From Cladosporium halotolerans (taxonomy: Eukaryota): 64,000 bases of DNA. The translations under genes and the position numbers were made by a program. The stretch is taken from assembly GCF_011745625.1 (NCBI RefSeq), contig NW_027191454.1, positions 1,054,001 through 1,118,000 on the forward strand, given 5' to 3'. Every line of letters begins with the position of its first letter. The stretch's first letter is position 1. Shown here in pieces: positions 1 through 64,000 of the stretch. The notes beneath the pieces are model-generated. The model did no database searches and was not told where the DNA came from. It saw only the letters and a program-made list of their open reading frames with translations.

Positions 1-255
1 CACTCTTTGGACCCTTGAACGCTCGTCAGGAAGTGAAGTGAGCTTCGCTGCCGCCTAAAGCGAATCACATGATCGACGGCGTGTTGAGGTGCGCTTCGCT
101 CTGACCCTCTACAAAGAAAGTTTCTTTCTGCTCTAAATGGGAGTCAGCATACCTCATCCTCCACGCCTGCACCGTTGTCTATTGCATTTTGACAGTCTTC
201 TCGTCGCTCCCGACTTTGAAACGGTTCGACTTTGCGGAGTTTTCTCAACGCAGCA

Positions 256-2199
256 ATGGCGACAAACATTGCCGCAAATCTCATGGCCGCACTCACGCGC
301 GAATGGCAGGCTTTAGGCCTGCACGACATTGGCTCCGGCCTACCAGGGACCTATTCTTCAGTGATTGCAGTGACCTGCCTCAGTCGAGACATCTACCTCG
401 CAGCCCGAGAGCAGTCTCAAGGCTCTGGTTTTCTCCCGAACGGAGAGTTGGACGCAGATGAAGCAAGCTCGCTACGTAATAAGATTCGGGATCAGGTCCT
501 CTTCCCCTTACTGTGTACGGGGACAAAGCCGTATGGATCATGGATCTGGCCGGAACAAGCGGTGTCTGTGATGCACTCTGAATCGGTTCTGCATTCGCCG
601 CCGATCGCACAAAAACTCACATGGTCCTCAGATGGAGACCGCCAAACGTAAGTGGCCCAGGGTATGCGTATTCGAAGCTCTGAGCTCACTGTTGGACAGT
701 ATCCTCGACAGAGTTCTCAAAATCATGCTTTTGGATGTGCAGTTCGTGAAGCATCAAGCTACCCAGCAAGATCTATCCCGTCAAACGCCAGTGGAGCCAA
801 TGGCATTAAGTGCTGCAGACCATGAAGAGTATAGCTTACTCTCACAGTTCGCAACCCCAAGACACTAATGGAGTCACAGGCTTGCGTCTCAGATCAAGAA
901 AGTCGTCATAGAGACAAGTGGTCTCGATGTCATTGCCCCGTCCTCGAAGGGAACCTTAGGAGCAGAGACGCACCTGCCTTTCGGCGGGCAGTTGTGTGCT
1001 CAAGAATTCCTCGAAGAGACACCCGACAATGTCTTCTGCTTTTGCCCCGATCAGCCCGATCATCACATCGAAGGGCGCTGGTCATTCAACCAGCTCGTCG
1101 CCGAGTGGCAATCCGCAAGCCCAGACCGCCGCAAGACACGTGGTATCTTTCCAGACGCCCGGAAGACTAGTTCTACCATACCATACGAAGCATGTACAGT
1201 GCGCTGCACCTGTGCCAAATGTAAAGCTGGTGAAGCGTACCAACTCAAGTGCGTGCCTTTCCCATTTGGCAATGGCTATGAAACGGTAAGTATCCACCAG
1301 GATCTTGACACTAGGAACCCACGCTGATCTTTTTGCAGATTCTCATCCATCAGTTTCGAAGGGAGGGCGAAACATGGGCTGTCATCCTCACGGATTACGG
1401 CGGCCACATTCCGGTTTACCGACTTTGGGGCGCTTTCCAAGGTGACCTGACGGTGACGGGAGATAGCGAGTACGTCGTGCTCCAGGAGACTAGCGATGAT
1501 AAACCCGGGAACGACTCTCACGATGCCAACAATGACGGCAGACACTCAGCACAGCAATACAGCCAGAGCGCTTCCCCTGAAGACCCCGAAGAGTACGAGG
1601 ACGATGGCGACGACAATGAGTTTTCCCCCATATCCCAGAGAAAGCGGAAGAGGAACAGCAAAATGTCCCAACACGCGCAACCGGAAACGAAGAGACGCAA
1701 GTCGCGGAAAGGGCCATCAACAAATGACAAAGACCCTGGTCCCCTTCTGTCTACGCCAATGGATGCTAATGCATCAAAGGGTGGCCTGCCGATTTCCCAG
1801 GATAATAAGCGGCGACCGAGCCGGGATCTCACAAAGCCTCTCCAGACTCAGCCTGACAACGACGATGATGAAGAGATCCCACTCGCCAAGTGGCGTATTC
1901 GACGTGGTTCGCCTGCTACGAAGGTCAGTGCCCAGCAGCCGAATCCGCAGAGGCGTCTATTGGCTTCACACGACTCCAATTTAGCTGTTGTGTACAACAG
2001 TGCTTGCAAGCACGTCATGACCCAGAAAAGCGCCGGCAGTGGCGTCCCGGTCATTGTTACCAATCCACAGCTGCAAGAATACCTGAAAACTCTGGAACTC
2101 TTCGTCAAAGAAGAGAACGAGTGGCTTTTTCAGCAGCTGCTAGGCTTGATTGATGACGAATTGGTTAAGATTGGTGCTGAGAAGGTGCCTAGGGCTTAG
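256..2199 (+). CDS. Hypothetical protein with CxCxxC / YRLWGA domain and C-terminal helical domain (paralog of 3499..5118); 5' end uncertain
   Basis: ORF pieces 232..651, 632..868, 992..1327 and 1333..2199 join in frame via GT-AG introns ~648..699, ~829..879 and ~1286..1338. The protein aligns by eye with the neighbouring gene. The start could instead be the ATG at 800. Confidence 0.6.
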
Positions 2200-3498
2200 G
2201 GAACGATGAGCACGCTCTCTGACGGAAGAATTGTGTTTGAGTAGTTCAAAGTTGATGGTAGCACTGTATCGTTCTAAATTGCTCTGGAGATACTGTTTTC
2301 GACGAATCAGATGCTTCTCCGCGATATGAATACGACATTGAGGTGCTATCATCTGCCATAGACAATCCAATTGTGTTACTAGCCACTGAGAGCCGTGCAT
2401 GTAGTCACACTACAGACTTCTGAATCAGCGGTGGAGAAGAGGGCATAGAGTAGGTTTGAGGCCCTAGTATCTCTGTACGCTGTGGCATACTCCTCGGTGC
2501 TGTAATGTGATCATGTCCTTTGCTGCCATCTGCCGTCCTGGCATGGTAAATCCTCGATCCTTCGTTACTGTTCTTTTTTTCCTCATGTAGGCCTTGCGAT
2601 CACTTGTCGAAGATGATGGCCAAATTTTGTTTTCCAGATAGCTTCGCGCAACTCAGCAAGTGCTGAGTAGGACATCACTTAGACAGGTTGACTCCCTAAG
2701 TATGTGGAAGTGTTACTCACCTGAAGTAAAGAAGAGTACATCTCTTCCCCGCAAGTCGAGATATCAGACAACCTCAATGATTGTGCCTCGGTCACGTATT
2801 TACTGATCGGCCATTGATATTACTCATCTATGTTATGAAAAGCTGCTTAGCAGCCTTACCATCAACCCCGACCAAATCGCCTGTCCGAACGTACGCATGC
2901 ACGTAGATTGGACTCCGCTTCGGTGCCAAAAACGAAGGTTCCATGTATCAGGCGGCTAGCATATGGTATTTTAGAAGCCACATGCCGGTCCAGTGTTCCT
3001 AGGCGGTGTGGAAACTCGTGATTCACTATTGCACCTGCTTTTCACTATCTCTTATCCAGTACGTAATCATGGGACTTCACCCACTTCATCTAGATATATT
3101 TCGGCCTTCGCTATTTCTCCTCCAAATTATAAGAATGGCACTTCACCTACTTCATGCATCTGTATGACACAATTTACAGGTCTGTGCATCGCGCCGTCCA
3201 CTGTTTCATGCCTATCACTTAGTAAGTGAAGCACGATCGAAGTAACACTGCGACTAGAGAGAAGTGACAAAGATACTACGTCAAAGGCCGTGCTGGCTCT
3301 AGGTCCGTCTGCCACAGACCAGCTGACCATTATAGTCTTTCACTTATGTTGAGGGATTTCGCCACCGCCAGGGGTATTTGATGAGCTTCTCCGCCCTGTG
3401 TTGGCGTTCGCCTGCGACCTCCAAGTCCTCCAACATCCGTCTTCAACCTCGCAAAAGCAAGCGCCTATCTCCCTTTTGGATCGCTCCAAATCGCCATA

Positions 3499-5118
3499 AT
3501 GGAGCAGGATCTCGCGAAGGCCAAGGCTGCGGTCGGTGGAGAAGAGAAGTACATTTCCTGCGCGCACTGAAGATCCACCTGGGAGTCACTTCTAACTGGA
3601 GAATCATATAGAGTGAAGTCGCGCAAGGCACAGCCGAGCCTGCGTGGCACTAGAGTCGCCAATACGCCAGCCGGGCGCAACGATGCTTCCGACGACGAGG
3701 ACACAACTTCCACCGTGAAGTACTGTTTGGAAGAGGTTATCGAGGAGATGCCGGACGAAGCGTATCGCTTCGATACCAAGAGTCTGAACCAGCATGTTAA
3801 GTCTCGCGTTTCCTTGAATGAGCTCAAGAAGAAGTGGATGTTGGCAAGCCGCGCTGAGAAGAGCGACCGCTCCAAGTTCCCTGAGACCCGCAAGAAGAAT
3901 TTCAAGAAGACACTTCCCTTCCAGACTATCACAGTTGAATGCACTTGCCTCCAATGTCAGGACGGCACGCCAAAGCGCTTTCAGTGTAAGCCCTTCGCGT
4001 TCGGCAACAAGGGAGACATGGTGAGTGTTTGCTTGCAAAGGATTCATTCTGGGTATTTTTTACCATGTGTTCTCCGAGCTGACAAGCGACAGATCCTGAT
4101 TTTACCGTTCGACTTTGAAGAGAGCGAGTGGGCGTTCATTCTCTCGGACCACGGCGACGACCCGCCGCGCTACCGGCTCTGGGGAGCTTCCAATGACGAC
4201 GATCCGAATGAAGTGTTCGACTGCGGCTCCGTGGAGGTCCAAGAAGTTACTCCGTACCCTGTAGTCCCTACGTCTGTCCCACGCAGCGAGCGCTATGCCG
4301 CCAGACAGCAGAACGAGACCGCCAACAAGCAAGGTCGCAAGCCTAGAGCAGTTGCCGATGACGGTATTGAGGAGACTGAGTCCACTCCAGCCGCTCGCTC
4401 CAAGCGTAAGCGCGCGAGCCCAGGCCCGAATCTGATGGGTTGTCAGAAGAAGGGCCGTAAATCGGGTCTACAGCTAGCACCTGCACGCGAAACACTTATG
4501 GGTACCGAGGGGAAAGGCCGTAGGCGGGGTCTCGATCAGACCACTCCAGGAAACGCTTCGTCTTTGGCTTCGAAGGGTGTGAAGGCCGCGCCTCCTTCTA
4601 CTTCCGCAGCAGAGTCTCTCTCGGCAACGATGGAGCGTCTGCTCTCGGCGGAGCCGAATGATCCGATCGATGATCCGGAAGAACTGTCTCCCCCTTCCAA
4701 AGGCGACCAGAATGACGTTTCTGTCGACGAGAGTACGCCGGCCTCGAAGCCAAGCAAGGGCTATCCTCTCGACGATCCGCTGGCCACTTGGATGCCATTT
4801 CAGCCGCGTATGGCTCAGATGAAACCTCCTGCTGCAATCAAATCCTCCACTGCCAACAAGCGTTCCCCAGTCGAGGGCCTAAACAACTTCAACTTCGACA
4901 AGGCCTACAAGACTGTTCGTAAGCACCTCATGTTTCAGCAGAGGCCGAGCGATAGGTTGACCTTCGACGCCCAGAACGAAGATGTCAAGTTGTACCTCCA
5001 GAAGCTCAAATCCCTGAAGGACCGCCAGGACAAGTTTACCTTCGAAGAGACCGTTGACGTGATTAACGACGAATTGGTCGAGGCTGGTTTCCCAGAGCTG
5101 CCTAAGCTTTGGGAATGA
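3499..5118 (+). CDS. Hypothetical protein with CxCxxC / YRLWGA domain, basic NLS-like stretches and C-terminal helical domain
   Basis: ATG 3499 (MEQDLAK...), phase-2 intron 3549..3611 with CTAAC branch, in-frame intron 4021..4092 (GTGAGT...CTGAC...AG), ORF ends 5118. Confidence 0.75.
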
Positions 5119-6390
5119 GCCGCATCATGGCGAAATGCTTCTTCTAAAACACACCAGGAAACTTGTCTGTGGTACAACGATGGCCTTCTCTACTGGTTCT
5201 GAGCTTTACTTGCTGGTCTCGACGGACTGGCGAACAACGATCCACAAAGTTCATCTCGAGTGTTACTTGCCGTGAGGCGTTCAGGCGGAGGAAATCCGAG
5301 ATTGGCCGTTTCTTTTCGCAATGAGCTTTTGTCTTCTGAATCCGAAGGACCAAGCACTGCGCTCAACACTCCTGCTCAGAGTAGAGTAGAACACAGGATA
5401 GCTTCCGAACAAACACATGCTTCATAACATCTTGGCTCAAGATTTTCTCGTGATGCTTGATGCTTATTCCTTAAAACAGCGAAAGACTGGATACAGACCG
5501 CTACTCGTACCGAGTGCCGTGTACCACCGTGATTTCTTAGTAAGGGTGATGTCGTTGCACACGCATTGCTTTCGCACGAGCCAGCGGCAACGCTGCCACG
5601 CGAGCTCCACGGGCTTTTAAGATCTTCGAAATCACAGCATCATGTGTCGAGACTGTATAGGGTAAGACCACAACATGGCGATGTTGTACCGCCTCGTGCT
5701 CTCCATCGCACAATACTGTCGGTCACGCGCAGTGCGAGTCGCACGACCGCTGGCTCGAAGCTTTCGCGCGGGGACAAAAGTCAGATCATCACAAGCGTCC
5801 ATCACCCGGCCACGCTGTTTACTGGTGACTGCAGGAACTGGAAAGGATGTGCGATCAACCTCTCGTCCTCCCGATGCTCCCCTCAGCTCCAGGGCGGGAC
5901 AAGGGCGATCCCAACTTGGCGGGCGGAGAGTCCAACACCTCCACCTCTCCACAACCCGTGGAGGATTGCGCTAAAAGGCAAGACGCGCATAAAGTCCGGC
6001 TGACTACCTTGCACTAGCATTGCTACTGCAAGGGCAGGCCTATTCCCTGGATGCGCACCTATTATTGCTTTCTCGCCTGCGCCCTGCGCTGGGTGGCCAG
6101 CGAGCGCATGCTCCTCCCGTGCCGTCTATGGCGGCCGACCCGGAGCCCCACGGGGTGGAGAGCACGGGCGGGGGAGGTCAACAGCGTCCATGCGGGCTTG
6201 AATGGTGAATGCAACGTCGGTGTGGTGTAGCAGGGAAGAAGCTGTCCGCAACCCAGTTCCCGTGACGCGATTTGTCTCTCGCTCGCCGACTCTGCCTTCC
6301 TCGCCTTTATATAGGTAGGTCACGGTCTGCTCTTTCTTCTTTCCAATCACCGCGCCTCCTCCGACAATAACACCAAGTCCACCTGCCGCG

Positions 6391-8635
6391 ATGTTGCTTT
6401 CTCTAAGCGTTCAGGCAGTGTTGCTGGCTGGCAGTGCATTGACTCGGGCTTTTGTCCTCCCGAGACAGGCCAACGGCTCAACCTACACCGTCCAGACACC
6501 GCCGCTCGACACAGACTGGACCTACGAAGTCGGCACCAACCCTTGGCCGGAGTATCCTCGTCCTCAACTCGAGCGTTCGCAGTGGAAGAACCTCAATGGC
6601 ATCTGGAAGTACCAGAACGCCTCCGGCTTGAACGCCGTCGACAACCCACCTTTCGGTCAGAACCTTGGGCAGGAAGTCCTGGTGCCGTCATGTCTCGAAA
6701 GCGGCTTATCTGGTGCGTGATATAGATCGATCAAATCGTCACGTATTGGCATTCGGCTGACAGAACTACCAGGCATTCAGGGTAGCTACATGCTGTACTC
6801 GTGGTTCTCAACGCTGTTCGAGGTTCCATCGACTTTCACCGGTGAGCGCACGCTCTTGAACTTTGGCGCCGTCGACTACGAGGCTTGGATCTACGTCAAT
6901 GGTCAATACGCTGGCTTCAACCGCGGCGGCTACTTCGAGTTCACGATCGATGTGACCGATCAAATATCGGGCAATAGCACGAACGAGCTGTAAGTGTGAT
7001 CTTAGATATGATCATTGGCTCAGGACTGACAAACCGAAAGTCTCGTCTTTGTGCACGACCCGACAGACAGTGACGACTATGTAATTCCCATCGGCAAACA
7101 AACTTTGAACCCATCGCACATCTTCTACAGGCCCTGCAGCGGCATCTGGCAGAGTGTGTGGATCGAGTCGGCTCCTGCCAACCACATCACGGAATTGCAA
7201 TTGTCTGCGGGCGCCGACGGTTCTGGTGAGTGATCATACAATAATCACATGTTGAGACAGATGCTGACGGAGTGTGTTAGTCAACGCTACTGTCTACACT
7301 TCGAACAACGGCACCACCGATGTCGAGGTCAAAATCACTGGCGCAGACGGTACCGAAGTTGCTAGCCACAGTGGCAGCTCCAACACCGCGCTCACCTTCC
7401 AGGCCGACAGTCCTGCTCTCTGGACACCAGATTCGCCTACGCTGTACAATGTTAGCGTTACTCTCGGTGACGACCAGATCAATAGCTACACAGCTTTCCG
7501 CACCGTGAGCAGGGGAGATGTCAATGGCATCGAGCGGCCTTTGCTCAATGGGGAGTTCGTCTTCCAATTCGGAACGCTAGATCAAGGCTACTGGCCAGAC
7601 GGCCTCTACACCCCTCCCAACCGTGAGGCGATGGAGTATGACTTGAAGATGCTGAAGGACTTGGGCTTCAACATGGTCCGCAAGCACGTACGTTTCATTT
7701 CCCCAGAGACGTGTGTGTTGCTCTATACGCTGACATCCTTGACAGATCAAAGTCGAAACGGCGCTGTTCTATCAATCCTGTGATCAGCTCGGGTTGATGG
7801 TAATCCAAGACATGCCCTCTCTCAGGCCCATCCAGACCCGGACATTGGACAACTGCACGGTGCAAGACATCCTCCCGAACGCCGAGCAGCAGCAAGAATT
7901 CCAGCGCCAGCTCGAAGTCCTCATCCGCCAACACCGCAGCTACCCCAGCATCGTCACCTGGGTGATCTACAATGAAGGCTGGGGCCAGATCCGCGACACC
8001 TACTATCCGGAGTTCGAGCTCACCGACCTCGTCCGCTCCCTCGACCCCACCAGACTCATCGACGCGACGAGCGGCTGGTTCGACCACGGCGCAGGCGACT
8101 TCAGCGACAACCACCACTACGCGAACCCGCAGTGCGGCACGCCCTTCTACTCTATCCAGTCCAGCCCTTACGACCCCAACCGCATCGGCTTCCAAGGCGA
8201 ATTCGGCGGTATCGGCGAGAACACCACTATCGACCAGTAAGCTCCCTTTCAACACCGTCCTCCCGTTCAGATCCCCACTAACCCACCCCTCCCAGCCTCT
8301 GGAATGTCCAACAAGCTATCGACACCATCAACCAGACCTACGAAATCGATCAGACCAACGAAGCCTACAACTACCGCTCGCACCTGCTGCTCTCCGAGCT
8401 CGCCGACCAGACGGAGCGCTACGCCTGCTCCGGCGGCGTCTGGACGCAGACTTCCGACGTCGAAGGCGAGGTCAACGGCTTGGTCACGTACGATCGCCGC
8501 GTGCTGAGGCCGAATGTTGACCAGTGGCGCTCGGATATCAAGGCGCTGTATGATGCTGCGGCGGCGAGGGGGAACGGGTCGGCTGTGATGCCTGAGGGGA
8601 ATCCGTATGGGCAACATGGACCGCCTGGGTTTTGA
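6391..8635 (+). CDS. Secreted glycoside hydrolase family 2 (beta-galactosidase/glucuronidase-like)
   Basis: Signal-peptide-like N-terminus; motifs WPEYPRPQL, LNFGAVDY, LDQGYWPDG, VIYNEGWG (acid/base NE) and GEFGG. Five introns ~6713..6772, 6990..7040, 7226..7280, 7688..7745, 8237..8295; TGA 8633..8635. Confidence 0.92.
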
Positions 8636-9475
8636 AGGGGTGGGAAGGATGCGCGTTGGTGCGGTGGACCGTGACGAACGCATTCTACTTTTCGTAGCCT
8701 CTTTGACAAATGCAATACTTCCTACCAAGGCGATGGCGATAGCATTGTTGAACCTGAAAATCCTTGTCAGATTACCAAGGAATTTTTCTTTTTTTTCAAT
8801 GGCAAATATCGGACAGAAAGCACAGCAAAATAATGTTGGGCTCCCGATCCCCTCAAACGCTCAGATTTGTCTCCTGACCGTAGCACCGTACACCAATCGT
8901 GAAAGGGCAAGACCCCGCCTTTGTGGACCGCAACCGACCGGATGGATAATTTGATCGCCAGGGCTGCGGATTATAAACAAGCACATCTCAATCAGAATGA
9001 GTTTGTGAGCCCGGGTTACATCCTTGTCTAGGCCGTGCCATCCACACCAACCACACTCTGACTCGCAACGGACACTGAACGGACCTCGTATTCTTTGAAG
9101 CTTGATGAATTTGTCTCTTTCCCTATCCTATTTCCCGTTTTCCCAAAGTAAGGTATGGACAAAAGAGAAAACGGAGAGGAACATAAGAGAGGGTAAACGC
9201 TACGAGATGAGGTCGCCGGCAAGCAACGTGATGCAAGCTCGATCGCCAGATGTGTTGTGATGGAAGAGAGCAAACCCTCCGTTCCGTCCATCTGAGTTCC
9301 AAACCAATCAATCCCAGAGCGCAAGCGGCGCCTTTGCAACAAACCCACAACTCCCTTCCCAGTATCCCATGACGCACGAAGACGCACGAGGCCGAAAATG
9401 CAAACAACCTATCCCATCCCAAACGCCCGAAACTCCCTCTCAAACTCCGTCCCCCAATTCAAACCACCAACAAAT

Positions 9476-11799
9476 CTAGAACACCATCCTCCCCTTCCTC
9501 TCCAAAAACGGACTCGGCATCTCCGCCACCTCCCCGCTCTCCACCAGCCTCTCCCACTTCGCGGGGCTCGCCGGCGCCTGGCTCAGCTCGACCAGCGTCC
9601 GGCCCTGCAGCGCGTGGTTGCGCTGCGCCAGCTTCATCATGTCGCCCGCGCGGCGCGCGGCTGCCAGCGGCGTGCGGTTGCCGCCTGACGGAGCCTTAGG
9701 CGCCTGCCGCGAGGGCGTGAGTTCCTTTTTGGGCGGCGGCGCGGTGCGCTTGGGGGATGCGGTGGGCGCGGTGCGGGGCGGGCGGTTTTCTTTCTCGGTT
9801 GTTGTTGTTGTTGTGCCGCGGGAGGAAGGGCGAGGGATGCTGGGGTCTTTCTTGGAGAGGATTGTGTTTCGGCGGGCGTTGGAGGCTTGCGGGAGCTGCA
9901 CGGGCATGGTGTTTTGCCGGCCGAGGCTGGGGCGGGCGCCTGCTTTGCGGAGGTGGGGGGCGGGGGGTTGGATGGCCTTGAAGGGGTCGCCGCTGCGGTT
10001 GCTGAGGCCGCTGGTGGGGCGGGAGGGGGACTCGGGCTCTTCGTCGTCTTCGAGGATGTCGTCGGCGAAGGTGGACTCGGCTTGCTCGGCGAAGAGGTCG
10101 GCGGAGGTGGCGACGTTGAGGTTGGAGGAGGGAGGGGGGATTCGCGCGGCTTCGGCGAAAATGTTGCGGCGCAGGGGCTGGCTGGAGACGCCTTGCTTGG
10201 CTCGGGCTTCTCTTCTGGGAGAGAGGGCGAGACCGCGCAGGCTGTTGGGGGGCATTGGGCTGGGGTCGGCCATCTGGACGTCCATGGGTGAGCCGGGGTA
10301 GGCGTCTATTGCTGTCCTGGCGCGGGTGAAGGGAGTGCGGCCGGTCCTACGAGGGGGAGGCTTGGTACGCTGTGCCAGGGGCGAGGTCTCTTCTCCAAGG
10401 CTAAGGCTGGTGATCTCAGTCTCCAGGTCTGCGTCTTCGTTCGGACGTTCAGGCGATGAGGCTGCGGTGGGAGCCGTGGTGAAAGAGGAAGCGTTGCTTT
10501 GCGGAGGAGGCGTGCTGGACCTCACACTGACAGAGACACCTTGCGACGCAGGCAGACTGGCAAGATGTGCTTGCAACCGCTTCTCAACCTCCTGCTCGAA
10601 GATGGCGTCCAGGCGAACCTTCTCCGCGTTAAATCTTTCCTCAATCGCGAGGGTAGCTTTGGTGTGCCACTCCATCCTGATGTGCGACTCAACGTCCTTC
10701 AGCCTCGTGACCTCCTCGCGAAGCGCAGCATTTTCCTTTTCGAAACGCTTGACCTTCTCGAGCAACGCCTCGCGTTCTGAACTGTCTTTGACCAGAGCGA
10801 GTTCCGACTGTAGCTTCATTCTCGCGAACTTGATACCAGTGAGCTGCAGCATCTGAGCGGTGTCAGGCCTCTCGTCGGGGTTCACTCGAAGGCATGAGGC
10901 GATGACCATTCCAAGCTCCTTGGAGTAGCGGGTTGGCAAAGGCTTCACTTTTCCAAGACGAATCTTCTGGATCAGCTCCAGGTGGCTGCGCGCGTTGAAC
11001 GGAGGCTCCAGCGAGCAGAGCTCATACATGATACAGCCCAGCGACCAGACATCGCTCTTGCCCGAATACCGCTCACTACTGCAGATCTCCGGGCTCATGT
11101 AGAATGGCGTTCCAACATAGGTGCTGGCGAAGTCGTGTGCTGAGAGAAGCTTGGAGAGACCGAAATCGCCAAGCTTCACGGTCGAACCATTAGTCAAAAA
11201 GACGTTCTCGGGCTTCAGATCTCTGTGCAGGATGATCTGGTCTTCGTCTTTTCTGCGGATACCAGGTACAGGCTTGGGCTGGTTAAGCTCCGATTCCCGT
11301 CCGGGCGCTGGTGCTTCATGTCCGGCATGGCAACGGTAGAGCGCGCCTGCAAGCTGACTGAAGACTTGCCAGACGAATTCCTGCAAAATGGTAAATATTC
11401 GAAACCTGTTTCAACAAATAAGACAGAGCATACCTCGTCGGCGTATGAATGAGTGCGCGCAAGCCTCTTGATGTACCCGCCAAGATCACCGCTGCTGCAG
11501 TACTCCATGTACAGATGCAGCTCGTTGGAAGCCTTCACGTGGTGTCTCGACACATATCGAACGATATTTGTGTGCTGCAGACGCTCCAACACTCTGATCT
11601 CAGCATGCAATTGCTCCTTCTCCCTCTGCGACATCGCAGCGTAGGAAATCTCCTTGCGCGCAAGCACCTCGCCCGTGCTCTTCCTCTTGACCTTGCGAAT
11701 TATGCCGAATGAACCTTGGCCAATCTTCTCCAACACCTCGAACTCTGCCGAGGGATCACCATGGTCAGCGCCTCCCGCGCGCTTGATATTTGAGGTCAT
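9476..11799 (-). CDS. nimA: NIMA/NEK-family G2-specific Ser/Thr protein kinase
   Basis: GQGSFG, RKEISY, HRDLKPEN, DFGLSK and YVGTPFYMSPE motifs; coiled coil then S/P-rich tail ending GRTLVEL...MPSPFL typical of fungal NimA; one intron ~11381..11433. Confidence 0.9.
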
Positions 11800-12534
11800 G
11801 TCCGGAGATTAGTGTATGCTGGTTGATGCTTGTCGCTGTTCGTGGTCGTCTGTATATCCAAATCTGACTGTTGCGATCGTGTCATGTGCTGGGTGTGTCG
11901 TTGTCCGGGTAAAGACTGCGGTATCTCCTGCCTCTGATTGCGTCTGCTGGACGAAGAGACTGTATATGCGGATGCAAGCGCTTTTCAGGAAATCATCATG
12001 CTCGCCAAACGACAGACAACGGATGATATGCAACGAGGGAAGAAGCTTGGGTAGTGGTGCGGTTAGTATGACGGCTGGTCGGCAAAACAAGCAAATAGGT
12101 GGACAGGCGACGCTGCGGGTCTGTTTGGTCGGTAGGATATGGCGGCGGATCGTGGTTTACTTGGGATCGAGAGAGCCATGGCGGCTGCAGCGTCGACAGG
12201 GTGCAGCGATGTTTACCGCCCGGGGCGTTTCCATGCCGACCAGCGCTGCCCTGCAAGGCTAGCGGAGCGAAGCGGGCCCGTCTTCAGCAGAAACCGCTGC
12301 TGGAGAAACGTCGCGTGTCACGTGCACGGCCGCCGGGCTATGACGTCCGCGTTTCGTCCGAACCCTGGAAAATCGATCATGATCGAGTGAGGCGACGCTG
12401 GTATAGACGGGACTCACGTGCCACACTCGGGACTAGACGACGCTGTGACGGTCAGGTTATCATTTAGCGAGCGAAAGCGGATCCTCGTGCATTTTTGCTG
12501 GGTTGTTATTCCCCGTTGCTGCTCTAATCAGGCC

Positions 12535-14478
12535 ATGTCTTCTCACGAGGAGGAAAGCCCGAGCGCCACCGCGGCAGAGAAGAGAACAACGACTCTGAAA
12601 CACAACATAGAAAAAGCCCTGGCCCAAGAAAAACAAGACATTCAGGCCGGCCGTCTCAAGGATGAGAATCCTCTGGACAAGTCACATGACTTTTATCTCA
12701 TGTGCGATGCGGCACGCAGGGGAGACCTTCGACTGGCCCAAGAACAGATCACGAAAGGCGTGAACATCAATGCTCGAGATGAATATGATTACACGCCTCT
12801 CATCCTGGCCTCACTATGCGGGCATTTTGAGCTCGTGCAGATGCTGTTGGAACAGGGTGCCAAATGCGAGAGAGACACATTCCAGGGAGAGCGTTGTCTC
12901 TACAATGCTTTGAACGATCGCATCCGTAATCTGCTGCTCAGCTACGATTATTCGAAGTCAACCGATCCATTGCAACCGCTTGCTGGCCACATCACAAGTC
13001 TTTTGACCAGAGATTCGCCGCAGACCGCAGACATCACCTTGCACACCTCTGATGCATCCTTCCAACTTCACAAATTCGTCCTATCTGCGCGCTCGCCATA
13101 CTTCCGCAACAAACTTCGAGAGAAGCCGGAGACGAAATCATGGAAACTCGCACCCAAGATCCCGACCGGAAGTTTCGAGACGTGTCTGCGGTACCTGTAC
13201 TTCGACGAGCCAGAGATCAGCCCGCAAGAATCAGAAGAGGCGGAGAAGGCGGTCCTCGAAGGCGTCGGCACACTTTCACGCCAACTAGAAGTACCACAGG
13301 TCTTCGAAACGATCCTCAACCCGGGCGACCGCAGACAAGCGCGGCAAAGAAGACAAGACGACGTCGAGAAAGGACGCGACCAAATGGAAACCTGGTTCAG
13401 AGAAAACGTCCTGCAAAAACAATTCGAAGTTGACGCCGACAAGACGAACGAGGTACACTGGAAGCGCGACAACTCCAGCTTCGCCGACGTCCTCCTCCTC
13501 GCCGACATCAACCCCGAAGACGAAGACGCCGACGACGACACCACCTCCTCCGACCACCCCACAACCACCATCCCCATCGGCCCCTCCGCGCCCTCCCACC
13601 GCCGCCACCGCAAAACTCTCTTCCCCGCCCACCGCGCCATGCTCCTGCGCTCCGAGCTCTTCGCAACAATGTTCACCTCGCCCTTCCGCGAAGGCCAGAT
13701 CTCCTCCTCCCCCGACACCTCCGACTCCACCTCGCCACCCCTGCAAATCATCCCCGTCGACTGCTCCCCCGCCGTCCTCGCCGTCGTCCTCACCTTCCTG
13801 TACACCGAGAACGCCTCCTTCCCGCTGCCCATCGCCCTCGACGTCCTGCACGCCGCCGACATGCTCTTCGTCGAGAAGCTCAAGCAGCGCGCCGCGCTCC
13901 TCATCTCGACCCTCGGCAACGGCGCCGCGGGCTCCATCGTCGAGTCCCCCGCCCAGTCGGCCGCCGACCAGCCGCACGACTGGATCTACGACGTCGTGCG
14001 CTCCGGCTGGGACTGCCGCGTGCACCGGCTCGAGGAGTTCGGCGCGCGCTACATTGCCTACCGGCTGGAGTCGTACGTCGACGACGAGGAGTTCAAGGAG
14101 CTCGTGCGGGAGTCCGCGGCGCGGATCAAGGCGCGGCAGGAGACGGACACGGTCGAGATTGTCGACGATATCAGGTATTATCTGAGCGAGCGGTTTAGGC
14201 TGCGGTTTGAGGATTCGGGGCTGGGGGAGATGATGGATGAGGAGGAGGGGAGTGGGAGTGAGAAGGAGGAGGGAGAGGGAGAGGGAGAGGATGACGAGGG
14301 GTATGCGGGTTCACCGGGGCTGGCGCCGGATTTGGAGGCGCATGCTGGTGCGGAGGGGGTTATTAGGACGCTTGATGGGGAGGTGGCGGGCGATGAGTTT
14401 GCGCAGGATGCGCTGAATTATCAGATTTTGTTGGGGAAGATTGATGGGTTGTTGGATGAGTTGACGTTGGATGCTTAG
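12535..14478 (+). CDS. Ankyrin repeat and BTB/POZ domain protein (Btb3/ABTB1-like cullin-3 adaptor)
   Basis: Ankyrin repeats (INARDEYDYTPLILASLCGH, CERDTFQGERCLY) plus two BTB-like segments (HKFVLSARSPYF; HRAMLLRSELFATMF). First ATG at 12535. Confidence 0.88.
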   Translation: MSSHEEESPSATAAEKRTTTLKHNIEKALAQEKQDIQAGRLKDENPLDKSHDFYLMCDAARRGDLRLAQEQITKGVNINARDEYDYTPLILASLCGHFELVQMLLEQGAKCERDTFQGERCLYNALNDRIRNLLLSYDYSKSTDPLQPLAGHITSLLTRDSPQTADITLHTSDASFQLHKFVLSARSPYFRNKLREKPETKSWKLAPKIPTGSFETCLRYLYFDEPEISPQESEEAEKAVLEGVGTLSRQLEVPQVFETILNPGDRRQARQRRQDDVEKGRDQMETWFRENVLQKQFEVDADKTNEVHWKRDNSSFADVLLLADINPEDEDADDDTTSSDHPTTTIPIGPSAPSHRRHRKTLFPAHRAMLLRSELFATMFTSPFREGQISSSPDTSDSTSPPLQIIPVDCSPAVLAVVLTFLYTENASFPLPIALDVLHAADMLFVEKLKQRAALLISTLGNGAAGSIVESPAQSAADQPHDWIYDVVRSGWDCRVHRLEEFGARYIAYRLESYVDDEEFKELVRESAARIKARQETDTVEIVDDIRYYLSERFRLRFEDSGLGEMMDEEEGSGSEKEEGEGEGEDDEGYAGSPGLAPDLEAHAGAEGVIRTLDGEVAGDEFAQDALNYQILLGKIDGLLDELTLDA

Positions 14479-14730
14479 ATGGAGTTGTGGAGTGGCAAGA
14501 GAAGGACGAGCGGGTGGAATGTGTTATGACCATTGGAGTTTGTACATGAAGCGGCATTGCGTTGCATTGCATACTTGATATTTCGGATATATTTGCAAAA
14601 AAGTGCACATTACTATAACTTTTCATTCTCTTACTTCCGGACTGCTGAAGCTAACGATTTTGAAAATGCTCAAAAATTTGTACAGAAGCCAATGGAAGTT
14701 TTTCCCTCTGCAAAAGTCACATCAAAGCGT

Positions 14731-16646
14731 CTAGGCCAGCTTCACCTGGCCAACTGGCGGTGTGCTCGAGCTGCTCGCGCTGCTCATCATACCGCTGGGC
14801 TCGCCATCGCCCTTCACGGGCCTCTGAGATGACACCGGCTGCTTCATCTGCAGCTCCTCGCCATCGATCGTGCGGCCCATCGGCTTGCCAGACTCCTCGT
14901 CGTAGTCCTTCCAGAAATCCTTCTTGCCGTGAGCCGCGCGCTTGACCCAGGGGGGAAGGATGCCGCCGGGGAGCTTGTAAGTCCAAGGGTCTTTGAGCTC
15001 CTTGTTCTCGGGCTTGATGCGGCCGCCGGTGGCCTTCTCAATGATCCAGACGGTGGTGTTGATCAGGATGTAGGAGAGGATGCCGGCGATGAGGCCGTCG
15101 GCGATGGAATAAGTGAAGGGCATCATCGTGATCGTCAAGAAGGCGGGGATGGCGTCGCCCATGTAGCGCCAGTTGATCTCTGCAGCAGCCTTGGCCATCA
15201 TGGATCCAACGATGATGAGCGTGCAGCCGGTGGCCCAGGGCGGGATTGAGGCGAAGATCGGAGCGAAGAAGATGGCGATGAAGAAGCAGAGACCGGTGGT
15301 CATGGCTGTAAGACCAGTCGCGCCGCCTTCAGAGATACCAGCACCAGACTCGACGAAGGCTGTGACGGGAGGGCAGCCGAACAGAGAGCCGATGGTGACA
15401 CCGAAAGCGTCAACCAGGTACGCGATGGCGGAACCCTCGAAATCCTGCGTCTCCTCGTCGATGGCACCAGCAAAGCGAGCCATGGAGTACATCGTGCCAG
15501 TGCAGTCAAGGATGTCGACATACAAGAAGCTGTTAGAGTGTCAGTGCGGGCTCCTCAAGGGTACAATGCAAAATGGACGTACGTGATGAATGCCAATCCA
15601 AACTGGCCACCGTAAGAGCTAACGTTCCACTCCTGGACGTTAAGAGTTTTCTGGATAGGGTGGAAAGATGCAACCTTCTTGAAGAAATCGAATCCACTGT
15701 CTCCCAGCTCGGTGTACGGGAAGTAGGTGACTTCGGTGCCTCTAGGCCAGGAGATGATGCTGACAAGCAGAATGCCAATGATGATCGCACCCTTGACGCG
15801 GAACATCATCAAGAATACGGTGAAGAAACCGCTGCAGAAAATACCGATCCACATGGTGGGGTTGCGCATCTTGTCGTAACTCGGGCAAAGTCCAGTGTCT
15901 GGATCTTTGTTCGCCTGGTGGCAACCTGCCAATTCCATAGGAGTTGAAACAGCACCAGTGACAGCGCCAATACCAGCAGAATACGTGAGGCCAATCAGCG
16001 TCAGGTAAAGACCAATACCAACACCTGTGGCAAGCTTGATCGAAGCTGGAATGGCCCTAGCAAGCCATTGACGGAGTCCGAGAACAGTGAGAGCCACGAA
16101 GACGAAGCCTTCGACGAAGACAGCGGTGAGAGCGACTTCGTAAGATACCAGACCAGACCCGTGAAAGCCGACGACAGTGTAAGCGAAGTAAGCGTTGAGA
16201 CCCATGCCAGGCGCGCAGGCGATTGGCATGTTGGCGAGGATCCCCATGGCAAAGGTGGTCAAGGCAGAAATGGCAGCGGTGGCAGTGACGAGATCGCGTC
16301 TGATTTCTTGAACGCATTGCAAGTACTCAGTGTTGGTAGAGCAAAGGTCGCTCATGCTCTCAGGAGGACAGACACAGGTGCCGCCAGTCTCCGAGACAAT
16401 GGTGCTGTTGACCGAGATGATGTAGGCCATGGCGAAGAAGGTGGCCAGGCCGGCGCGGATCTCCGTGAAGAAGTAGGAGCCCTTGCGTTCCTTGGGCTAC
16501 GAGGGTATCAGCCCTATGATTGCCATGCATACTCGTCGTTGAGCGGTTCAACTCACGTGTCCGGAGCCTTCAAGACGGAAATACCTGCCCACGGGGCTGC
16601 GAGCAACAGCCGCGTTGGCGTTCGATACCCATGCTGCTGCGCCCAT
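14731..16646 (-). CDS. AzgA-family purine (hypoxanthine/adenine/guanine) permease
   Basis: TEIRAGLATFFAMAYII, APGMGLNAYFAY, ESGAGISEGG and PFTYSIADG motifs; many TM segments; introns ~16497..16554 and ~15530..15582. Confidence 0.9.
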
Positions 16647-17384
16647 GGTGTGGATTTGCGCTGCGACGGAGTGAGCAAAAAAATGGGGCGCGACAGACGC
16701 AAGACCGCAGTCTTCAAGACGAATTTGCGATTCTTATGGTCGCGTGGTCATGCGAATATAAGAAGCATAAGAAGCAAAGCTCTAGCAAAAGGCCTATCGC
16801 GGATAGGCCGCGCTATACATGTTCCAGAAGGGCGGGCGCACAAAGATTTTTTTGCTCATTGGTTCGATAACGGGGTGACGAGCCGGGTGGGGTCCTTGGC
16901 GACCCTGGGGCGCTTCTGGGAGGGCGAGAAGGCGAGACGGAGCATGGGAAGCGCCTTGGCAGCCGTTGATAGCATCTGGCCGACCAGGATGCTATCTCGA
17001 TACCAATTCTTTGCGCGCGCGAGCGTAACAGAAATGCTGAGGCTGCAGCGACATCTCCAGCAACCCGTGTCTCGGTGTTGCAGATACGCTGCGACTGCAT
17101 GATGGCGTCTGCGGGCTCGCCTCCGCCATACTGTCCAGCATGGGGGACGAGCTCACCGAGGGTCAGCTAGGGCTGCGGAGGTGAAATTGCGCGGTGGCAT
17201 GACTGTACACAAGTGTTATGTCGAGCAAGTCTGGCCGTCAAGGGCTGCGTGGGCTGGTAGGGCGCGGAGTGGAGCAGCGTTGGGATGGTTGTTACGCGCG
17301 AAAGCCTGGTCGGAGAGGAGAAGCGGCTCTCTGCGGCTCCACCAACCACAGGGCGCACGATCGAGGCTCATGCCGTCTGCCGCG

Positions 17385-17460
17385 TCCCGCATCCCGTCTA
17401 CCGCTTCCCGCTTCCCGCTTCCCGCATCCCGCATCCCGCCTCAGGCCTCCCGCATCCCGC
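17385..17460 (+). repeat. (TCCCGCW)n heptamer microsatellite in the promoter of the Cdt1-like gene
   Basis: Eight perfect TCCCGC copies at 17385, 17406, 17413, 17420, 17427, 17434, 17448 and 17455. Confidence 0.85.
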
Positions 17461-17661
17461 TCACCTCGCGCGCTAAGCTGAGACGCGACTGGGAAGTGCT
17501 TCACGCGCTCCGCGTGTCGTTTTGGCGTTTCCGCGCTTCAACTCCTCGCACTGGGCATTCCATTTGCAACCACCGCCCTGCATTTTCACCACTTTATAAT
17601 TGCATTGCATCTTCAGCGTATTCTCCTTAATACTGCATTGTAACATTATACTCTACGCACC

Positions 17662-19218
17662 ATGGCCGCCCCTTCCAGGAAACGCAAGGCCGCTGTGGAA
17701 GATGCGACCGCCAGTAAACAAACAACCTGCACTACAACCTTGAAAACGGCAAAGAGCTCAGCCACTCCTGGTAGCCTCGACGATGGAAAGCAAACTCAGA
17801 AAAGACGGAGGACCGGAAATGCTCGCTCATCAACCCCACCTCCGCCTGCACCTGGCTCGGCGGTAGCGTCGAGCAAGAGGAAGCGAACATTGGACTCTGT
17901 CGCCGAGCAATCGGATGAAGACCAAGAGAGAAAGTCCGGCGTCCCAGATGGCTTTTTCAAGAAGTTCGCCGAGGAATCGGATCAAGCCCGAGAGAGGAAG
18001 TTCAAGGTCCAAGAAGGGTTCTTCAAAAAGTTCGCCAAACCGAAGACTGCCGGCACACCTCAGTCGTCTCAATTCAAGGACACGCTGCCTTCACCGGCGC
18101 AGACGCCAACGAGAAACGCCCAACAACTTTTCGATCGAATGAACCTCCGCGCAACTTCCCCGCCTACACATCCGCCCAGCAAGAAATCACGAACACTTGA
18201 AACGCCCCCTACATCGCCGGATGTCGAGAAGGTCCAGCCTAACGCTGTCCTTCCGGAAGAACTGCGCGACCTACTATCTCTTCATTCGTCTTTCCTCACA
18301 GCTTGGTCTCTACACTCTGCGCATAATTCTGGCTCAGCTTCTGCTGTTAACATCAAAATTTTACTCCCGATGATCACGGCAAATTGGAGAAAGCGAAGCG
18401 TGACTGTCAGCGACGTTCGTAAGATCTTGGCTCTGACACCAAACTCCGGCGCTGCTTTCATGCTCGAGGACCGCGCGCGAGCTGGCATTTTCCTTGCGCG
18501 CGTGCTTCCAAGTGAGCAGGACACGCAACGGCAGACCACCTACATCGATGAAGCGGCGCTAAATGCTGTCTTCGAGACCTCACTCCGAGAGGCATGGGCC
18601 GACTGGTGCTCGAAGACTCCAGAGGAGCTCCTCACTGGCAGATCATTCGTGCGACAGCTCCCCCAGGCCGAAATGGTACAAAACGAAGCAACCAAGAACG
18701 CCGCTCCGCTCTACTCCCGCGGCCAGCAGCGCCTCGCAGATCTCAAAGCCGGGCAAGCAGCCGCCAAAGCCGAGACCGAATCCGCGCAATCACCAGCTCC
18801 TTCAACCGCCAAAAACGCATCCGGCATCCAGAACCGCAACACGTCCCTCCTCGACCGCATCCTCGCCAAACAAGCCTCCACCGCCGCCCTGCCGGCCGGC
18901 CCCACGCGGTCGGAACTCGAGCGCAAATCCGCCCTGCACAGGATCGAGGACGTCACCCGCGTACTGGACATGCTGGCTGCCGGTCAAATGCGCGCGAGTT
19001 TCAGCATGCCGGCCGTCGTGCAGCATTTGCAGCAGAGCTTGCGCAATCCCATCACGAGGGAGGAGACTGAGAGGTGTTTGGGTATCATGGCGGCGGAGAT
19101 CATGCCTAGCTTCGTGAAGGTCGTGGCCAGCGGAGCTCTGAAGGGCGTTGTGGTGACGAGAGGTGGAAAGATTGGGTTTGCTGATCTGAAGGAGAGGTTG
19201 GCCAACGCTGGAGCTTGA
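17662..19218 (+). CDS. DNA replication licensing factor Cdt1-like protein
   Basis: Basic S/TP-rich N-terminus; middle domain LPEELRDLLSLHSSFLTAWSLH; C-terminal winged-helix-like region RNTSLLDRILAKQ...SFSMPAVVQHLQQSLRNPI resembling fungal Cdt1. Recognised by motif memory, not by search. Confidence 0.72.
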   Translation: MAAPSRKRKAAVEDATASKQTTCTTTLKTAKSSATPGSLDDGKQTQKRRRTGNARSSTPPPPAPGSAVASSKRKRTLDSVAEQSDEDQERKSGVPDGFFKKFAEESDQARERKFKVQEGFFKKFAKPKTAGTPQSSQFKDTLPSPAQTPTRNAQQLFDRMNLRATSPPTHPPSKKSRTLETPPTSPDVEKVQPNAVLPEELRDLLSLHSSFLTAWSLHSAHNSGSASAVNIKILLPMITANWRKRSVTVSDVRKILALTPNSGAAFMLEDRARAGIFLARVLPSEQDTQRQTTYIDEAALNAVFETSLREAWADWCSKTPEELLTGRSFVRQLPQAEMVQNEATKNAAPLYSRGQQRLADLKAGQAAAKAETESAQSPAPSTAKNASGIQNRNTSLLDRILAKQASTAALPAGPTRSELERKSALHRIEDVTRVLDMLAAGQMRASFSMPAVVQHLQQSLRNPITREETERCLGIMAAEIMPSFVKVVASGALKGVVVTRGGKIGFADLKERLANAGA

Positions 19219-19814
19219 GGAGATGGAGAATTTCATGTTGAGGAGTGACTTGGCTTGACCATGTTGCAACGCCTTTTCACGGGCTTTCATTTTTGTTTGC
19301 ATTGGATTTCAGCGAGCGGCACTGGCGTACATGACGCGTTTTGCATAGATTCGGCGTGTTGTGGTTTTAGAAGCGTGCATTTAGATACACCCCCTGCTGT
19401 ATATCAATCGATCTCCAGAGACCCACTGTACCAGATGCCCCGCACTCCCGTAAACTAATGATACAAGGTCAAGATCTCAATCAATGGGAAGAGAGACCAC
19501 AAGACTGCTCAATCGACCTGTCGCATGCAGTTGAGACCTTGCCTATGTAGACGTCGAAGCGAAAATAGGGTTATGTGGCGTTGATTCAAGTCCACGTGTA
19601 CGAGCCCTGGATCGGCGTTCCAACATGTGAAAGCAACGTCATGACCTTGGGGAAATCAACCTCAGATGCAGCCTCGCGACCACACAACAGTCTCCACACC
19701 AACAAACGTCTTCGCATGGTCTGCCGTCTCCCGCAATAATGTCTCACTCGCATACATAGTCTCGTCCTCGCATAAAAATGCTACAGACCTTCGAGTCCCT
19801 CGTTAACTACAATC

Positions 19815-21041
19815 ATGGCCTCCACCCTCCGCGGCGCGCTCAAAGCAGCCACGAGCCGCAGACCCAGCGCCGACGACCCCGAAGCCGCCGCTCCAGAAGC
19901 TGAAAAGTACCGTCTCATCGTCACCGGCGGCCCCTCCTACGACAAGACCCAGCACAAAGTCATACCCGTCAACACCGGTGAATCCATCACGGTCGAAAAC
20001 GCCTTCCTCACCGCCAAGATCGCAGTCCGCATCCGCAACTACCGCGGCCTGCCCAGCCGCTGCCCGCCCACGAGCCCTTACTTCGCCGATCCCTGGCACG
20101 GCAAGGACCAGTACAGCGTGGCCTTCAGCTTCGTGCCCAAGCAGGACCTGCCCAGCCTCAACACCGTCTGGGGCAACGACTTCGACCACCCCGTGCGCGA
20201 CCGCCTGCCCCCGGGCTTCAACCTCGCCTTCAAGATCGTCAAGGACTTCATCGACCCCGGGCTTTCCTGCGACGCCTACGCCGACGAACCCTGGCTCTAC
20301 GGGCCCAGCCTGAGCTGCTGGTTCGCTTTCCGCGTGGGCGAGAAAGTCGGCGAGGGCGAGCACTTCGCCGCGCCGGGCGAAGAGGAGGTCACGCGCGAGG
20401 GCGGCGACGGGTCCGGGGCGGACGAGCGCGCGCGCCTGGGTTTGCCGGAGAACAACGAGAAGCGGCGGAAGTTCTTCCTGGAGGCCGCGAACCGCGAGGC
20501 GTTCACGTTCGAGAAGGGCAGGTGCTACACGGCGGACTTCTTCAATCCGTATTTGGATTTTGGCAATTGTGCGCTGAAGCTGCCGGGTTTCAGCCTGAAT
20601 GTCATTCGCTATGTGGATAACAAGAGCCATTGCTTGCGGTATGTGTTTAAGAACCGCGAGACGGGGGATGTTTATGTCAATGTGAATATTGCGTTGTTGT
20701 GGGAGGAGGATTTGAGGGCTGCGGAGAGGGCGGAGAAGGAGGGGGATGAGGCGTTGCAAGCGGCGATTGGTGGGGAGGTGGTCCGCGGCGAGGAGACAGA
20801 GCCAGCGCGAAACTCGCCAGAGGTGGATGGCGTGGGCAACGGTCAGGGAGGCGATGTGGTCAACGACAATGGCCCTGCTGATGGAGCTACTGGAGATGGG
20901 AAAGACAGTCCCGACTCCGAATCTCGTTCAGAGGCGAAAGAGTCTCAGACAGCGGACGTCTCTCAGAATCACGAGATCCGTGAACACCTTGAGGGCACCG
21001 CGTCCGCAGACAAGAGAGGGAACTCAGCGGGAATCTTATGA
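19815..21041 (+). CDS. Conserved fungal protein, DUF1769-like
   Basis: Intronless 408-aa ORF with VWGNDFDHPVRDRLPPGF, DFIDPGL, YADEPWLYGP and DFFNPYLDF motifs. Confidence 0.8.
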   Translation: MASTLRGALKAATSRRPSADDPEAAAPEAEKYRLIVTGGPSYDKTQHKVIPVNTGESITVENAFLTAKIAVRIRNYRGLPSRCPPTSPYFADPWHGKDQYSVAFSFVPKQDLPSLNTVWGNDFDHPVRDRLPPGFNLAFKIVKDFIDPGLSCDAYADEPWLYGPSLSCWFAFRVGEKVGEGEHFAAPGEEEVTREGGDGSGADERARLGLPENNEKRRKFFLEAANREAFTFEKGRCYTADFFNPYLDFGNCALKLPGFSLNVIRYVDNKSHCLRYVFKNRETGDVYVNVNIALLWEEDLRAAERAEKEGDEALQAAIGGEVVRGEETEPARNSPEVDGVGNGQGGDVVNDNGPADGATGDGKDSPDSESRSEAKESQTADVSQNHEIREHLEGTASADKRGNSAGIL

Positions 21042-21274
21042 ATGACGCGCGCACGATGAGACGACATGGACGACTTGGGACGCGATGGATATAAATTACA
21101 CGCTCGGGCGACAGAACCAGAGGTAAATTTGATATCGAAATAAATGCAAACCTAGAACGAGAAAACGCATTCAGACACTACCCTCCTTGAATCGCGGCCT
21201 AGTAGTTTTGCTCCTTGCATGAGGTGTCAGTCGAGTGAAAGTGTGGAAATGTCTCCTTATGTAATTGATAATAT

Positions 21275-21830
21275 GTGGACTCGAGAAGGGGAGAAATGCA
21301 GTCAGCCGCTAGCGTCTAGCAACCAGCGTCCAATCGGCTCTCGATCTCGCGGACATGTAAGTGAATTGACACAGAAATTGAGATTTATTTAATTATTAAA
21401 AAGTTGACTCGAGATCGGAAGGAATGCAGCCAGCCGCTAGCGTCGAGCGTCCCTTGCCCAATCAGGTTTGACGTCCGCCGGTACATAAGTGAATTGATGC
21501 TTTGGAAAAAATAATGAATTAATTAAAATGTTGACTCGAGAAGGGAACAAATGCAAGCAGCCGCTAGGGCGCGGAGCTCGCTGGCGAATGACGTGAACCG
21601 AGTCGCGCGATGCAAGTGAACGATATTTTATTTGTTATTTAATAAATGTTGACTCGAGAAGGGAAGATATGTAGCCAGCCGCTAGCGCGAGAGGCTGACG
21701 GTCCAATGGCGTGTCTAGATTACCGCGCTGTAAGTGAAACTGTATTTTCATTAAAGATTTCACTCAATGTTGACTGGAGAGCAGACAGCAAGCAACCAGC
21801 CGTTGGCGTGCGGGATTCACTGCCGTACTT
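21275..21830. repeat. Degenerate tandem array A, 5 units, period 118-128 bp
   Basis: GACTCGAG/GACTGGAG anchors at 21278, 21406, 21533, 21651 and 21772, each followed by a purine-rich stretch and CAGCCGCTAG (CAGCCGTTGG in unit 5). Units 1-4 continue with AAGTGAA plus an AT-rich tract. Confidence 0.9.
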
Positions 21831-21976
21831 TTCGCATCACGATCGGTCAAACACGAACAGCTTATCGATGGATTGTAAACAGTAAATCGTCTTCAGTTGA
21901 CACCATTACATGGCAAGTACCCTATGAAATCATGATGTCGTTACAACAGAAAAGAACAACATAATCCTACACCCCA

Positions 21977-24900
21977 TTACTTCAACGACCTGAACAGAGA
22001 CCCAAAGAAACCCGGCTTCTTTTCCTTCTCCTTCTCCCTCGTCGAAGGCCTCCTTTCCCTTTTGTCACTTCCATGTCTGCTGCTTCTGTGCGGGCGATCA
22101 CGTCGATCCTCAGATCTGCCCTCAGTATCGCGATGAGATCTGTGCGAGCGAGAGCTGGTTTTCTCAGCACTCTGGGAAGGTGGAGCGTCATTTGGAGCGT
22201 CATCTTTACGATCCTCCTTGCTCTCAGCACTGCGGTGGGAGCGATGTGATCGTTCGGTCTTGCTGGACGTCGACCCTTCGTTGAGAAGAGGGGACTCTTT
22301 CATCCTGCTATCTCTCCTCTGTCGGCGCGCTGGATCCTCCAAAGGACGATAGCTGTCCGTCGATGTTCGCACGAGCAAGCCGGCGCGGGTGACCGACTCA
22401 CCCGTCGTGTCCGTGAAACCCTTGGGAAGAATTGGACGGTTCAGCTTAGGCGAGCCGGCTTCGACTTCTTTCTCAGGATGAGGTCTCCTCACATGCCCTC
22501 TCTCACTTTCTCTCAAAACACTGTCTCGCCTGCGCCTCTGCTTCTTTTCGTCTTCCTTCTCCCTGACAACTCTGCGGGCTTCGTCAGCCGCCGCAGCCAT
22601 AGCGGCTTTCTCGACCTTGGCGCGCAGCCGCTTTTTCTCGCGGGCAGCTTCCTCTTCTACTCGCCTCGTCTCTCGCTCAGCTTCTTCCGCTGCTCTGCGC
22701 TCCCGCCGACGACGGCGTCTCTCAGCTTCCTCTTCGGCAGACATCTCGTGCCGACGCGAGCGGTGCCTCTCGTCCCGAGCGCTGGACCCCTCGCGATGAG
22801 AACGGGAGCTTCGCTTGCGACCTGAGTGTTCACTGGCGCCGTTTCTGTCGCTGGAAGTCTTGTGCTGGCGTGTCCAACCATCTTGTCTTCGCTTCGAAGA
22901 GTCTTTGCTGAGAGTGGGCGAGAGAGGAGCTTCGAGGGAAGACACCTCTTTGTCGGCTTCGACAGGATCTTGGGTCGCTTCAGCAGGTGGTGGAGATGCA
23001 TCGTCGGCCTGTGCAGGGGCCTCTTCTGGTGGAGGCTCAACGAGTGCTTCAGCTGGTTCTGGTGCGGACTCTGGCGCGGGTTCTTCGCCGGCTGCTTGTT
23101 CTGCTTTGGCTGGTGCAGGAGGTTCTTCTGGAGCAGGCTCTGCCGTTACTTCAGCAGACTTGGGTGGTGATTCATCGCTAGCCGCTGATTCCTCCGGAGC
23201 AGGCGCCGCTTCGGCCGCTGGTTCTTCAGGCGCAGCCGACTCATCCGCAGGGGCAGGCTGGGCCTCATCTTGACCTTCAGTGCTAGGAGGATCAACGGCT
23301 TCCGGCGGCGGGGCATCCCCCGCTGGTTCAGCTTCTTTCGGTTCCTCGCTGGCGGGCGCAGGATCTGGCTCTGCCTTGTCTTCTTCAGTATCTTCTTCAG
23401 TGGCAGGCGCGGCGTCAGGAGCAGCATCGACAGCGGCGTCAGCGGCAGCTTCCGGTGCAGCTTCAGGGGCGTCGTCAGTGGCTCCACCAGCATCTCTCGC
23501 TTCTTCTATAGGCGCCTCTTCTTTGGCTTCTGCCGGCTCACTGGCTGCTTCTACTAAACTTTCTGCTGTCGGGTGGTCAGCCGGAATAGCCTCAGCCGGT
23601 TCTCCAGCTTCTGGAGCCGGGACGTCTGCGTCGCTGTTTCCAGAATCGCCTTCTTTCTCAACCTCATCTGCCGCGACAGCGCCGGCGTCGTCACCGCTGG
23701 CTGCGTCAGGCTCAGTAGCTTCAGCCTTCGCGCCTGCAGGCTCTGCATCCGCTCCTTCAGGGGCGTCGTCTTCGTTGGTGGCCTCAGTCGAGGCTTCTGC
23801 CTTGGGTTCCTCTTTGGGAACGTCACCTTCGGCTGCCGCAGGCGGTTCACCTTCTGCTTTCGTTGGCTCGGCGGGAGCTTCTTGATCTGGTGTAGGCTCC
23901 TCCGATGGCTTCACCTCATCGCCGGCAGCATCTCCTTCAGCGGCGAGAGCTTCATCGGCCTTAGGCTCAGGGTCAGCCTCGGATGAAGGTGCGTCGTCGG
24001 CTGGCGCTTTAGTCGATACAGTCGGTTCATTGTTGTCATCGGGCGTGGCATCTGCCGCATCATCGGCGGGTGCATCTGCAGCAGGCTCAGGAGCAGCAAC
24101 GTCTCCATCATCCGCTGGTGGTTCAGATGGTGAGCCTTCGTTCACTGCGGTGTCAGGAGATGGGTCGGTGGTACTATCATCCTTGCTCCCAGGCGCCGGA
24201 TCACCGGCTTTGACGGCAGGTTCCTCGCTCGGCGCGTTGGCAGGGGTGGCATCATCGGTAGGAGCTGGTGGTTCTTCCTTCACTTCCTCCAAGGCTGTTT
24301 CCTCAGGGGTCGCTTCAGGTGCGGCTTCAGCAGCCTCCTCAGGCGGTGGCACTTCCTTGCTGGTATCTTCTTCGGGTTTGTCTTCAGCCGCAGCTTCGGT
24401 CGCATCAGGCGCGGCCTCCACAAGAGAGTCAGCTTCCTCAGAAGGAGTTTTCTCTTCCTCATCTGGTGCAGGTGGTGGAGGCGGTGGTTCCTCAGGTGCT
24501 TTTTTCTCCTCCTTCGCAGCTTCGGCAGGAGGATTTTCGAAGATGGCTATCTTGTCTTTGACCTTTGATTTGCCCTTCTGGTCATCATTGCCCTTTGACT
24601 TTTTCTTTTTGCTTCTGGATGACGACTCAGGGGCAGGAGGTGGCGTCGGCTCTCGCTCAGGCTCAGGGGCTGACTCAATTGCTGGTGTGGCTTCAGCGGG
24701 CGATTCGCTGGCAGCATCAGCCTTTTCCTCGGCCGATTGTTCTCCTGGAGCGTCTGGTTGCGCGACAGCATTCTGCTCGGCTGCCTCAGAAGAAGCTGCA
24801 TCCGATGACTCTGGTTGGCCTGCATCAGCCGGAGCGGATTCCTTCGGTATCTCCGGGGCAGCTTCAGCTTCTGGCTCCGCTGGGGGCGGCGGAGGAGTAG

Positions 24901-26059
24901 AGGCTGAATCGCTGGGCGCAGCAGGCCCCTCATCGACGATGGCGACAATGTCGTCAGGAGACTCTGCAGGGGCAGCCTTCTTCTTGTCCTTCTTTTTCTT
25001 CTTATCCTTTGAGCTCGAGGAACTCTTCTTCTTCCTTTGAGTCGGCAGTGGATCAGTCGTCTCTGGCGTGAAGCTGACTTTCTTGTCGATATGAGCGGCA
25101 TCGACTGGTGCTTCGGTAGTTGGTGGGTCGGCCGCCGTTTCGGCTGCCTTCTCTGGAGCGGCGTCCGGTATATCGGTGGGCGGATCTGGTGCTGGCGGAG
25201 GGACATCTTCTGGGGCCGGGTCGGCACTGGGGACGTCGGCTACTCCATCGTCCGCTGAAGACTCAGTTGGCGGTCCAGATGACTCTTCGGGTGTGGCTTC
25301 AGGCGTCTCGATTGGGGGCTCTGGTGCTGGCGGAGGTGCTTCGTCGGCAGCTTCATCGGCAGGCTTGGTCTCTTCTTCCGTGACTGGTGTTTCGGGAGTC
25401 TCTTCGGTTGATGGTTCAGATGCTGCTGGAGCTTCTCCAGCCGCGTCACCTCCATTCTCTGGCTGCTCTTGTGCTTCTGCAGCAGTATGCTCGGCATCAG
25501 CGGCTGGTGCTGCAGTCTCTTCAGGTGGAGGAGCATCAGTTTCGTCTGCAGGCGGCGCTGCGGGCTCATCGGCCGAAGGTACATCTTGTGTAGCAGGTGG
25601 AGCTGTGGCATCAGCCTCTTCTTCAGGCTCTGGAGCCTCGGGAGGTGGCGCTGGCTCTTCCTGAGCAGGTGCGGCCTCTTCTTTCGAGTCTGCCGTGGGC
25701 TCTTTGGGAGCTTCAGGCTCTGGTTCAGCTGGGGCTGTTGCAGTGTCCTTTCCTGAAGGCAAGTCAGTAACTTGTGTAATTTGTTCATTAAATTTGAGTT
25801 TCATATTCCGACCTTCATCTGCTGCATGTTCGTCCGCTTCTTTGTCGGATTGCTCGTCGTCGGTGGGCACCGGTGGTGTAGGAGGCTTGATAGGGTATTT
25901 GTACACAGGTTTGTATGAGCCCTTCATGGCTTTCGGAGTGACAGTGAACTGCCCTCCTCCACGGTAGGGGAGTACACTCTCTCTCGGATCTCGCCATGCT
26001 GTTGTGGCGAGTCCTTGGAAGTTGTACCTCTTGATAATGTCTTCGACGTTGGTGGGCAT
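21977..26059 (-). CDS. Large low-complexity Ala/Glu/Pro-rich protein with basic Arg/Lys-rich C-terminus
   Basis: Uninterrupted 1360-aa ORF with good ATG context (GCCACCATG); predicted disordered; no recognisable domain. Confidence 0.8.
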   Translation of the reverse strand: MPTNVEDIIKRYNFQGLATTAWRDPRESVLPYRGGGQFTVTPKAMKGSYKPVYKYPIKPPTPPVPTDDEQSDKEADEHAADEGRNMKLKFNEQITQVTDLPSGKDTATAPAEPEPEAPKEPTADSKEEAAPAQEEPAPPPEAPEPEEEADATAPPATQDVPSADEPAAPPADETDAPPPEETAAPAADAEHTAAEAQEQPENGGDAAGEAPAASEPSTEETPETPVTEEETKPADEAADEAPPPAPEPPIETPEATPEESSGPPTESSADDGVADVPSADPAPEDVPPPAPDPPTDIPDAAPEKAAETAADPPTTEAPVDAAHIDKKVSFTPETTDPLPTQRKKKSSSSSKDKKKKKDKKKAAPAESPDDIVAIVDEGPAAPSDSASTPPPPPAEPEAEAAPEIPKESAPADAGQPESSDAASSEAAEQNAVAQPDAPGEQSAEEKADAASESPAEATPAIESAPEPEREPTPPPAPESSSRSKKKKSKGNDDQKGKSKVKDKIAIFENPPAEAAKEEKKAPEEPPPPPPAPDEEEKTPSEEADSLVEAAPDATEAAAEDKPEEDTSKEVPPPEEAAEAAPEATPEETALEEVKEEPPAPTDDATPANAPSEEPAVKAGDPAPGSKDDSTTDPSPDTAVNEGSPSEPPADDGDVAAPEPAADAPADDAADATPDDNNEPTVSTKAPADDAPSSEADPEPKADEALAAEGDAAGDEVKPSEEPTPDQEAPAEPTKAEGEPPAAAEGDVPKEEPKAEASTEATNEDDAPEGADAEPAGAKAEATEPDAASGDDAGAVAADEVEKEGDSGNSDADVPAPEAGEPAEAIPADHPTAESLVEAASEPAEAKEEAPIEEARDAGGATDDAPEAAPEAAADAAVDAAPDAAPATEEDTEEDKAEPDPAPASEEPKEAEPAGDAPPPEAVDPPSTEGQDEAQPAPADESAAPEEPAAEAAPAPEESAASDESPPKSAEVTAEPAPEEPPAPAKAEQAAGEEPAPESAPEPAEALVEPPPEEAPAQADDASPPPAEATQDPVEADKEVSSLEAPLSPTLSKDSSKRRQDGWTRQHKTSSDRNGASEHSGRKRSSRSHREGSSARDERHRSRRHEMSAEEEAERRRRRRERRAAEEAERETRRVEEEAAREKKRLRAKVEKAAMAAAADEARRVVREKEDEKKQRRRRDSVLRESERGHVRRPHPEKEVEAGSPKLNRPILPKGFTDTTGESVTRAGLLVRTSTDSYRPLEDPARRQRRDSRMKESPLLNEGSTSSKTERSHRSHRSAESKEDRKDDAPNDAPPSQSAEKTSSRSHRSHRDTEGRSEDRRDRPHRSSRHGSDKRERRPSTREKEKEKKPGFFGSLFRSLK

Positions 26060-27289
26060 GGTGGCTGTGGTGCTAGAGAGAACAGTGATGGTTCGATCTG
26101 ATCATTTTGAAGTGCGATAGAAGTACTCCTTCATGTTGTATCATATCATCGCTGAATACTCAGGCATTCGCTGTAGAGATAAGATCAAGTAGCCCTCCTT
26201 ACCTCGAGTAGATGACTTGAGGAAGCCTCTGGCGTTAGTCAGTGCATCTCGGGCGAACACGCTACCTGACAAGGACCAATAGGCCGCAAAAAGGAATGAC
26301 AGCAAACAGCAAGACGGCGATGACAACGCAGCGATGCGCCCCCTCGAAGCTCGTGGGTGCATTACAGTGGTGAGGCGGAATTGTACCGAGGGCTCCCAAT
26401 TCACCCGAGCGACGGAGTGACACAAACGCCATTCCGTTTAGACGCTTGGGATCGAGGCAAGGACCACTCATGCTGCAGCGTAACCTAACGGTGGGCGACT
26501 CGTTGCAGGACACGAGAGAGCACTCGCTCTTCGGCGTTCTCGAAGCCGGTGGGACGGCGAAGAACGTGACTTGCTCGCTAGGGTGCAGTTGGGTCGGCGT
26601 GCATACAGCGGCCGAAGCTTTTGCTCGCACGACGCATGGCTATTTCCGGCCGAGATTACTACCTGCTGGGAGAGCCCCGTCTGTATAGGTCGCCTAAGAT
26701 TGGAAGCATGACCCAAGAGTCCACGATCAACCTAAGGGGCAGTGGGGCAGCCAATGGAGCCAGGACGGGCATTGGCGGCAAGCCGTTTCCATGCGTCGGT
26801 GCAGGAAGTGAGGTGTCGCTTCGCGTCGACGTGGCCGCCGATGAGACGTTCACATGTTTGCAGAGATCCGCCCGGGTGACGGGCCGTGGTGCAGATGGGC
26901 TCGGACGAACTGCATGACATGCAAGTGCGGGTCGGGTTGACGGCAACAGCCTGGCGGTAAAATGAGTGTGGGCGTAGCAGTCAAGCCGCCAGAACAATCT
27001 CGTAGACATGACTATCGGGCCGGGCGTGGATGACTATCATCGTTCATACGTGTCGCTCCAATACCGATGCTCTCGCCGCTGGCCAGGCCGAAAGTTGCGC
27101 TGTGAACATTCACCGACACGTGACGTCACAAATGACTTCGAAGCCCGACGGGAGGAAACGCCGACCGACAGCGATGAATGGCGTGACGCGTATCTCGCTG
27201 TCTCACTTGAGGCATCTCCATGCGTTGGACGCCGCAAAGCCGTAAAATGACCTCCACTACGGCTTGAATGCAGGTCGGGCGCTTCGAAC

Positions 27290-29626
27290 ATGCCACGCTC
27301 TACCCTTCTGGCTGCGCTGGCCGCCGGCTTTCTCCTTCTACTCTCGACAATCCACCTGGTGCTGACCCTCGAGACGAACGGCATTCACAATGGTGACAAT
27401 CAGCGCCCAATTGCCTCTATGTGGAGAGGATTGTATGGCGAAGAGCCATCGAGAGCTTCCACGCGTCAAAGGAATGGCGACAAATATCTAGTAGGAGTTG
27501 GGAAAGCAGACATCACCGGCCCTGTGGTTGAAATAAACTTCATGGGTTACGCAGACCCGGCGCAGCAAGGGACTGGTGTAAGGCAGCGGCTATACTCCCG
27601 TGCTTTCATTGTGGGGGATATGGACAAGCCTACTGATCGGGTCGTGTACCTTGTTCTTGATACCCAATCTGGTGACACTGCTGTCAGACACGGAATCCTA
27701 CAGGCACTTGTCGATCTAGGAGACGAGTATGCAGTATACGGTCAGCAGAATGTGGCTGTGACCGGAACGCATTCCCACAGCGGACCAGGCGCGTGGCTGA
27801 ACTATCTGCTGCCTCAAATCACGAGCAAGGGTTTCAACAAACCTTCGTATCAAGCCATCGTTGATGGTGCTGTAGCTTCAATCAAACAAGCACACGATAG
27901 CCTTGCACCAGGGTATCTCGATATGGGTAGCATCGACGTGATGGACGCAAACATCAATCGCAGCCCATATGCATATCTTGCCAATCCCGAAGCGGAGCGG
28001 AAGAAGTATGATCACGACGTCGACAAGACATTGTCATTACTACGCCTCTCCCACGACACCAAGGATGGAGCCAAAGATATAGGCGTGTTCACGTGGTTCC
28101 CTGTCCATGGCACGAGCATGTATGGAAACAACACGCTCGTTACTGGTGACAACAAGGGCGTTGCTGCATACCTCTTCGAACAGTCTGTGAAAGACCCGAA
28201 TTTCGTTGCCGGGTTCAGTCAGGCCAACGTAGGAGATACTTCACCGAATGTCCTCGGAGCTTACTGTGAATACGGCGATCATGCCGGTGAGATGTGCGAC
28301 TTCAAGACAAGCCTGTGTGGTAACAAGACACAGCCCTGTCATGGACGTGGTCCGTTCTGGGGAAGAAAGGACGGTGGCACAGCCTCCAATTACGAGATTG
28401 GACGACGCCAGTATCAGGCTGCACGTGAGCTCTTCGGCAACAGTTCTGCCTTCACGCCTGTGCGTGGCAAGGCTGTCAAGCCATTCCATCAATTCGTCGA
28501 CTTCAGCAATCTGAACATAACGCTTCCGAATGGAACGGTGGTCAGAACGTGTCCTGCCGCAATGGGTTACTCTTTCGCTGCGGGTACCACTGACGGGCCG
28601 GGTGCTTTCGATTTCAAACAAGCACAACCGGGCGATCCGCATGCAAACCCTCTCTGGAGTGCAATTGGTAATAGGGTACACACTCCAAATGAGACCCAAA
28701 AAGAGTGCCAGGCGCCTAAGCCTATCCTCCTTGATGTCGGCGAGTCCGACAGCCCTTACGCTTGGAGTCCAAATATTGTAGATATCCAGCTTCTACGCAT
28801 CGGCCAATTATTCATAATTGTCTCGCCAGGCGAAGCAACAACAATGTCCGGTCGCCGCTGGAGGGAAGCTGTCCGCCGAGAAGCGGCCAGTTCCTTCTCC
28901 GACATCAAGACCGACCCGATTGTTGTCCTTGGTGGTCCCGCAAACACATACGCCCACTACATCGCCACACCCGAAGAATACAGCATCCAGCGCTACGAAG
29001 GTGCCTCAACCCTCTACGGCCCACACACTCTAGACGCGTACATCAACCAAACCCTCACCTTCCTCCCCCAGCTCGACGCCTCGACTTCCATCCCACCTGC
29101 CTCCGAACGTGGCCCTCTCCCGCCAATCAACACCAACAACAGCCTCAGCTTCATCACACCCGTAGTCGTCGACACCGCACCTCTCCTCAAGAAGTTCGGC
29201 GACGTCTCCCTCGACGTCAAACCCCGCTACGCCAGCGGCCAGACCATCGTTGCTAAGTTCGTTGGCGCCAATCCGCGCAACAATTTCCGCCTCGGCGGCA
29301 CGTTCGCTGCAGTGGAGAAGTTTGATGCTGGTGCTTCTGCGTGGAAGCAAGTTCGTAGCGATGAGGACTGGAGTCTACTATACGAGTGGACGCGCACGAG
29401 CACTGTGCTCGGCACGAGCGAGGTCACGATTAGTTGGGAGACGAAGTGGGAGACTGGAGCTTGGAAGGAGGCTTGTGGTGGGGCTCCGGAGGCTCATGGG
29501 GAGCTGATGCCGAGAGATGAGGAACTCAGGGGAAGGTATAGGTTGAAGTATTATGGTGATGCGAAAGGGCTGGGAGGGAAGATCACGGCTTTTGAGGGTG
29601 TGAGTGGGGAGTTTGAGATTGTTTGA
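27290..29626 (+). CDS. Neutral/alkaline non-lysosomal ceramidase
   Basis: GVGKADITGP, GTHSHSGP, VHGTS, GDNKG, GDTSPN (catalytic-site motif), AAGTTDGPG and QRYEGAST motifs; N-terminal signal/anchor. Confidence 0.95.
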   Translation: MPRSTLLAALAAGFLLLLSTIHLVLTLETNGIHNGDNQRPIASMWRGLYGEEPSRASTRQRNGDKYLVGVGKADITGPVVEINFMGYADPAQQGTGVRQRLYSRAFIVGDMDKPTDRVVYLVLDTQSGDTAVRHGILQALVDLGDEYAVYGQQNVAVTGTHSHSGPGAWLNYLLPQITSKGFNKPSYQAIVDGAVASIKQAHDSLAPGYLDMGSIDVMDANINRSPYAYLANPEAERKKYDHDVDKTLSLLRLSHDTKDGAKDIGVFTWFPVHGTSMYGNNTLVTGDNKGVAAYLFEQSVKDPNFVAGFSQANVGDTSPNVLGAYCEYGDHAGEMCDFKTSLCGNKTQPCHGRGPFWGRKDGGTASNYEIGRRQYQAARELFGNSSAFTPVRGKAVKPFHQFVDFSNLNITLPNGTVVRTCPAAMGYSFAAGTTDGPGAFDFKQAQPGDPHANPLWSAIGNRVHTPNETQKECQAPKPILLDVGESDSPYAWSPNIVDIQLLRIGQLFIIVSPGEATTMSGRRWREAVRREAASSFSDIKTDPIVVLGGPANTYAHYIATPEEYSIQRYEGASTLYGPHTLDAYINQTLTFLPQLDASTSIPPASERGPLPPINTNNSLSFITPVVVDTAPLLKKFGDVSLDVKPRYASGQTIVAKFVGANPRNNFRLGGTFAAVEKFDAGASAWKQVRSDEDWSLLYEWTRTSTVLGTSEVTISWETKWETGAWKEACGGAPEAHGELMPRDEELRGRYRLKYYGDAKGLGGKITAFEGVSGEFEIV

Positions 29627-29795
29627 GAGACGTGGGGTTCTACGATTCTGTGTATGGCATTACTGATGATGAGCTAGCTAGTGTACAGAAGAGAAGAAAC
29701 AATAATGAGAGTGCTCCTGTCGCGAGTTGTCCGTACTTTGTCAGTCAGTCACGAGGGATGAACAAAAACACCATAGGACAACTCGTGGCTCAGCC

Positions 29796-31463
29796 TCACT
29801 TCTTCCTACCCGCGCTCTTCTCGGTCTTCGATCCGGTACTAGCAGGCTTACGCGGACGGACACCGCCAGCTGATTTCGAGGGCGTTTTGCCTTCGCCCAA
29901 GTGAACAGCAATTTTAGAACTAGTCCCAGAGTTCTGGCTGTTGCTCGCAAATTTTGATCCTGGAACACTGGTGGCATTTTGTCCGGGATACTCGGGCGCT
30001 TTGCCAAAATCCATGAGCCTCATCTTGTTTTCGGGAGGAACTTGATCCCAATAAATGCCGTTGCTCGGCGAGGGTACAGTCTGTGCCCACCTTGACGCCA
30101 TCAGACCCTGCCACGTTTGCGTGGGAAGTGGTTCAGCACCTCTGGTGGTGTTTTCTGGGTGCTTTTGGGTTGGGACATCCTTGGTGGATAGCTCCTTCTG
30201 GGTTGAGACTTGGTGATCCGAGGTTTGACCATGGGCGTTGTTCACTCTGGTTTTCTGGACGTGCTTGCGGGACTGCGTGATGTGAAATTCTGGATGCTCG
30301 CCTGCAGGAACGAAGACTTTGCGAGGAGCGGGAGCCTGTTCGGCCTCTCTGTTTGCTGGTAATGGAGATGTGGCTGAGGCTGGATTGTGGGCGCCGCCAG
30401 ACACAGAAGTGGTCTTGTCAAAGCCAAGGGATAAGTAGGCGGTGGCTGGGCCGAGATCAATGAGGTCGCTCGTTGCAGAGGACTGGCGGGTCTTGGCCGC
30501 AGTTTCTGCTTCAGGCTGCAGCACTTCGGTCGAAGTGATTTGGTCTTGCTCGTCCTCTGAAGCTCGAATGCTTTGCTTTGAGTCGTAATCCAGTCCGTTC
30601 CCATCTTTGTCGGCATCAGACTGAGATGACGCGGCTAGCAATTCCTTCCTGACGAAGCGATCCTCCTTCTCGCTCTCAAACTCACTTTCATATCCACTGC
30701 TCTCACTATCCTGACTCCCTCTCCTCTTCAACCAATGCCCAGGCTTAACAGCCTCTCCCACCGTCGGAATCTTACTCTTTCCCAGCCGGACCCTCATTCT
30801 CTCTTGATACCAGCGTGGCACACCACCCCCGAACCCAATTTTCGCCAGAGTAGCCTTGTCCGGCATCTCGTGCTTGTACCGGCAACCTTGTTGCTCGAAA
30901 TCGCATTCGCCGTGGCGGATCCAGTAAGTGCAGTAGACCTTATCGTCGCTGGGAGGAGTGCTGGGAGTGCTGGAATTGTTTTTGAAGGAGCGAGATGAAG
31001 CGTCAGGGCTTGAGCCGACGATATCGTCGATTTTGGCCTGAGTCTGTGTCTCGAAGTTGTTCTGGCTACGCCAATTCGTTGCGATCGTGGATGGAGGCAG
31101 CTTGCGGGTGGGAAGAGATGTCGACTTGGACATGGTGTCATGCTCGGACGCAGTACGTCGGTGACTCGATTGGCTCGCATCCGCGTGGCGGTTTGCGTTG
31201 CTCATGTCGGCTAGATGAAAGAAGCGGCCGGTGAAAGGCTGCGTTCCCACCAGGGTCATCCCACTCGCGCTCTCGATGTTGATCACACGCTGTACGCCGT
31301 CCAGGCGGATGTTGAAAGGCAGTTCGTCGGCCGGAATGAGTGGCACGAAAGTTCCATTGCTGCGAGAGATGAAGTAGCGTAGCTGAGGCGGTTGAGAAAA
31401 CGGAATTTTGGACGAGGTTACGGCCGGGTTGGCCGATGACGAGGTGTCGTCGCCCGTAGCCAT
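29796..31463 (-). CDS. CCCH (C3H1) zinc-finger protein
   Basis: CTYWIRHGECDFEQQGCRYKH zinc finger and conserved N-terminal YFISRSNGTFVPLIPADELP. Likely start MATGDD at 31463; an in-frame upstream ATG exists at 31568. Confidence 0.8.
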   Translation of the reverse strand: MATGDDTSSSANPAVTSSKIPFSQPPQLRYFISRSNGTFVPLIPADELPFNIRLDGVQRVINIESASGMTLVGTQPFTGRFFHLADMSNANRHADASQSSHRRTASEHDTMSKSTSLPTRKLPPSTIATNWRSQNNFETQTQAKIDDIVGSSPDASSRSFKNNSSTPSTPPSDDKVYCTYWIRHGECDFEQQGCRYKHEMPDKATLAKIGFGGGVPRWYQERMRVRLGKSKIPTVGEAVKPGHWLKRRGSQDSESSGYESEFESEKEDRFVRKELLAASSQSDADKDGNGLDYDSKQSIRASEDEQDQITSTEVLQPEAETAAKTRQSSATSDLIDLGPATAYLSLGFDKTTSVSGGAHNPASATSPLPANREAEQAPAPRKVFVPAGEHPEFHITQSRKHVQKTRVNNAHGQTSDHQVSTQKELSTKDVPTQKHPENTTRGAEPLPTQTWQGLMASRWAQTVPSPSNGIYWDQVPPENKMRLMDFGKAPEYPGQNATSVPGSKFASNSQNSGTSSKIAVHLGEGKTPSKSAGGVRPRKPASTGSKTEKSAGRKK

Positions 31464-32042
31464 GCCGTCGGTGTAGGGGTATGATATAAAGTGTGATGGC
31501 GGAGAAATTAGGTGGTTGTTGTGGCTGGGATGTTGAGAGAACTTCTTCCATGGGCAATAAATACTCATTCTCTGGCGACCACAACCTTAAGGCAAACATC
31601 CGCTGCTTGTAGCATGTTAACGAGATGCTTTTCTGAGACCAAGCGAGACCAAACATCTATGCGGATCTCAAAGGCGGCGTCAAGTGGAGCAAACGACTAG
31701 GCCATAGTATTTGCGCACGCATGAAAGGAAATGTCTTTATGCAGGTAGATGATTATCTCATATGCACCCCGACCTTTGTCTACAGTCGGGTATTCGCATG
31801 TTCATGCATTGTCAACCCCCGTCGACAGACATCATGATGCAGTCAGCCGTGACACTCTCATGTGTGCGATTCGGCAGCCAGCGTACACGTTGCGTCCGTT
31901 TGAGCTGCATCTTCATCAAGAAATGAGTCTCCCCTTTGGGTGGTGGACGAATCGAACGTAGTTCCTTAGGTCGTTTCCAGATGCTTGACGAGTCGTGGTT
32001 TCTTTGAATTCCTGTAAATCGCCACTTTATAGTACAGTGTCT

Positions 32043-33935
32043 CTAACTCTTAGGCTCCTGCGTCTTGTCTGTGTCATTCTTCTGAGAACCCAGACTGAAA
32101 GTAGAGTGTCTCTGTAGAGCAGCATTCGACGACTCCGCAGACCTCTCCCATCGCGCATCTAGCCACAAGTTCACGTGCTCAAGAATATTGCCGCCCTGAA
32201 AAGCAAAAAAGATCGCAATGCCCAACACACCGATCGTAACGCAGACTGCGACCAGCCAGAATAGAGACTGCGTCGCATCCATGTCGCGGATGTCTCTGGT
32301 GTTCATGCCGAAGAAAGACGTGACGAAGTTGAGGGGCAGGAAGATGATCGTGACGACTGTGAAGACGAGAATGGCTTTACCGTGGTCTTCGAGACGGATG
32401 TTGACGAGTTGGATGGTTCGAGAGACGAGCGTGTTTGCGTTGTCGCGTAGGTCTTCGAGGTCGGTCAGCTCGCGCTGCAGATTGTCTTGCAGTTTCGCGA
32501 TGGGGTCGTTGAAACTGGATGCTGTGAGGTGGCGGTATGTGGATGTCGGGTCAAGAGGCGTGCTTTTTTTGTGGTCAACCGAAGGTTTCCTGCCCGTGTC
32601 ATTTGTGCTGGATGGTTTGGAAGAAAAGACGCGGTCGATTCGAGAATGATTGTCACCCATGAATTCTTGCAGCTGATTCACCAAATCGAGCTGTTGCTTC
32701 GTGATTTGGATGACGATGTTGAGCTCTTCTTGACAGGCCAAGAGATCCATGACAAGTTTCGTGCTAGCCGAGCGATGCAGCCGGTATTGCAAGTGCCCAA
32801 GATGCCCAGCATATCTATCTGTCAAGCACAAAGACAGATCCTGCCAGAAGCTCCGGTGCATCATGCCCACAGCACCCGCCAGACATGTCACAATGTGCGT
32901 CATAGCGGAATAATCGTTGGTACCATGTTGTTGTGCGCGGTAGAACACGTTCCTGACATCCCGAAAAGCGACGTCGCTGATGCGTGAGGGTAGCTGCTGA
33001 GGAGGCCACCGTGACTTCCATGTTTGATTTGACGAAAATGTGACAATGTGCTTAGCATCGATGGCCAGTATCCAAACCTCGTCCACATTGAGTGCCGACG
33101 GATAATGACCGTACCACTGCCGGATCTTCAAGTCGATTTCTCGGTCGGTAGTCCAAGGCTTGTGTTTTGTAAATACTTGCGATCGCTCCCTCTCTCTGGT
33201 ATCCTCCAGGCGGAAGTAGTGAGCGAGGATGGATCGCAACGGATGGCGCGATGATTTGGAAGAATGATAACCTTCCTTGCGATCTACCTGAAAGCGCAGA
33301 GGTGGTATCTTGCCATTTATCGACCAGTCTAGCCAGGGAGTACAGACTAACATTGGGTATGAAGGCGCATCACCTTGCTGAGTTCGAGACACGAGAGGTG
33401 CTGCGAAAGGTACAAAGTATTTGCCATGTTTCGAGAAGCGTTGATTTTGTTGCACGTTGACATGCAAAAGCTCCAAGCAATCGGAGACCGCATCGGTGTC
33501 TTTGGTCAAGGCGTAGAGAAAGCCATACAGGTAGTCGGGATACTTAGAGGAGCAATGGATCCAACGGCAATGTGTTCCACCCTGCGAGCCTTGAGAATTT
33601 TCCTTTGCCTCGTCCAAGCGAAAGTGCCGGATCCAACCAAATTCGTCCTCGAGTCGTCTGAATCTGCGTTCCTCTATGGGATTTGCCGCCGCATCAGTAG
33701 CCCGTGCAATTCCAGCAGCCTTTGTTGTCGCAGCATCATCCGGCACAAGCGAAGAGGGCGGTCTCTCGCTTACCTCGAGCATAGGCCCGCGGTTGGCTCG
33801 GAGAGACTCCAGTCCAACATCGTAGACTAAGACGCGCGCCGGTGTTAGAGGCTTTGCACGCCAACTAGGGTCTGCATCGTAATCGTAGGGGAGACGCTCC
33901 GCGTCAGCAGGTGTCGCCCGCCAATCCACTGGCAT
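32043..33935 (-). CDS. CorA-like Mg2+ transporter domain protein
   Basis: C-terminal FTVVTIIFLPLNFVTSFFGMN (GMN signature) with two TM helices preceded by a coiled-coil stalk. Confidence 0.82.
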   Translation of the reverse strand: MPVDWRATPADAERLPYDYDADPSWRAKPLTPARVLVYDVGLESLRANRGPMLEVSERPPSSLVPDDAATTKAAGIARATDAAANPIEERRFRRLEDEFGWIRHFRLDEAKENSQGSQGGTHCRWIHCSSKYPDYLYGFLYALTKDTDAVSDCLELLHVNVQQNQRFSKHGKYFVPFAAPLVSRTQQGDAPSYPMLVCTPWLDWSINGKIPPLRFQVDRKEGYHSSKSSRHPLRSILAHYFRLEDTRERERSQVFTKHKPWTTDREIDLKIRQWYGHYPSALNVDEVWILAIDAKHIVTFSSNQTWKSRWPPQQLPSRISDVAFRDVRNVFYRAQQHGTNDYSAMTHIVTCLAGAVGMMHRSFWQDLSLCLTDRYAGHLGHLQYRLHRSASTKLVMDLLACQEELNIVIQITKQQLDLVNQLQEFMGDNHSRIDRVFSSKPSSTNDTGRKPSVDHKKSTPLDPTSTYRHLTASSFNDPIAKLQDNLQRELTDLEDLRDNANTLVSRTIQLVNIRLEDHGKAILVFTVVTIIFLPLNFVTSFFGMNTRDIRDMDATQSLFWLVAVCVTIGVLGIAIFFAFQGGNILEHVNLWLDARWERSAESSNAALQRHSTFSLGSQKNDTDKTQEPKS

Positions 33936-34511
33936 TCTGCCAAAACATTGCGGTAATTAGAAGGAACAAACATTTGTTGTCAAAACAAGGGATGAAGTAT
34001 TCTACCAGGATCGAATTCAGCTCACAGATTGCAGGACGATCATGGCGTTGCATGTGGCGTCGAGCCGCCAGCTGAATCCTCCACCATCTTCATCCAATCC
34101 AATGTCTGCAGATGTGCGCTTGCTCACACTCGATAAGCTTGGCGAGCTTTTTCAACTAAGCGAGCGGTACTGATGATAGATTTCACTATTTTGACTCCTG
34201 AAGCCGGATACGAGCCGTCAGACCCAGTGTAAGGATTCTGAAAAAGCGGGCCGCGCCATCATGTCAGCCATTGCCTGTCCCATGGCTTGCTCGAAAGACG
34301 GCAGAACAGGCAGCAATATGGATCCTAGAGGTTGAGGCTTGATCCCGATAAAGTATTATTACAAGCAAGACGCCTGGGCCAGATAAATAACCAGCATCTC
34401 TATTGAATCTCTCACCACGACAACATCCTTCTCACCTCACGTCGCCTCATCCACCTTGAACCATCTTCACATTAGCAGCCCCGGCCCTCTCCTTCCACCA
34501 ATACACAAACA

Positions 34512-35231
34512 ATGTCCTCTTCCCCCTCCTCAACAGAAGCGAAACAAACCGTCCTCGAAACCTACAACGCCCTCGCCCCCTGGTACCTGACCTGGATCAC
34601 CTCACAATCCACCCACCCCAAGACCGACCCCCGCACAACCTACACCACCCTCCTCCTCTCCTCCCTCCCCACCACCTCCCCCAAAGCCCCTCAGCTCCCC
34701 CAAATCCTCGACCTCGGCTCCGGCCCCGGCATCCCCACCGCCGCCCACCTCCTCCGCGCCGGCGCCCACGTCCTCCTGAACGACCTCTCGCCCACCCAGC
34801 TCTCCCTCGCCGCCTCCTCTCTGCCCCCTCACCTCCTCGCAAACACAACCTTTCTCCCCGGCGACGCAGCGGCCCTCGCCGTCCCGCCAAACAGCTTGTC
34901 CGGCGCCGTCTCCTTCTTCGCGCTCTTCCACCTCCCGCGCGCCGAGCAAGCGGCGCTGCTGAGGAAAGTGCACGGCTGGCTGCGCCCGGGGGCCGTGTTT
35001 GTGTTTAACCTGGGTACGGTGGAGGGCGAGGAGGTGTGGGGGGAAATGATGGGGAGGGGGATGTTTTGGAGTGGTTGGGGGGTTGAGGGGAATCGGGGGA
35101 TGGTGGTTGGGGCGGGGTTTGAGGTGTTGAGGGAGGAGGTTTTGACGAGTGAGGTTGATGAGGGGGTGAAGTTTTGGTGGTGTGCTGCGAGGAAGGCGGT
35201 GGGGCAGGGGGATCGGAAGAGGGAGGGGTGA
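34512..35231 (+). CDS. Class I SAM-dependent methyltransferase
   Basis: Motif I ILDLGSGPG, acidic NDLS, ALFHLPR and WLRPGAVFV. Confidence 0.88.
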   Translation: MSSSPSSTEAKQTVLETYNALAPWYLTWITSQSTHPKTDPRTTYTTLLLSSLPTTSPKAPQLPQILDLGSGPGIPTAAHLLRAGAHVLLNDLSPTQLSLAASSLPPHLLANTTFLPGDAAALAVPPNSLSGAVSFFALFHLPRAEQAALLRKVHGWLRPGAVFVFNLGTVEGEEVWGEMMGRGMFWSGWGVEGNRGMVVGAGFEVLREEVLTSEVDEGVKFWWCAARKAVGQGDRKREG

Positions 35232-35510
35232 TGATTGGGAGGAGAGGGGATGATGACATTGCGGAATTGGATGATTCTTCTGGCAGGAATGAAGTAGAAT
35301 AAATTCCGTCTATCGTTTCATTCGTTTGCCCGGAAAAAGAATAGCAGTAAATCAAGCAATCTATACATCGACCGAATATGACAATACGGCGCCCTTGGAC
35401 GCCCGCCGAAGCAACAACGCCCGCTAACGCCCCAAGATGGCGTCGACTCGCTTTTCGACTTGCTCGGTCGCACCGTGACGGAAGCCGGGAGGGGAAATCA
35501 CAAGTAAGCC

Positions 35511-37294
35511 CTACTTCCTCCTGCCCTCCTCCCGGAGCTCCCTCTCGCGCGCGAGCTGCTCTTCGCTCAGGCAGCCGATCCTGTTGAGAATGTCCTTGTG
35601 CTCCCCCAAGTTCAGACCAGATGAGATTCCGCCTTTGCCCTTGCGCTTGCTGCTGGTTTTAGAAGAGCTGGAAGGCCGCGAGGAAGCGTACTTCAAGTCT
35701 TCGGCGGTGGCAGGGACTTCGATGAATTTGCGCTCGGAGCCCGCGGTAGCTTGAGGTTCGGCGCGGAGTTTGTAGGGCACGCCGTTGTTGTTGTGTTTGG
35801 GGGCGTGGACGGTGACTTCGTCGTCAGCCTCGATCTCGTCGTCTTCTTCGTCGCAGCCTTCGTCGTCAGAGCGCGAGTCGTCGGCGGGGTGGCCTTGGAG
35901 CACTTTGGCGACGACGCGGCAGATCATGAAAAACCATGCGAGGGTGATGAGTTGCAGTCCTCCCAGGAGTCCGAGGAAGATGCTGCGGATCTCGGAGTTG
36001 AAAGCGACCGTTTTGGCGCCTGGGTTCAGTAAAGGCTGGAGCAGGTTGTCCATGACGCCCACTCCTCCATCTTCGCTTAAGCGTGATGAGTCGAGTGTGC
36101 TGTAAGTACCGTAATGCATTGTGTCCTTGGAGACGTGCGCATAGATGCTCCAGCAAATCGAGAGGTAGCCGAAGTGTCGAGCGGCGAGCCAGACAACGAC
36201 GAAGAGACCGAAGGCAATATCGCAGGCCGTCTGCAGGCCCATGTAACGCAACATTTTGGCAGCCTGGGAAGTTTCATTAGCTGGGACGTCGCCAAAAACA
36301 CGACACGGTGGAACCGTACCGGGAAGATAAGATCAACAGCATCCATGAGCACGAGCACTGCATTACCAGCGCGCATCTGCCTGTAGCCGTAGGAGAAGAA
36401 CAGCAAGCTGACCGTGACAATGTGGTGTGTGAACATTTGCCAGTGGTCTTTGCGGCGCTCTTCGATATGAATGACAAAAAGTTGCTGCACCCAAAATGCG
36501 GTCTGAGAAAGGTAGTAGAGCTTGAGCGAAGTACCAAGCACCAGGCGTGGGTAGTCGCGCCAGAGGGAGATCAAGAGGTCGTTAAGCTGGCCACTCAGGG
36601 TGGTTGCGCTCGATTGGGGAGTGTCTTGGATGAAGACCACAAGACCCCACGTCCAGTAGACGGCGTAGTAGAGCAAAAGGTATGCTTGCTCCGCAAATCT
36701 GCCGCATAGTTAGCACTGAGTGAGCCGTGGCATTCGTACAATGGCTTATACGTACCGAACTTTTGTCTTCTTTTGCCTGATTCCCATGAATCCAGCCAGA
36801 GGCAGGAGCACGTAGTCCATCCACGCCGCGCGCATGCCCGTGAACAATATCACGCAACCGAGCACCAGATACATGTCCGCCGGGCCGATCAGGAACTCGC
36901 CAGGAGCGCCTGTCGGGTACTGCAGCGTAAAGAATGCGCCAACGCGCTCTCTCAAGCTCGGGAAGAGCACGTATGTCAAAGCTACCAGAAGAATCATGTT
37001 GAGAGAGATCCCAAGCTGGTGATTCACCATCGCCTTGCGCAGCATGCCGCCGATGCTCTCCTGTTCCGCCGGTTGCGCCTTCTGCTTCAAGAATCCCGCG
37101 GGGCTTGCGCAGATCGCTACGTCCTCGACACCCTTGCCAGCTCTTGTATTTCGCGACCCTCTGTTGTCTTTGCTGTAGCGAGGAAGGGGGCTGCTGTCGG
37201 AGAGCGATCCGTTGCTGGGTTTTTCGGAGAGCTGGAAGCCCGCGCGGAGGCCAGGCACATCATGCAGGCCGGAGCCTGCTTGTGCCTGTTCCAT
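35511..37294 (-). CDS. Ceramide synthase (sphingosine N-acyltransferase, Lag1/Lac1 TLC family)
   Basis: Lag1 motif RRKDHWQMFTHH, RFAEQ across intron ~36699..36755, second intron ~36264..36319, DDSRSDDE acidic tail. Start MEQAQ at 37294 is inferred. Confidence 0.92.
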
Positions 37295-38539
37295 GGTCGG
37301 TGTAGAGTGTTTGAAGGGCTTGTCCTGACCTGATAGGAATGGGTGAGCCCGCGAATGCGCGACGTGTTTGGTCGGCCGGAGTTCTGGCGAAGCTAGTCGT
37401 CGGCCCAAGTCGTCAAGTGAACGTGGCCCGCCGTGTTCACCGCTCTATGCGATCGGTTGTGTTGAGATGCTGAGGCTTCGTCTCGCGTCAAGCAGGACGT
37501 ATGGGTGAGGTCGCAGTCAGTAGAATGGCATGCGGAAAAGGCGAGTGCGCAACAGCAGCGAGCGACGCGCAAACAGCGAGCGAGGGGTCGTTCGACGTCG
37601 GCTCGACTAATGTGATTTCTCCCAATGGCGATGAAGCCAGCAAGCCGGACATGGGGGGGCCAAGGCACTAGCGGGGACCCTGCGTTTCAGCACTCGCGGC
37701 TGCCGCCAGCGGTCGTGGGCCCTGCCGCGAGAGTGTTTGAGCCTGAGGCTTGTTTCATCGCAACCGACTATCCGCCTAGGTATCCAACCTCACTCCCTCA
37801 AACCTTGCGCGCCGCATTGTCGGCAGTCGGCCGCGGTCACATGCTACGGCTTCCGAGACCTCACTTACACACCGCGCAGACCCCGCGACGATCATGTGAC
37901 GCCGGCGCATTAGTCCTGCGCCAATGTGGCACACCAACAGCCGAAGCGTAGCCCTCGTGCCTTCCCGTGCGAGCGTAGGCAAGTCAAACAGCCCCATGCC
38001 ATCCTTCACCTCGCCAAAGACCTGCACGCACCTCCCTCAGCTCATGACAGCCCTGCCGAGGTGCACACAAGGTACCTAGATGGCGCCCCGTGATCATACG
38101 TCTCTCCACTCTTCCCATCCCACGCTCCTCAGGTAGGTCGGCCAAAATCACTCCTTCTAGACCTGCCAGCCTTGCGCCATTGCAATACAGCTGCACTTTT
38201 TGCATTGACACATACAACATCTGGCGAACCCTCTCCCGCCCTCTGCTTGCTCGTCGGCCCCAGCGGGTTGGAAGTTGAGTGAAACCTGCCAGCCGGCTGA
38301 GCACACATTCGTCATCCTCCCACTTCCTGCAGCTACCCGCCTCTTGCGCTCCCGCAAGCCGCGGTTTGTGTTTGGCAGCTGCGAGGCCCGATCTGCGACC
38401 TAAGTACATCTCCTACAGCCTGACTTTGTGCTCAACCACTTCGCAAGGCTGGAGTCCTACCATCGCGCCATTCCCTCGATTCGACTATAACAGACGGCAA
38501 TCGGTAAGGCGCACCACACTGGAACAACTACACGCAGCA

Positions 38540-41146
38540 ATGGACGAGACTTCACGTCGGGAGCCTGCGGATCGCGCGCAATCTCCGCCTCTGGCGGACA
38601 TAGCATCCGGCTTAGGCATTGACATCACATCTGCAAACCGCGAGTCCCAAGATGCTGGACTGGGTCACACGCCGTTGCGAACTGTATCTTCTATCGAGGA
38701 CACAGCAGGAGATTGGACACCGGACGCCTCGCAACCTTTCGTGTCGCCGAGTTCACTCGACGGTCTTTCTGGATCCACGCAGTACGGATTCTCTCCTGCC
38801 AGTACGTTCAGCCCGCACACGAAGTACTATTCGAAACAATCGCCCTCAATCGCATCTCCATCAACACATGCTCCACGCGTCGAATCACAGGCTAGCCTTT
38901 TGTCGAAGCATCACAGCGCTTCTCTGAATTCCGCTTATGGCGAGTTCGTCGCTCAGCACAAATGTCCGAGCATGCGAAGCATCAAGGGTCCTCGCAAGAC
39001 GTGGATGTCGATACTCACAATCTGCCTGTCCGTATACTCGACGGCTGTGTCTGGCTTGTTCTTCTTCATAGCTGTGGTAGGTCCAAGCTATCCGGGTATA
39101 CGCACCAATGGAAGGATAACAGCATCCTCGGCGGCCTTCCTCACCACCATCCTCGCAAAAACTGTCGAGTTGTCATTTGTCACAATCATCATCGCTCTCC
39201 TTGGCCAAGAACTATCAAGAAAAGCATCGAGCATTCACCGCCGCTCGGGCGTCACACTGGCTCAGCTGAGCATGAGAAACTGGATCACACAGCCTGGTAC
39301 CATGATCTCTCGATGGGAAAGCGTACGCTATGCTGGGCTGACCACATTGGGCGTCGTTTCGATCGTCGCCGCAGTCCTTGCCATGCTGTATACATCTGCT
39401 GCTACTGCATTGGTGCAGCCTCGGTTAAAGTTTGGAGACTGGAAAGTGAACCCAATGCAAGGCAATGTTCGGGCATCATTCGCGAACAAATACCACATTG
39501 GCGAAAAGTGTCCCAGCCCTCTATCAAAAGCGATGGACAGTGGTGCCCGCGAAGAGACCTGCGTCTCGATTGAGCATGCTGCGATGGGATACCACAACTA
39601 TTACTCTTACCTTGAGCTATGGTCGAAGGCCAGCAAAAATTCGTTAGCTTTTGGAGAAAGGCCCAATGGCACTGCCGTCTTGAACAACGACACGACGGTT
39701 ACTGCCCCGTGGGTCGGCAATAGACTTGGCCCAAGAGCAGCCTTCGAGCAAGTATACAACGAGACTGAAACTGTGATCGTCAACAATGTGAGCCTCGCCT
39801 TTCCACACACCGGAGTTGCTTCCGCAGCGAAGGACAAAATCAACAACATCATGCAACCTGAAGATCTGGATGGAATGGGTGTCTACCTTGTCAACGCCTC
39901 CGTTCCATCCCCCGTGATTCACGTCCGCTGCGCGACCGTGTCTGAGAAAATGTTGGATCCTTTGGTGTCTTCACGTTGGAATGAGATCAATGAGACTGTC
40001 AATGGAACATCATGGCCAGATCAACTTCGCTACACGGACAACCACTCCTACCCATTTCTTGGTGGCACCGAACTGGACGATGTCTTCGAATGGGGCGAGA
40101 AATATGGCCCTGCGTCCTGGCCACCTGTGTTCCCGAATATGCCAGATGAGTACAATACTGTCACCAACCAGACCAGCACATACGGACGTACATCGATATA
40201 CGTGCTCGGCAAAGGGCCTTACGACAAGTCTGACAAGAATCCAGACCTGAACAACTTCCTCTGCCAAATGCAGGTCAGCCAGACGCCTTACTGCTACACC
40301 ACCTACCAAGCCAGCGCCCAAGGCGCCACACTAGAAGCCGTCTGCGGCGACGAAGACAACTGGCACGAGATGCAATACATCGCTAGCGTCCCCGACTCCC
40401 TCACCCACAACGAAACCCGCTCCAAAGACTGGCCCAGCGTCGCCGGCCAATGGGCCCTCGCCCTCGCCCTCAACGACGGCTCGTTCGGCGGCAAATCCTC
40501 CAATGCCCGCCTCCTAACCCAACTCCTTCTCCGCGAACCCGAACTCGACCCCGCCAAACCCTCTCTCGCCGAAGCCCTCGCCGTCCTCGCCGGCTGCACT
40601 CTGCTCCAATCCACCCTCGACGCCCCCTTCGTCCCCTACTGGGAGTACACCGGCGAGACAATCCTCGAGGACCCCGCGGGCGTCTACGAGCCCTTCAACG
40701 CCACCCTGCGCGCGCAGCAATACGCTTCCGGCGGCTCAGAGCCCTACCAGAAGGCCTTTCACGTCGTGCTGCTGGGCGTCTTCGCCCTCAACGTCGTCGC
40801 CCTGCTGTATTTCGCCCTGCATAAAACTTGGTACACGGATTTCTCCGAGCCGCCCAATCTCTTCTCGCTGGCCGTTAATTCGCCGCCGAGCGAGGCGTTC
40901 GCGGGCTGTTGCGGCACGGGCCCGCAGGGGCGGGACTATCGCGTTGCGTGGACGCTGGAGCAGGACGACGGACATGTTTTTGTGCATAGTGGAGGGAGGA
41001 GGGAGGGGGATGGGGGGGTTGTGGGTGCCGGTGTGGGTGGAGGTGGAGGTTGGTTGCAGAGGCGCAAGGCGTGGAGGAGTTTGGGCGCGGGGAGCCCGGT
41101 TGCGCAGAGGTTGGGGAAGCTGAGGAGGTGGAGTCGGGAGGTTTGA
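38540..41146 (+). CDS. Conserved fungal multi-pass membrane protein of unknown function
   Basis: Intronless ORF from ATG 38540; S/P-rich N-terminus, about 3 TM helices, large N-glycosylation-site-rich luminal region, C-terminal TM and DFSEPPNLFSLAVNSPPS motif. Confidence 0.8.
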   Translation: MDETSRREPADRAQSPPLADIASGLGIDITSANRESQDAGLGHTPLRTVSSIEDTAGDWTPDASQPFVSPSSLDGLSGSTQYGFSPASTFSPHTKYYSKQSPSIASPSTHAPRVESQASLLSKHHSASLNSAYGEFVAQHKCPSMRSIKGPRKTWMSILTICLSVYSTAVSGLFFFIAVVGPSYPGIRTNGRITASSAAFLTTILAKTVELSFVTIIIALLGQELSRKASSIHRRSGVTLAQLSMRNWITQPGTMISRWESVRYAGLTTLGVVSIVAAVLAMLYTSAATALVQPRLKFGDWKVNPMQGNVRASFANKYHIGEKCPSPLSKAMDSGAREETCVSIEHAAMGYHNYYSYLELWSKASKNSLAFGERPNGTAVLNNDTTVTAPWVGNRLGPRAAFEQVYNETETVIVNNVSLAFPHTGVASAAKDKINNIMQPEDLDGMGVYLVNASVPSPVIHVRCATVSEKMLDPLVSSRWNEINETVNGTSWPDQLRYTDNHSYPFLGGTELDDVFEWGEKYGPASWPPVFPNMPDEYNTVTNQTSTYGRTSIYVLGKGPYDKSDKNPDLNNFLCQMQVSQTPYCYTTYQASAQGATLEAVCGDEDNWHEMQYIASVPDSLTHNETRSKDWPSVAGQWALALALNDGSFGGKSSNARLLTQLLLREPELDPAKPSLAEALAVLAGCTLLQSTLDAPFVPYWEYTGETILEDPAGVYEPFNATLRAQQYASGGSEPYQKAFHVVLLGVFALNVVALLYFALHKTWYTDFSEPPNLFSLAVNSPPSEAFAGCCGTGPQGRDYRVAWTLEQDDGHVFVHSGGRREGDGGVVGAGVGGGGGWLQRRKAWRSLGAGSPVAQRLGKLRRWSREV

Positions 41147-41489
41147 TGTGTGCGTGGAGGTGGGTGCTGGATGGATTGGGGTCTATATCTCTCCTTGATT
41201 GTTTGTTCGCGTCTTGCTGTTTCTTGCTTTCGTTTTGATGGTGCTAGATTGGCGGACGACCGAGATTTGACGGCCCACTGCTGTGCTGTGCTGCGCTGCG
41301 CTGGTTTGATTTGCGATCTTCGATTACAGAATGCATGCGTTCGAGCCTGAAGAGCGATAATGCCGATAGAGGGATGGTTAAAGACCTTTCGATTGAATCG
41401 AATCAAGTTTTGCTACCTTGATATTCGCGTCTACATCTACCTACTCACATGCGGTACCTTGGCTTACATCGTCGTCCCAAACTCAGATG

Positions 41490-43215
41490 TCGATTGGTTC
41501 GGCTGCTGCCGGCGCTAGCTCCGGGCTCAAAAGTTCAAACACCTAACTCGGCCAGCTCGCTCAGCTCGCCCAGCTCGTCAAGCTCGTGCAGCTCAATGAG
41601 CTCGTGTGGCTCGACAGCACTCAATTGTCTTCGATGTTTGGGACGACTCGCTGCCACCTTAGATGGGCAACGACGTCTCAGGGCCACAAAAATTCATTGA
41701 TGCAATCGATCGCGAAACCAAATTTTGTCAGGAAAGGGAAGGGGTTGTGGATCATCGATGTATTCGGGGATAACCAGAGACCTCCTCCCCTAGATCTTGT
41801 AAATGAGGTATATGATGGTTCGACTGATCCCGGGACTAGCTGCGGGCTCAAAAATCGACCCGTCCAGCTCGACGTTGTTCGGCCGTCTCGACCAGCTTAG
41901 CACTTTCGACGAGCTCGGAATAATTCGACTGTCTTCGAATAGCTCGACATGTCGAAACATTCGCCGCGACTGTGATCGAAGCCGAAGTCTCAGGATCACG
42001 GATTTCACGAAGCAATCAATTTCAAAGGAACATTTCGTTGACGAACGGATGAGTTCGTGGACGATCTTGTTAGTCGATAAATTCATCGGAAACTCGATAG
42101 ACATCTACCAACAGCGGCCAATCATTGGCTCGGCTGCTGCCGGGACTAACCGCGGGCTCAAAATCCGACACGGCCAACTCGACGTCGCTCGGCCATCTCG
42201 CGCAGCTCGGGAGGCTCGGTCAACTCGATCAGCTCGGTGAGCTCGAGATGGCTCGACAAGCTCGAGGAACTTGACTATCTCGGCACGACTTGACGGACTC
42301 TATCGCCTGCAGAGCCTCACTTCGCTTTGGATTCCAGGCAAGGTATTTCATCGATATTGGCTTCTCTCTGATGTTCTACCCACGCAGATGCCGGAGCTCT
42401 GTAAATGCAACGCCTGGGCACAATTGGAACACAAGGCGACTGGATTCGGTCATTTCTGGCTGTAATTCGCTCGGTTGGCGCCGGAGCTAGCTGCGGGCTG
42501 CGAATCTCGGACAGTCAGCTCGATCAACTCGCTTAGCTCGATCAGCTCGGGCAGTTTGACAAACTCGGCATTGAAGAGATCCAACGACGGTGGACCAACG
42601 ACGATGGACACTTCAGACTATATGATTTAGTTTGCAAGGAGTTCGTCGAATAAATAATATCAAAGTCACACATTACAGAAGGAGGGGTGAACGTTTCTAG
42701 GAGATCGATAGGACATTGGACTGTACGGTACCAACTCCAGACGTCCTCCTCCCAATCCCACAATGGCGCTCTATCGTTGCCTCGGCCGCGGTCGGGGCTA
42801 GCTACGGACCCCAATCTCGACTATTTCGCGCCAGCTCGCGCCAGCTCGCGCCAGCTCAGTGAACTCGACGAGCTCGACAACCCGGCAAATCTCCATGTCC
42901 CTTCTCTGTCTAAGACCGAATCTTCGAGTTGGGAATCATCTCCTGAGGAGTGGCTTCTGAGTTCAAAGCTCCTCCTTACTTGAAAGGAAGTATAAGAGTT
43001 TATGGAAAGCCCACAAGATATGTAACATACCTTACAATCCCAGAAATCTACGCAACCTCCTCTGGCAAATCCACTCCTTGCGGTCCTCCATTGGTCCGGC
43101 TTTCACCGGCGCTAGCTGTGGGCGCTCAGCTCGGCCAGCTCGCCGTCTCGATGAACTCGGCGAGCTCGACGATCTCGGTTTGGCTCGGGAGGGTCGAGAG
43201 GCTCGAGATCTACCG
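41490..43215. repeat. Degenerate tandem array B, 6 units, period 310-341 bp, with internal 9-bp (NAGCTCGNN) sub-repeats
   Basis: CTAGCT/CTAACC anchors at 41515, 41836, 42146, 42487, 42798 and 43112 inside a GG(T/C)TCGGCT..CCGG(C/G)(G/A)CTAGCT.CGGGCTC-like block, each followed by AGCTCG/AACTCG runs. Confidence 0.88.
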
Positions 43216-43545
43216 GCTGAATCACGCTTTAAAGGATTTCAATTGTACGTTCTCACAATGTAAGCGAATGGAATAGTTGACGAGAGATCTCGATCCCTCG
43301 TAGAAAGGTGCGGTGCGAGCAAGGTGAATCAAAGAGTATCTCGTACCGCGTACACGTGGCTCTGGAAACCTCAAGAGGGAACAGCAGGGTATGGGTATGG
43401 TCTAGGAAAGACAGCGGGCTTTGCTCGGATGCAACAACAAGGAACAACGCCGTATCCGCGCAGGCGGGCGGGCCTTCTGTCCCAAAAACCCAGAGAGACA
43501 AGAAGCAAACAATCCCGGAATCGCTAAATGCAACAAAACCCCCCT

Positions 43546-46500
43546 TCAATACTCCGCCCCCCTCTCCCTCCCCTGCGCCCCTCCCACCGACGACGGCGGC
43601 GCCGCAGCCGCATACGCCGCCTCCCTCTCGCGCTCCCTCTCCCTCTCCCTCCTCTCCCTCTCGCGAAGGATGAAATCCGCCTCGGCGGCGCCCCCCGGCG
43701 CGCCGTCGGCCGGCGCCTCGAGCATCTTGGGCTTGCGCGGCGCGTACTCGTCCTCGGAGTTGTCGTCCTCGTACTCGTCGCGGTCCTTGCGCGCGCGCCG
43801 GCGCGAGGCGCGGCGCTCGTGCTTTTCTTCGCTGGCGCGGGCGGCTTCTGCAATGGTCGTTAGATGGGGGTGTGCTTTTTGGTGGGGAGGGCAAGACGAC
43901 GTACCTCTGATGTCGCGCGTGCGGTCGGCGAGCTTCTGGATCTCTTCCTTGGTCAGGACGCGCAGGACGATGACGAAGTCCTGGCGCTCCTCGAAGCGCT
44001 CGTTGGCGCGCTCGAGGGCCTCCGGGTTGACGAGGCGGCGGTCGATTTTGGTCCAGCGGGCGCCGGGCGGGATGCCTTTCTTATTCGCCTGTGAAAGAGG
44101 AGATCAAGTCAGCGTTCCGTGCGCTTTTGTGGGGGCATGGGGTTCGGCAAGTACGTACGTCCTTCAACGGCGCAACGCCCTCGCGCACGGCGTTCGGGTC
44201 CTCCGGGAACTTGTCCGTGGGCTTCTTCAGGATGCCCTTGGGCTTCTTGTCCTCCTCGTCCGTGGGCGGGTCGACGATGCGCACGCGGTTCTCGCGCTTC
44301 TCGCTGGCGCTGTTGTCGATGACCTGCGCCATCAGGCCCGGGTCCATGGTCTGGTCGAGGACGCTGGCGCGGCGGCGCAGCGAGGGCTCCACGGCGCCGT
44401 TGTTGGTCGGCGCCGTCGACCACGTGCTCTGGCTGGGCGCTTGGCTGGCGTCGTCCTCGAAGCTGCGGCGGAGGCCTGCCGAGGGCGGCGGCGCGGGCTG
44501 CTCGTATGCTGGGAAGGGCTCGGTGGCGCCGCCGCCGTTTGCTTTGCGGCCTTGACGCTCGGCTTGTCGGGCTTCGCGCTCGCGGCGGCGGCGTTCGCGG
44601 TCCGGGTCGGAGTCTGAGTTGTGGTCTTGCGGTTGGACGCCGAGTTCGCGCTGGGCTTGTTCGAAGCGTCGGCGGTAGTCCTCGTCTGCGTCATTGGTGG
44701 CTTGCGGTGCCTGCACCTGAGGGGCGGGTGCGTCGTAGGGGCGGTCGAACTCACGGTCTGAGCCGGGGTCGCGGTCATGCGGTCGAGGCTGAGGGCGAGG
44801 CGGCTGAGGTGGGGCCATGTCGTGAGGCTTGCCAGCAGGGACGTTCTCACGAGGCGCCTGTGCGTGTGCTTCACCAGGGCCTTCAAAGGCGAATCCGAGG
44901 CCACGGTCTTGGTCGTTGTAGGCGTCCCGTTGGCGGTCGATTGATGAGTCGTCCTCGTGTGAGCCGCCTCCACGCCGGCGTCTCTCGGGCTCGACATTGT
45001 CGCGCTCTCTCCGCTCGTCGTGACGGCGATCCTGCTCGCGTTTTCGCTCAATCTCACGCTCACGCTCGTGCTCACGAACCCGCTCTTGCTCTTCCCGCTC
45101 GCGCTCTTCTTTCTTGTTCTTCTCCCTGTTGAGTCCAAACAAGGTGGCGGCACTCGCAAGACCGCCGGCTGCGATTTTAGCAGCACCAGAGAGGCCGTCG
45201 CTGTCTTTCCTGTCGTCACGGCTGCTGTTGCGACGATGGTGGTGCCTTTCGCGGTGATCATCCCTGTCCAGATCGCGTTCCTTCTTGCGGTCCCGGTCAC
45301 TGTCGCGGTCGTAGTCTTCGTAGCCGCGGTTATAGTCCTTCCGCTTCGGCTCTTGAACGTATTGCCGCTCTCCGTACTGCGAGTCATCCCTGCGACTTCC
45401 ATCCGCGAATCCAGAGTCGCGCGCCGCATCTCTCTTCCGCGTCTCAAAGCTCTCATTGCTGCCACGGTTGCCATAGCGGTCCTTGCTTTCGCTGCGAATG
45501 CCAAAGCCTCGTCGAGAGACACTGCGGTCCTTGTGCCTAGTGGCGCTAAGCCTGCGCTCGTGATGCCTCGCTTCCCGGCGATCATCGTAGTCGTAGTCGT
45601 AGCGTTCAGTTGGGCGGTCCTGGTGGACAGCCTGTGACCTGCTCCTGTCGACAGAGCTGCGGCGCGGTGCGATGTAGTAAGGGTCTCGACTGTCAGTGTA
45701 CCTCCCGCGTGATTCGTCGCGCGCACGAGATGGAGAGTGTGACACCGGCTCCCTCGTGCTTCGGCTGCGTCCCAGGTCGTTGATCTTGTCCCAACCTCTC
45801 TGACTTGGCGGGGGCCCAACGTCTCGTGCAGATCGTCTCGGGTCGGCTCCGTAAGACTCGACCATGCTCACGGGACGCTCTCGGCTGGCTCCACCACGGT
45901 CGACACTACCACGCCGCGGTCTCGGCCACCTCGGCTCCGTGTCCTTGTACATGCTGGCCGGGTCTGTGTAGGAGAAAGCGTCCTCGTCCTCGACGGTCTT
46001 CTCTCGCCTGCCGTTCGCGTGATACGGCTTGCGGCCCCTGTCGTAGCCTAGGCCTCTGTACCCTGACCTGTCTCCGCTCTCTCTCCGCTTGTGGTGCCTC
46101 TCTCCACCTGCTCCCATGTCGACATCGGCTACAAGTTTGGCGCCGGTATCGTCGACGCTGTACACTTTCTTGTGCTCGAACTGCCGGGCGGGCTTAGGCT
46201 CCTTCGAAGACGCGGGCTGGATGTAGTAGTCGGGTCGGTCTCGCCGTTGTGGGCTAGAAGGGCGGGCAACATCGGCCTGGACGACAGTGGGTCGGTTGCG
46301 GGGAGGTCCAGGGTTGTTCGTGGCAGTGCTGCGAGAGTTCTCGAGCATGGAGCTGCGCCTGGGGCGTCCTGTGTAGGCATCGTATCCGGGTGCCAGGCGA
46401 GTGCTGCTGGAGCTCGCGCTGGTGGAGGAGGGAGGGTTGAGGTATGTCTGTGAGGAAATGGGAATGACTCGGTCGGTGCTCGCGCGGGGCGAGGCGTATG

Positions 46501-46603
46501 TGGTGTGTCTCTGCCCGTAGTACGGGTCGAAGTTGCTGTCAGAAGCTCGTGCGGGATTGGTCATGCGCCGGCCGGCGGGCGAGATTGTGCGGTTGTAGGA
46601 CAT
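43546..46603 (-). CDS. Arg/Asp/Glu-rich protein with conserved fungal C-terminal domain (GIPPGARWTKIDRRLVNPEAL...FVIVLRVL)
   Basis: Long ORF 44081..46759 (start MSYNRT at 46603) spliced through ~44090..44158 and ~43850..43903 to TGA at 43546..43548. Confidence 0.8.
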
Positions 46604-49451
46604 GTTGCCCTTTGTGTGGTAGGCTAGAGGTATCTGCCGGGATCGCCTCTGTTCGTGTGGATACGTCAGCACATTGTTGTTGTTCGTGTGGTAGCCCCAG
46701 GACCCGGAGGCGGAGCGGAAGGGAGGGAAAGCCGCGACGCTGCTGCTTCGCTCGCCCATTGCTGCGTGTTGGTGAAGGTCGCTTTCACTGCAACAACGGC
46801 GGAATGGAAGCGAGAGAGGTCAGCATCACGCCGCGGCATGGGCATGGGCATGGCACATTGGGCAGGAGCAGCAATTCAGCACCTACCAGCGGGGAGCGGG
46901 CGCGAGTGGAGCGTCTAGAAAAAAAGAGCCGAAACCAGCAGCGCGCAAGGATGGAGCGAGGCCCGCAGGCGGCGGGCTGGTGCGCAGACGGTGGTGCGGG
47001 CTGGCAGGCTGGGTTTGGGGGGTTGTGGGCGTGTTGGCGATGTGTAATGCGTGGGGCGCGCGTTCACCTCTGCGTTGGGCAGCCGGGGTGGTCCCAGTCG
47101 GCAGGCGCGCTTGCGATGAGGGCTGCTGGCCGGTTGTGTCGCCGGGCGCGGTGCGAGCTGGGGCGGCGGCGGTGCGGTATAGCTGCAGTAGTGAGAGGGC
47201 CGAGTGTGTCGCGACGGAGGGGCGCCGGGCGGGCTGCAGAGGCCGAGCGGTCGGGTGCTACTGCTTGGTCGCCGGGGTGCCGGTGGGGAGTGGCGGGCGC
47301 GCGGTGGGTGCGGCGGGCGGCGCGTGGGCGAGAGCGTGGGCGAGGGCAAACTGGAAGACTTGGGCGTCGGCGGTGCTGGCGAGGTATATGTAAGAAGAGG
47401 CGCTGCGCGCTCGCGGGCCTGCAGGCTCAGACAGACGTCGGCGCGGCTCACGTGCAGCTGGCAGGGCGCGCAGGGCTCTGCGCTTCCAGACGTCGCGATA
47501 GGGTTTGCGTGGTCGAGGTTGGGCAGGTATATGCCGGGGCGATATTGGCGCGCTGGCGGGCAAAGGCTGCAGCGGGTGGGCGAGTTGTTTGCTGCGACGG
47601 GGAGCGGAGACGACGGGCAGAAGGCGTCAGAACTGCAGTTCGCTCCTACGGCTGGGCTACATGTATGTATGGAGGTATGTAGACATGTACACGAGCGACG
47701 GACCACCACCGGCGGGCGCCCTCAGCAGCAGCGCCGCACTCTCTCGCCCGCCATGCCGCCCTGCGCTGCGCTGCCCCTGTCCCCATGACGCAGCTGCGGT
47801 GACGTCGTCGCTCCAGCCCGGCCAAGGCTGGCCCTGGCTGAGACCGTCCGCTCCCACGCCTCAGGCCTGCCACGCCCATCAATAATCACCGGGCCGCTCG
47901 CGTGCGCGCCGCGAGCCATTCGCCATCGCCAGTCACGCAGTGCGCCATCCTTCGCCTGGCCAGCCGTTGCGCCGCTCCCCGGGCGCCTGTGTCTGTGTCT
48001 TGCCGCGGCCACGGCAACGCCAGCGCCAGCCTCGACATCATCGCCCTCGCTATCGAGGCAAGCGAGCACCTCGTGTACCCTTTACCAGGTCCCCCCGGCC
48101 ACTCTGGCTGCCCGACATTGCACAGAGAGGCTCGGCTAGCACGCACACCACACGTGCCGTCCGAACCTACAGGCCACGATATCGCAAAACTCAGCCGTTG
48201 GCGGCGTGCGCAGCGCGTGTCTGCTTACCCAGTGCTCGCGATCCTGCGCTTCGTCCCCACAGCGAAACAGCCCGTCCGCCAAACCCGACGCTTCCACTGT
48301 TTCCACGCGCGGGCCGGCGCCATCCTCACTTGGCCCGCATGGCAGGGCTGAACCGGCGCTCGTCCGCCATCCCGGTCAGCCACCTGGCCAAGCGCAGAAG
48401 CGCCGCGCGAAGCGTTCTGGAAGATCCGGCAGGGAAGCGCCTTGGAGCTGCAATGTCCGCGCAGCAGGCATGTATGCACACATGCACGAACGCGACGACT
48501 CTCTTGCTGCCTGAGCGATAAATCACCACCGCCCCATGCACGCGGTGTGCTGAACGGCGCTTCGCTCGACGATCAATGGCTAGAGTAGACGTCTCCGGAG
48601 CGACCGCCGCGAACTCTCTCGCCCGGACTTCTGCTTGGCTGCCCAAACCTCGCCCAAACGCTTCTGGATACAGCGGCGTACATATTCTCTCCTCCACCTC
48701 CACCTCACCCTCCGCCAGTCCGCCCGACACTTGTCCTAGCTGCCAGAGCTCGCCCCGCTGCGCCCAGTCCTCGTAAACCCACCCGTGCAGCTTCCGAAAG
48801 TCGTTCACGCGGGCACCATTGCAGCAAAACCGGTCTTGCTTGGCGGAGATAGCTCTCTACATAGCGCCGCCCAGTTCAGTTCCTGCACCGGCGCGGACGA
48901 TCGGACCTTGCATATGCAGCCTTGAGATGGAGAGCCACGGACCTTGGGAGTTCGATGGGGCGGTGCGGGGCGTGGGCTCTCGGCGCCAGCTTGTGTCTTC
49001 ATGCGCCGGGGCGCTTCGTGCTGCTGCGACGGCTGTTGCGGACGAGTGTGGGATTCAAGGGCTCTAGTGTGGGAGGCAGGTGCTACTCGGTCCGAGTCTT
49101 GACCATTGAGTTGTTCAGACGGATGGTCGGGTTTTTTTCTTGTCTACCGAGGCTGCAATTGATGGCTGCCCTGATTTATGCGAGACAGCTGATTCCATCT
49201 ACACTGTTGATAGTAATATTCATTCCTATATACATAATGATAGCGTCGCCTTCGTCCGTCCTTTTGACGTCCCCCAGGAACGCCGATGACAGCCAAATCT
49301 GGTACTCGCCCGCCACCCAAGCCCTATTAGACCCCCGCCGTTGAAACGTGAACAACACCAAACGCCGAGCCCCTCCAACCACCAACCCCCTAAACCAACC
49401 CCAAACCAAAAACCAAACACCCCAACACACCCCCTTCCCCCTCCTCCCCCC

Positions 49452-51776
49452 TCAAAACGCCCTCTCAACCGTCCTCCCCCCACAATCCGGCACCACCAAC
49501 CCCTCCTTCAACTCCCGCCCCCCATCCATCAACCCCCACTTACTCTCCCACGCCTGCCCCGCCGTATCAAACTGCTTCTTCCACGGCTCGTCGTACGCCT
49601 CGAACCAGAAGTACGTCGTCCCGTTGCTCAGGCTCGGACACACCCAGCCCTCCATGAACGCGTTCATCTCCTGCACGCCCGCCGTCGCGCCCTCTTCGCC
49701 CGCCGAGCACGTCCCGTCCGAGCCGCCGCAGTTCGTCCCGCCCGCGGACGGCCAGCCGACTTCGGCGATGATGCTGCGGGGCCAGTTTTTGCCCGCCGAG
49801 GAAGGGGAGGTGGCGAGCGCGGCGTTGTGGTTCTGCCAGAAGGACCAGGTCCAGCCCGGGGCGGCGGCGGGCGTCACGCCGGCGAAGAACGGGTGCACGT
49901 TCGCGAGCACGATGTCCGAGTCCGCGGCTAGCTGCGCCGTCCAGTCGTCGCCGAGGTCGGAGGTCGCGACGGGGAGGTCGATGGAGAGGTCGGACAGGGT
50001 GCGGCGGACGGCGGTGAGGTTGGCGGCGAGCTGGGCCTCGGTCAGGTCTTTGCGGAAGAGCACTTCGTTGCCGACGATGATGCCGGCGAAGTGGCTGGCG
50101 GGGTAGGCGCGGAGGAGGGCTTCCATCTGCGAGAGCTGGCGGTCGTTGGTGGTGGCGTTGTTGCCGAGCCAGACGCCGAGCCAGACTTGCAGCGTGGAGT
50201 TGTAGCCTAGGCGGTCGATGGCGGTGAGCACCATCTCGGTCTGGTTGCAGTCTGTGCCGTAGAGGCGGACCGCGGGGGTGAGCTGGGCCAGCTGCGCCAT
50301 GTCCATCGTGATGTTGTTTTGGTCCGGCGGGTTGTGCATGCAGTCCGGGTATTGGGCGTTGAGCGGCGTGTAGTCCATGCCGGGGAAGACTTTGTGGAAG
50401 GCTTTGTTGTCGAGCAGGGCTTTGATCTCGGGCGAGTCGATGTCGTAGAGGCCGCCGTCTTTGCCGCTGGAGGAGGAGGAGGAGGTTTGCTTGGTTGACG
50501 ATCCGTTGCCGTTCGAGTTCTTCATCCCTAGGATGCCGCCGGCGGTGCCGCCGACGACTGCGGCCACCACGACGAGCAGGATGAGCGACCCGACGATCCA
50601 CTTCATTCGTTTCTTGCCGTGGCTCTGCTTGTCTAGCCACTCGCTCTTCTCGGGGTCGCCTCTGCTCCTGGTCGGCGACTGGCTGAAGCCGCGCTCCTCG
50701 TTGCCACGTCTGACCTCGAATACCTTGAAGCCTCCCTTGTCAGGGTCATCTGCACCGGCCGCGCCACCAAACGCGCCCACTCCCGATAGACCCCTTCGAC
50801 TCCTCTTGTTCCTAGGATGCTCCTCGAACCCATCATCGCCGTCGTCAGCAATACTGCTCGGATCAAAGTTGCCATATGCCTCTCCTTGCCACCTCTTCGG
50901 TACTTCATTCCCGTAGTAATCCGCCGCCGCGCCTCCAGCATCCGCACCTCCCACAGCCGCAGCCGGGACACCGTACCCCCGCCTCGTCGGCGACGGCGGG
51001 CCTCGCCCGGACGGCGAACCCCGGTGCTCCATGAGCGGCGCGTTCGACGACGCAGAGTCCGTGTGCCGGTGCATGTTCTGCCTCAAGGCCTGTCGCGGCG
51101 GCGTCGCGGGGTACTCGCGCTGCGTGTAGGGGGAGGGTTCGCGCGGCTCGGCGTAGGGGCTTTGGGCGGCGCCTACGGCGGCTCGCGGTGGCCCTTGGCG
51201 GTGTCGGCGGGAGGGAGAGGGAGAGTCGTGCGCGGAGGGCGAGCGGGTTTGCGCCATGAGGGGGACTTTGGAGGCTGAGTCCGGTTGTTGGGGCGGTTTC
51301 GACCTGGTCTTTCGAGGTGGCGTGGAGGGATGATGTGGCACTGGAGGTGATCTGTAGTCTTGCGGCTCGGGCGACGGCGACATGACTTCTCGTGGGCCGA
51401 AGAGGTTGTCGATATCTTGCAGCGCACGTCTCTCGGGGTCTGGAGGCGAGAAGTCCGAAGCGGTGGGCATGTAGGGCTTCGCCTGCCGCTGCTGAGGGTA
51501 GTAGCCTGGTGGTGAACACGGCTGGCCGCCGCGGCCTGACGGCGGAGGCGGCATCTCTGTGGGCCACGAGGGGTGTTGCGTTCCTTTGATGGGCGATACG
51601 CTGCGGTTTGGAGCTCTGATTTGCCCAGCAGCTATGTGGTGGCCGTATTGCGCGTTACTGAGTGAGTTCAGAGACGTGTTGATGGAGATGGGAGAGACGG
51701 GCGGCTGGAAGTCGTCACGCCAATCATCTTCACGGTTGAACGGCCTGTTGGAGTCGTGGGCGTGGTTGTAGGACAT
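49452..51776 (-). CDS. btgC: GH17 glucan endo-1,3-beta-glucosidase, BtgC-like (type II membrane)
   Basis: Pro-rich cytosolic N-terminus, single TM, FPGMDYTP, VRLYGTDCNQ, IIVGNEVLFR, ANVHPFF, AEVGWP and FEAYDEPWK. Confidence 0.88.
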   Translation of the reverse strand: MSYNHAHDSNRPFNREDDWRDDFQPPVSPISINTSLNSLSNAQYGHHIAAGQIRAPNRSVSPIKGTQHPSWPTEMPPPPSGRGGQPCSPPGYYPQQRQAKPYMPTASDFSPPDPERRALQDIDNLFGPREVMSPSPEPQDYRSPPVPHHPSTPPRKTRSKPPQQPDSASKVPLMAQTRSPSAHDSPSPSRRHRQGPPRAAVGAAQSPYAEPREPSPYTQREYPATPPRQALRQNMHRHTDSASSNAPLMEHRGSPSGRGPPSPTRRGYGVPAAAVGGADAGGAAADYYGNEVPKRWQGEAYGNFDPSSIADDGDDGFEEHPRNKRSRRGLSGVGAFGGAAGADDPDKGGFKVFEVRRGNEERGFSQSPTRSRGDPEKSEWLDKQSHGKKRMKWIVGSLILLVVVAAVVGGTAGGILGMKNSNGNGSSTKQTSSSSSSGKDGGLYDIDSPEIKALLDNKAFHKVFPGMDYTPLNAQYPDCMHNPPDQNNITMDMAQLAQLTPAVRLYGTDCNQTEMVLTAIDRLGYNSTLQVWLGVWLGNNATTNDRQLSQMEALLRAYPASHFAGIIVGNEVLFRKDLTEAQLAANLTAVRRTLSDLSIDLPVATSDLGDDWTAQLAADSDIVLANVHPFFAGVTPAAAPGWTWSFWQNHNAALATSPSSAGKNWPRSIIAEVGWPSAGGTNCGGSDGTCSAGEEGATAGVQEMNAFMEGWVCPSLSNGTTYFWFEAYDEPWKKQFDTAGQAWESKWGLMDGGRELKEGLVVPDCGGRTVERAF

Positions 51777-53449
51777 GTCTGCCCGCCTCGCGCAAGGTTC
51801 ATGCAGTTGCTTCAGCGACTGTGAGCCAACGGTCTACCAGGCCTGTCTCAAAGTGTAGGCCTGACTGTCTAGCGCTTGTTGTACAGTGAGTAGACAGAGA
51901 TCGCCAACAACCACAAGTTTTGTTTGTCCAAGACAGCGCCGCACTACAGTTCTGTCTCGTGTTTCGCCTGCGTACGCGGCCAGCCTCTCTTGGCTGCAGC
52001 TCGTGGAAGCCAGGCGGCTGTGTTGTTCAAAGTCAACAAATCGTGGGGTTAGAGCAACGATGAGGAAGATTATTACTCTGTACCTGACAGGGAGCGCATC
52101 AAAAATGTCCTGTAAGAATCTACTGTCGTGTCAATCGAAGTCTCATGCAATTCCTTCATGCAAGGCTTCTCGCGTTGGCACCGCTGACGACACCCATACG
52201 ATCGTGTTGCAGCGTCGCAGCCTTCCCTGGCAACCGGCTTTTCAGCGTCTCACCCCGCTTGCAGCCGCGCTTTTGGCCAGTGGCAACGCCCAAAATAAAC
52301 CACACGTGTGAGGAGTGCATGCTCCGCCTGCCTCAGGTGACACTGGTAAATTTGTGAATGCATGCCTGTCCAATCACTCGATGTACAAACGAGGCTGAAG
52401 CCTATTCTTCTTTGCGAGTGGGTGTCATGGCGCTGTGACATCCCCAGGCGCACGTACGTTAGCGACCCACTGATGAGATGTCAAGCAGTGTCAAGTTGCG
52501 GCGTGTGGCCGCTCCCGTGTTGTATAAGTCCAATGAGCGGCTGCAAGCGTCGTGTAAAACCCCAGTTGAACAAGTGCTACACACCAAACCCTTTCTTGTC
52601 GAAACGGATCGTCAAGAGCAAGTATCGTGCGGAGTCTTGCGTTCTTGCACATGTGGATTTGTGCCCCATGTGTGCATGTATGTTGATAAATCCGGGCCGG
52701 ACTTTATGGAAAGGCCTTTGGTGGCACTGGCCGATCCGACCATGCAAAAACCGACGGAGCAGATGGAACACCATTTGACAATTTGCGACTTTTCATGCAC
52801 CATACTCGAGTATTGGAAAGTCCAGGCATTGCGGCTTTCGCACTTCTTCGATCAGGTCCAGCAGCGATGAATTTTGCCGGATCATCTAGTCAGCCTGGAT
52901 GTTCGCAGTGTGCTGCGATTCCTTCCAGAAGCATTATCAGAAAGGCCTTCAAATGCCTCTTGAACGCCTCCCATCTGGTCAATGGATAGTAAGTCTTTCG
53001 TCAAAGCAAGGCTTGCATCCTTGGAATGCATCGACGGACCGTGCCAGCAATTGCGCTCGTCACATCTCGTGCAGACACAATGCGATGTTCCTGGTGATTC
53101 TTTCCCCAGCGGCCGAAACGCCTACTCTTACATAGCCACAGACAGATCAGTAGGATAGCACCGATACGCCTGCAGTGATGCGACATTCAACGCATTCGGA
53201 CAGATGGCATGTCGTACACAGACGGTGGCCTGCTGCTGTGAAGAGTGGAAGCCAGCACGCACCCGTCTCAACGCCGGCTTGCCAAGCTCTCGGGGACGCG
53301 CGGGGTGGATTCAGATGCCGCCTTCACGCCTCGCTCCGACAACGCCTACACCGCGCGACTGCGACCAGCAGCATATGGAAATATCCGCCCCTGGAGGTGT
53401 CCTCGCGGACACAAGAGCTAACAGTGCACTGTCAATTACCATCGCCAGG

Positions 53450-55985
53450 ATGGATGCCGACAGCCAAGGGTCGGACGTTGAGGACGTGAAGCTGAAAACG
53501 GGTGAAAAACGTGACCCGCCACGCGAAAAACGGACTTCTCGCGCGTGTCTTACATGTCGCAAAAGGAAGAGCGCCTGCGATCTGTGAGTGCCACCAATCC
53601 TCTGCTAAGTGCGAGCCACACAGGATATGCCGACGTGCTCGGCGACCTGCAATGCCCTGGCAGCCTGGACACCGCCTGCGCAAACTCGGAAGCCTCGGGT
53701 CATCGGTCTTTGACCCAGGTCATTGCTTGGACGCTCAACTGACTGCATCACAGGCCTGTAGTTGATGGCGTCGTCACCACTCCTTGCAAACGCTGCAAGG
53801 CCACTGGATTAGAGTGTGTCATCGGGTCTAGTAACCGCGGTGGCAGGCGTGTGCGGCGAAAGACTACGCATTCCGTGGACGAATCTGCTGACGGCGGCGG
53901 CAACGGCGACACCTCTATGCTATCGACGCTAGATGAGGAGGCCCGACCTGGCGCGTACAGAGACGAGTATACCGGACTGGATCGGCCTATGCACGACGGC
54001 ATCAGTGGTGTCAATCCCGCCACGACACCGGGAATGATCCTGGATCCGGCCCTGCAGAATACCGATCCGGCGTTCACTGTGGATCCTCAAAACGGCTCGG
54101 CCGGTATGATGGCCTCGCAGAACACTCGAGAGTCGTCGACGACCTCGAACATGTTCGGTGGCCATGAGTTGCAGAACCCTAGCGACGCCCTCGGCATACT
54201 CGCACAGATCGCCAGTAACGGGGAAAACGCCCACCCGTATACCATGATGACCCAGCACGTGAACCAAGGCTCGAGCTATGGTCACAACTCGCTCGAATAC
54301 CCCCTTGTCCGAGATGGTCGGCTATCGGTATCCAAGGTCATTCAGCTCCTGCAGCGCTACAAGATGTACTATCACCCCTATTTCCCGCTCGTGCCGTCGG
54401 CAACTCTGGATGCCGTCAACCTGGCTAAGACTGCACGAGAGGAGCCACACTTGCTCACCGCCGTCTTGGTCATTGCTTCAAGGGATCTCGTGGATGATCC
54501 TAATGTTTTCACAGCATGTACAGAATACATGCGCTCGTTGGTGTCGGCATTATCTGCTGGCGGGCCCAGCAGTGTGTCATCAGTGGAGGCCCTCTTGCTT
54601 CTTGCCGAATGGACACCCTACACATCACGCTCGGATGCCGGTAATGTTGGCCGTGGCGAAGAAGACCGCGAAGCATGGATGCATATCGGCATTGCCCTGC
54701 GTATCGGCTACTTCCTAGGCCTTGACAGATACTCGTTCCACGTTCGCGGAGACGATATCAAAGATCCTCAGTGGCAGCGCAAGCGTCTTGTCTGGACTGC
54801 TTGCTACATCAGCGACCGACAGATCAGCATCCGTCTAGGACGTGCTTTCTGGTCTCGAGGGCCAGGGCCATTGACCACCCTTCGCAAAGAAGACTTCCCG
54901 ATGCTGGCGCCTGCTGGTCCCGGTGACGAAGATTTTGCAAGCATTTTCCAGGCCACTCTTGAGCTCACTCTACTCTTCTCGAATGTGCATGACGTCTTGT
55001 ACTCCAATCCCGGGAATAGCATGCGTAACCATCTTGCCGGGGGGTACATCAAGTATATCGACGATTTCAGGAGTGCTATTGTAAGTCTTGATACTCTTGC
55101 ATGTCAAGGTATTTGGTCGATGCTAACGCTTTGCAGTATGGCTGGAAATCGGTCTGGGGCACACTCACCTGCTCCCCGGCGCTGAAGGCGACATTGTTGA
55201 TGTCGTATGACTACCTCAGACTCTACACCAACGCCTTCGCCTTCCACGCAACCATCAAACGCGCTCTCCCACAGATGCAAGAACAGAATGAGAATCGCAA
55301 GTCGACCCATCCCGCACCTGGCAGGGTCTTCTACAACAATGTCGGCGCAGTCGGTGATGCCCGATTTATCTACGAAGGTCTTGATGCGGCGAAGAGCTTG
55401 CTGAGCATGGTCAACACCTTTGTCAACCCTGAGCAATCACTACGATTTATGCCATTGCGTTTCTACCTTTACTCCATCTACAGCGGCGTATTCCTCTACC
55501 GCGCTCGCTGTGTGGGTGTGCTCTCACACGACGAAGAGCAATCAGTCCGAGCAATGGTGCAAGAGACAATCAACAGACTTGAAAGATCAGGACTTGGCAA
55601 CCAGCACCCGGGAAGCCGCTACTCGCGTCTTCTGCGACTCTTGTGGGACAAGGTTGAACGGAAAGAGCGGAAGGGAGATGCTCGAACATCTGCCACATTG
55701 AAGAATCCATACCGCCCTGGTTCGGTCAGCGGCGGAGGACCAACGCCAGGGTCGGTGGGTTCGGCGGTATCACAAGACTCACCAGCCGTGACTGAGATGA
55801 TGGGAGATTTCTCATGGACTGACCTCGATGCCATCGGCAATTTCGCTGTGAACGGCGGCGGCGGCACCACCAACGTGAATGATGCCGAATGGTGGTCTGG
55901 ATTCTTGCCAGCGGACAGCAACAATTTCATGTTCGATGGTCTGCCTGGCATGGACGATTGGAGCCTCGGCCTATCAGGCGTGTAA
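53450..55985 (+). CDS. Zn(II)2Cys6 fungal transcription factor (Aro80-related)
   Basis: RACLTCRKRKSACDL joined over intron ~53584..53753 to PCKRCKATGLEC; middle homology region (RLVWTACYISDRQISIRLGR); second intron ~55081..55136. Confidence 0.88.
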
Positions 55986-56207
55986 AGCCCAGGTTGTATC
56001 CTACTCTTCTAGTTTGACGACGTGATTAATCATATACCCTATTTATTATTATGAATTGTTGAAATCTGAAGAGGGATCAGAAAAGCGGAGACATTCGGCT
56101 TTTGAAGCTCGGCAGAAAGTGCTGCCGATGTTACTTGAACTTTGGGTTCCTCGCTGTCTTTGCATTCACAACAACACTTCGAAACAATTACCACTAATAC
56201 TTTCGAC

Positions 56208-57310
56208 ATGTCGAGTAGAGCAGCTCTGTTGATTGGTAAGATCACTCATGCACGGAAAGAGTGGGAGTCTCTCAGCTCGCTCTTGCAGTTGAAGGTATGT
56301 AGCATATCGAAGCCTCCAACCGCAGCAGCTGAAGATGGTACAGGAGTACGGCACAGGATCCAGACAAGACTTCATCTCAAAACTGAAAGGCGGCGACTTC
56401 AACGATGTCGTCGCGATCTACCGCTCAAACGACTCTACCAAGGTCACCGGCCCTTTCGATAAGGAACTCGTCTCCTCGTTACCCGCAAGCCTGAAATACA
56501 TCTGCCACAATGGCGCCGGGTACGACAACATCAACGTCGCCGCATGCTCAGAACGCAATATCGGCGTCAGCAGCACCCCTCTCGCCGTCAATGACTCAAC
56601 GGCAGACAGTAAGCCCGCCACACCACCCTTCTCAATCCCTCATCTCCCACAACTAAACCACCCCAGCCGCCCTCTTCCTCATGCTCGGCGCCCTCCGCCG
56701 CATCACCATCCCCTTCCAAAACCTGCGCGCCGGCGCCTGGCGCGGCTCCAACTTCGCGCTCGGCCACGACCCCAAGAACAAGCTCCTCGGCGTCCTCGGT
56801 ATGGGCGGCATCGGGCAAGCCGTCGCACAGCGCGCCCGCGCCTTCGGCATGCAAATCCAGTACCACAACCGCAATCGCTTACCTGAGAGCGAGGAGCAGG
56901 GCGCCAAGCACGTCACGTTCGACGAGCTGATGCGCACCTCGGACGTGATCAGTCTCAATCTGGCGCTGAACGAGAGCACGCGGCACATTATTTCCCGGCC
57001 GCAGTTTGAGATTATGAAGGATGGTGTCGTCATCGTTAATACGGCCAGGGGTCCGATTGTGGACGAGGCGGCGCTCGTGGAGGCGCTGGAGAGTGGGAAG
57101 GTTTTCTCGGCGGGTCTGGACGTTTTCGAGGACGAGCCGGAGATTCATCCTGCCTTGATGGGGAATGAGAATGTGGTGCTCTTGCCGCATGTGGGGACTT
57201 CGACTTGGGAGACACAGAGGGATATGGAGTTGTTGGTGCTGGAGAATTTGAGGTCGGCGGTTGAGGGGAAGGGTTTGGTTACACCGGTTGCTGAGCAGAA
57301 GGGGAAGTGA
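56208..57310 (+). CDS. D-isomer-specific 2-hydroxyacid dehydrogenase (glyoxylate reductase-like)
   Basis: HNGAGYD, GVLGMGGIG, VNTARG, GLDVFEDEP and LLPHVGT; introns ~56295..56343 and ~56609..56666. Confidence 0.93.
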
Positions 57311-58608
57311 GTGGGGTGTGGGGAGATTTTCGCGTGGCATAGCATCTACGGAGAGCACTAAGATGGCAGATCTTGGCCTCATAACGCCGTCGCCCGACAG
57401 TTGCGTGTAGCAAACTTGATTCTCTGCCACGGCAGAAATATCGATTAACCATGACGATCCAGTCTTTCTCCAGCGTCACTACAGGGGCCAAGCGAAATAT
57501 CATGGTCCCAATGCCAGTCCTCCGTCGCAGTACCGGCTATGTGTAATTTTGGGCTTTTTGTTGCTCCGGGCGTTTATCGCATCTCGCCTGCTTTGCTTCT
57601 TTGGAGGGAGGTCAAATTACAAACCGCAGTGCCATGCCGTAGATTACGTCTGCCGACCACAACCACCGCTCGTCGGCGTCAATTCCGTCCTCCCTTCCGC
57701 AAGGCGTGGGTAGTCACGCCCTTTGTCATGTTCAAGGCTGACGGCCAACAACGACTGGTCCGGATACCTACAGTACAACAGATCGTACGCGTGCATTCGG
57801 CCTCTGACGATCATCCTCAAACCCCGAGAAACATTTCTCCGCAATATGGGGCCCCCACGCGGATAGCATCCACATCTCGCGGGACAGCACGGTCCCCGGG
57901 ACAATGATGTGCGAGAGAGTGTTGGAGCTGGTGAGACTGCAGGGTTTTGAGAAAGCGAGCGTCGGCAACGGAGTCGTAAGCATAGATTGGCACCTTCATT
58001 GGTTCAGATTGTGACCTTAGGCCCAAAGGAGCTACGTCCCGCATTAGCCGTTGGTTTTCTTGACATCGGCGAAGCGCATCTCTGTCGGCTTTCGACCAGC
58101 CTCAGAAACGCTGATTCCCAGCGTCCTTGGCATACGCAGCGCTCTCCCACACCAGTACCCGCATTTTGCGGAACAACACGGGGTACCAAGTATGGAGCGA
58201 TCGTCGGCCATGCTGTGACTCTCTTGGCCGCTTCTTGGGATGCCGTGATGTTCTCCCGCCGCGAAGGGCGGGATTTGAAAAATCCGAAGGCCTCCTTGGC
58301 TACAGGTCGTCTTTTGCTTCTAACGTCGACACGCTGCTTATGAGCCGACGGTAAGGACGCCAAGGGGCATGCAGATATATATCCTTTGACTCGCCCTTGC
58401 TCCTAGCCTACTAAGAGCCTCTCCACACTCTCAACGACTCGTTGTATTTGGTGGTCATTACTCGCGCAGTATCCGTTTGCGCCTCCACCTCCCGGAATCC
58501 AAGCAGCGACTTTGCGCCACGCTTCGCCAACCCTTCTTCTCTCACAGCCACTGAAGCTTGGTATCGCTTCTCGGACGACTGCACCTCATCGCACGCTTCA
58601 CTTGCAAC

Positions 58609-60415
58609 ATGAGGGGCCCAAATATGTCGCAGATATGGCAGGACCTGGTGCAGTACCGACGCGCCTATTTTCTCACAGCTGTCGCGTCCTTTGGCGGCAT
58701 GCTCTTCGGTTGGGATACTGGCCTCATTGGTGGTGTGCTCACTATGGATTCCTTCAATAACAGCTTTGGGCTTGACAGAGATAGTCCCGAGCACGCCAGC
58801 ATCGAAGGCAACATCGTTTCCGTTCTCCAGGCCGGCTGTTTCTTCGGCGCCATGAGCTCTTTCTACCTTGGTGATAAGCTCGGTCGCAAGATGGCGCTGA
58901 TGTTGGCAGATGTCATCTTCATCATTGGCAGCATTGTCCAGACAACCTGTGCCATGGGCGCAGGCAACGACATGGCACAGCTGTACGTCGGCAGAGTCAT
59001 CGGCGGTTTTGGCGTTGGCTTGACCAGTGCTATCGTCCCGACTTACATCGGCGAAAATGCGAACAAGGAGATTCGCGGGCGCTGCATCGGCTGCATGCAA
59101 CTCTTCAACGTCACCGGCATCTGTCTGGCTTTCTTCGTCAACTACGGCGCGGATCAGAACATGTCCAGCTCTAACCCAGCTCAATGGCGCATGCCCTTCG
59201 CCCTCCAAATTCTTCCTGGCGCCATCCTCCTCATCGGCCTCTTCTTCACTAATGAGTCACCCCGCTGGCTCGTCGAGAAGAACCGCGTCGAGGAGGCCCG
59301 CAAGGCTCTGTCGACTGTCCGCTCAAAGCCCATTGACGACCCCGAAGTCACGCTGGAGCTGGATGAGATCGTCAAGGATTTCCGCGGCCACGAAAAGCTT
59401 CCACTCGTTCAACAAGTCCGAATGACCTTCGCCGACTCCAAGGTCTTCTACACCTTCTCTATGGCTGTTATTTTGATGTTCTGGCAGCAATTTACCGGCA
59501 CTAACAGCTTGAACTACTTCAGCCCGCAGATCTTCAAGAGTGTCGGCATCTCTGGAGGATCCGCCAGCCTTTTTGCGACCGGAATCTACGGCATTGTCAA
59601 GATTGTCTGTACGGCCGTAGGGTTGATGGTCGCTACCGAGCAGCTGGGTCGAAAGTGGTCACTGATCATTGGCGGCGCGGGCCAGGCTTTTGCTATGTTC
59701 TACATTGGTGTCAACCAAGCGATTCATCCGACCGTCGAAGGACAGGCTTTGGACGGCAACTCAACATTCGCGATCATCTGCGTATATCTTTTCGTTGTCT
59801 TTTACTCCTTCGGTTGGGGCCCGATTCCGTTCGTGCTGAGCGCGGAGTGTGCGGTAAGTGCTTTCGTTCAGCATTGTAAGAAAATGATTAGATTAATGAC
59901 ATCACCGCAGCCCAACCACGTCCGTTCTCTCACCATGGCCGCTGCCTTGATGACCCAGTGGCTCTTCAATTTCGTCATTGCAAAGGTACGCAAAACAATC
60001 ATCCTGCCTCAAGACAACCCAACAGCGTCAACTGACTTCATTCTAGATCACACCCATCATGCTTGACGAGATCACCTTCGGTACTTTCCTGGTGTTTGGC
60101 TCCGCCTGCTGCGTCATGGTCGTCTACGCCATCATCTGCGTTCCGGAAACCAAGGGCGTCCCTCTGGAGTCCATCTACATGCTCTTCGAGGGCAACATCC
60201 TCGCCGGCGCGACACGTGACACCGTCCCCCGCTACTCGCGTGCCAAGCACCTCGCTCACAGCAGCAACACCGACTCAGACGATCAGTACAAGGACGTCGA
60301 CGAGGATGAGGATGCTGTTGTCGGAAAGAATGGGAGCACCAGCCAGCATGTGGAGAGAATCGACCCGAGGGCGAGGGATGCTGCCCACGGGGCTAATGTT
60401 GGGAGCGCGGCTTGA
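58609..60415 (+). CDS. MFS sugar porter family transporter (quinate-permease-like)
   Basis: FGWDTGLIGG, DKLGRK, ESPRWL, QQFTGTN and PETKG motifs; introns ~59854..59910 and ~59986..60046. Confidence 0.92.
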
Positions 60416-61368
60416 GGACTGTGTTACGACGATGTTACGATGTTCCGATGGATAGTCTAGACGATGTTATAATGCTTAGAAATAAGATACGATCGCTGGT
60501 ATTTGCTGTCCAGCTGACAACGACAACACGAGGCATTTGCGAGCAACGCCGCATAGAAACGGCCATCTCGAGAAGTGAACATTCCCATCAGTAGCTGTCT
60601 AGTCCACATCGCATTCCGGTGCTCGCCCCGGCGCTCGCCGGAAACTCTCAGACGAATAACGCTCTCATCAATACGCAAAACCCACGGGACGTCACATCTC
60701 CATCCTTATCCTTATCAGCAGCAATGACATAGCTCCATCTAACTTTTGAATTCCCAAACAACCCCCATCCCCAGCTCGTCCAATAGCCGTGCGTCTTCAC
60801 ATGCGCACCTCGCCTGCGGGGTTCACCTTCGGCTTCTGGAAGGGTCGCACGGACCCCTGGCGGCCGAGCTGTTTTGGAGCTCTGGAACGGAGCCCCGCGT
60901 CACGTCACTTCACTCCCCACGCCATCGTCACGCGAGTCGAAAGAAAGATACACGCGGCGCCCACCGGAACCATGGGTGTGGGCGTGTTGGTTGCGGTCTG
61001 CCTTGTTTTGCGCGCGTGGCCTCGTTGACTTTTCCATTCCTGTCTTTGTTTTTTCGTCGTGGCCGCTTATCGCGGTTGAGCCTTTCCGCTCGTGCGATTT
61101 GGCTCAGGTGCGCGCTAGACGGACGGGAGGTTCTCAGGGTACCTTTGTTGCGTCTCTCTGACATCCCTTCTTGCGGTTGGTCTGGTCCGTTCCCTTTCTT
61201 TTCCCTCTTCTCTCTCGTCACTGCTGCATCCTGATATATACTGCGCCCCTGTCCAACAGGCGACAACAAGTGCTCTCCAACCCAAGTTCATCTCCTCCAT
61301 TTCAGAACCTCACATAGCCAAACGAAGAGATCTCTCCGATCGCCGCAGCTCTCTTTCTCAATCTCAAC

Positions 61369-62085
61369 ATGGAAGAAGAAGCCTCAGCAACAACCCGTAC
61401 ACTGCACCTCCCTGAAATCCTCGAACAAATCCTCATCCACCTACCCTCGCGCGACCTCCTACTCGCTCAACGCATCAGCAAAGCCTTCCAACTCACCATC
61501 TCCGCCAGCCCCAAGCTCCAACGCGCTCTGTTCTTCTCCCCCGATCCGGCCTGCCCTTCCTCGCCCATTACCTACCTCAATCCCGCGACAGGCGCCACAT
61601 CCGCACACCCCCGCCCGCAGAACAATCGCCTACTCCTCCGCGCATTCCCAGGCGTGTATCCCACCGTTTCGCCGGTACTGGTCAACCTCCCACCAACCCG
61701 AGAAGACCTCGCACTCGGCAGACCAGGCAAAGAAGTCTGGAGCTGGGACGTCTGCATCTCCTTCCCAGCCAGTCCCGCCAACAAATCCCCTTCCGATTCT
61801 TCTGAGTCTTCTTTACCGTCCACTGCAGACCCAGCCACTGCGTATCCGTACGCCTCATGGCGCAGAATGTACCTCTGCCAGCCGCCGTGCACGGCCCTGC
61901 ACCTCGTTCGACGCTGGAGGCGTAGTCGACTGCCGGCTATTGAGAGGCCGGGTGGGATTACGATGGGGGATTTTGTGGACGAGGCGACGAAGGGGGCTGT
62001 CAATGGCGGGGTCTGGAGCGAGGGGTATGTGGGGAGTGATCGGGATTGGCATTTTGAGGGCGTGGTGGGGGAGGGCACGGGGTGA
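61369..62085 (+). CDS. F-box domain protein
   Basis: LPEILEQILIHLPSRDLLLAQRISKAFQ..I..SPKLQRALFF F-box and the SWRRMYLCQPP motif typical of expanded fungal F-box families. Confidence 0.85.
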   Translation: MEEEASATTRTLHLPEILEQILIHLPSRDLLLAQRISKAFQLTISASPKLQRALFFSPDPACPSSPITYLNPATGATSAHPRPQNNRLLLRAFPGVYPTVSPVLVNLPPTREDLALGRPGKEVWSWDVCISFPASPANKSPSDSSESSLPSTADPATAYPYASWRRMYLCQPPCTALHLVRRWRRSRLPAIERPGGITMGDFVDEATKGAVNGGVWSEGYVGSDRDWHFEGVVGEGTG

Positions 62086-62508
62086 GGGAGCATGGCCGTC
62101 GTGCAGGAAGCATTGCTCGAACACGCTTGATGGGGTCGTTGCGCGAGAGGGAAGCGGAAGGCGATCGAGTGCCATTTGTGACAAAAGAGTGAAGCTGTAC
62201 ACGGGTCCGATCATGTCATTCGTCTCGTACAGCCTACTTAAGAACCACTACCGATACGGAGGACGGGTTCTGGACCAAAGAAGAAAACAATAAGGCCACC
62301 AGCTCACTCAGTGTGTGACTGACCGATCAGCCGGTCAAGACTCAATTGGCCAACCCCGCAAGTGCCCGTCGACATTTGGACGGAACACACCATCCGCCGG
62401 GCGCCACCTCACGGGGCCGAGACACACACGGCAGCTGGCTTAGTACCTTTGACGGAAGACCTGGTCCTTGCCGCAGCCATTCTCTGCAGGCAAGACAAAA
62501 AGACAAAA

Positions 62509-62627
62509 ACATACAACAGGCGGGATTCCCAGATGGTCACCCACTCTAGTACTAGTCGCCCGGTTCAGTGCTTATGTATGGCAGAGCGGACGGGATGCCC
62601 AGTTTTCACTGACCTGTGGTCGTATGT
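62509..62627 (-). rRNA. 5S ribosomal RNA (dispersed copy)
   Basis: Reverse complement ACATACGACCACAGG...CCCGTCCGCTCTGCC...AGTACTAGAGTGGGTGACCATCTGGGAATCCC...TGTTGTATGT is ~119 nt, with pairing 5'/3' ends, a downstream T-run (Pol III terminator) and a CATAGA element ~23-28 nt upstream. Confidence 0.95.
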
Positions 62628-62927
62628 GATCGTTCACAAGGGCTAAGTATCTATGTAACACGTTTTTTGTACGGACATGTTCCAATTGCTTTGTTAGACC
62701 AATTCTGGCAACCCACAGATCTGCAAACTCAAGCCGTCTCACAAAGCACCGTTGACTCAGCTCGCACTGACATTCACATTGCACAATGACAGATCTTGTA
62801 GTCAAGAATCGGAACAAATTTGCATGGACAAGCCAAATGAGAGCCCGTGTTGTCCTCGTAGAATGGATCGGCGGTAAGAGTGAACCAACCTGTAATCGAC
62901 GCCCTCCAACCGCATCCAACAAAACGC

Positions 62928-63820
62928 CTACTCAATGCTCAGGAAAATCCGTTTGTCATCGCCGCACGCCGCCTCCCTTCTCACAAACCAGATGAAGTCG
63001 TTAGCAAAGCGGAACCAGCGGCACACGCTGTGGTACGACTGCCCCTCCGGCCCGATGCACTGCATGCTGAGATCCCCCGCGACGTAGCACTTCAGCCGAT
63101 CGCAGATGTTGCCTGGCACGTTGCAGTACCCTTCGCCGAACTGCAAGTACGCGTTGTCGAGCACCCACGCATCGGTCCCAACGGGATAACTGTTGCTGTA
63201 GAGGACGAGCGAGCAGTCGGTGTCGAGTTTGAAGTTAGACACGGGCTGCGAGTCGTCGAAGGGAATTCCTCGCGCCCCCAAGTTGCCGAAGTAGAAGACT
63301 CCCAAGCCTGCGAGGGCGTTGACCGCTCCGGTGGCGCGGATGTTGAAGTAGGAGTTTGTCGTTGTGCTGGTGCTGGTCTTGACTATGGTCCTGGTCACGG
63401 TTGTTGTGATGACCTGCCGGGAGGTCAGCGCTGAAGTGGTGTTGAGATCTCGGATGTGAGCCTGATACGTACGTTCTGGGTTGATGTGCTGACGGCTGGC
63501 ACTGTGGAGTAGACTACCGTACTCGAAGTCGGTACTGGGATGGAGAGGCACTTGCACGCGGAGGAGATGATTGGGGCGGCTGTGTACGTCGCGAAGCATG
63601 CAGGCTTCGGGACTGTGTTTACGGCGCGTTCTGTGATGGCCTGGCTGCAAGTGCCGGTGGGAGGAACGCCGCTAGAGCTGGTGTTAGATATCGGGGCATG
63701 TTGAGTGGCGACTGCGTATTGGTATCGGGCTTACACAGTGGTAATGGAGTTCTCGTAGACGAATTCCGTTGCCTCGACTGTTGACGTTGGGACGGTGACT
63801 ACCGTGGTAGACGTATAACT
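62928..63820 (-). CDS. Thr-rich, Cys-containing, probably secreted/cell-surface protein; 5' part unresolved or beyond the window
   Basis: C-terminal ~170 aa of ORF 62928..63650 (TTTVTRTIVKTSTSTTT...several Cys) looks coding; candidate introns upstream; start not resolved. Confidence 0.55.
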
Positions 63821-64000
63821 GGGCCGTAATAATTAGTATTGTTGCAAAGTTGTACTGTTCAAAGCGTGCTCAAATACCTTGGCACTATGATTCTCTTTGT
63901 CAACACTGACGTCTTTATAGAGAGGTAAGATGAGCAATACGACGTAGCCTGTGGCTGAGCCTTTGCTTTCGTGACAAGACCCGTAACTACAGCGCAGAAC

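Follow-up and report, generated by a model that had tools for sequence, protein, structure and literature searches.

A bipartite DNA motif, in which GCTAGC and CCAAT are held at a rigid distance of 16 nt, is shared by two intergenic arrays of Cladosporium halotolerans and is also present at other loci of related fungi. The arrays lie in a 64-kb stretch of genomic DNA that was analysed as a whole and that we call the window. The core found in the second array (array B) recurs at those other loci as single copies; the link between array B and the first array (array A), as judged from sequence resemblance, is weaker. Tentatively, we read both arrays as a composite protein-binding element that was multimerised locally, and whose binders and biological role we infer.

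Array A (21255..21880, + strand) consists of four well-kept units and a decayed fifth, with AT-rich linkers between them. The four good units start 128, 127 and 118 bp apart and each contains a 90-nt module: A1 (21276..21365), which reads TGGACTCGAG...GCTAGC (21308-21313), N16, CCAAT (21330-21334), N24 and AAGTGAA; A2 (21404..21493), with GCTAGC at 21436-21441 and CCAAT at 21458-21462; A3 (21531..21620), with GCTAGG at 21563-21568 and CGAAT at 21585-21589; and A4 (21649..21738), with GCTAGC at 21681-21686 and CCAAT at 21703-21707. At the edge, the decayed unit A5 (21771..21860, + strand) has GTTGGC in place of GCTAGC and no CCAAT. Outside the skeleton, the modules have two further blocks at fixed positions, TGACTCGAG lying 31 bp ahead of GCTAGC and AAGTGAA lying 29 bp past the first base of CCAAT. 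Compared pairwise, the units are 85% (199/234) identical in the left block, 90% (27/30) in CCAAT and 100% (42/42) in AAGTGAA. The two spacers, at 32% (29/90) and 39% (56/144), differ between units as much as unrelated sequence would, yet the unit lengths are exact, with zero indels among the four units over 90 nt.

Array B (41490..43230, - strand) has six units of 310-341 bp, each running from a core through a tandem 9-bp (CGAGNNNNN)n tract into about 180-200 nt that are poorly kept. The cores, all on the - strand, are B1 (41493..41526, 34 nt, ATTGG..GGGC on the + strand), B2 (41814..41847, CCAAT decayed to CCATC and one CGG half decayed as well), B3 (42124..42157, GTTAGT replacing GCTAGC), B4 (42465..42498, a CGAAT variant), B5 (42776..42809) and B6 (43090..43123). 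The B5 box is GCAAC in this genome and CCAAC in the sequencing runs X4, X19 and X24, which have G at 42780. The 9-bp tract of B1 occupies 41547..41618, and similar tracts on the same strand lie at about 41868-41950, 42178-42285, 42506-42570, 42816-42880 and 43130-43210. Read on the + strand, the B-type core is ATTSG-N2-CGG-N6-CCG-N2-GCTAGC-N3-GGGC or, with its blocks reverse-complemented singly and kept in the same order, CSAAT-N2-CCG-N6-CGG-N2-GCTAGC-N3-GCCC: 34 bp, of which about 25 positions are fixed. Only CCAAT, the 16-nt gap and GCTAGC are held in common with array A. Among the six array-B copies, identity is 83-92% in TCGG, CCGG, GCTAGCT and GGGC and 69% in ATTGG, whereas the 6-nt gap is 48% and the 3 nt preceding ATTGG are 24% identical.

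The first-pass annotation had listed four instances of the motif in array A and six in array B, and each was confirmed, letters and coordinates alike. The invariant 16-nt spacing that it claimed also held: in the window, GCTAGC and CCAAT pair at spacer 16 and at essentially no other. With 72 GCTAG and 125 CCAAT in the window (two strands together), exact GCTAG-N17-CCAAT, which equals GCTAGN plus 16, occurs five times (A1, A2, A4, B1, B6), while exact pairs at other spacers number zero at each of 9-15 and 17-25 and one at spacer 8. When one mismatch was allowed in ATTGG/GCTAGC, N16 gave seven matches, six within the arrays and one stray (2371, minus strand), vs 13 in total for the 12 other spacers of 10-22; all such counts in the window are non-independent, the units of one array being mutual copies. 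Independent support for the spacing comes from loci outside the window that carry it.

Metagenome contigs were scanned with TCGG-N6-CCGG-NR-CTAGCT-NN-GGGC, the array-B half with CCAAT left unspecified. Six metagenome loci matched, three of them with a GC content of 54-58% (fungal contigs L002, L004 and L006). At all three fungal loci ATTGG or ATTCG stands one base before TCGG, placed as in array B; neither pentamer was at the expected base in the three high-GC metagenome loci or in the four prokaryotic genome matches. One of the fungal loci carries a HET-domain gene and another a Cbp3-type gene. Over nine B-type copies (six from array B plus these three), identity is 88-94% in the four blocks, which the search pattern pre-required in the metagenome copies, 76% in ATTGG, 35% in the gap and 27% before ATTGG. 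CGG-N6-CCG is intact in four of the six array-B cores (B1, B3, B4, B6), in none of the four array-A units, and in L002, L004 and L006, where the search pattern required it. An A-type block pattern (GACTCGAGA-N16-CAGCCGCTAG) had no match in the metagenome contigs, a result that is uninformative on array A in relatives.

A strain comparison against sequencing runs covered 23351-43350 of the window. In the related strains X4 (3-4 contigs) and X19 (1 contig), some matches are limited to 41490-41527 or 42465-42500, that is, to a core of ~36 nt, and the contigs continue into unlike flanks without the 9-bp tracts. In principle, such loose-end contigs could also stem from diverged units of the strains' own array B, and not from other loci. 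For X9 and X24, depth or missing cover was left out as evidence.

Predicted ORF positions support the claim that both arrays lie between convergent 3' gene ends. Array A is preceded by a predicted Duc1 ORF (+ strand, ending at 21041) and followed by a predicted 1374-aa acidic ORF (- strand, ending at 21977); array B sits between a predicted 955-aa ORF on its left (+ strand, ending at 41146) and a predicted 912-aa ORF on its right (- strand, ending at 44081). Among loci with both flanks resolved, three out of three are between convergent genes, and one single copy occupies a 240-bp gap separating two convergent stop codons. As a general rule, however, the proposed location outside promoters fails, since a gene starts about 155 bp downstream of one metagenome copy.

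What could such an element do? Protein binding on double-stranded DNA fits best, because the blocks are short, stand at fixed distances, include two palindromes and leave the sequence between them free. The palindromic character of CGG-N6-CCG and GCTAGC is a mark of dimeric DNA binders. The block pattern favours the earlier proposal of a protein complex reading two half-sites over coding or RNA alternatives, while the binders themselves, and the origin, cohesin or boundary roles put forward with that proposal, stay candidates. We envision a composite cis-element, amplified locally in tandem in both arrays, that several proteins standing at fixed distances would recognise as double-stranded DNA. 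Both arrays have in common a skeleton of a CCAAT box (CSAAT, as a rule with C/G and then A/G after it) and a GCTAGC palindrome 16 bp upstream; the CCAAT-binding complex (CBC, HapB/C/E) may occupy the box, and a dimeric factor may bind the palindrome. In the B-type core, the 16-bp gap would be a site too, formed by inverted CGG triplets six apart, as for Zn2Cys6 dimers, with GCCC after them. Array A has a free gap, and its skeleton is flanked by the TGACTCGAG and AAGTGAA blocks. Between convergent genes, candidate roles include chromatin opening, a boundary, the control of antisense or read-through transcription, an origin and recombination.

The box itself is consistent with the CBC, which the first-pass annotation had put forward. 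The CSAAT pentamer is present in 11 of 13 copies (8 CCAAT, 3 CGAAT), B2 (CCATC) and B5 (GCAAC) being the other two, and wherever its second position varies, C changes to G (3/3: A3, B4 and L002). S then R follows the box in 9 of the 11 CSAAT copies, and an S-R flank preference after CCAAT is familiar from NF-Y work. CSAAT is the stated CBC consensus (PMC7144946, PMC4954732). Box and flank fit this complex as the putative binder. Speaking against a composite site, about 25 fixed positions are long for ordinary transcription-factor sites, and it is not obvious which gene a binding platform between convergent 3' ends would serve. In addition, L002 and L004 have about 100 nt in common, beyond the core, and resemble copies of one element more than independent sites.

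This last similarity also suits a different reading, which we find unlikely but worth weighing: the core would belong to a small dispersed repeat, selfish or neutral and resembling a MITE, SINE or satellite, that has spread and been amplified locally by unequal crossing-over, with its blocks kept via copying or gene conversion and without function. In keeping with this, the arrays are structurally polymorphic between strains (skips of 192-391 nt, replaced stretches), and most copies are in gene-poor 3' intergenic DNA that is tolerant of insertions. However, apart from the L002/L004 pair, homology between copies stops sharply at the 34-36-nt core, and inspection by eye revealed no terminal inverted repeats or target duplications around L004 and L006. 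A free 6-nt gap amid fixed blocks and saturated spacers without indels are both unlike repeat decay, and the other 60 kb of the window contain no further copy.

It is less probable still that each unit is a transcription unit, or the promoter of an undescribed non-coding RNA or antisense transcript, in which CCAAT and the nearby blocks would form an upstream promoter and the AT-rich linkers of array A a TATA element or terminator. An AT-rich stretch does follow CCAAT by 45-65 nt in array A, one metagenome copy precedes a gene start, and an X24 RNA-seq contig of 396 nt (42473-42869, 94% identity) gives a weak hint, the library possibly containing DNA. Yet consensus folds (RNAalifold, both strands) reach just -0.5 and -3.39 kcal/mol and show hardly any covariation, and the arrays and loci have no Rfam or tRNA match. 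With Rfam, at the gathering cut-off and at E up to 10, their best E value is 0.36; a tRNA search of the same sequences found none. The sole Rfam match in the window is a 5S rRNA (62508-62627).

Is array A part of the B-type family at all? That it resembles this family by chance, being a separate element with GCTAGC and CCAAT 16 bp apart while array B and the dispersed copies form a family of their own, seems to us improbable. In favour of chance, only about 17 positions are common, array A lacks CGG-N6-CCG and GGGC, and no copy of it is known outside this window. Against it, the A vs B-type alignment has 17 matches in 25 jointly conserved columns, a score reached by just one in 2000 column shuffles, for a pair that was picked post hoc. 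In addition, the S-R flank after CSAAT is common to both types, and a TGACTC/GAGTCA hexamer, spotted after the fact, has the same offset (31-36 after the GCTAGC start) in array A, L002 and L004. The AGCC-N-GC-N extension of the left half, noticed earlier in the two arrays, is indeed common to them; across the wider family it is reduced to GCC at -7 to -5 before GCTAGC. Calling the arrays unrelated-looking is not correct in every respect; the B spacer has a conserved CGG-N6-CCG of its own, which A lacks.

An equally improbable proposal is that filamentous ascomycetes use the 34-bp word to specify a chromosomal element, for example a replication origin, a recombination hotspot or a chromatin boundary located between convergent genes. 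The histone-fold CCAAT complex, a Zn-cluster dimer and a palindrome binder would then recognise it as a fixed assembly, and the two tandem arrays would represent strong, multimerised forms of it. Divergence in X19 shifts abruptly inside array B, from 167 differences over 37340-41760 to 1 in 308 nt (42152-42459), which would fit a recombination-active site.

A remnant of repeated coding sequence can hardly be at issue: one frame does give (Q/E)-P-A-A-S ... N in both arrays (CAG CCA GCC GCT AGC vs GAG CCC GCA GCT AGC, the two A/B mismatches being third positions) and ATG to TGA spans 69 nt in all four array-A units, but in-frame stops in three of the four A units, an open frame that shifts between B units, and third positions among the fixed bases while first positions vary (NCC, NNC) already largely refute it, as do an ATG limited to array A and copies located between convergent stops or upstream of a start codon, and the six-frame reading did not yield the decayed coding repeat that the first-pass annotation had named as the outcome against its proposal.

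Other candidates were rejected along the way. No CCCTAA-type template for a telomerase RNA is found near the arrays, and the arrays have no similarity to the 5S gene or to other regions of the window. Judged by eye, AbaA, BrlA, HSF, CreA, AflR and NirA do not fit as binders, nor do B-box/TFIIIC, the CENP-B box and Helitron ends match.

To our knowledge, fungal genomes contain few long composite DNA words with rigid spacing; the sites known so far are mostly short and flexibly arranged. Word searches of open-access text turned up neither a GCTAGC-N16-CCAAT element nor arrays of this kind, and an earlier description may exist. A 34-bp element kept at dispersed loci in related species and multimerised between convergent genes could readily serve as bait for isolating its binders, and it opens the question of what the CCAAT complex might do off promoters in filamentous ascomycetes, in termination, at boundaries, at origins or in recombination. 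Should it be a small repeat family only, it would still be a useful annotation marker for these genomes.

Comparable systems exist for several parts of the element. The sequence-defined replication origins of budding yeasts prefer convergent intergenic regions; like them, the present element is a long conserved sequence that occurs sparsely, the arrays being 20 kb apart, and unlike them it is GC-rich and multimerised. We know of nothing comparable to such origins in filamentous ascomycetes. Zn2Cys6 dimers of the Ppr1 and UaY type bind inverted CGG triplets six bases apart, which the CGG-N6-CCG of four array-B cores and the three metagenome copies resembles, free 6-nt gap included; unlike Ppr1/UaY sites, it has a CCAAT box at a distance of 2 nt on one side and the GCTAGC palindrome on the other. 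Another comparable system is the CBC:HapX composite site of Aspergillus, described as CSAAT-N12-RWT plus TKAN half-sites (PMC7144946). As presented there, this site also ties a CCAAT box to partner sites at a fixed distance, accepts both CCAAT and CGAAT, and leaves the box-adjacent sequence, which the complex covers, free (PMC7144946). The HapX sites in that account are, however, 3' of the box, single and in promoters (PMC7144946), whereas the present fixed partners are 5' of the box in arrays between gene ends. None of the 13 copies has RWT exactly 12 bp downstream of CSAAT, and the TKAN half-site was not found 11-23 nt downstream of the box; the element is not the CBC:HapX motif already described. 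Downstream of the box, AAGTGAA in array A is the one block that is fixed; it starts 25 nt after the box and places TGAA at +28, and array B has nothing fixed downstream of the box. The 34-mer enhancer of A. fumigatus cyp51A, known from the tandem repeats TR34, TR46 and TR53, is likewise a module of ~34 bp in which a CBC site, CGAAT, is joined to binding sites of further factors and which can be duplicated in tandem (PMC4954732). As described, it differs in sequence and sits in a single promoter, whose target gene is known, as 2-3 adjacent copies (PMC4954732), whereas the present arrays hold 4-6 copies, 118-341 bp apart, between convergent genes and are accompanied by dispersed single copies.

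Array A (21255-21880, + strand) holds four well-kept units, 128, 127 and 118 bp apart from start to start, plus a decayed fifth. Each unit is a 90-nt module (TTGACTCGAG...GCTAGCG, 15 nt, CCAAT, 24 nt, AAGTGAA), and all four modules align with zero gaps. Array B (41490-43230, - strand) consists of six units of 310-341 bp each, with a 34-nt core that reads ATTSG-Y-TCGG-N6-CCGG-N-GCTAGCT-NN-GGGC on the + strand. After each core come 5-10 copies of a 9-bp unit (CGAGNNNNN, minus strand) and then about 180-200 nt that can barely be aligned between units. Every motif instance that the first-pass annotation had listed in the two arrays was found, letter for letter, and the ORF ends flanking both arrays agree with its placement of them between convergent 3' gene ends. 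Its claim of an invariant 16-nt spacing in both arrays also held up, in that N16 stands out over other spacers in a scan of the window. In fact, exact GCTAG-N17-CCAAT (GCTAGN plus 16) gave five matches, and exact pairs at other spacers numbered zero at each of 9-15 and 17-25 and one at spacer 8. With one mismatch permitted, N16 gave seven matches, six of them in the arrays, and the 12 remaining spacers in the range 10-22 gave 13 in sum. The seventh N16 match, outside the arrays, is probably due to chance; otherwise the rest of the 64 kb contains no copy.

The source is an ascomycete. Domains encoded in the window (GC 57%) are Duc1, neutral ceramidase, CorA and Cdt1, and the closest Atlas clusters of the neutral ceramidase are mainly from Ascomycota. 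Its sole Rfam match is a complete, dispersed 5S rRNA gene at 62508-62627 (-) (RF00001, 78.5 bits). A 66-bp tandem repeat (17900-18036; 2.1 copies, 80% matches) lies within the ORF bearing the Cdt1 C-terminal domain. A 1374-aa stop-free ORF (21977-26101, -) would yield a very acidic, low-complexity product rich in Pro, Glu and Ala with a basic tail; a search for a Pfam domain in it gave none, and, in contrast to the genes around it, its third codon positions are poorer in GC (0.48) than its first (0.72). The convergent gap around array B, about 2.9 kb, is large for this genome, and at 43253-44080, past the stop of a 912-aa minus-strand ORF, some 830 nt stay open both in that ORF's frame and on the other strand, with a composition that is not coding-like.

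Because units of the same array are copies of one another, the real test of the spacing lies outside the arrays. We scanned metagenomes with the array-B half of the motif (TCGG-N6-CCGG-NR-CTAGCT-NN-GGGC), leaving out CCAAT, and found six loci. Three of these, with GC of 54-58% and all from one metagenome, are the fungal contigs L002, L004 and L006, and each carries ATTGG or ATTCG one base ahead of TCGG, just as in array B. That box was absent at this position from all three high-GC metagenome loci and from all four half-motif matches that 596 Gb of prokaryotic genomes yielded. The second half-site thus occurs at the invariant distance in 3/3 fungal copies versus 0/7 controls. L002 bears a HET-domain gene, its copy lying about 530 bp beyond the 3' end; L006 bears a Cbp3-type chaperone gene, with the copy about 155 bp upstream (5') of the start codon; in L004, which has a weak, below-threshold match to the ANAPC2 C-terminus, the copy sits in a 240-bp gap separating two convergent stop codons. 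Both arrays and L004, the three loci with both flanks resolved, all lie between convergent 3' ends.

These dispersed core copies may belong to a transposon, yet the likeness between copies ends where the core does, L002 and L004 apart, which share about 100 nt, and terminal repeats were not seen by eye. That common stretch past the core (L002:1-130 and L004:330-440, -) contains CTTCCGCA, CTGACTCT and a second CTAGCGTGCCTT, and the free stretches between its blocks are again equal in length.

Contigs of four sequencing runs were compared with window 23351-43350. In DNA contigs of two related strains, X4 and X19, matching breaks off right where two of the cores begin and end: at 41489-41492/41527 (3-4 contigs of X4) and at 42465/42500 (2-3 contigs of X4, one of X19). 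These contigs continue into sequence unlike the window and lack the 9-bp tracts of array B, and we read them as probable additional single core copies elsewhere in those genomes; some chance remains that they are strongly diverged units of the strains' own array B, whose structure varies among strains through skips and replaced stretches. The flank of an X4/X19 copy, at the break before 42465, resembles that of L002. X19 differs from the window at 167 positions over 37340-41760 but at only one in 308 nt at 42152-42459: left of 41760 divergence is about 3.8%, then some 390 nt are replaced by 406 mostly unalignable nt, and then come the 308 near-identical ones. This mosaic is compatible with recombination in or near array B. 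A single 396-nt contig of an RNA-seq run, over 42473-42869, gives only a hint of transcription, as such libraries can hold DNA.

Are the two arrays truly related? Their consensus sequences agree in 17 of 25 jointly conserved columns, a score reached by 1 in 2000 column shuffles, but the pair was picked after the fact, so we rate a true relation as very probable and no more. In agreement with this, nine of the 11 CSAAT copies have C/G and next A/G directly behind the box, and TGACTC or its complement, noticed post hoc, lies 31-36 nt past the GCTAGC start in array A, L002 and L004. That array A has nothing to do with the B-type family seems improbable against such agreement, even though array A lacks CGG-N6-CCG and GGGC and its block pattern had zero matches in the metagenome collection.

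In both families, blocks are kept while the sequence between them drifts. Over nine B-type cores, pairwise identity is 88-94% in TCGG, CCGG, GCTAGCT and GGGC, which the search pattern fixed in the three metagenome copies, and 76% in ATTGG, which it did not; it falls to 35% in the 6-nt gap and 27% in the 3 nt preceding ATTGG. Within array B alone, the six copies give 83-92%, 69%, 48% and 24%, respectively. In array A the left block reaches 85%, CCAAT 90% and AAGTGAA 100%, and the first and second spacers, both GC-rich, 32% and 39%, the level of unrelated sequence. Since these spacers are so diverged yet without any indel, their length is under constraint.

A coding repeat was considered, as (Q/E)PAAS...N reads in one frame of both arrays and the two A/B mismatches fall at third positions, yet it was rejected: stops interrupt the frame in three of four A units, which frame is open differs from one B unit to the next, third positions are fixed and first positions variable, and the single copies in L002, L004 and L006 sit in non-coding DNA. 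A structured RNA was rejected too, the array A consensus folding on both strands with near-zero energy and almost no covariation; Rfam over the arrays and metagenome loci gave a best E of 0.36, and a tRNA search found none.

Short blocks, two of them palindromic (CGG-N6-CCG and GCTAGC), exact distances, and free sequence between, all kept across loci and species, are most likely explained by adjacent proteins that read the DNA in double-stranded form. From start to start, GCTAGC and CCAAT are 22 bp apart and TGACTC and GCTAGC 31 bp, roughly two and three turns of the helix, which would put the blocks on a common face, as the first-pass annotation had argued for its half-sites. The binding itself, the identity of candidate proteins and a purpose as a platform are what we infer from this pattern. 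A word search of open-access papers found no description of the element, and an earlier one may exist. Of 13 copies, 11 have CSAAT as their box, and wherever its second base varies it is G (3/3). According to PMC7144946 and PMC4954732, the CCAAT-binding complex of fungi has CSAAT as its consensus, and CGAAT is a proven site in cyp51A. The known CBC:HapX motif was rejected, RWT at +12 occurring in 0/13 copies. PMC7144946 has the complex covering 13 nt downstream of the box; in the present copies the sequence on that side is free, and the fixed partners are on the upstream side. We would file the element as a CCAAT-box composite that stands out for being long and rigid, dispersed over several loci and multimerised away from promoters.
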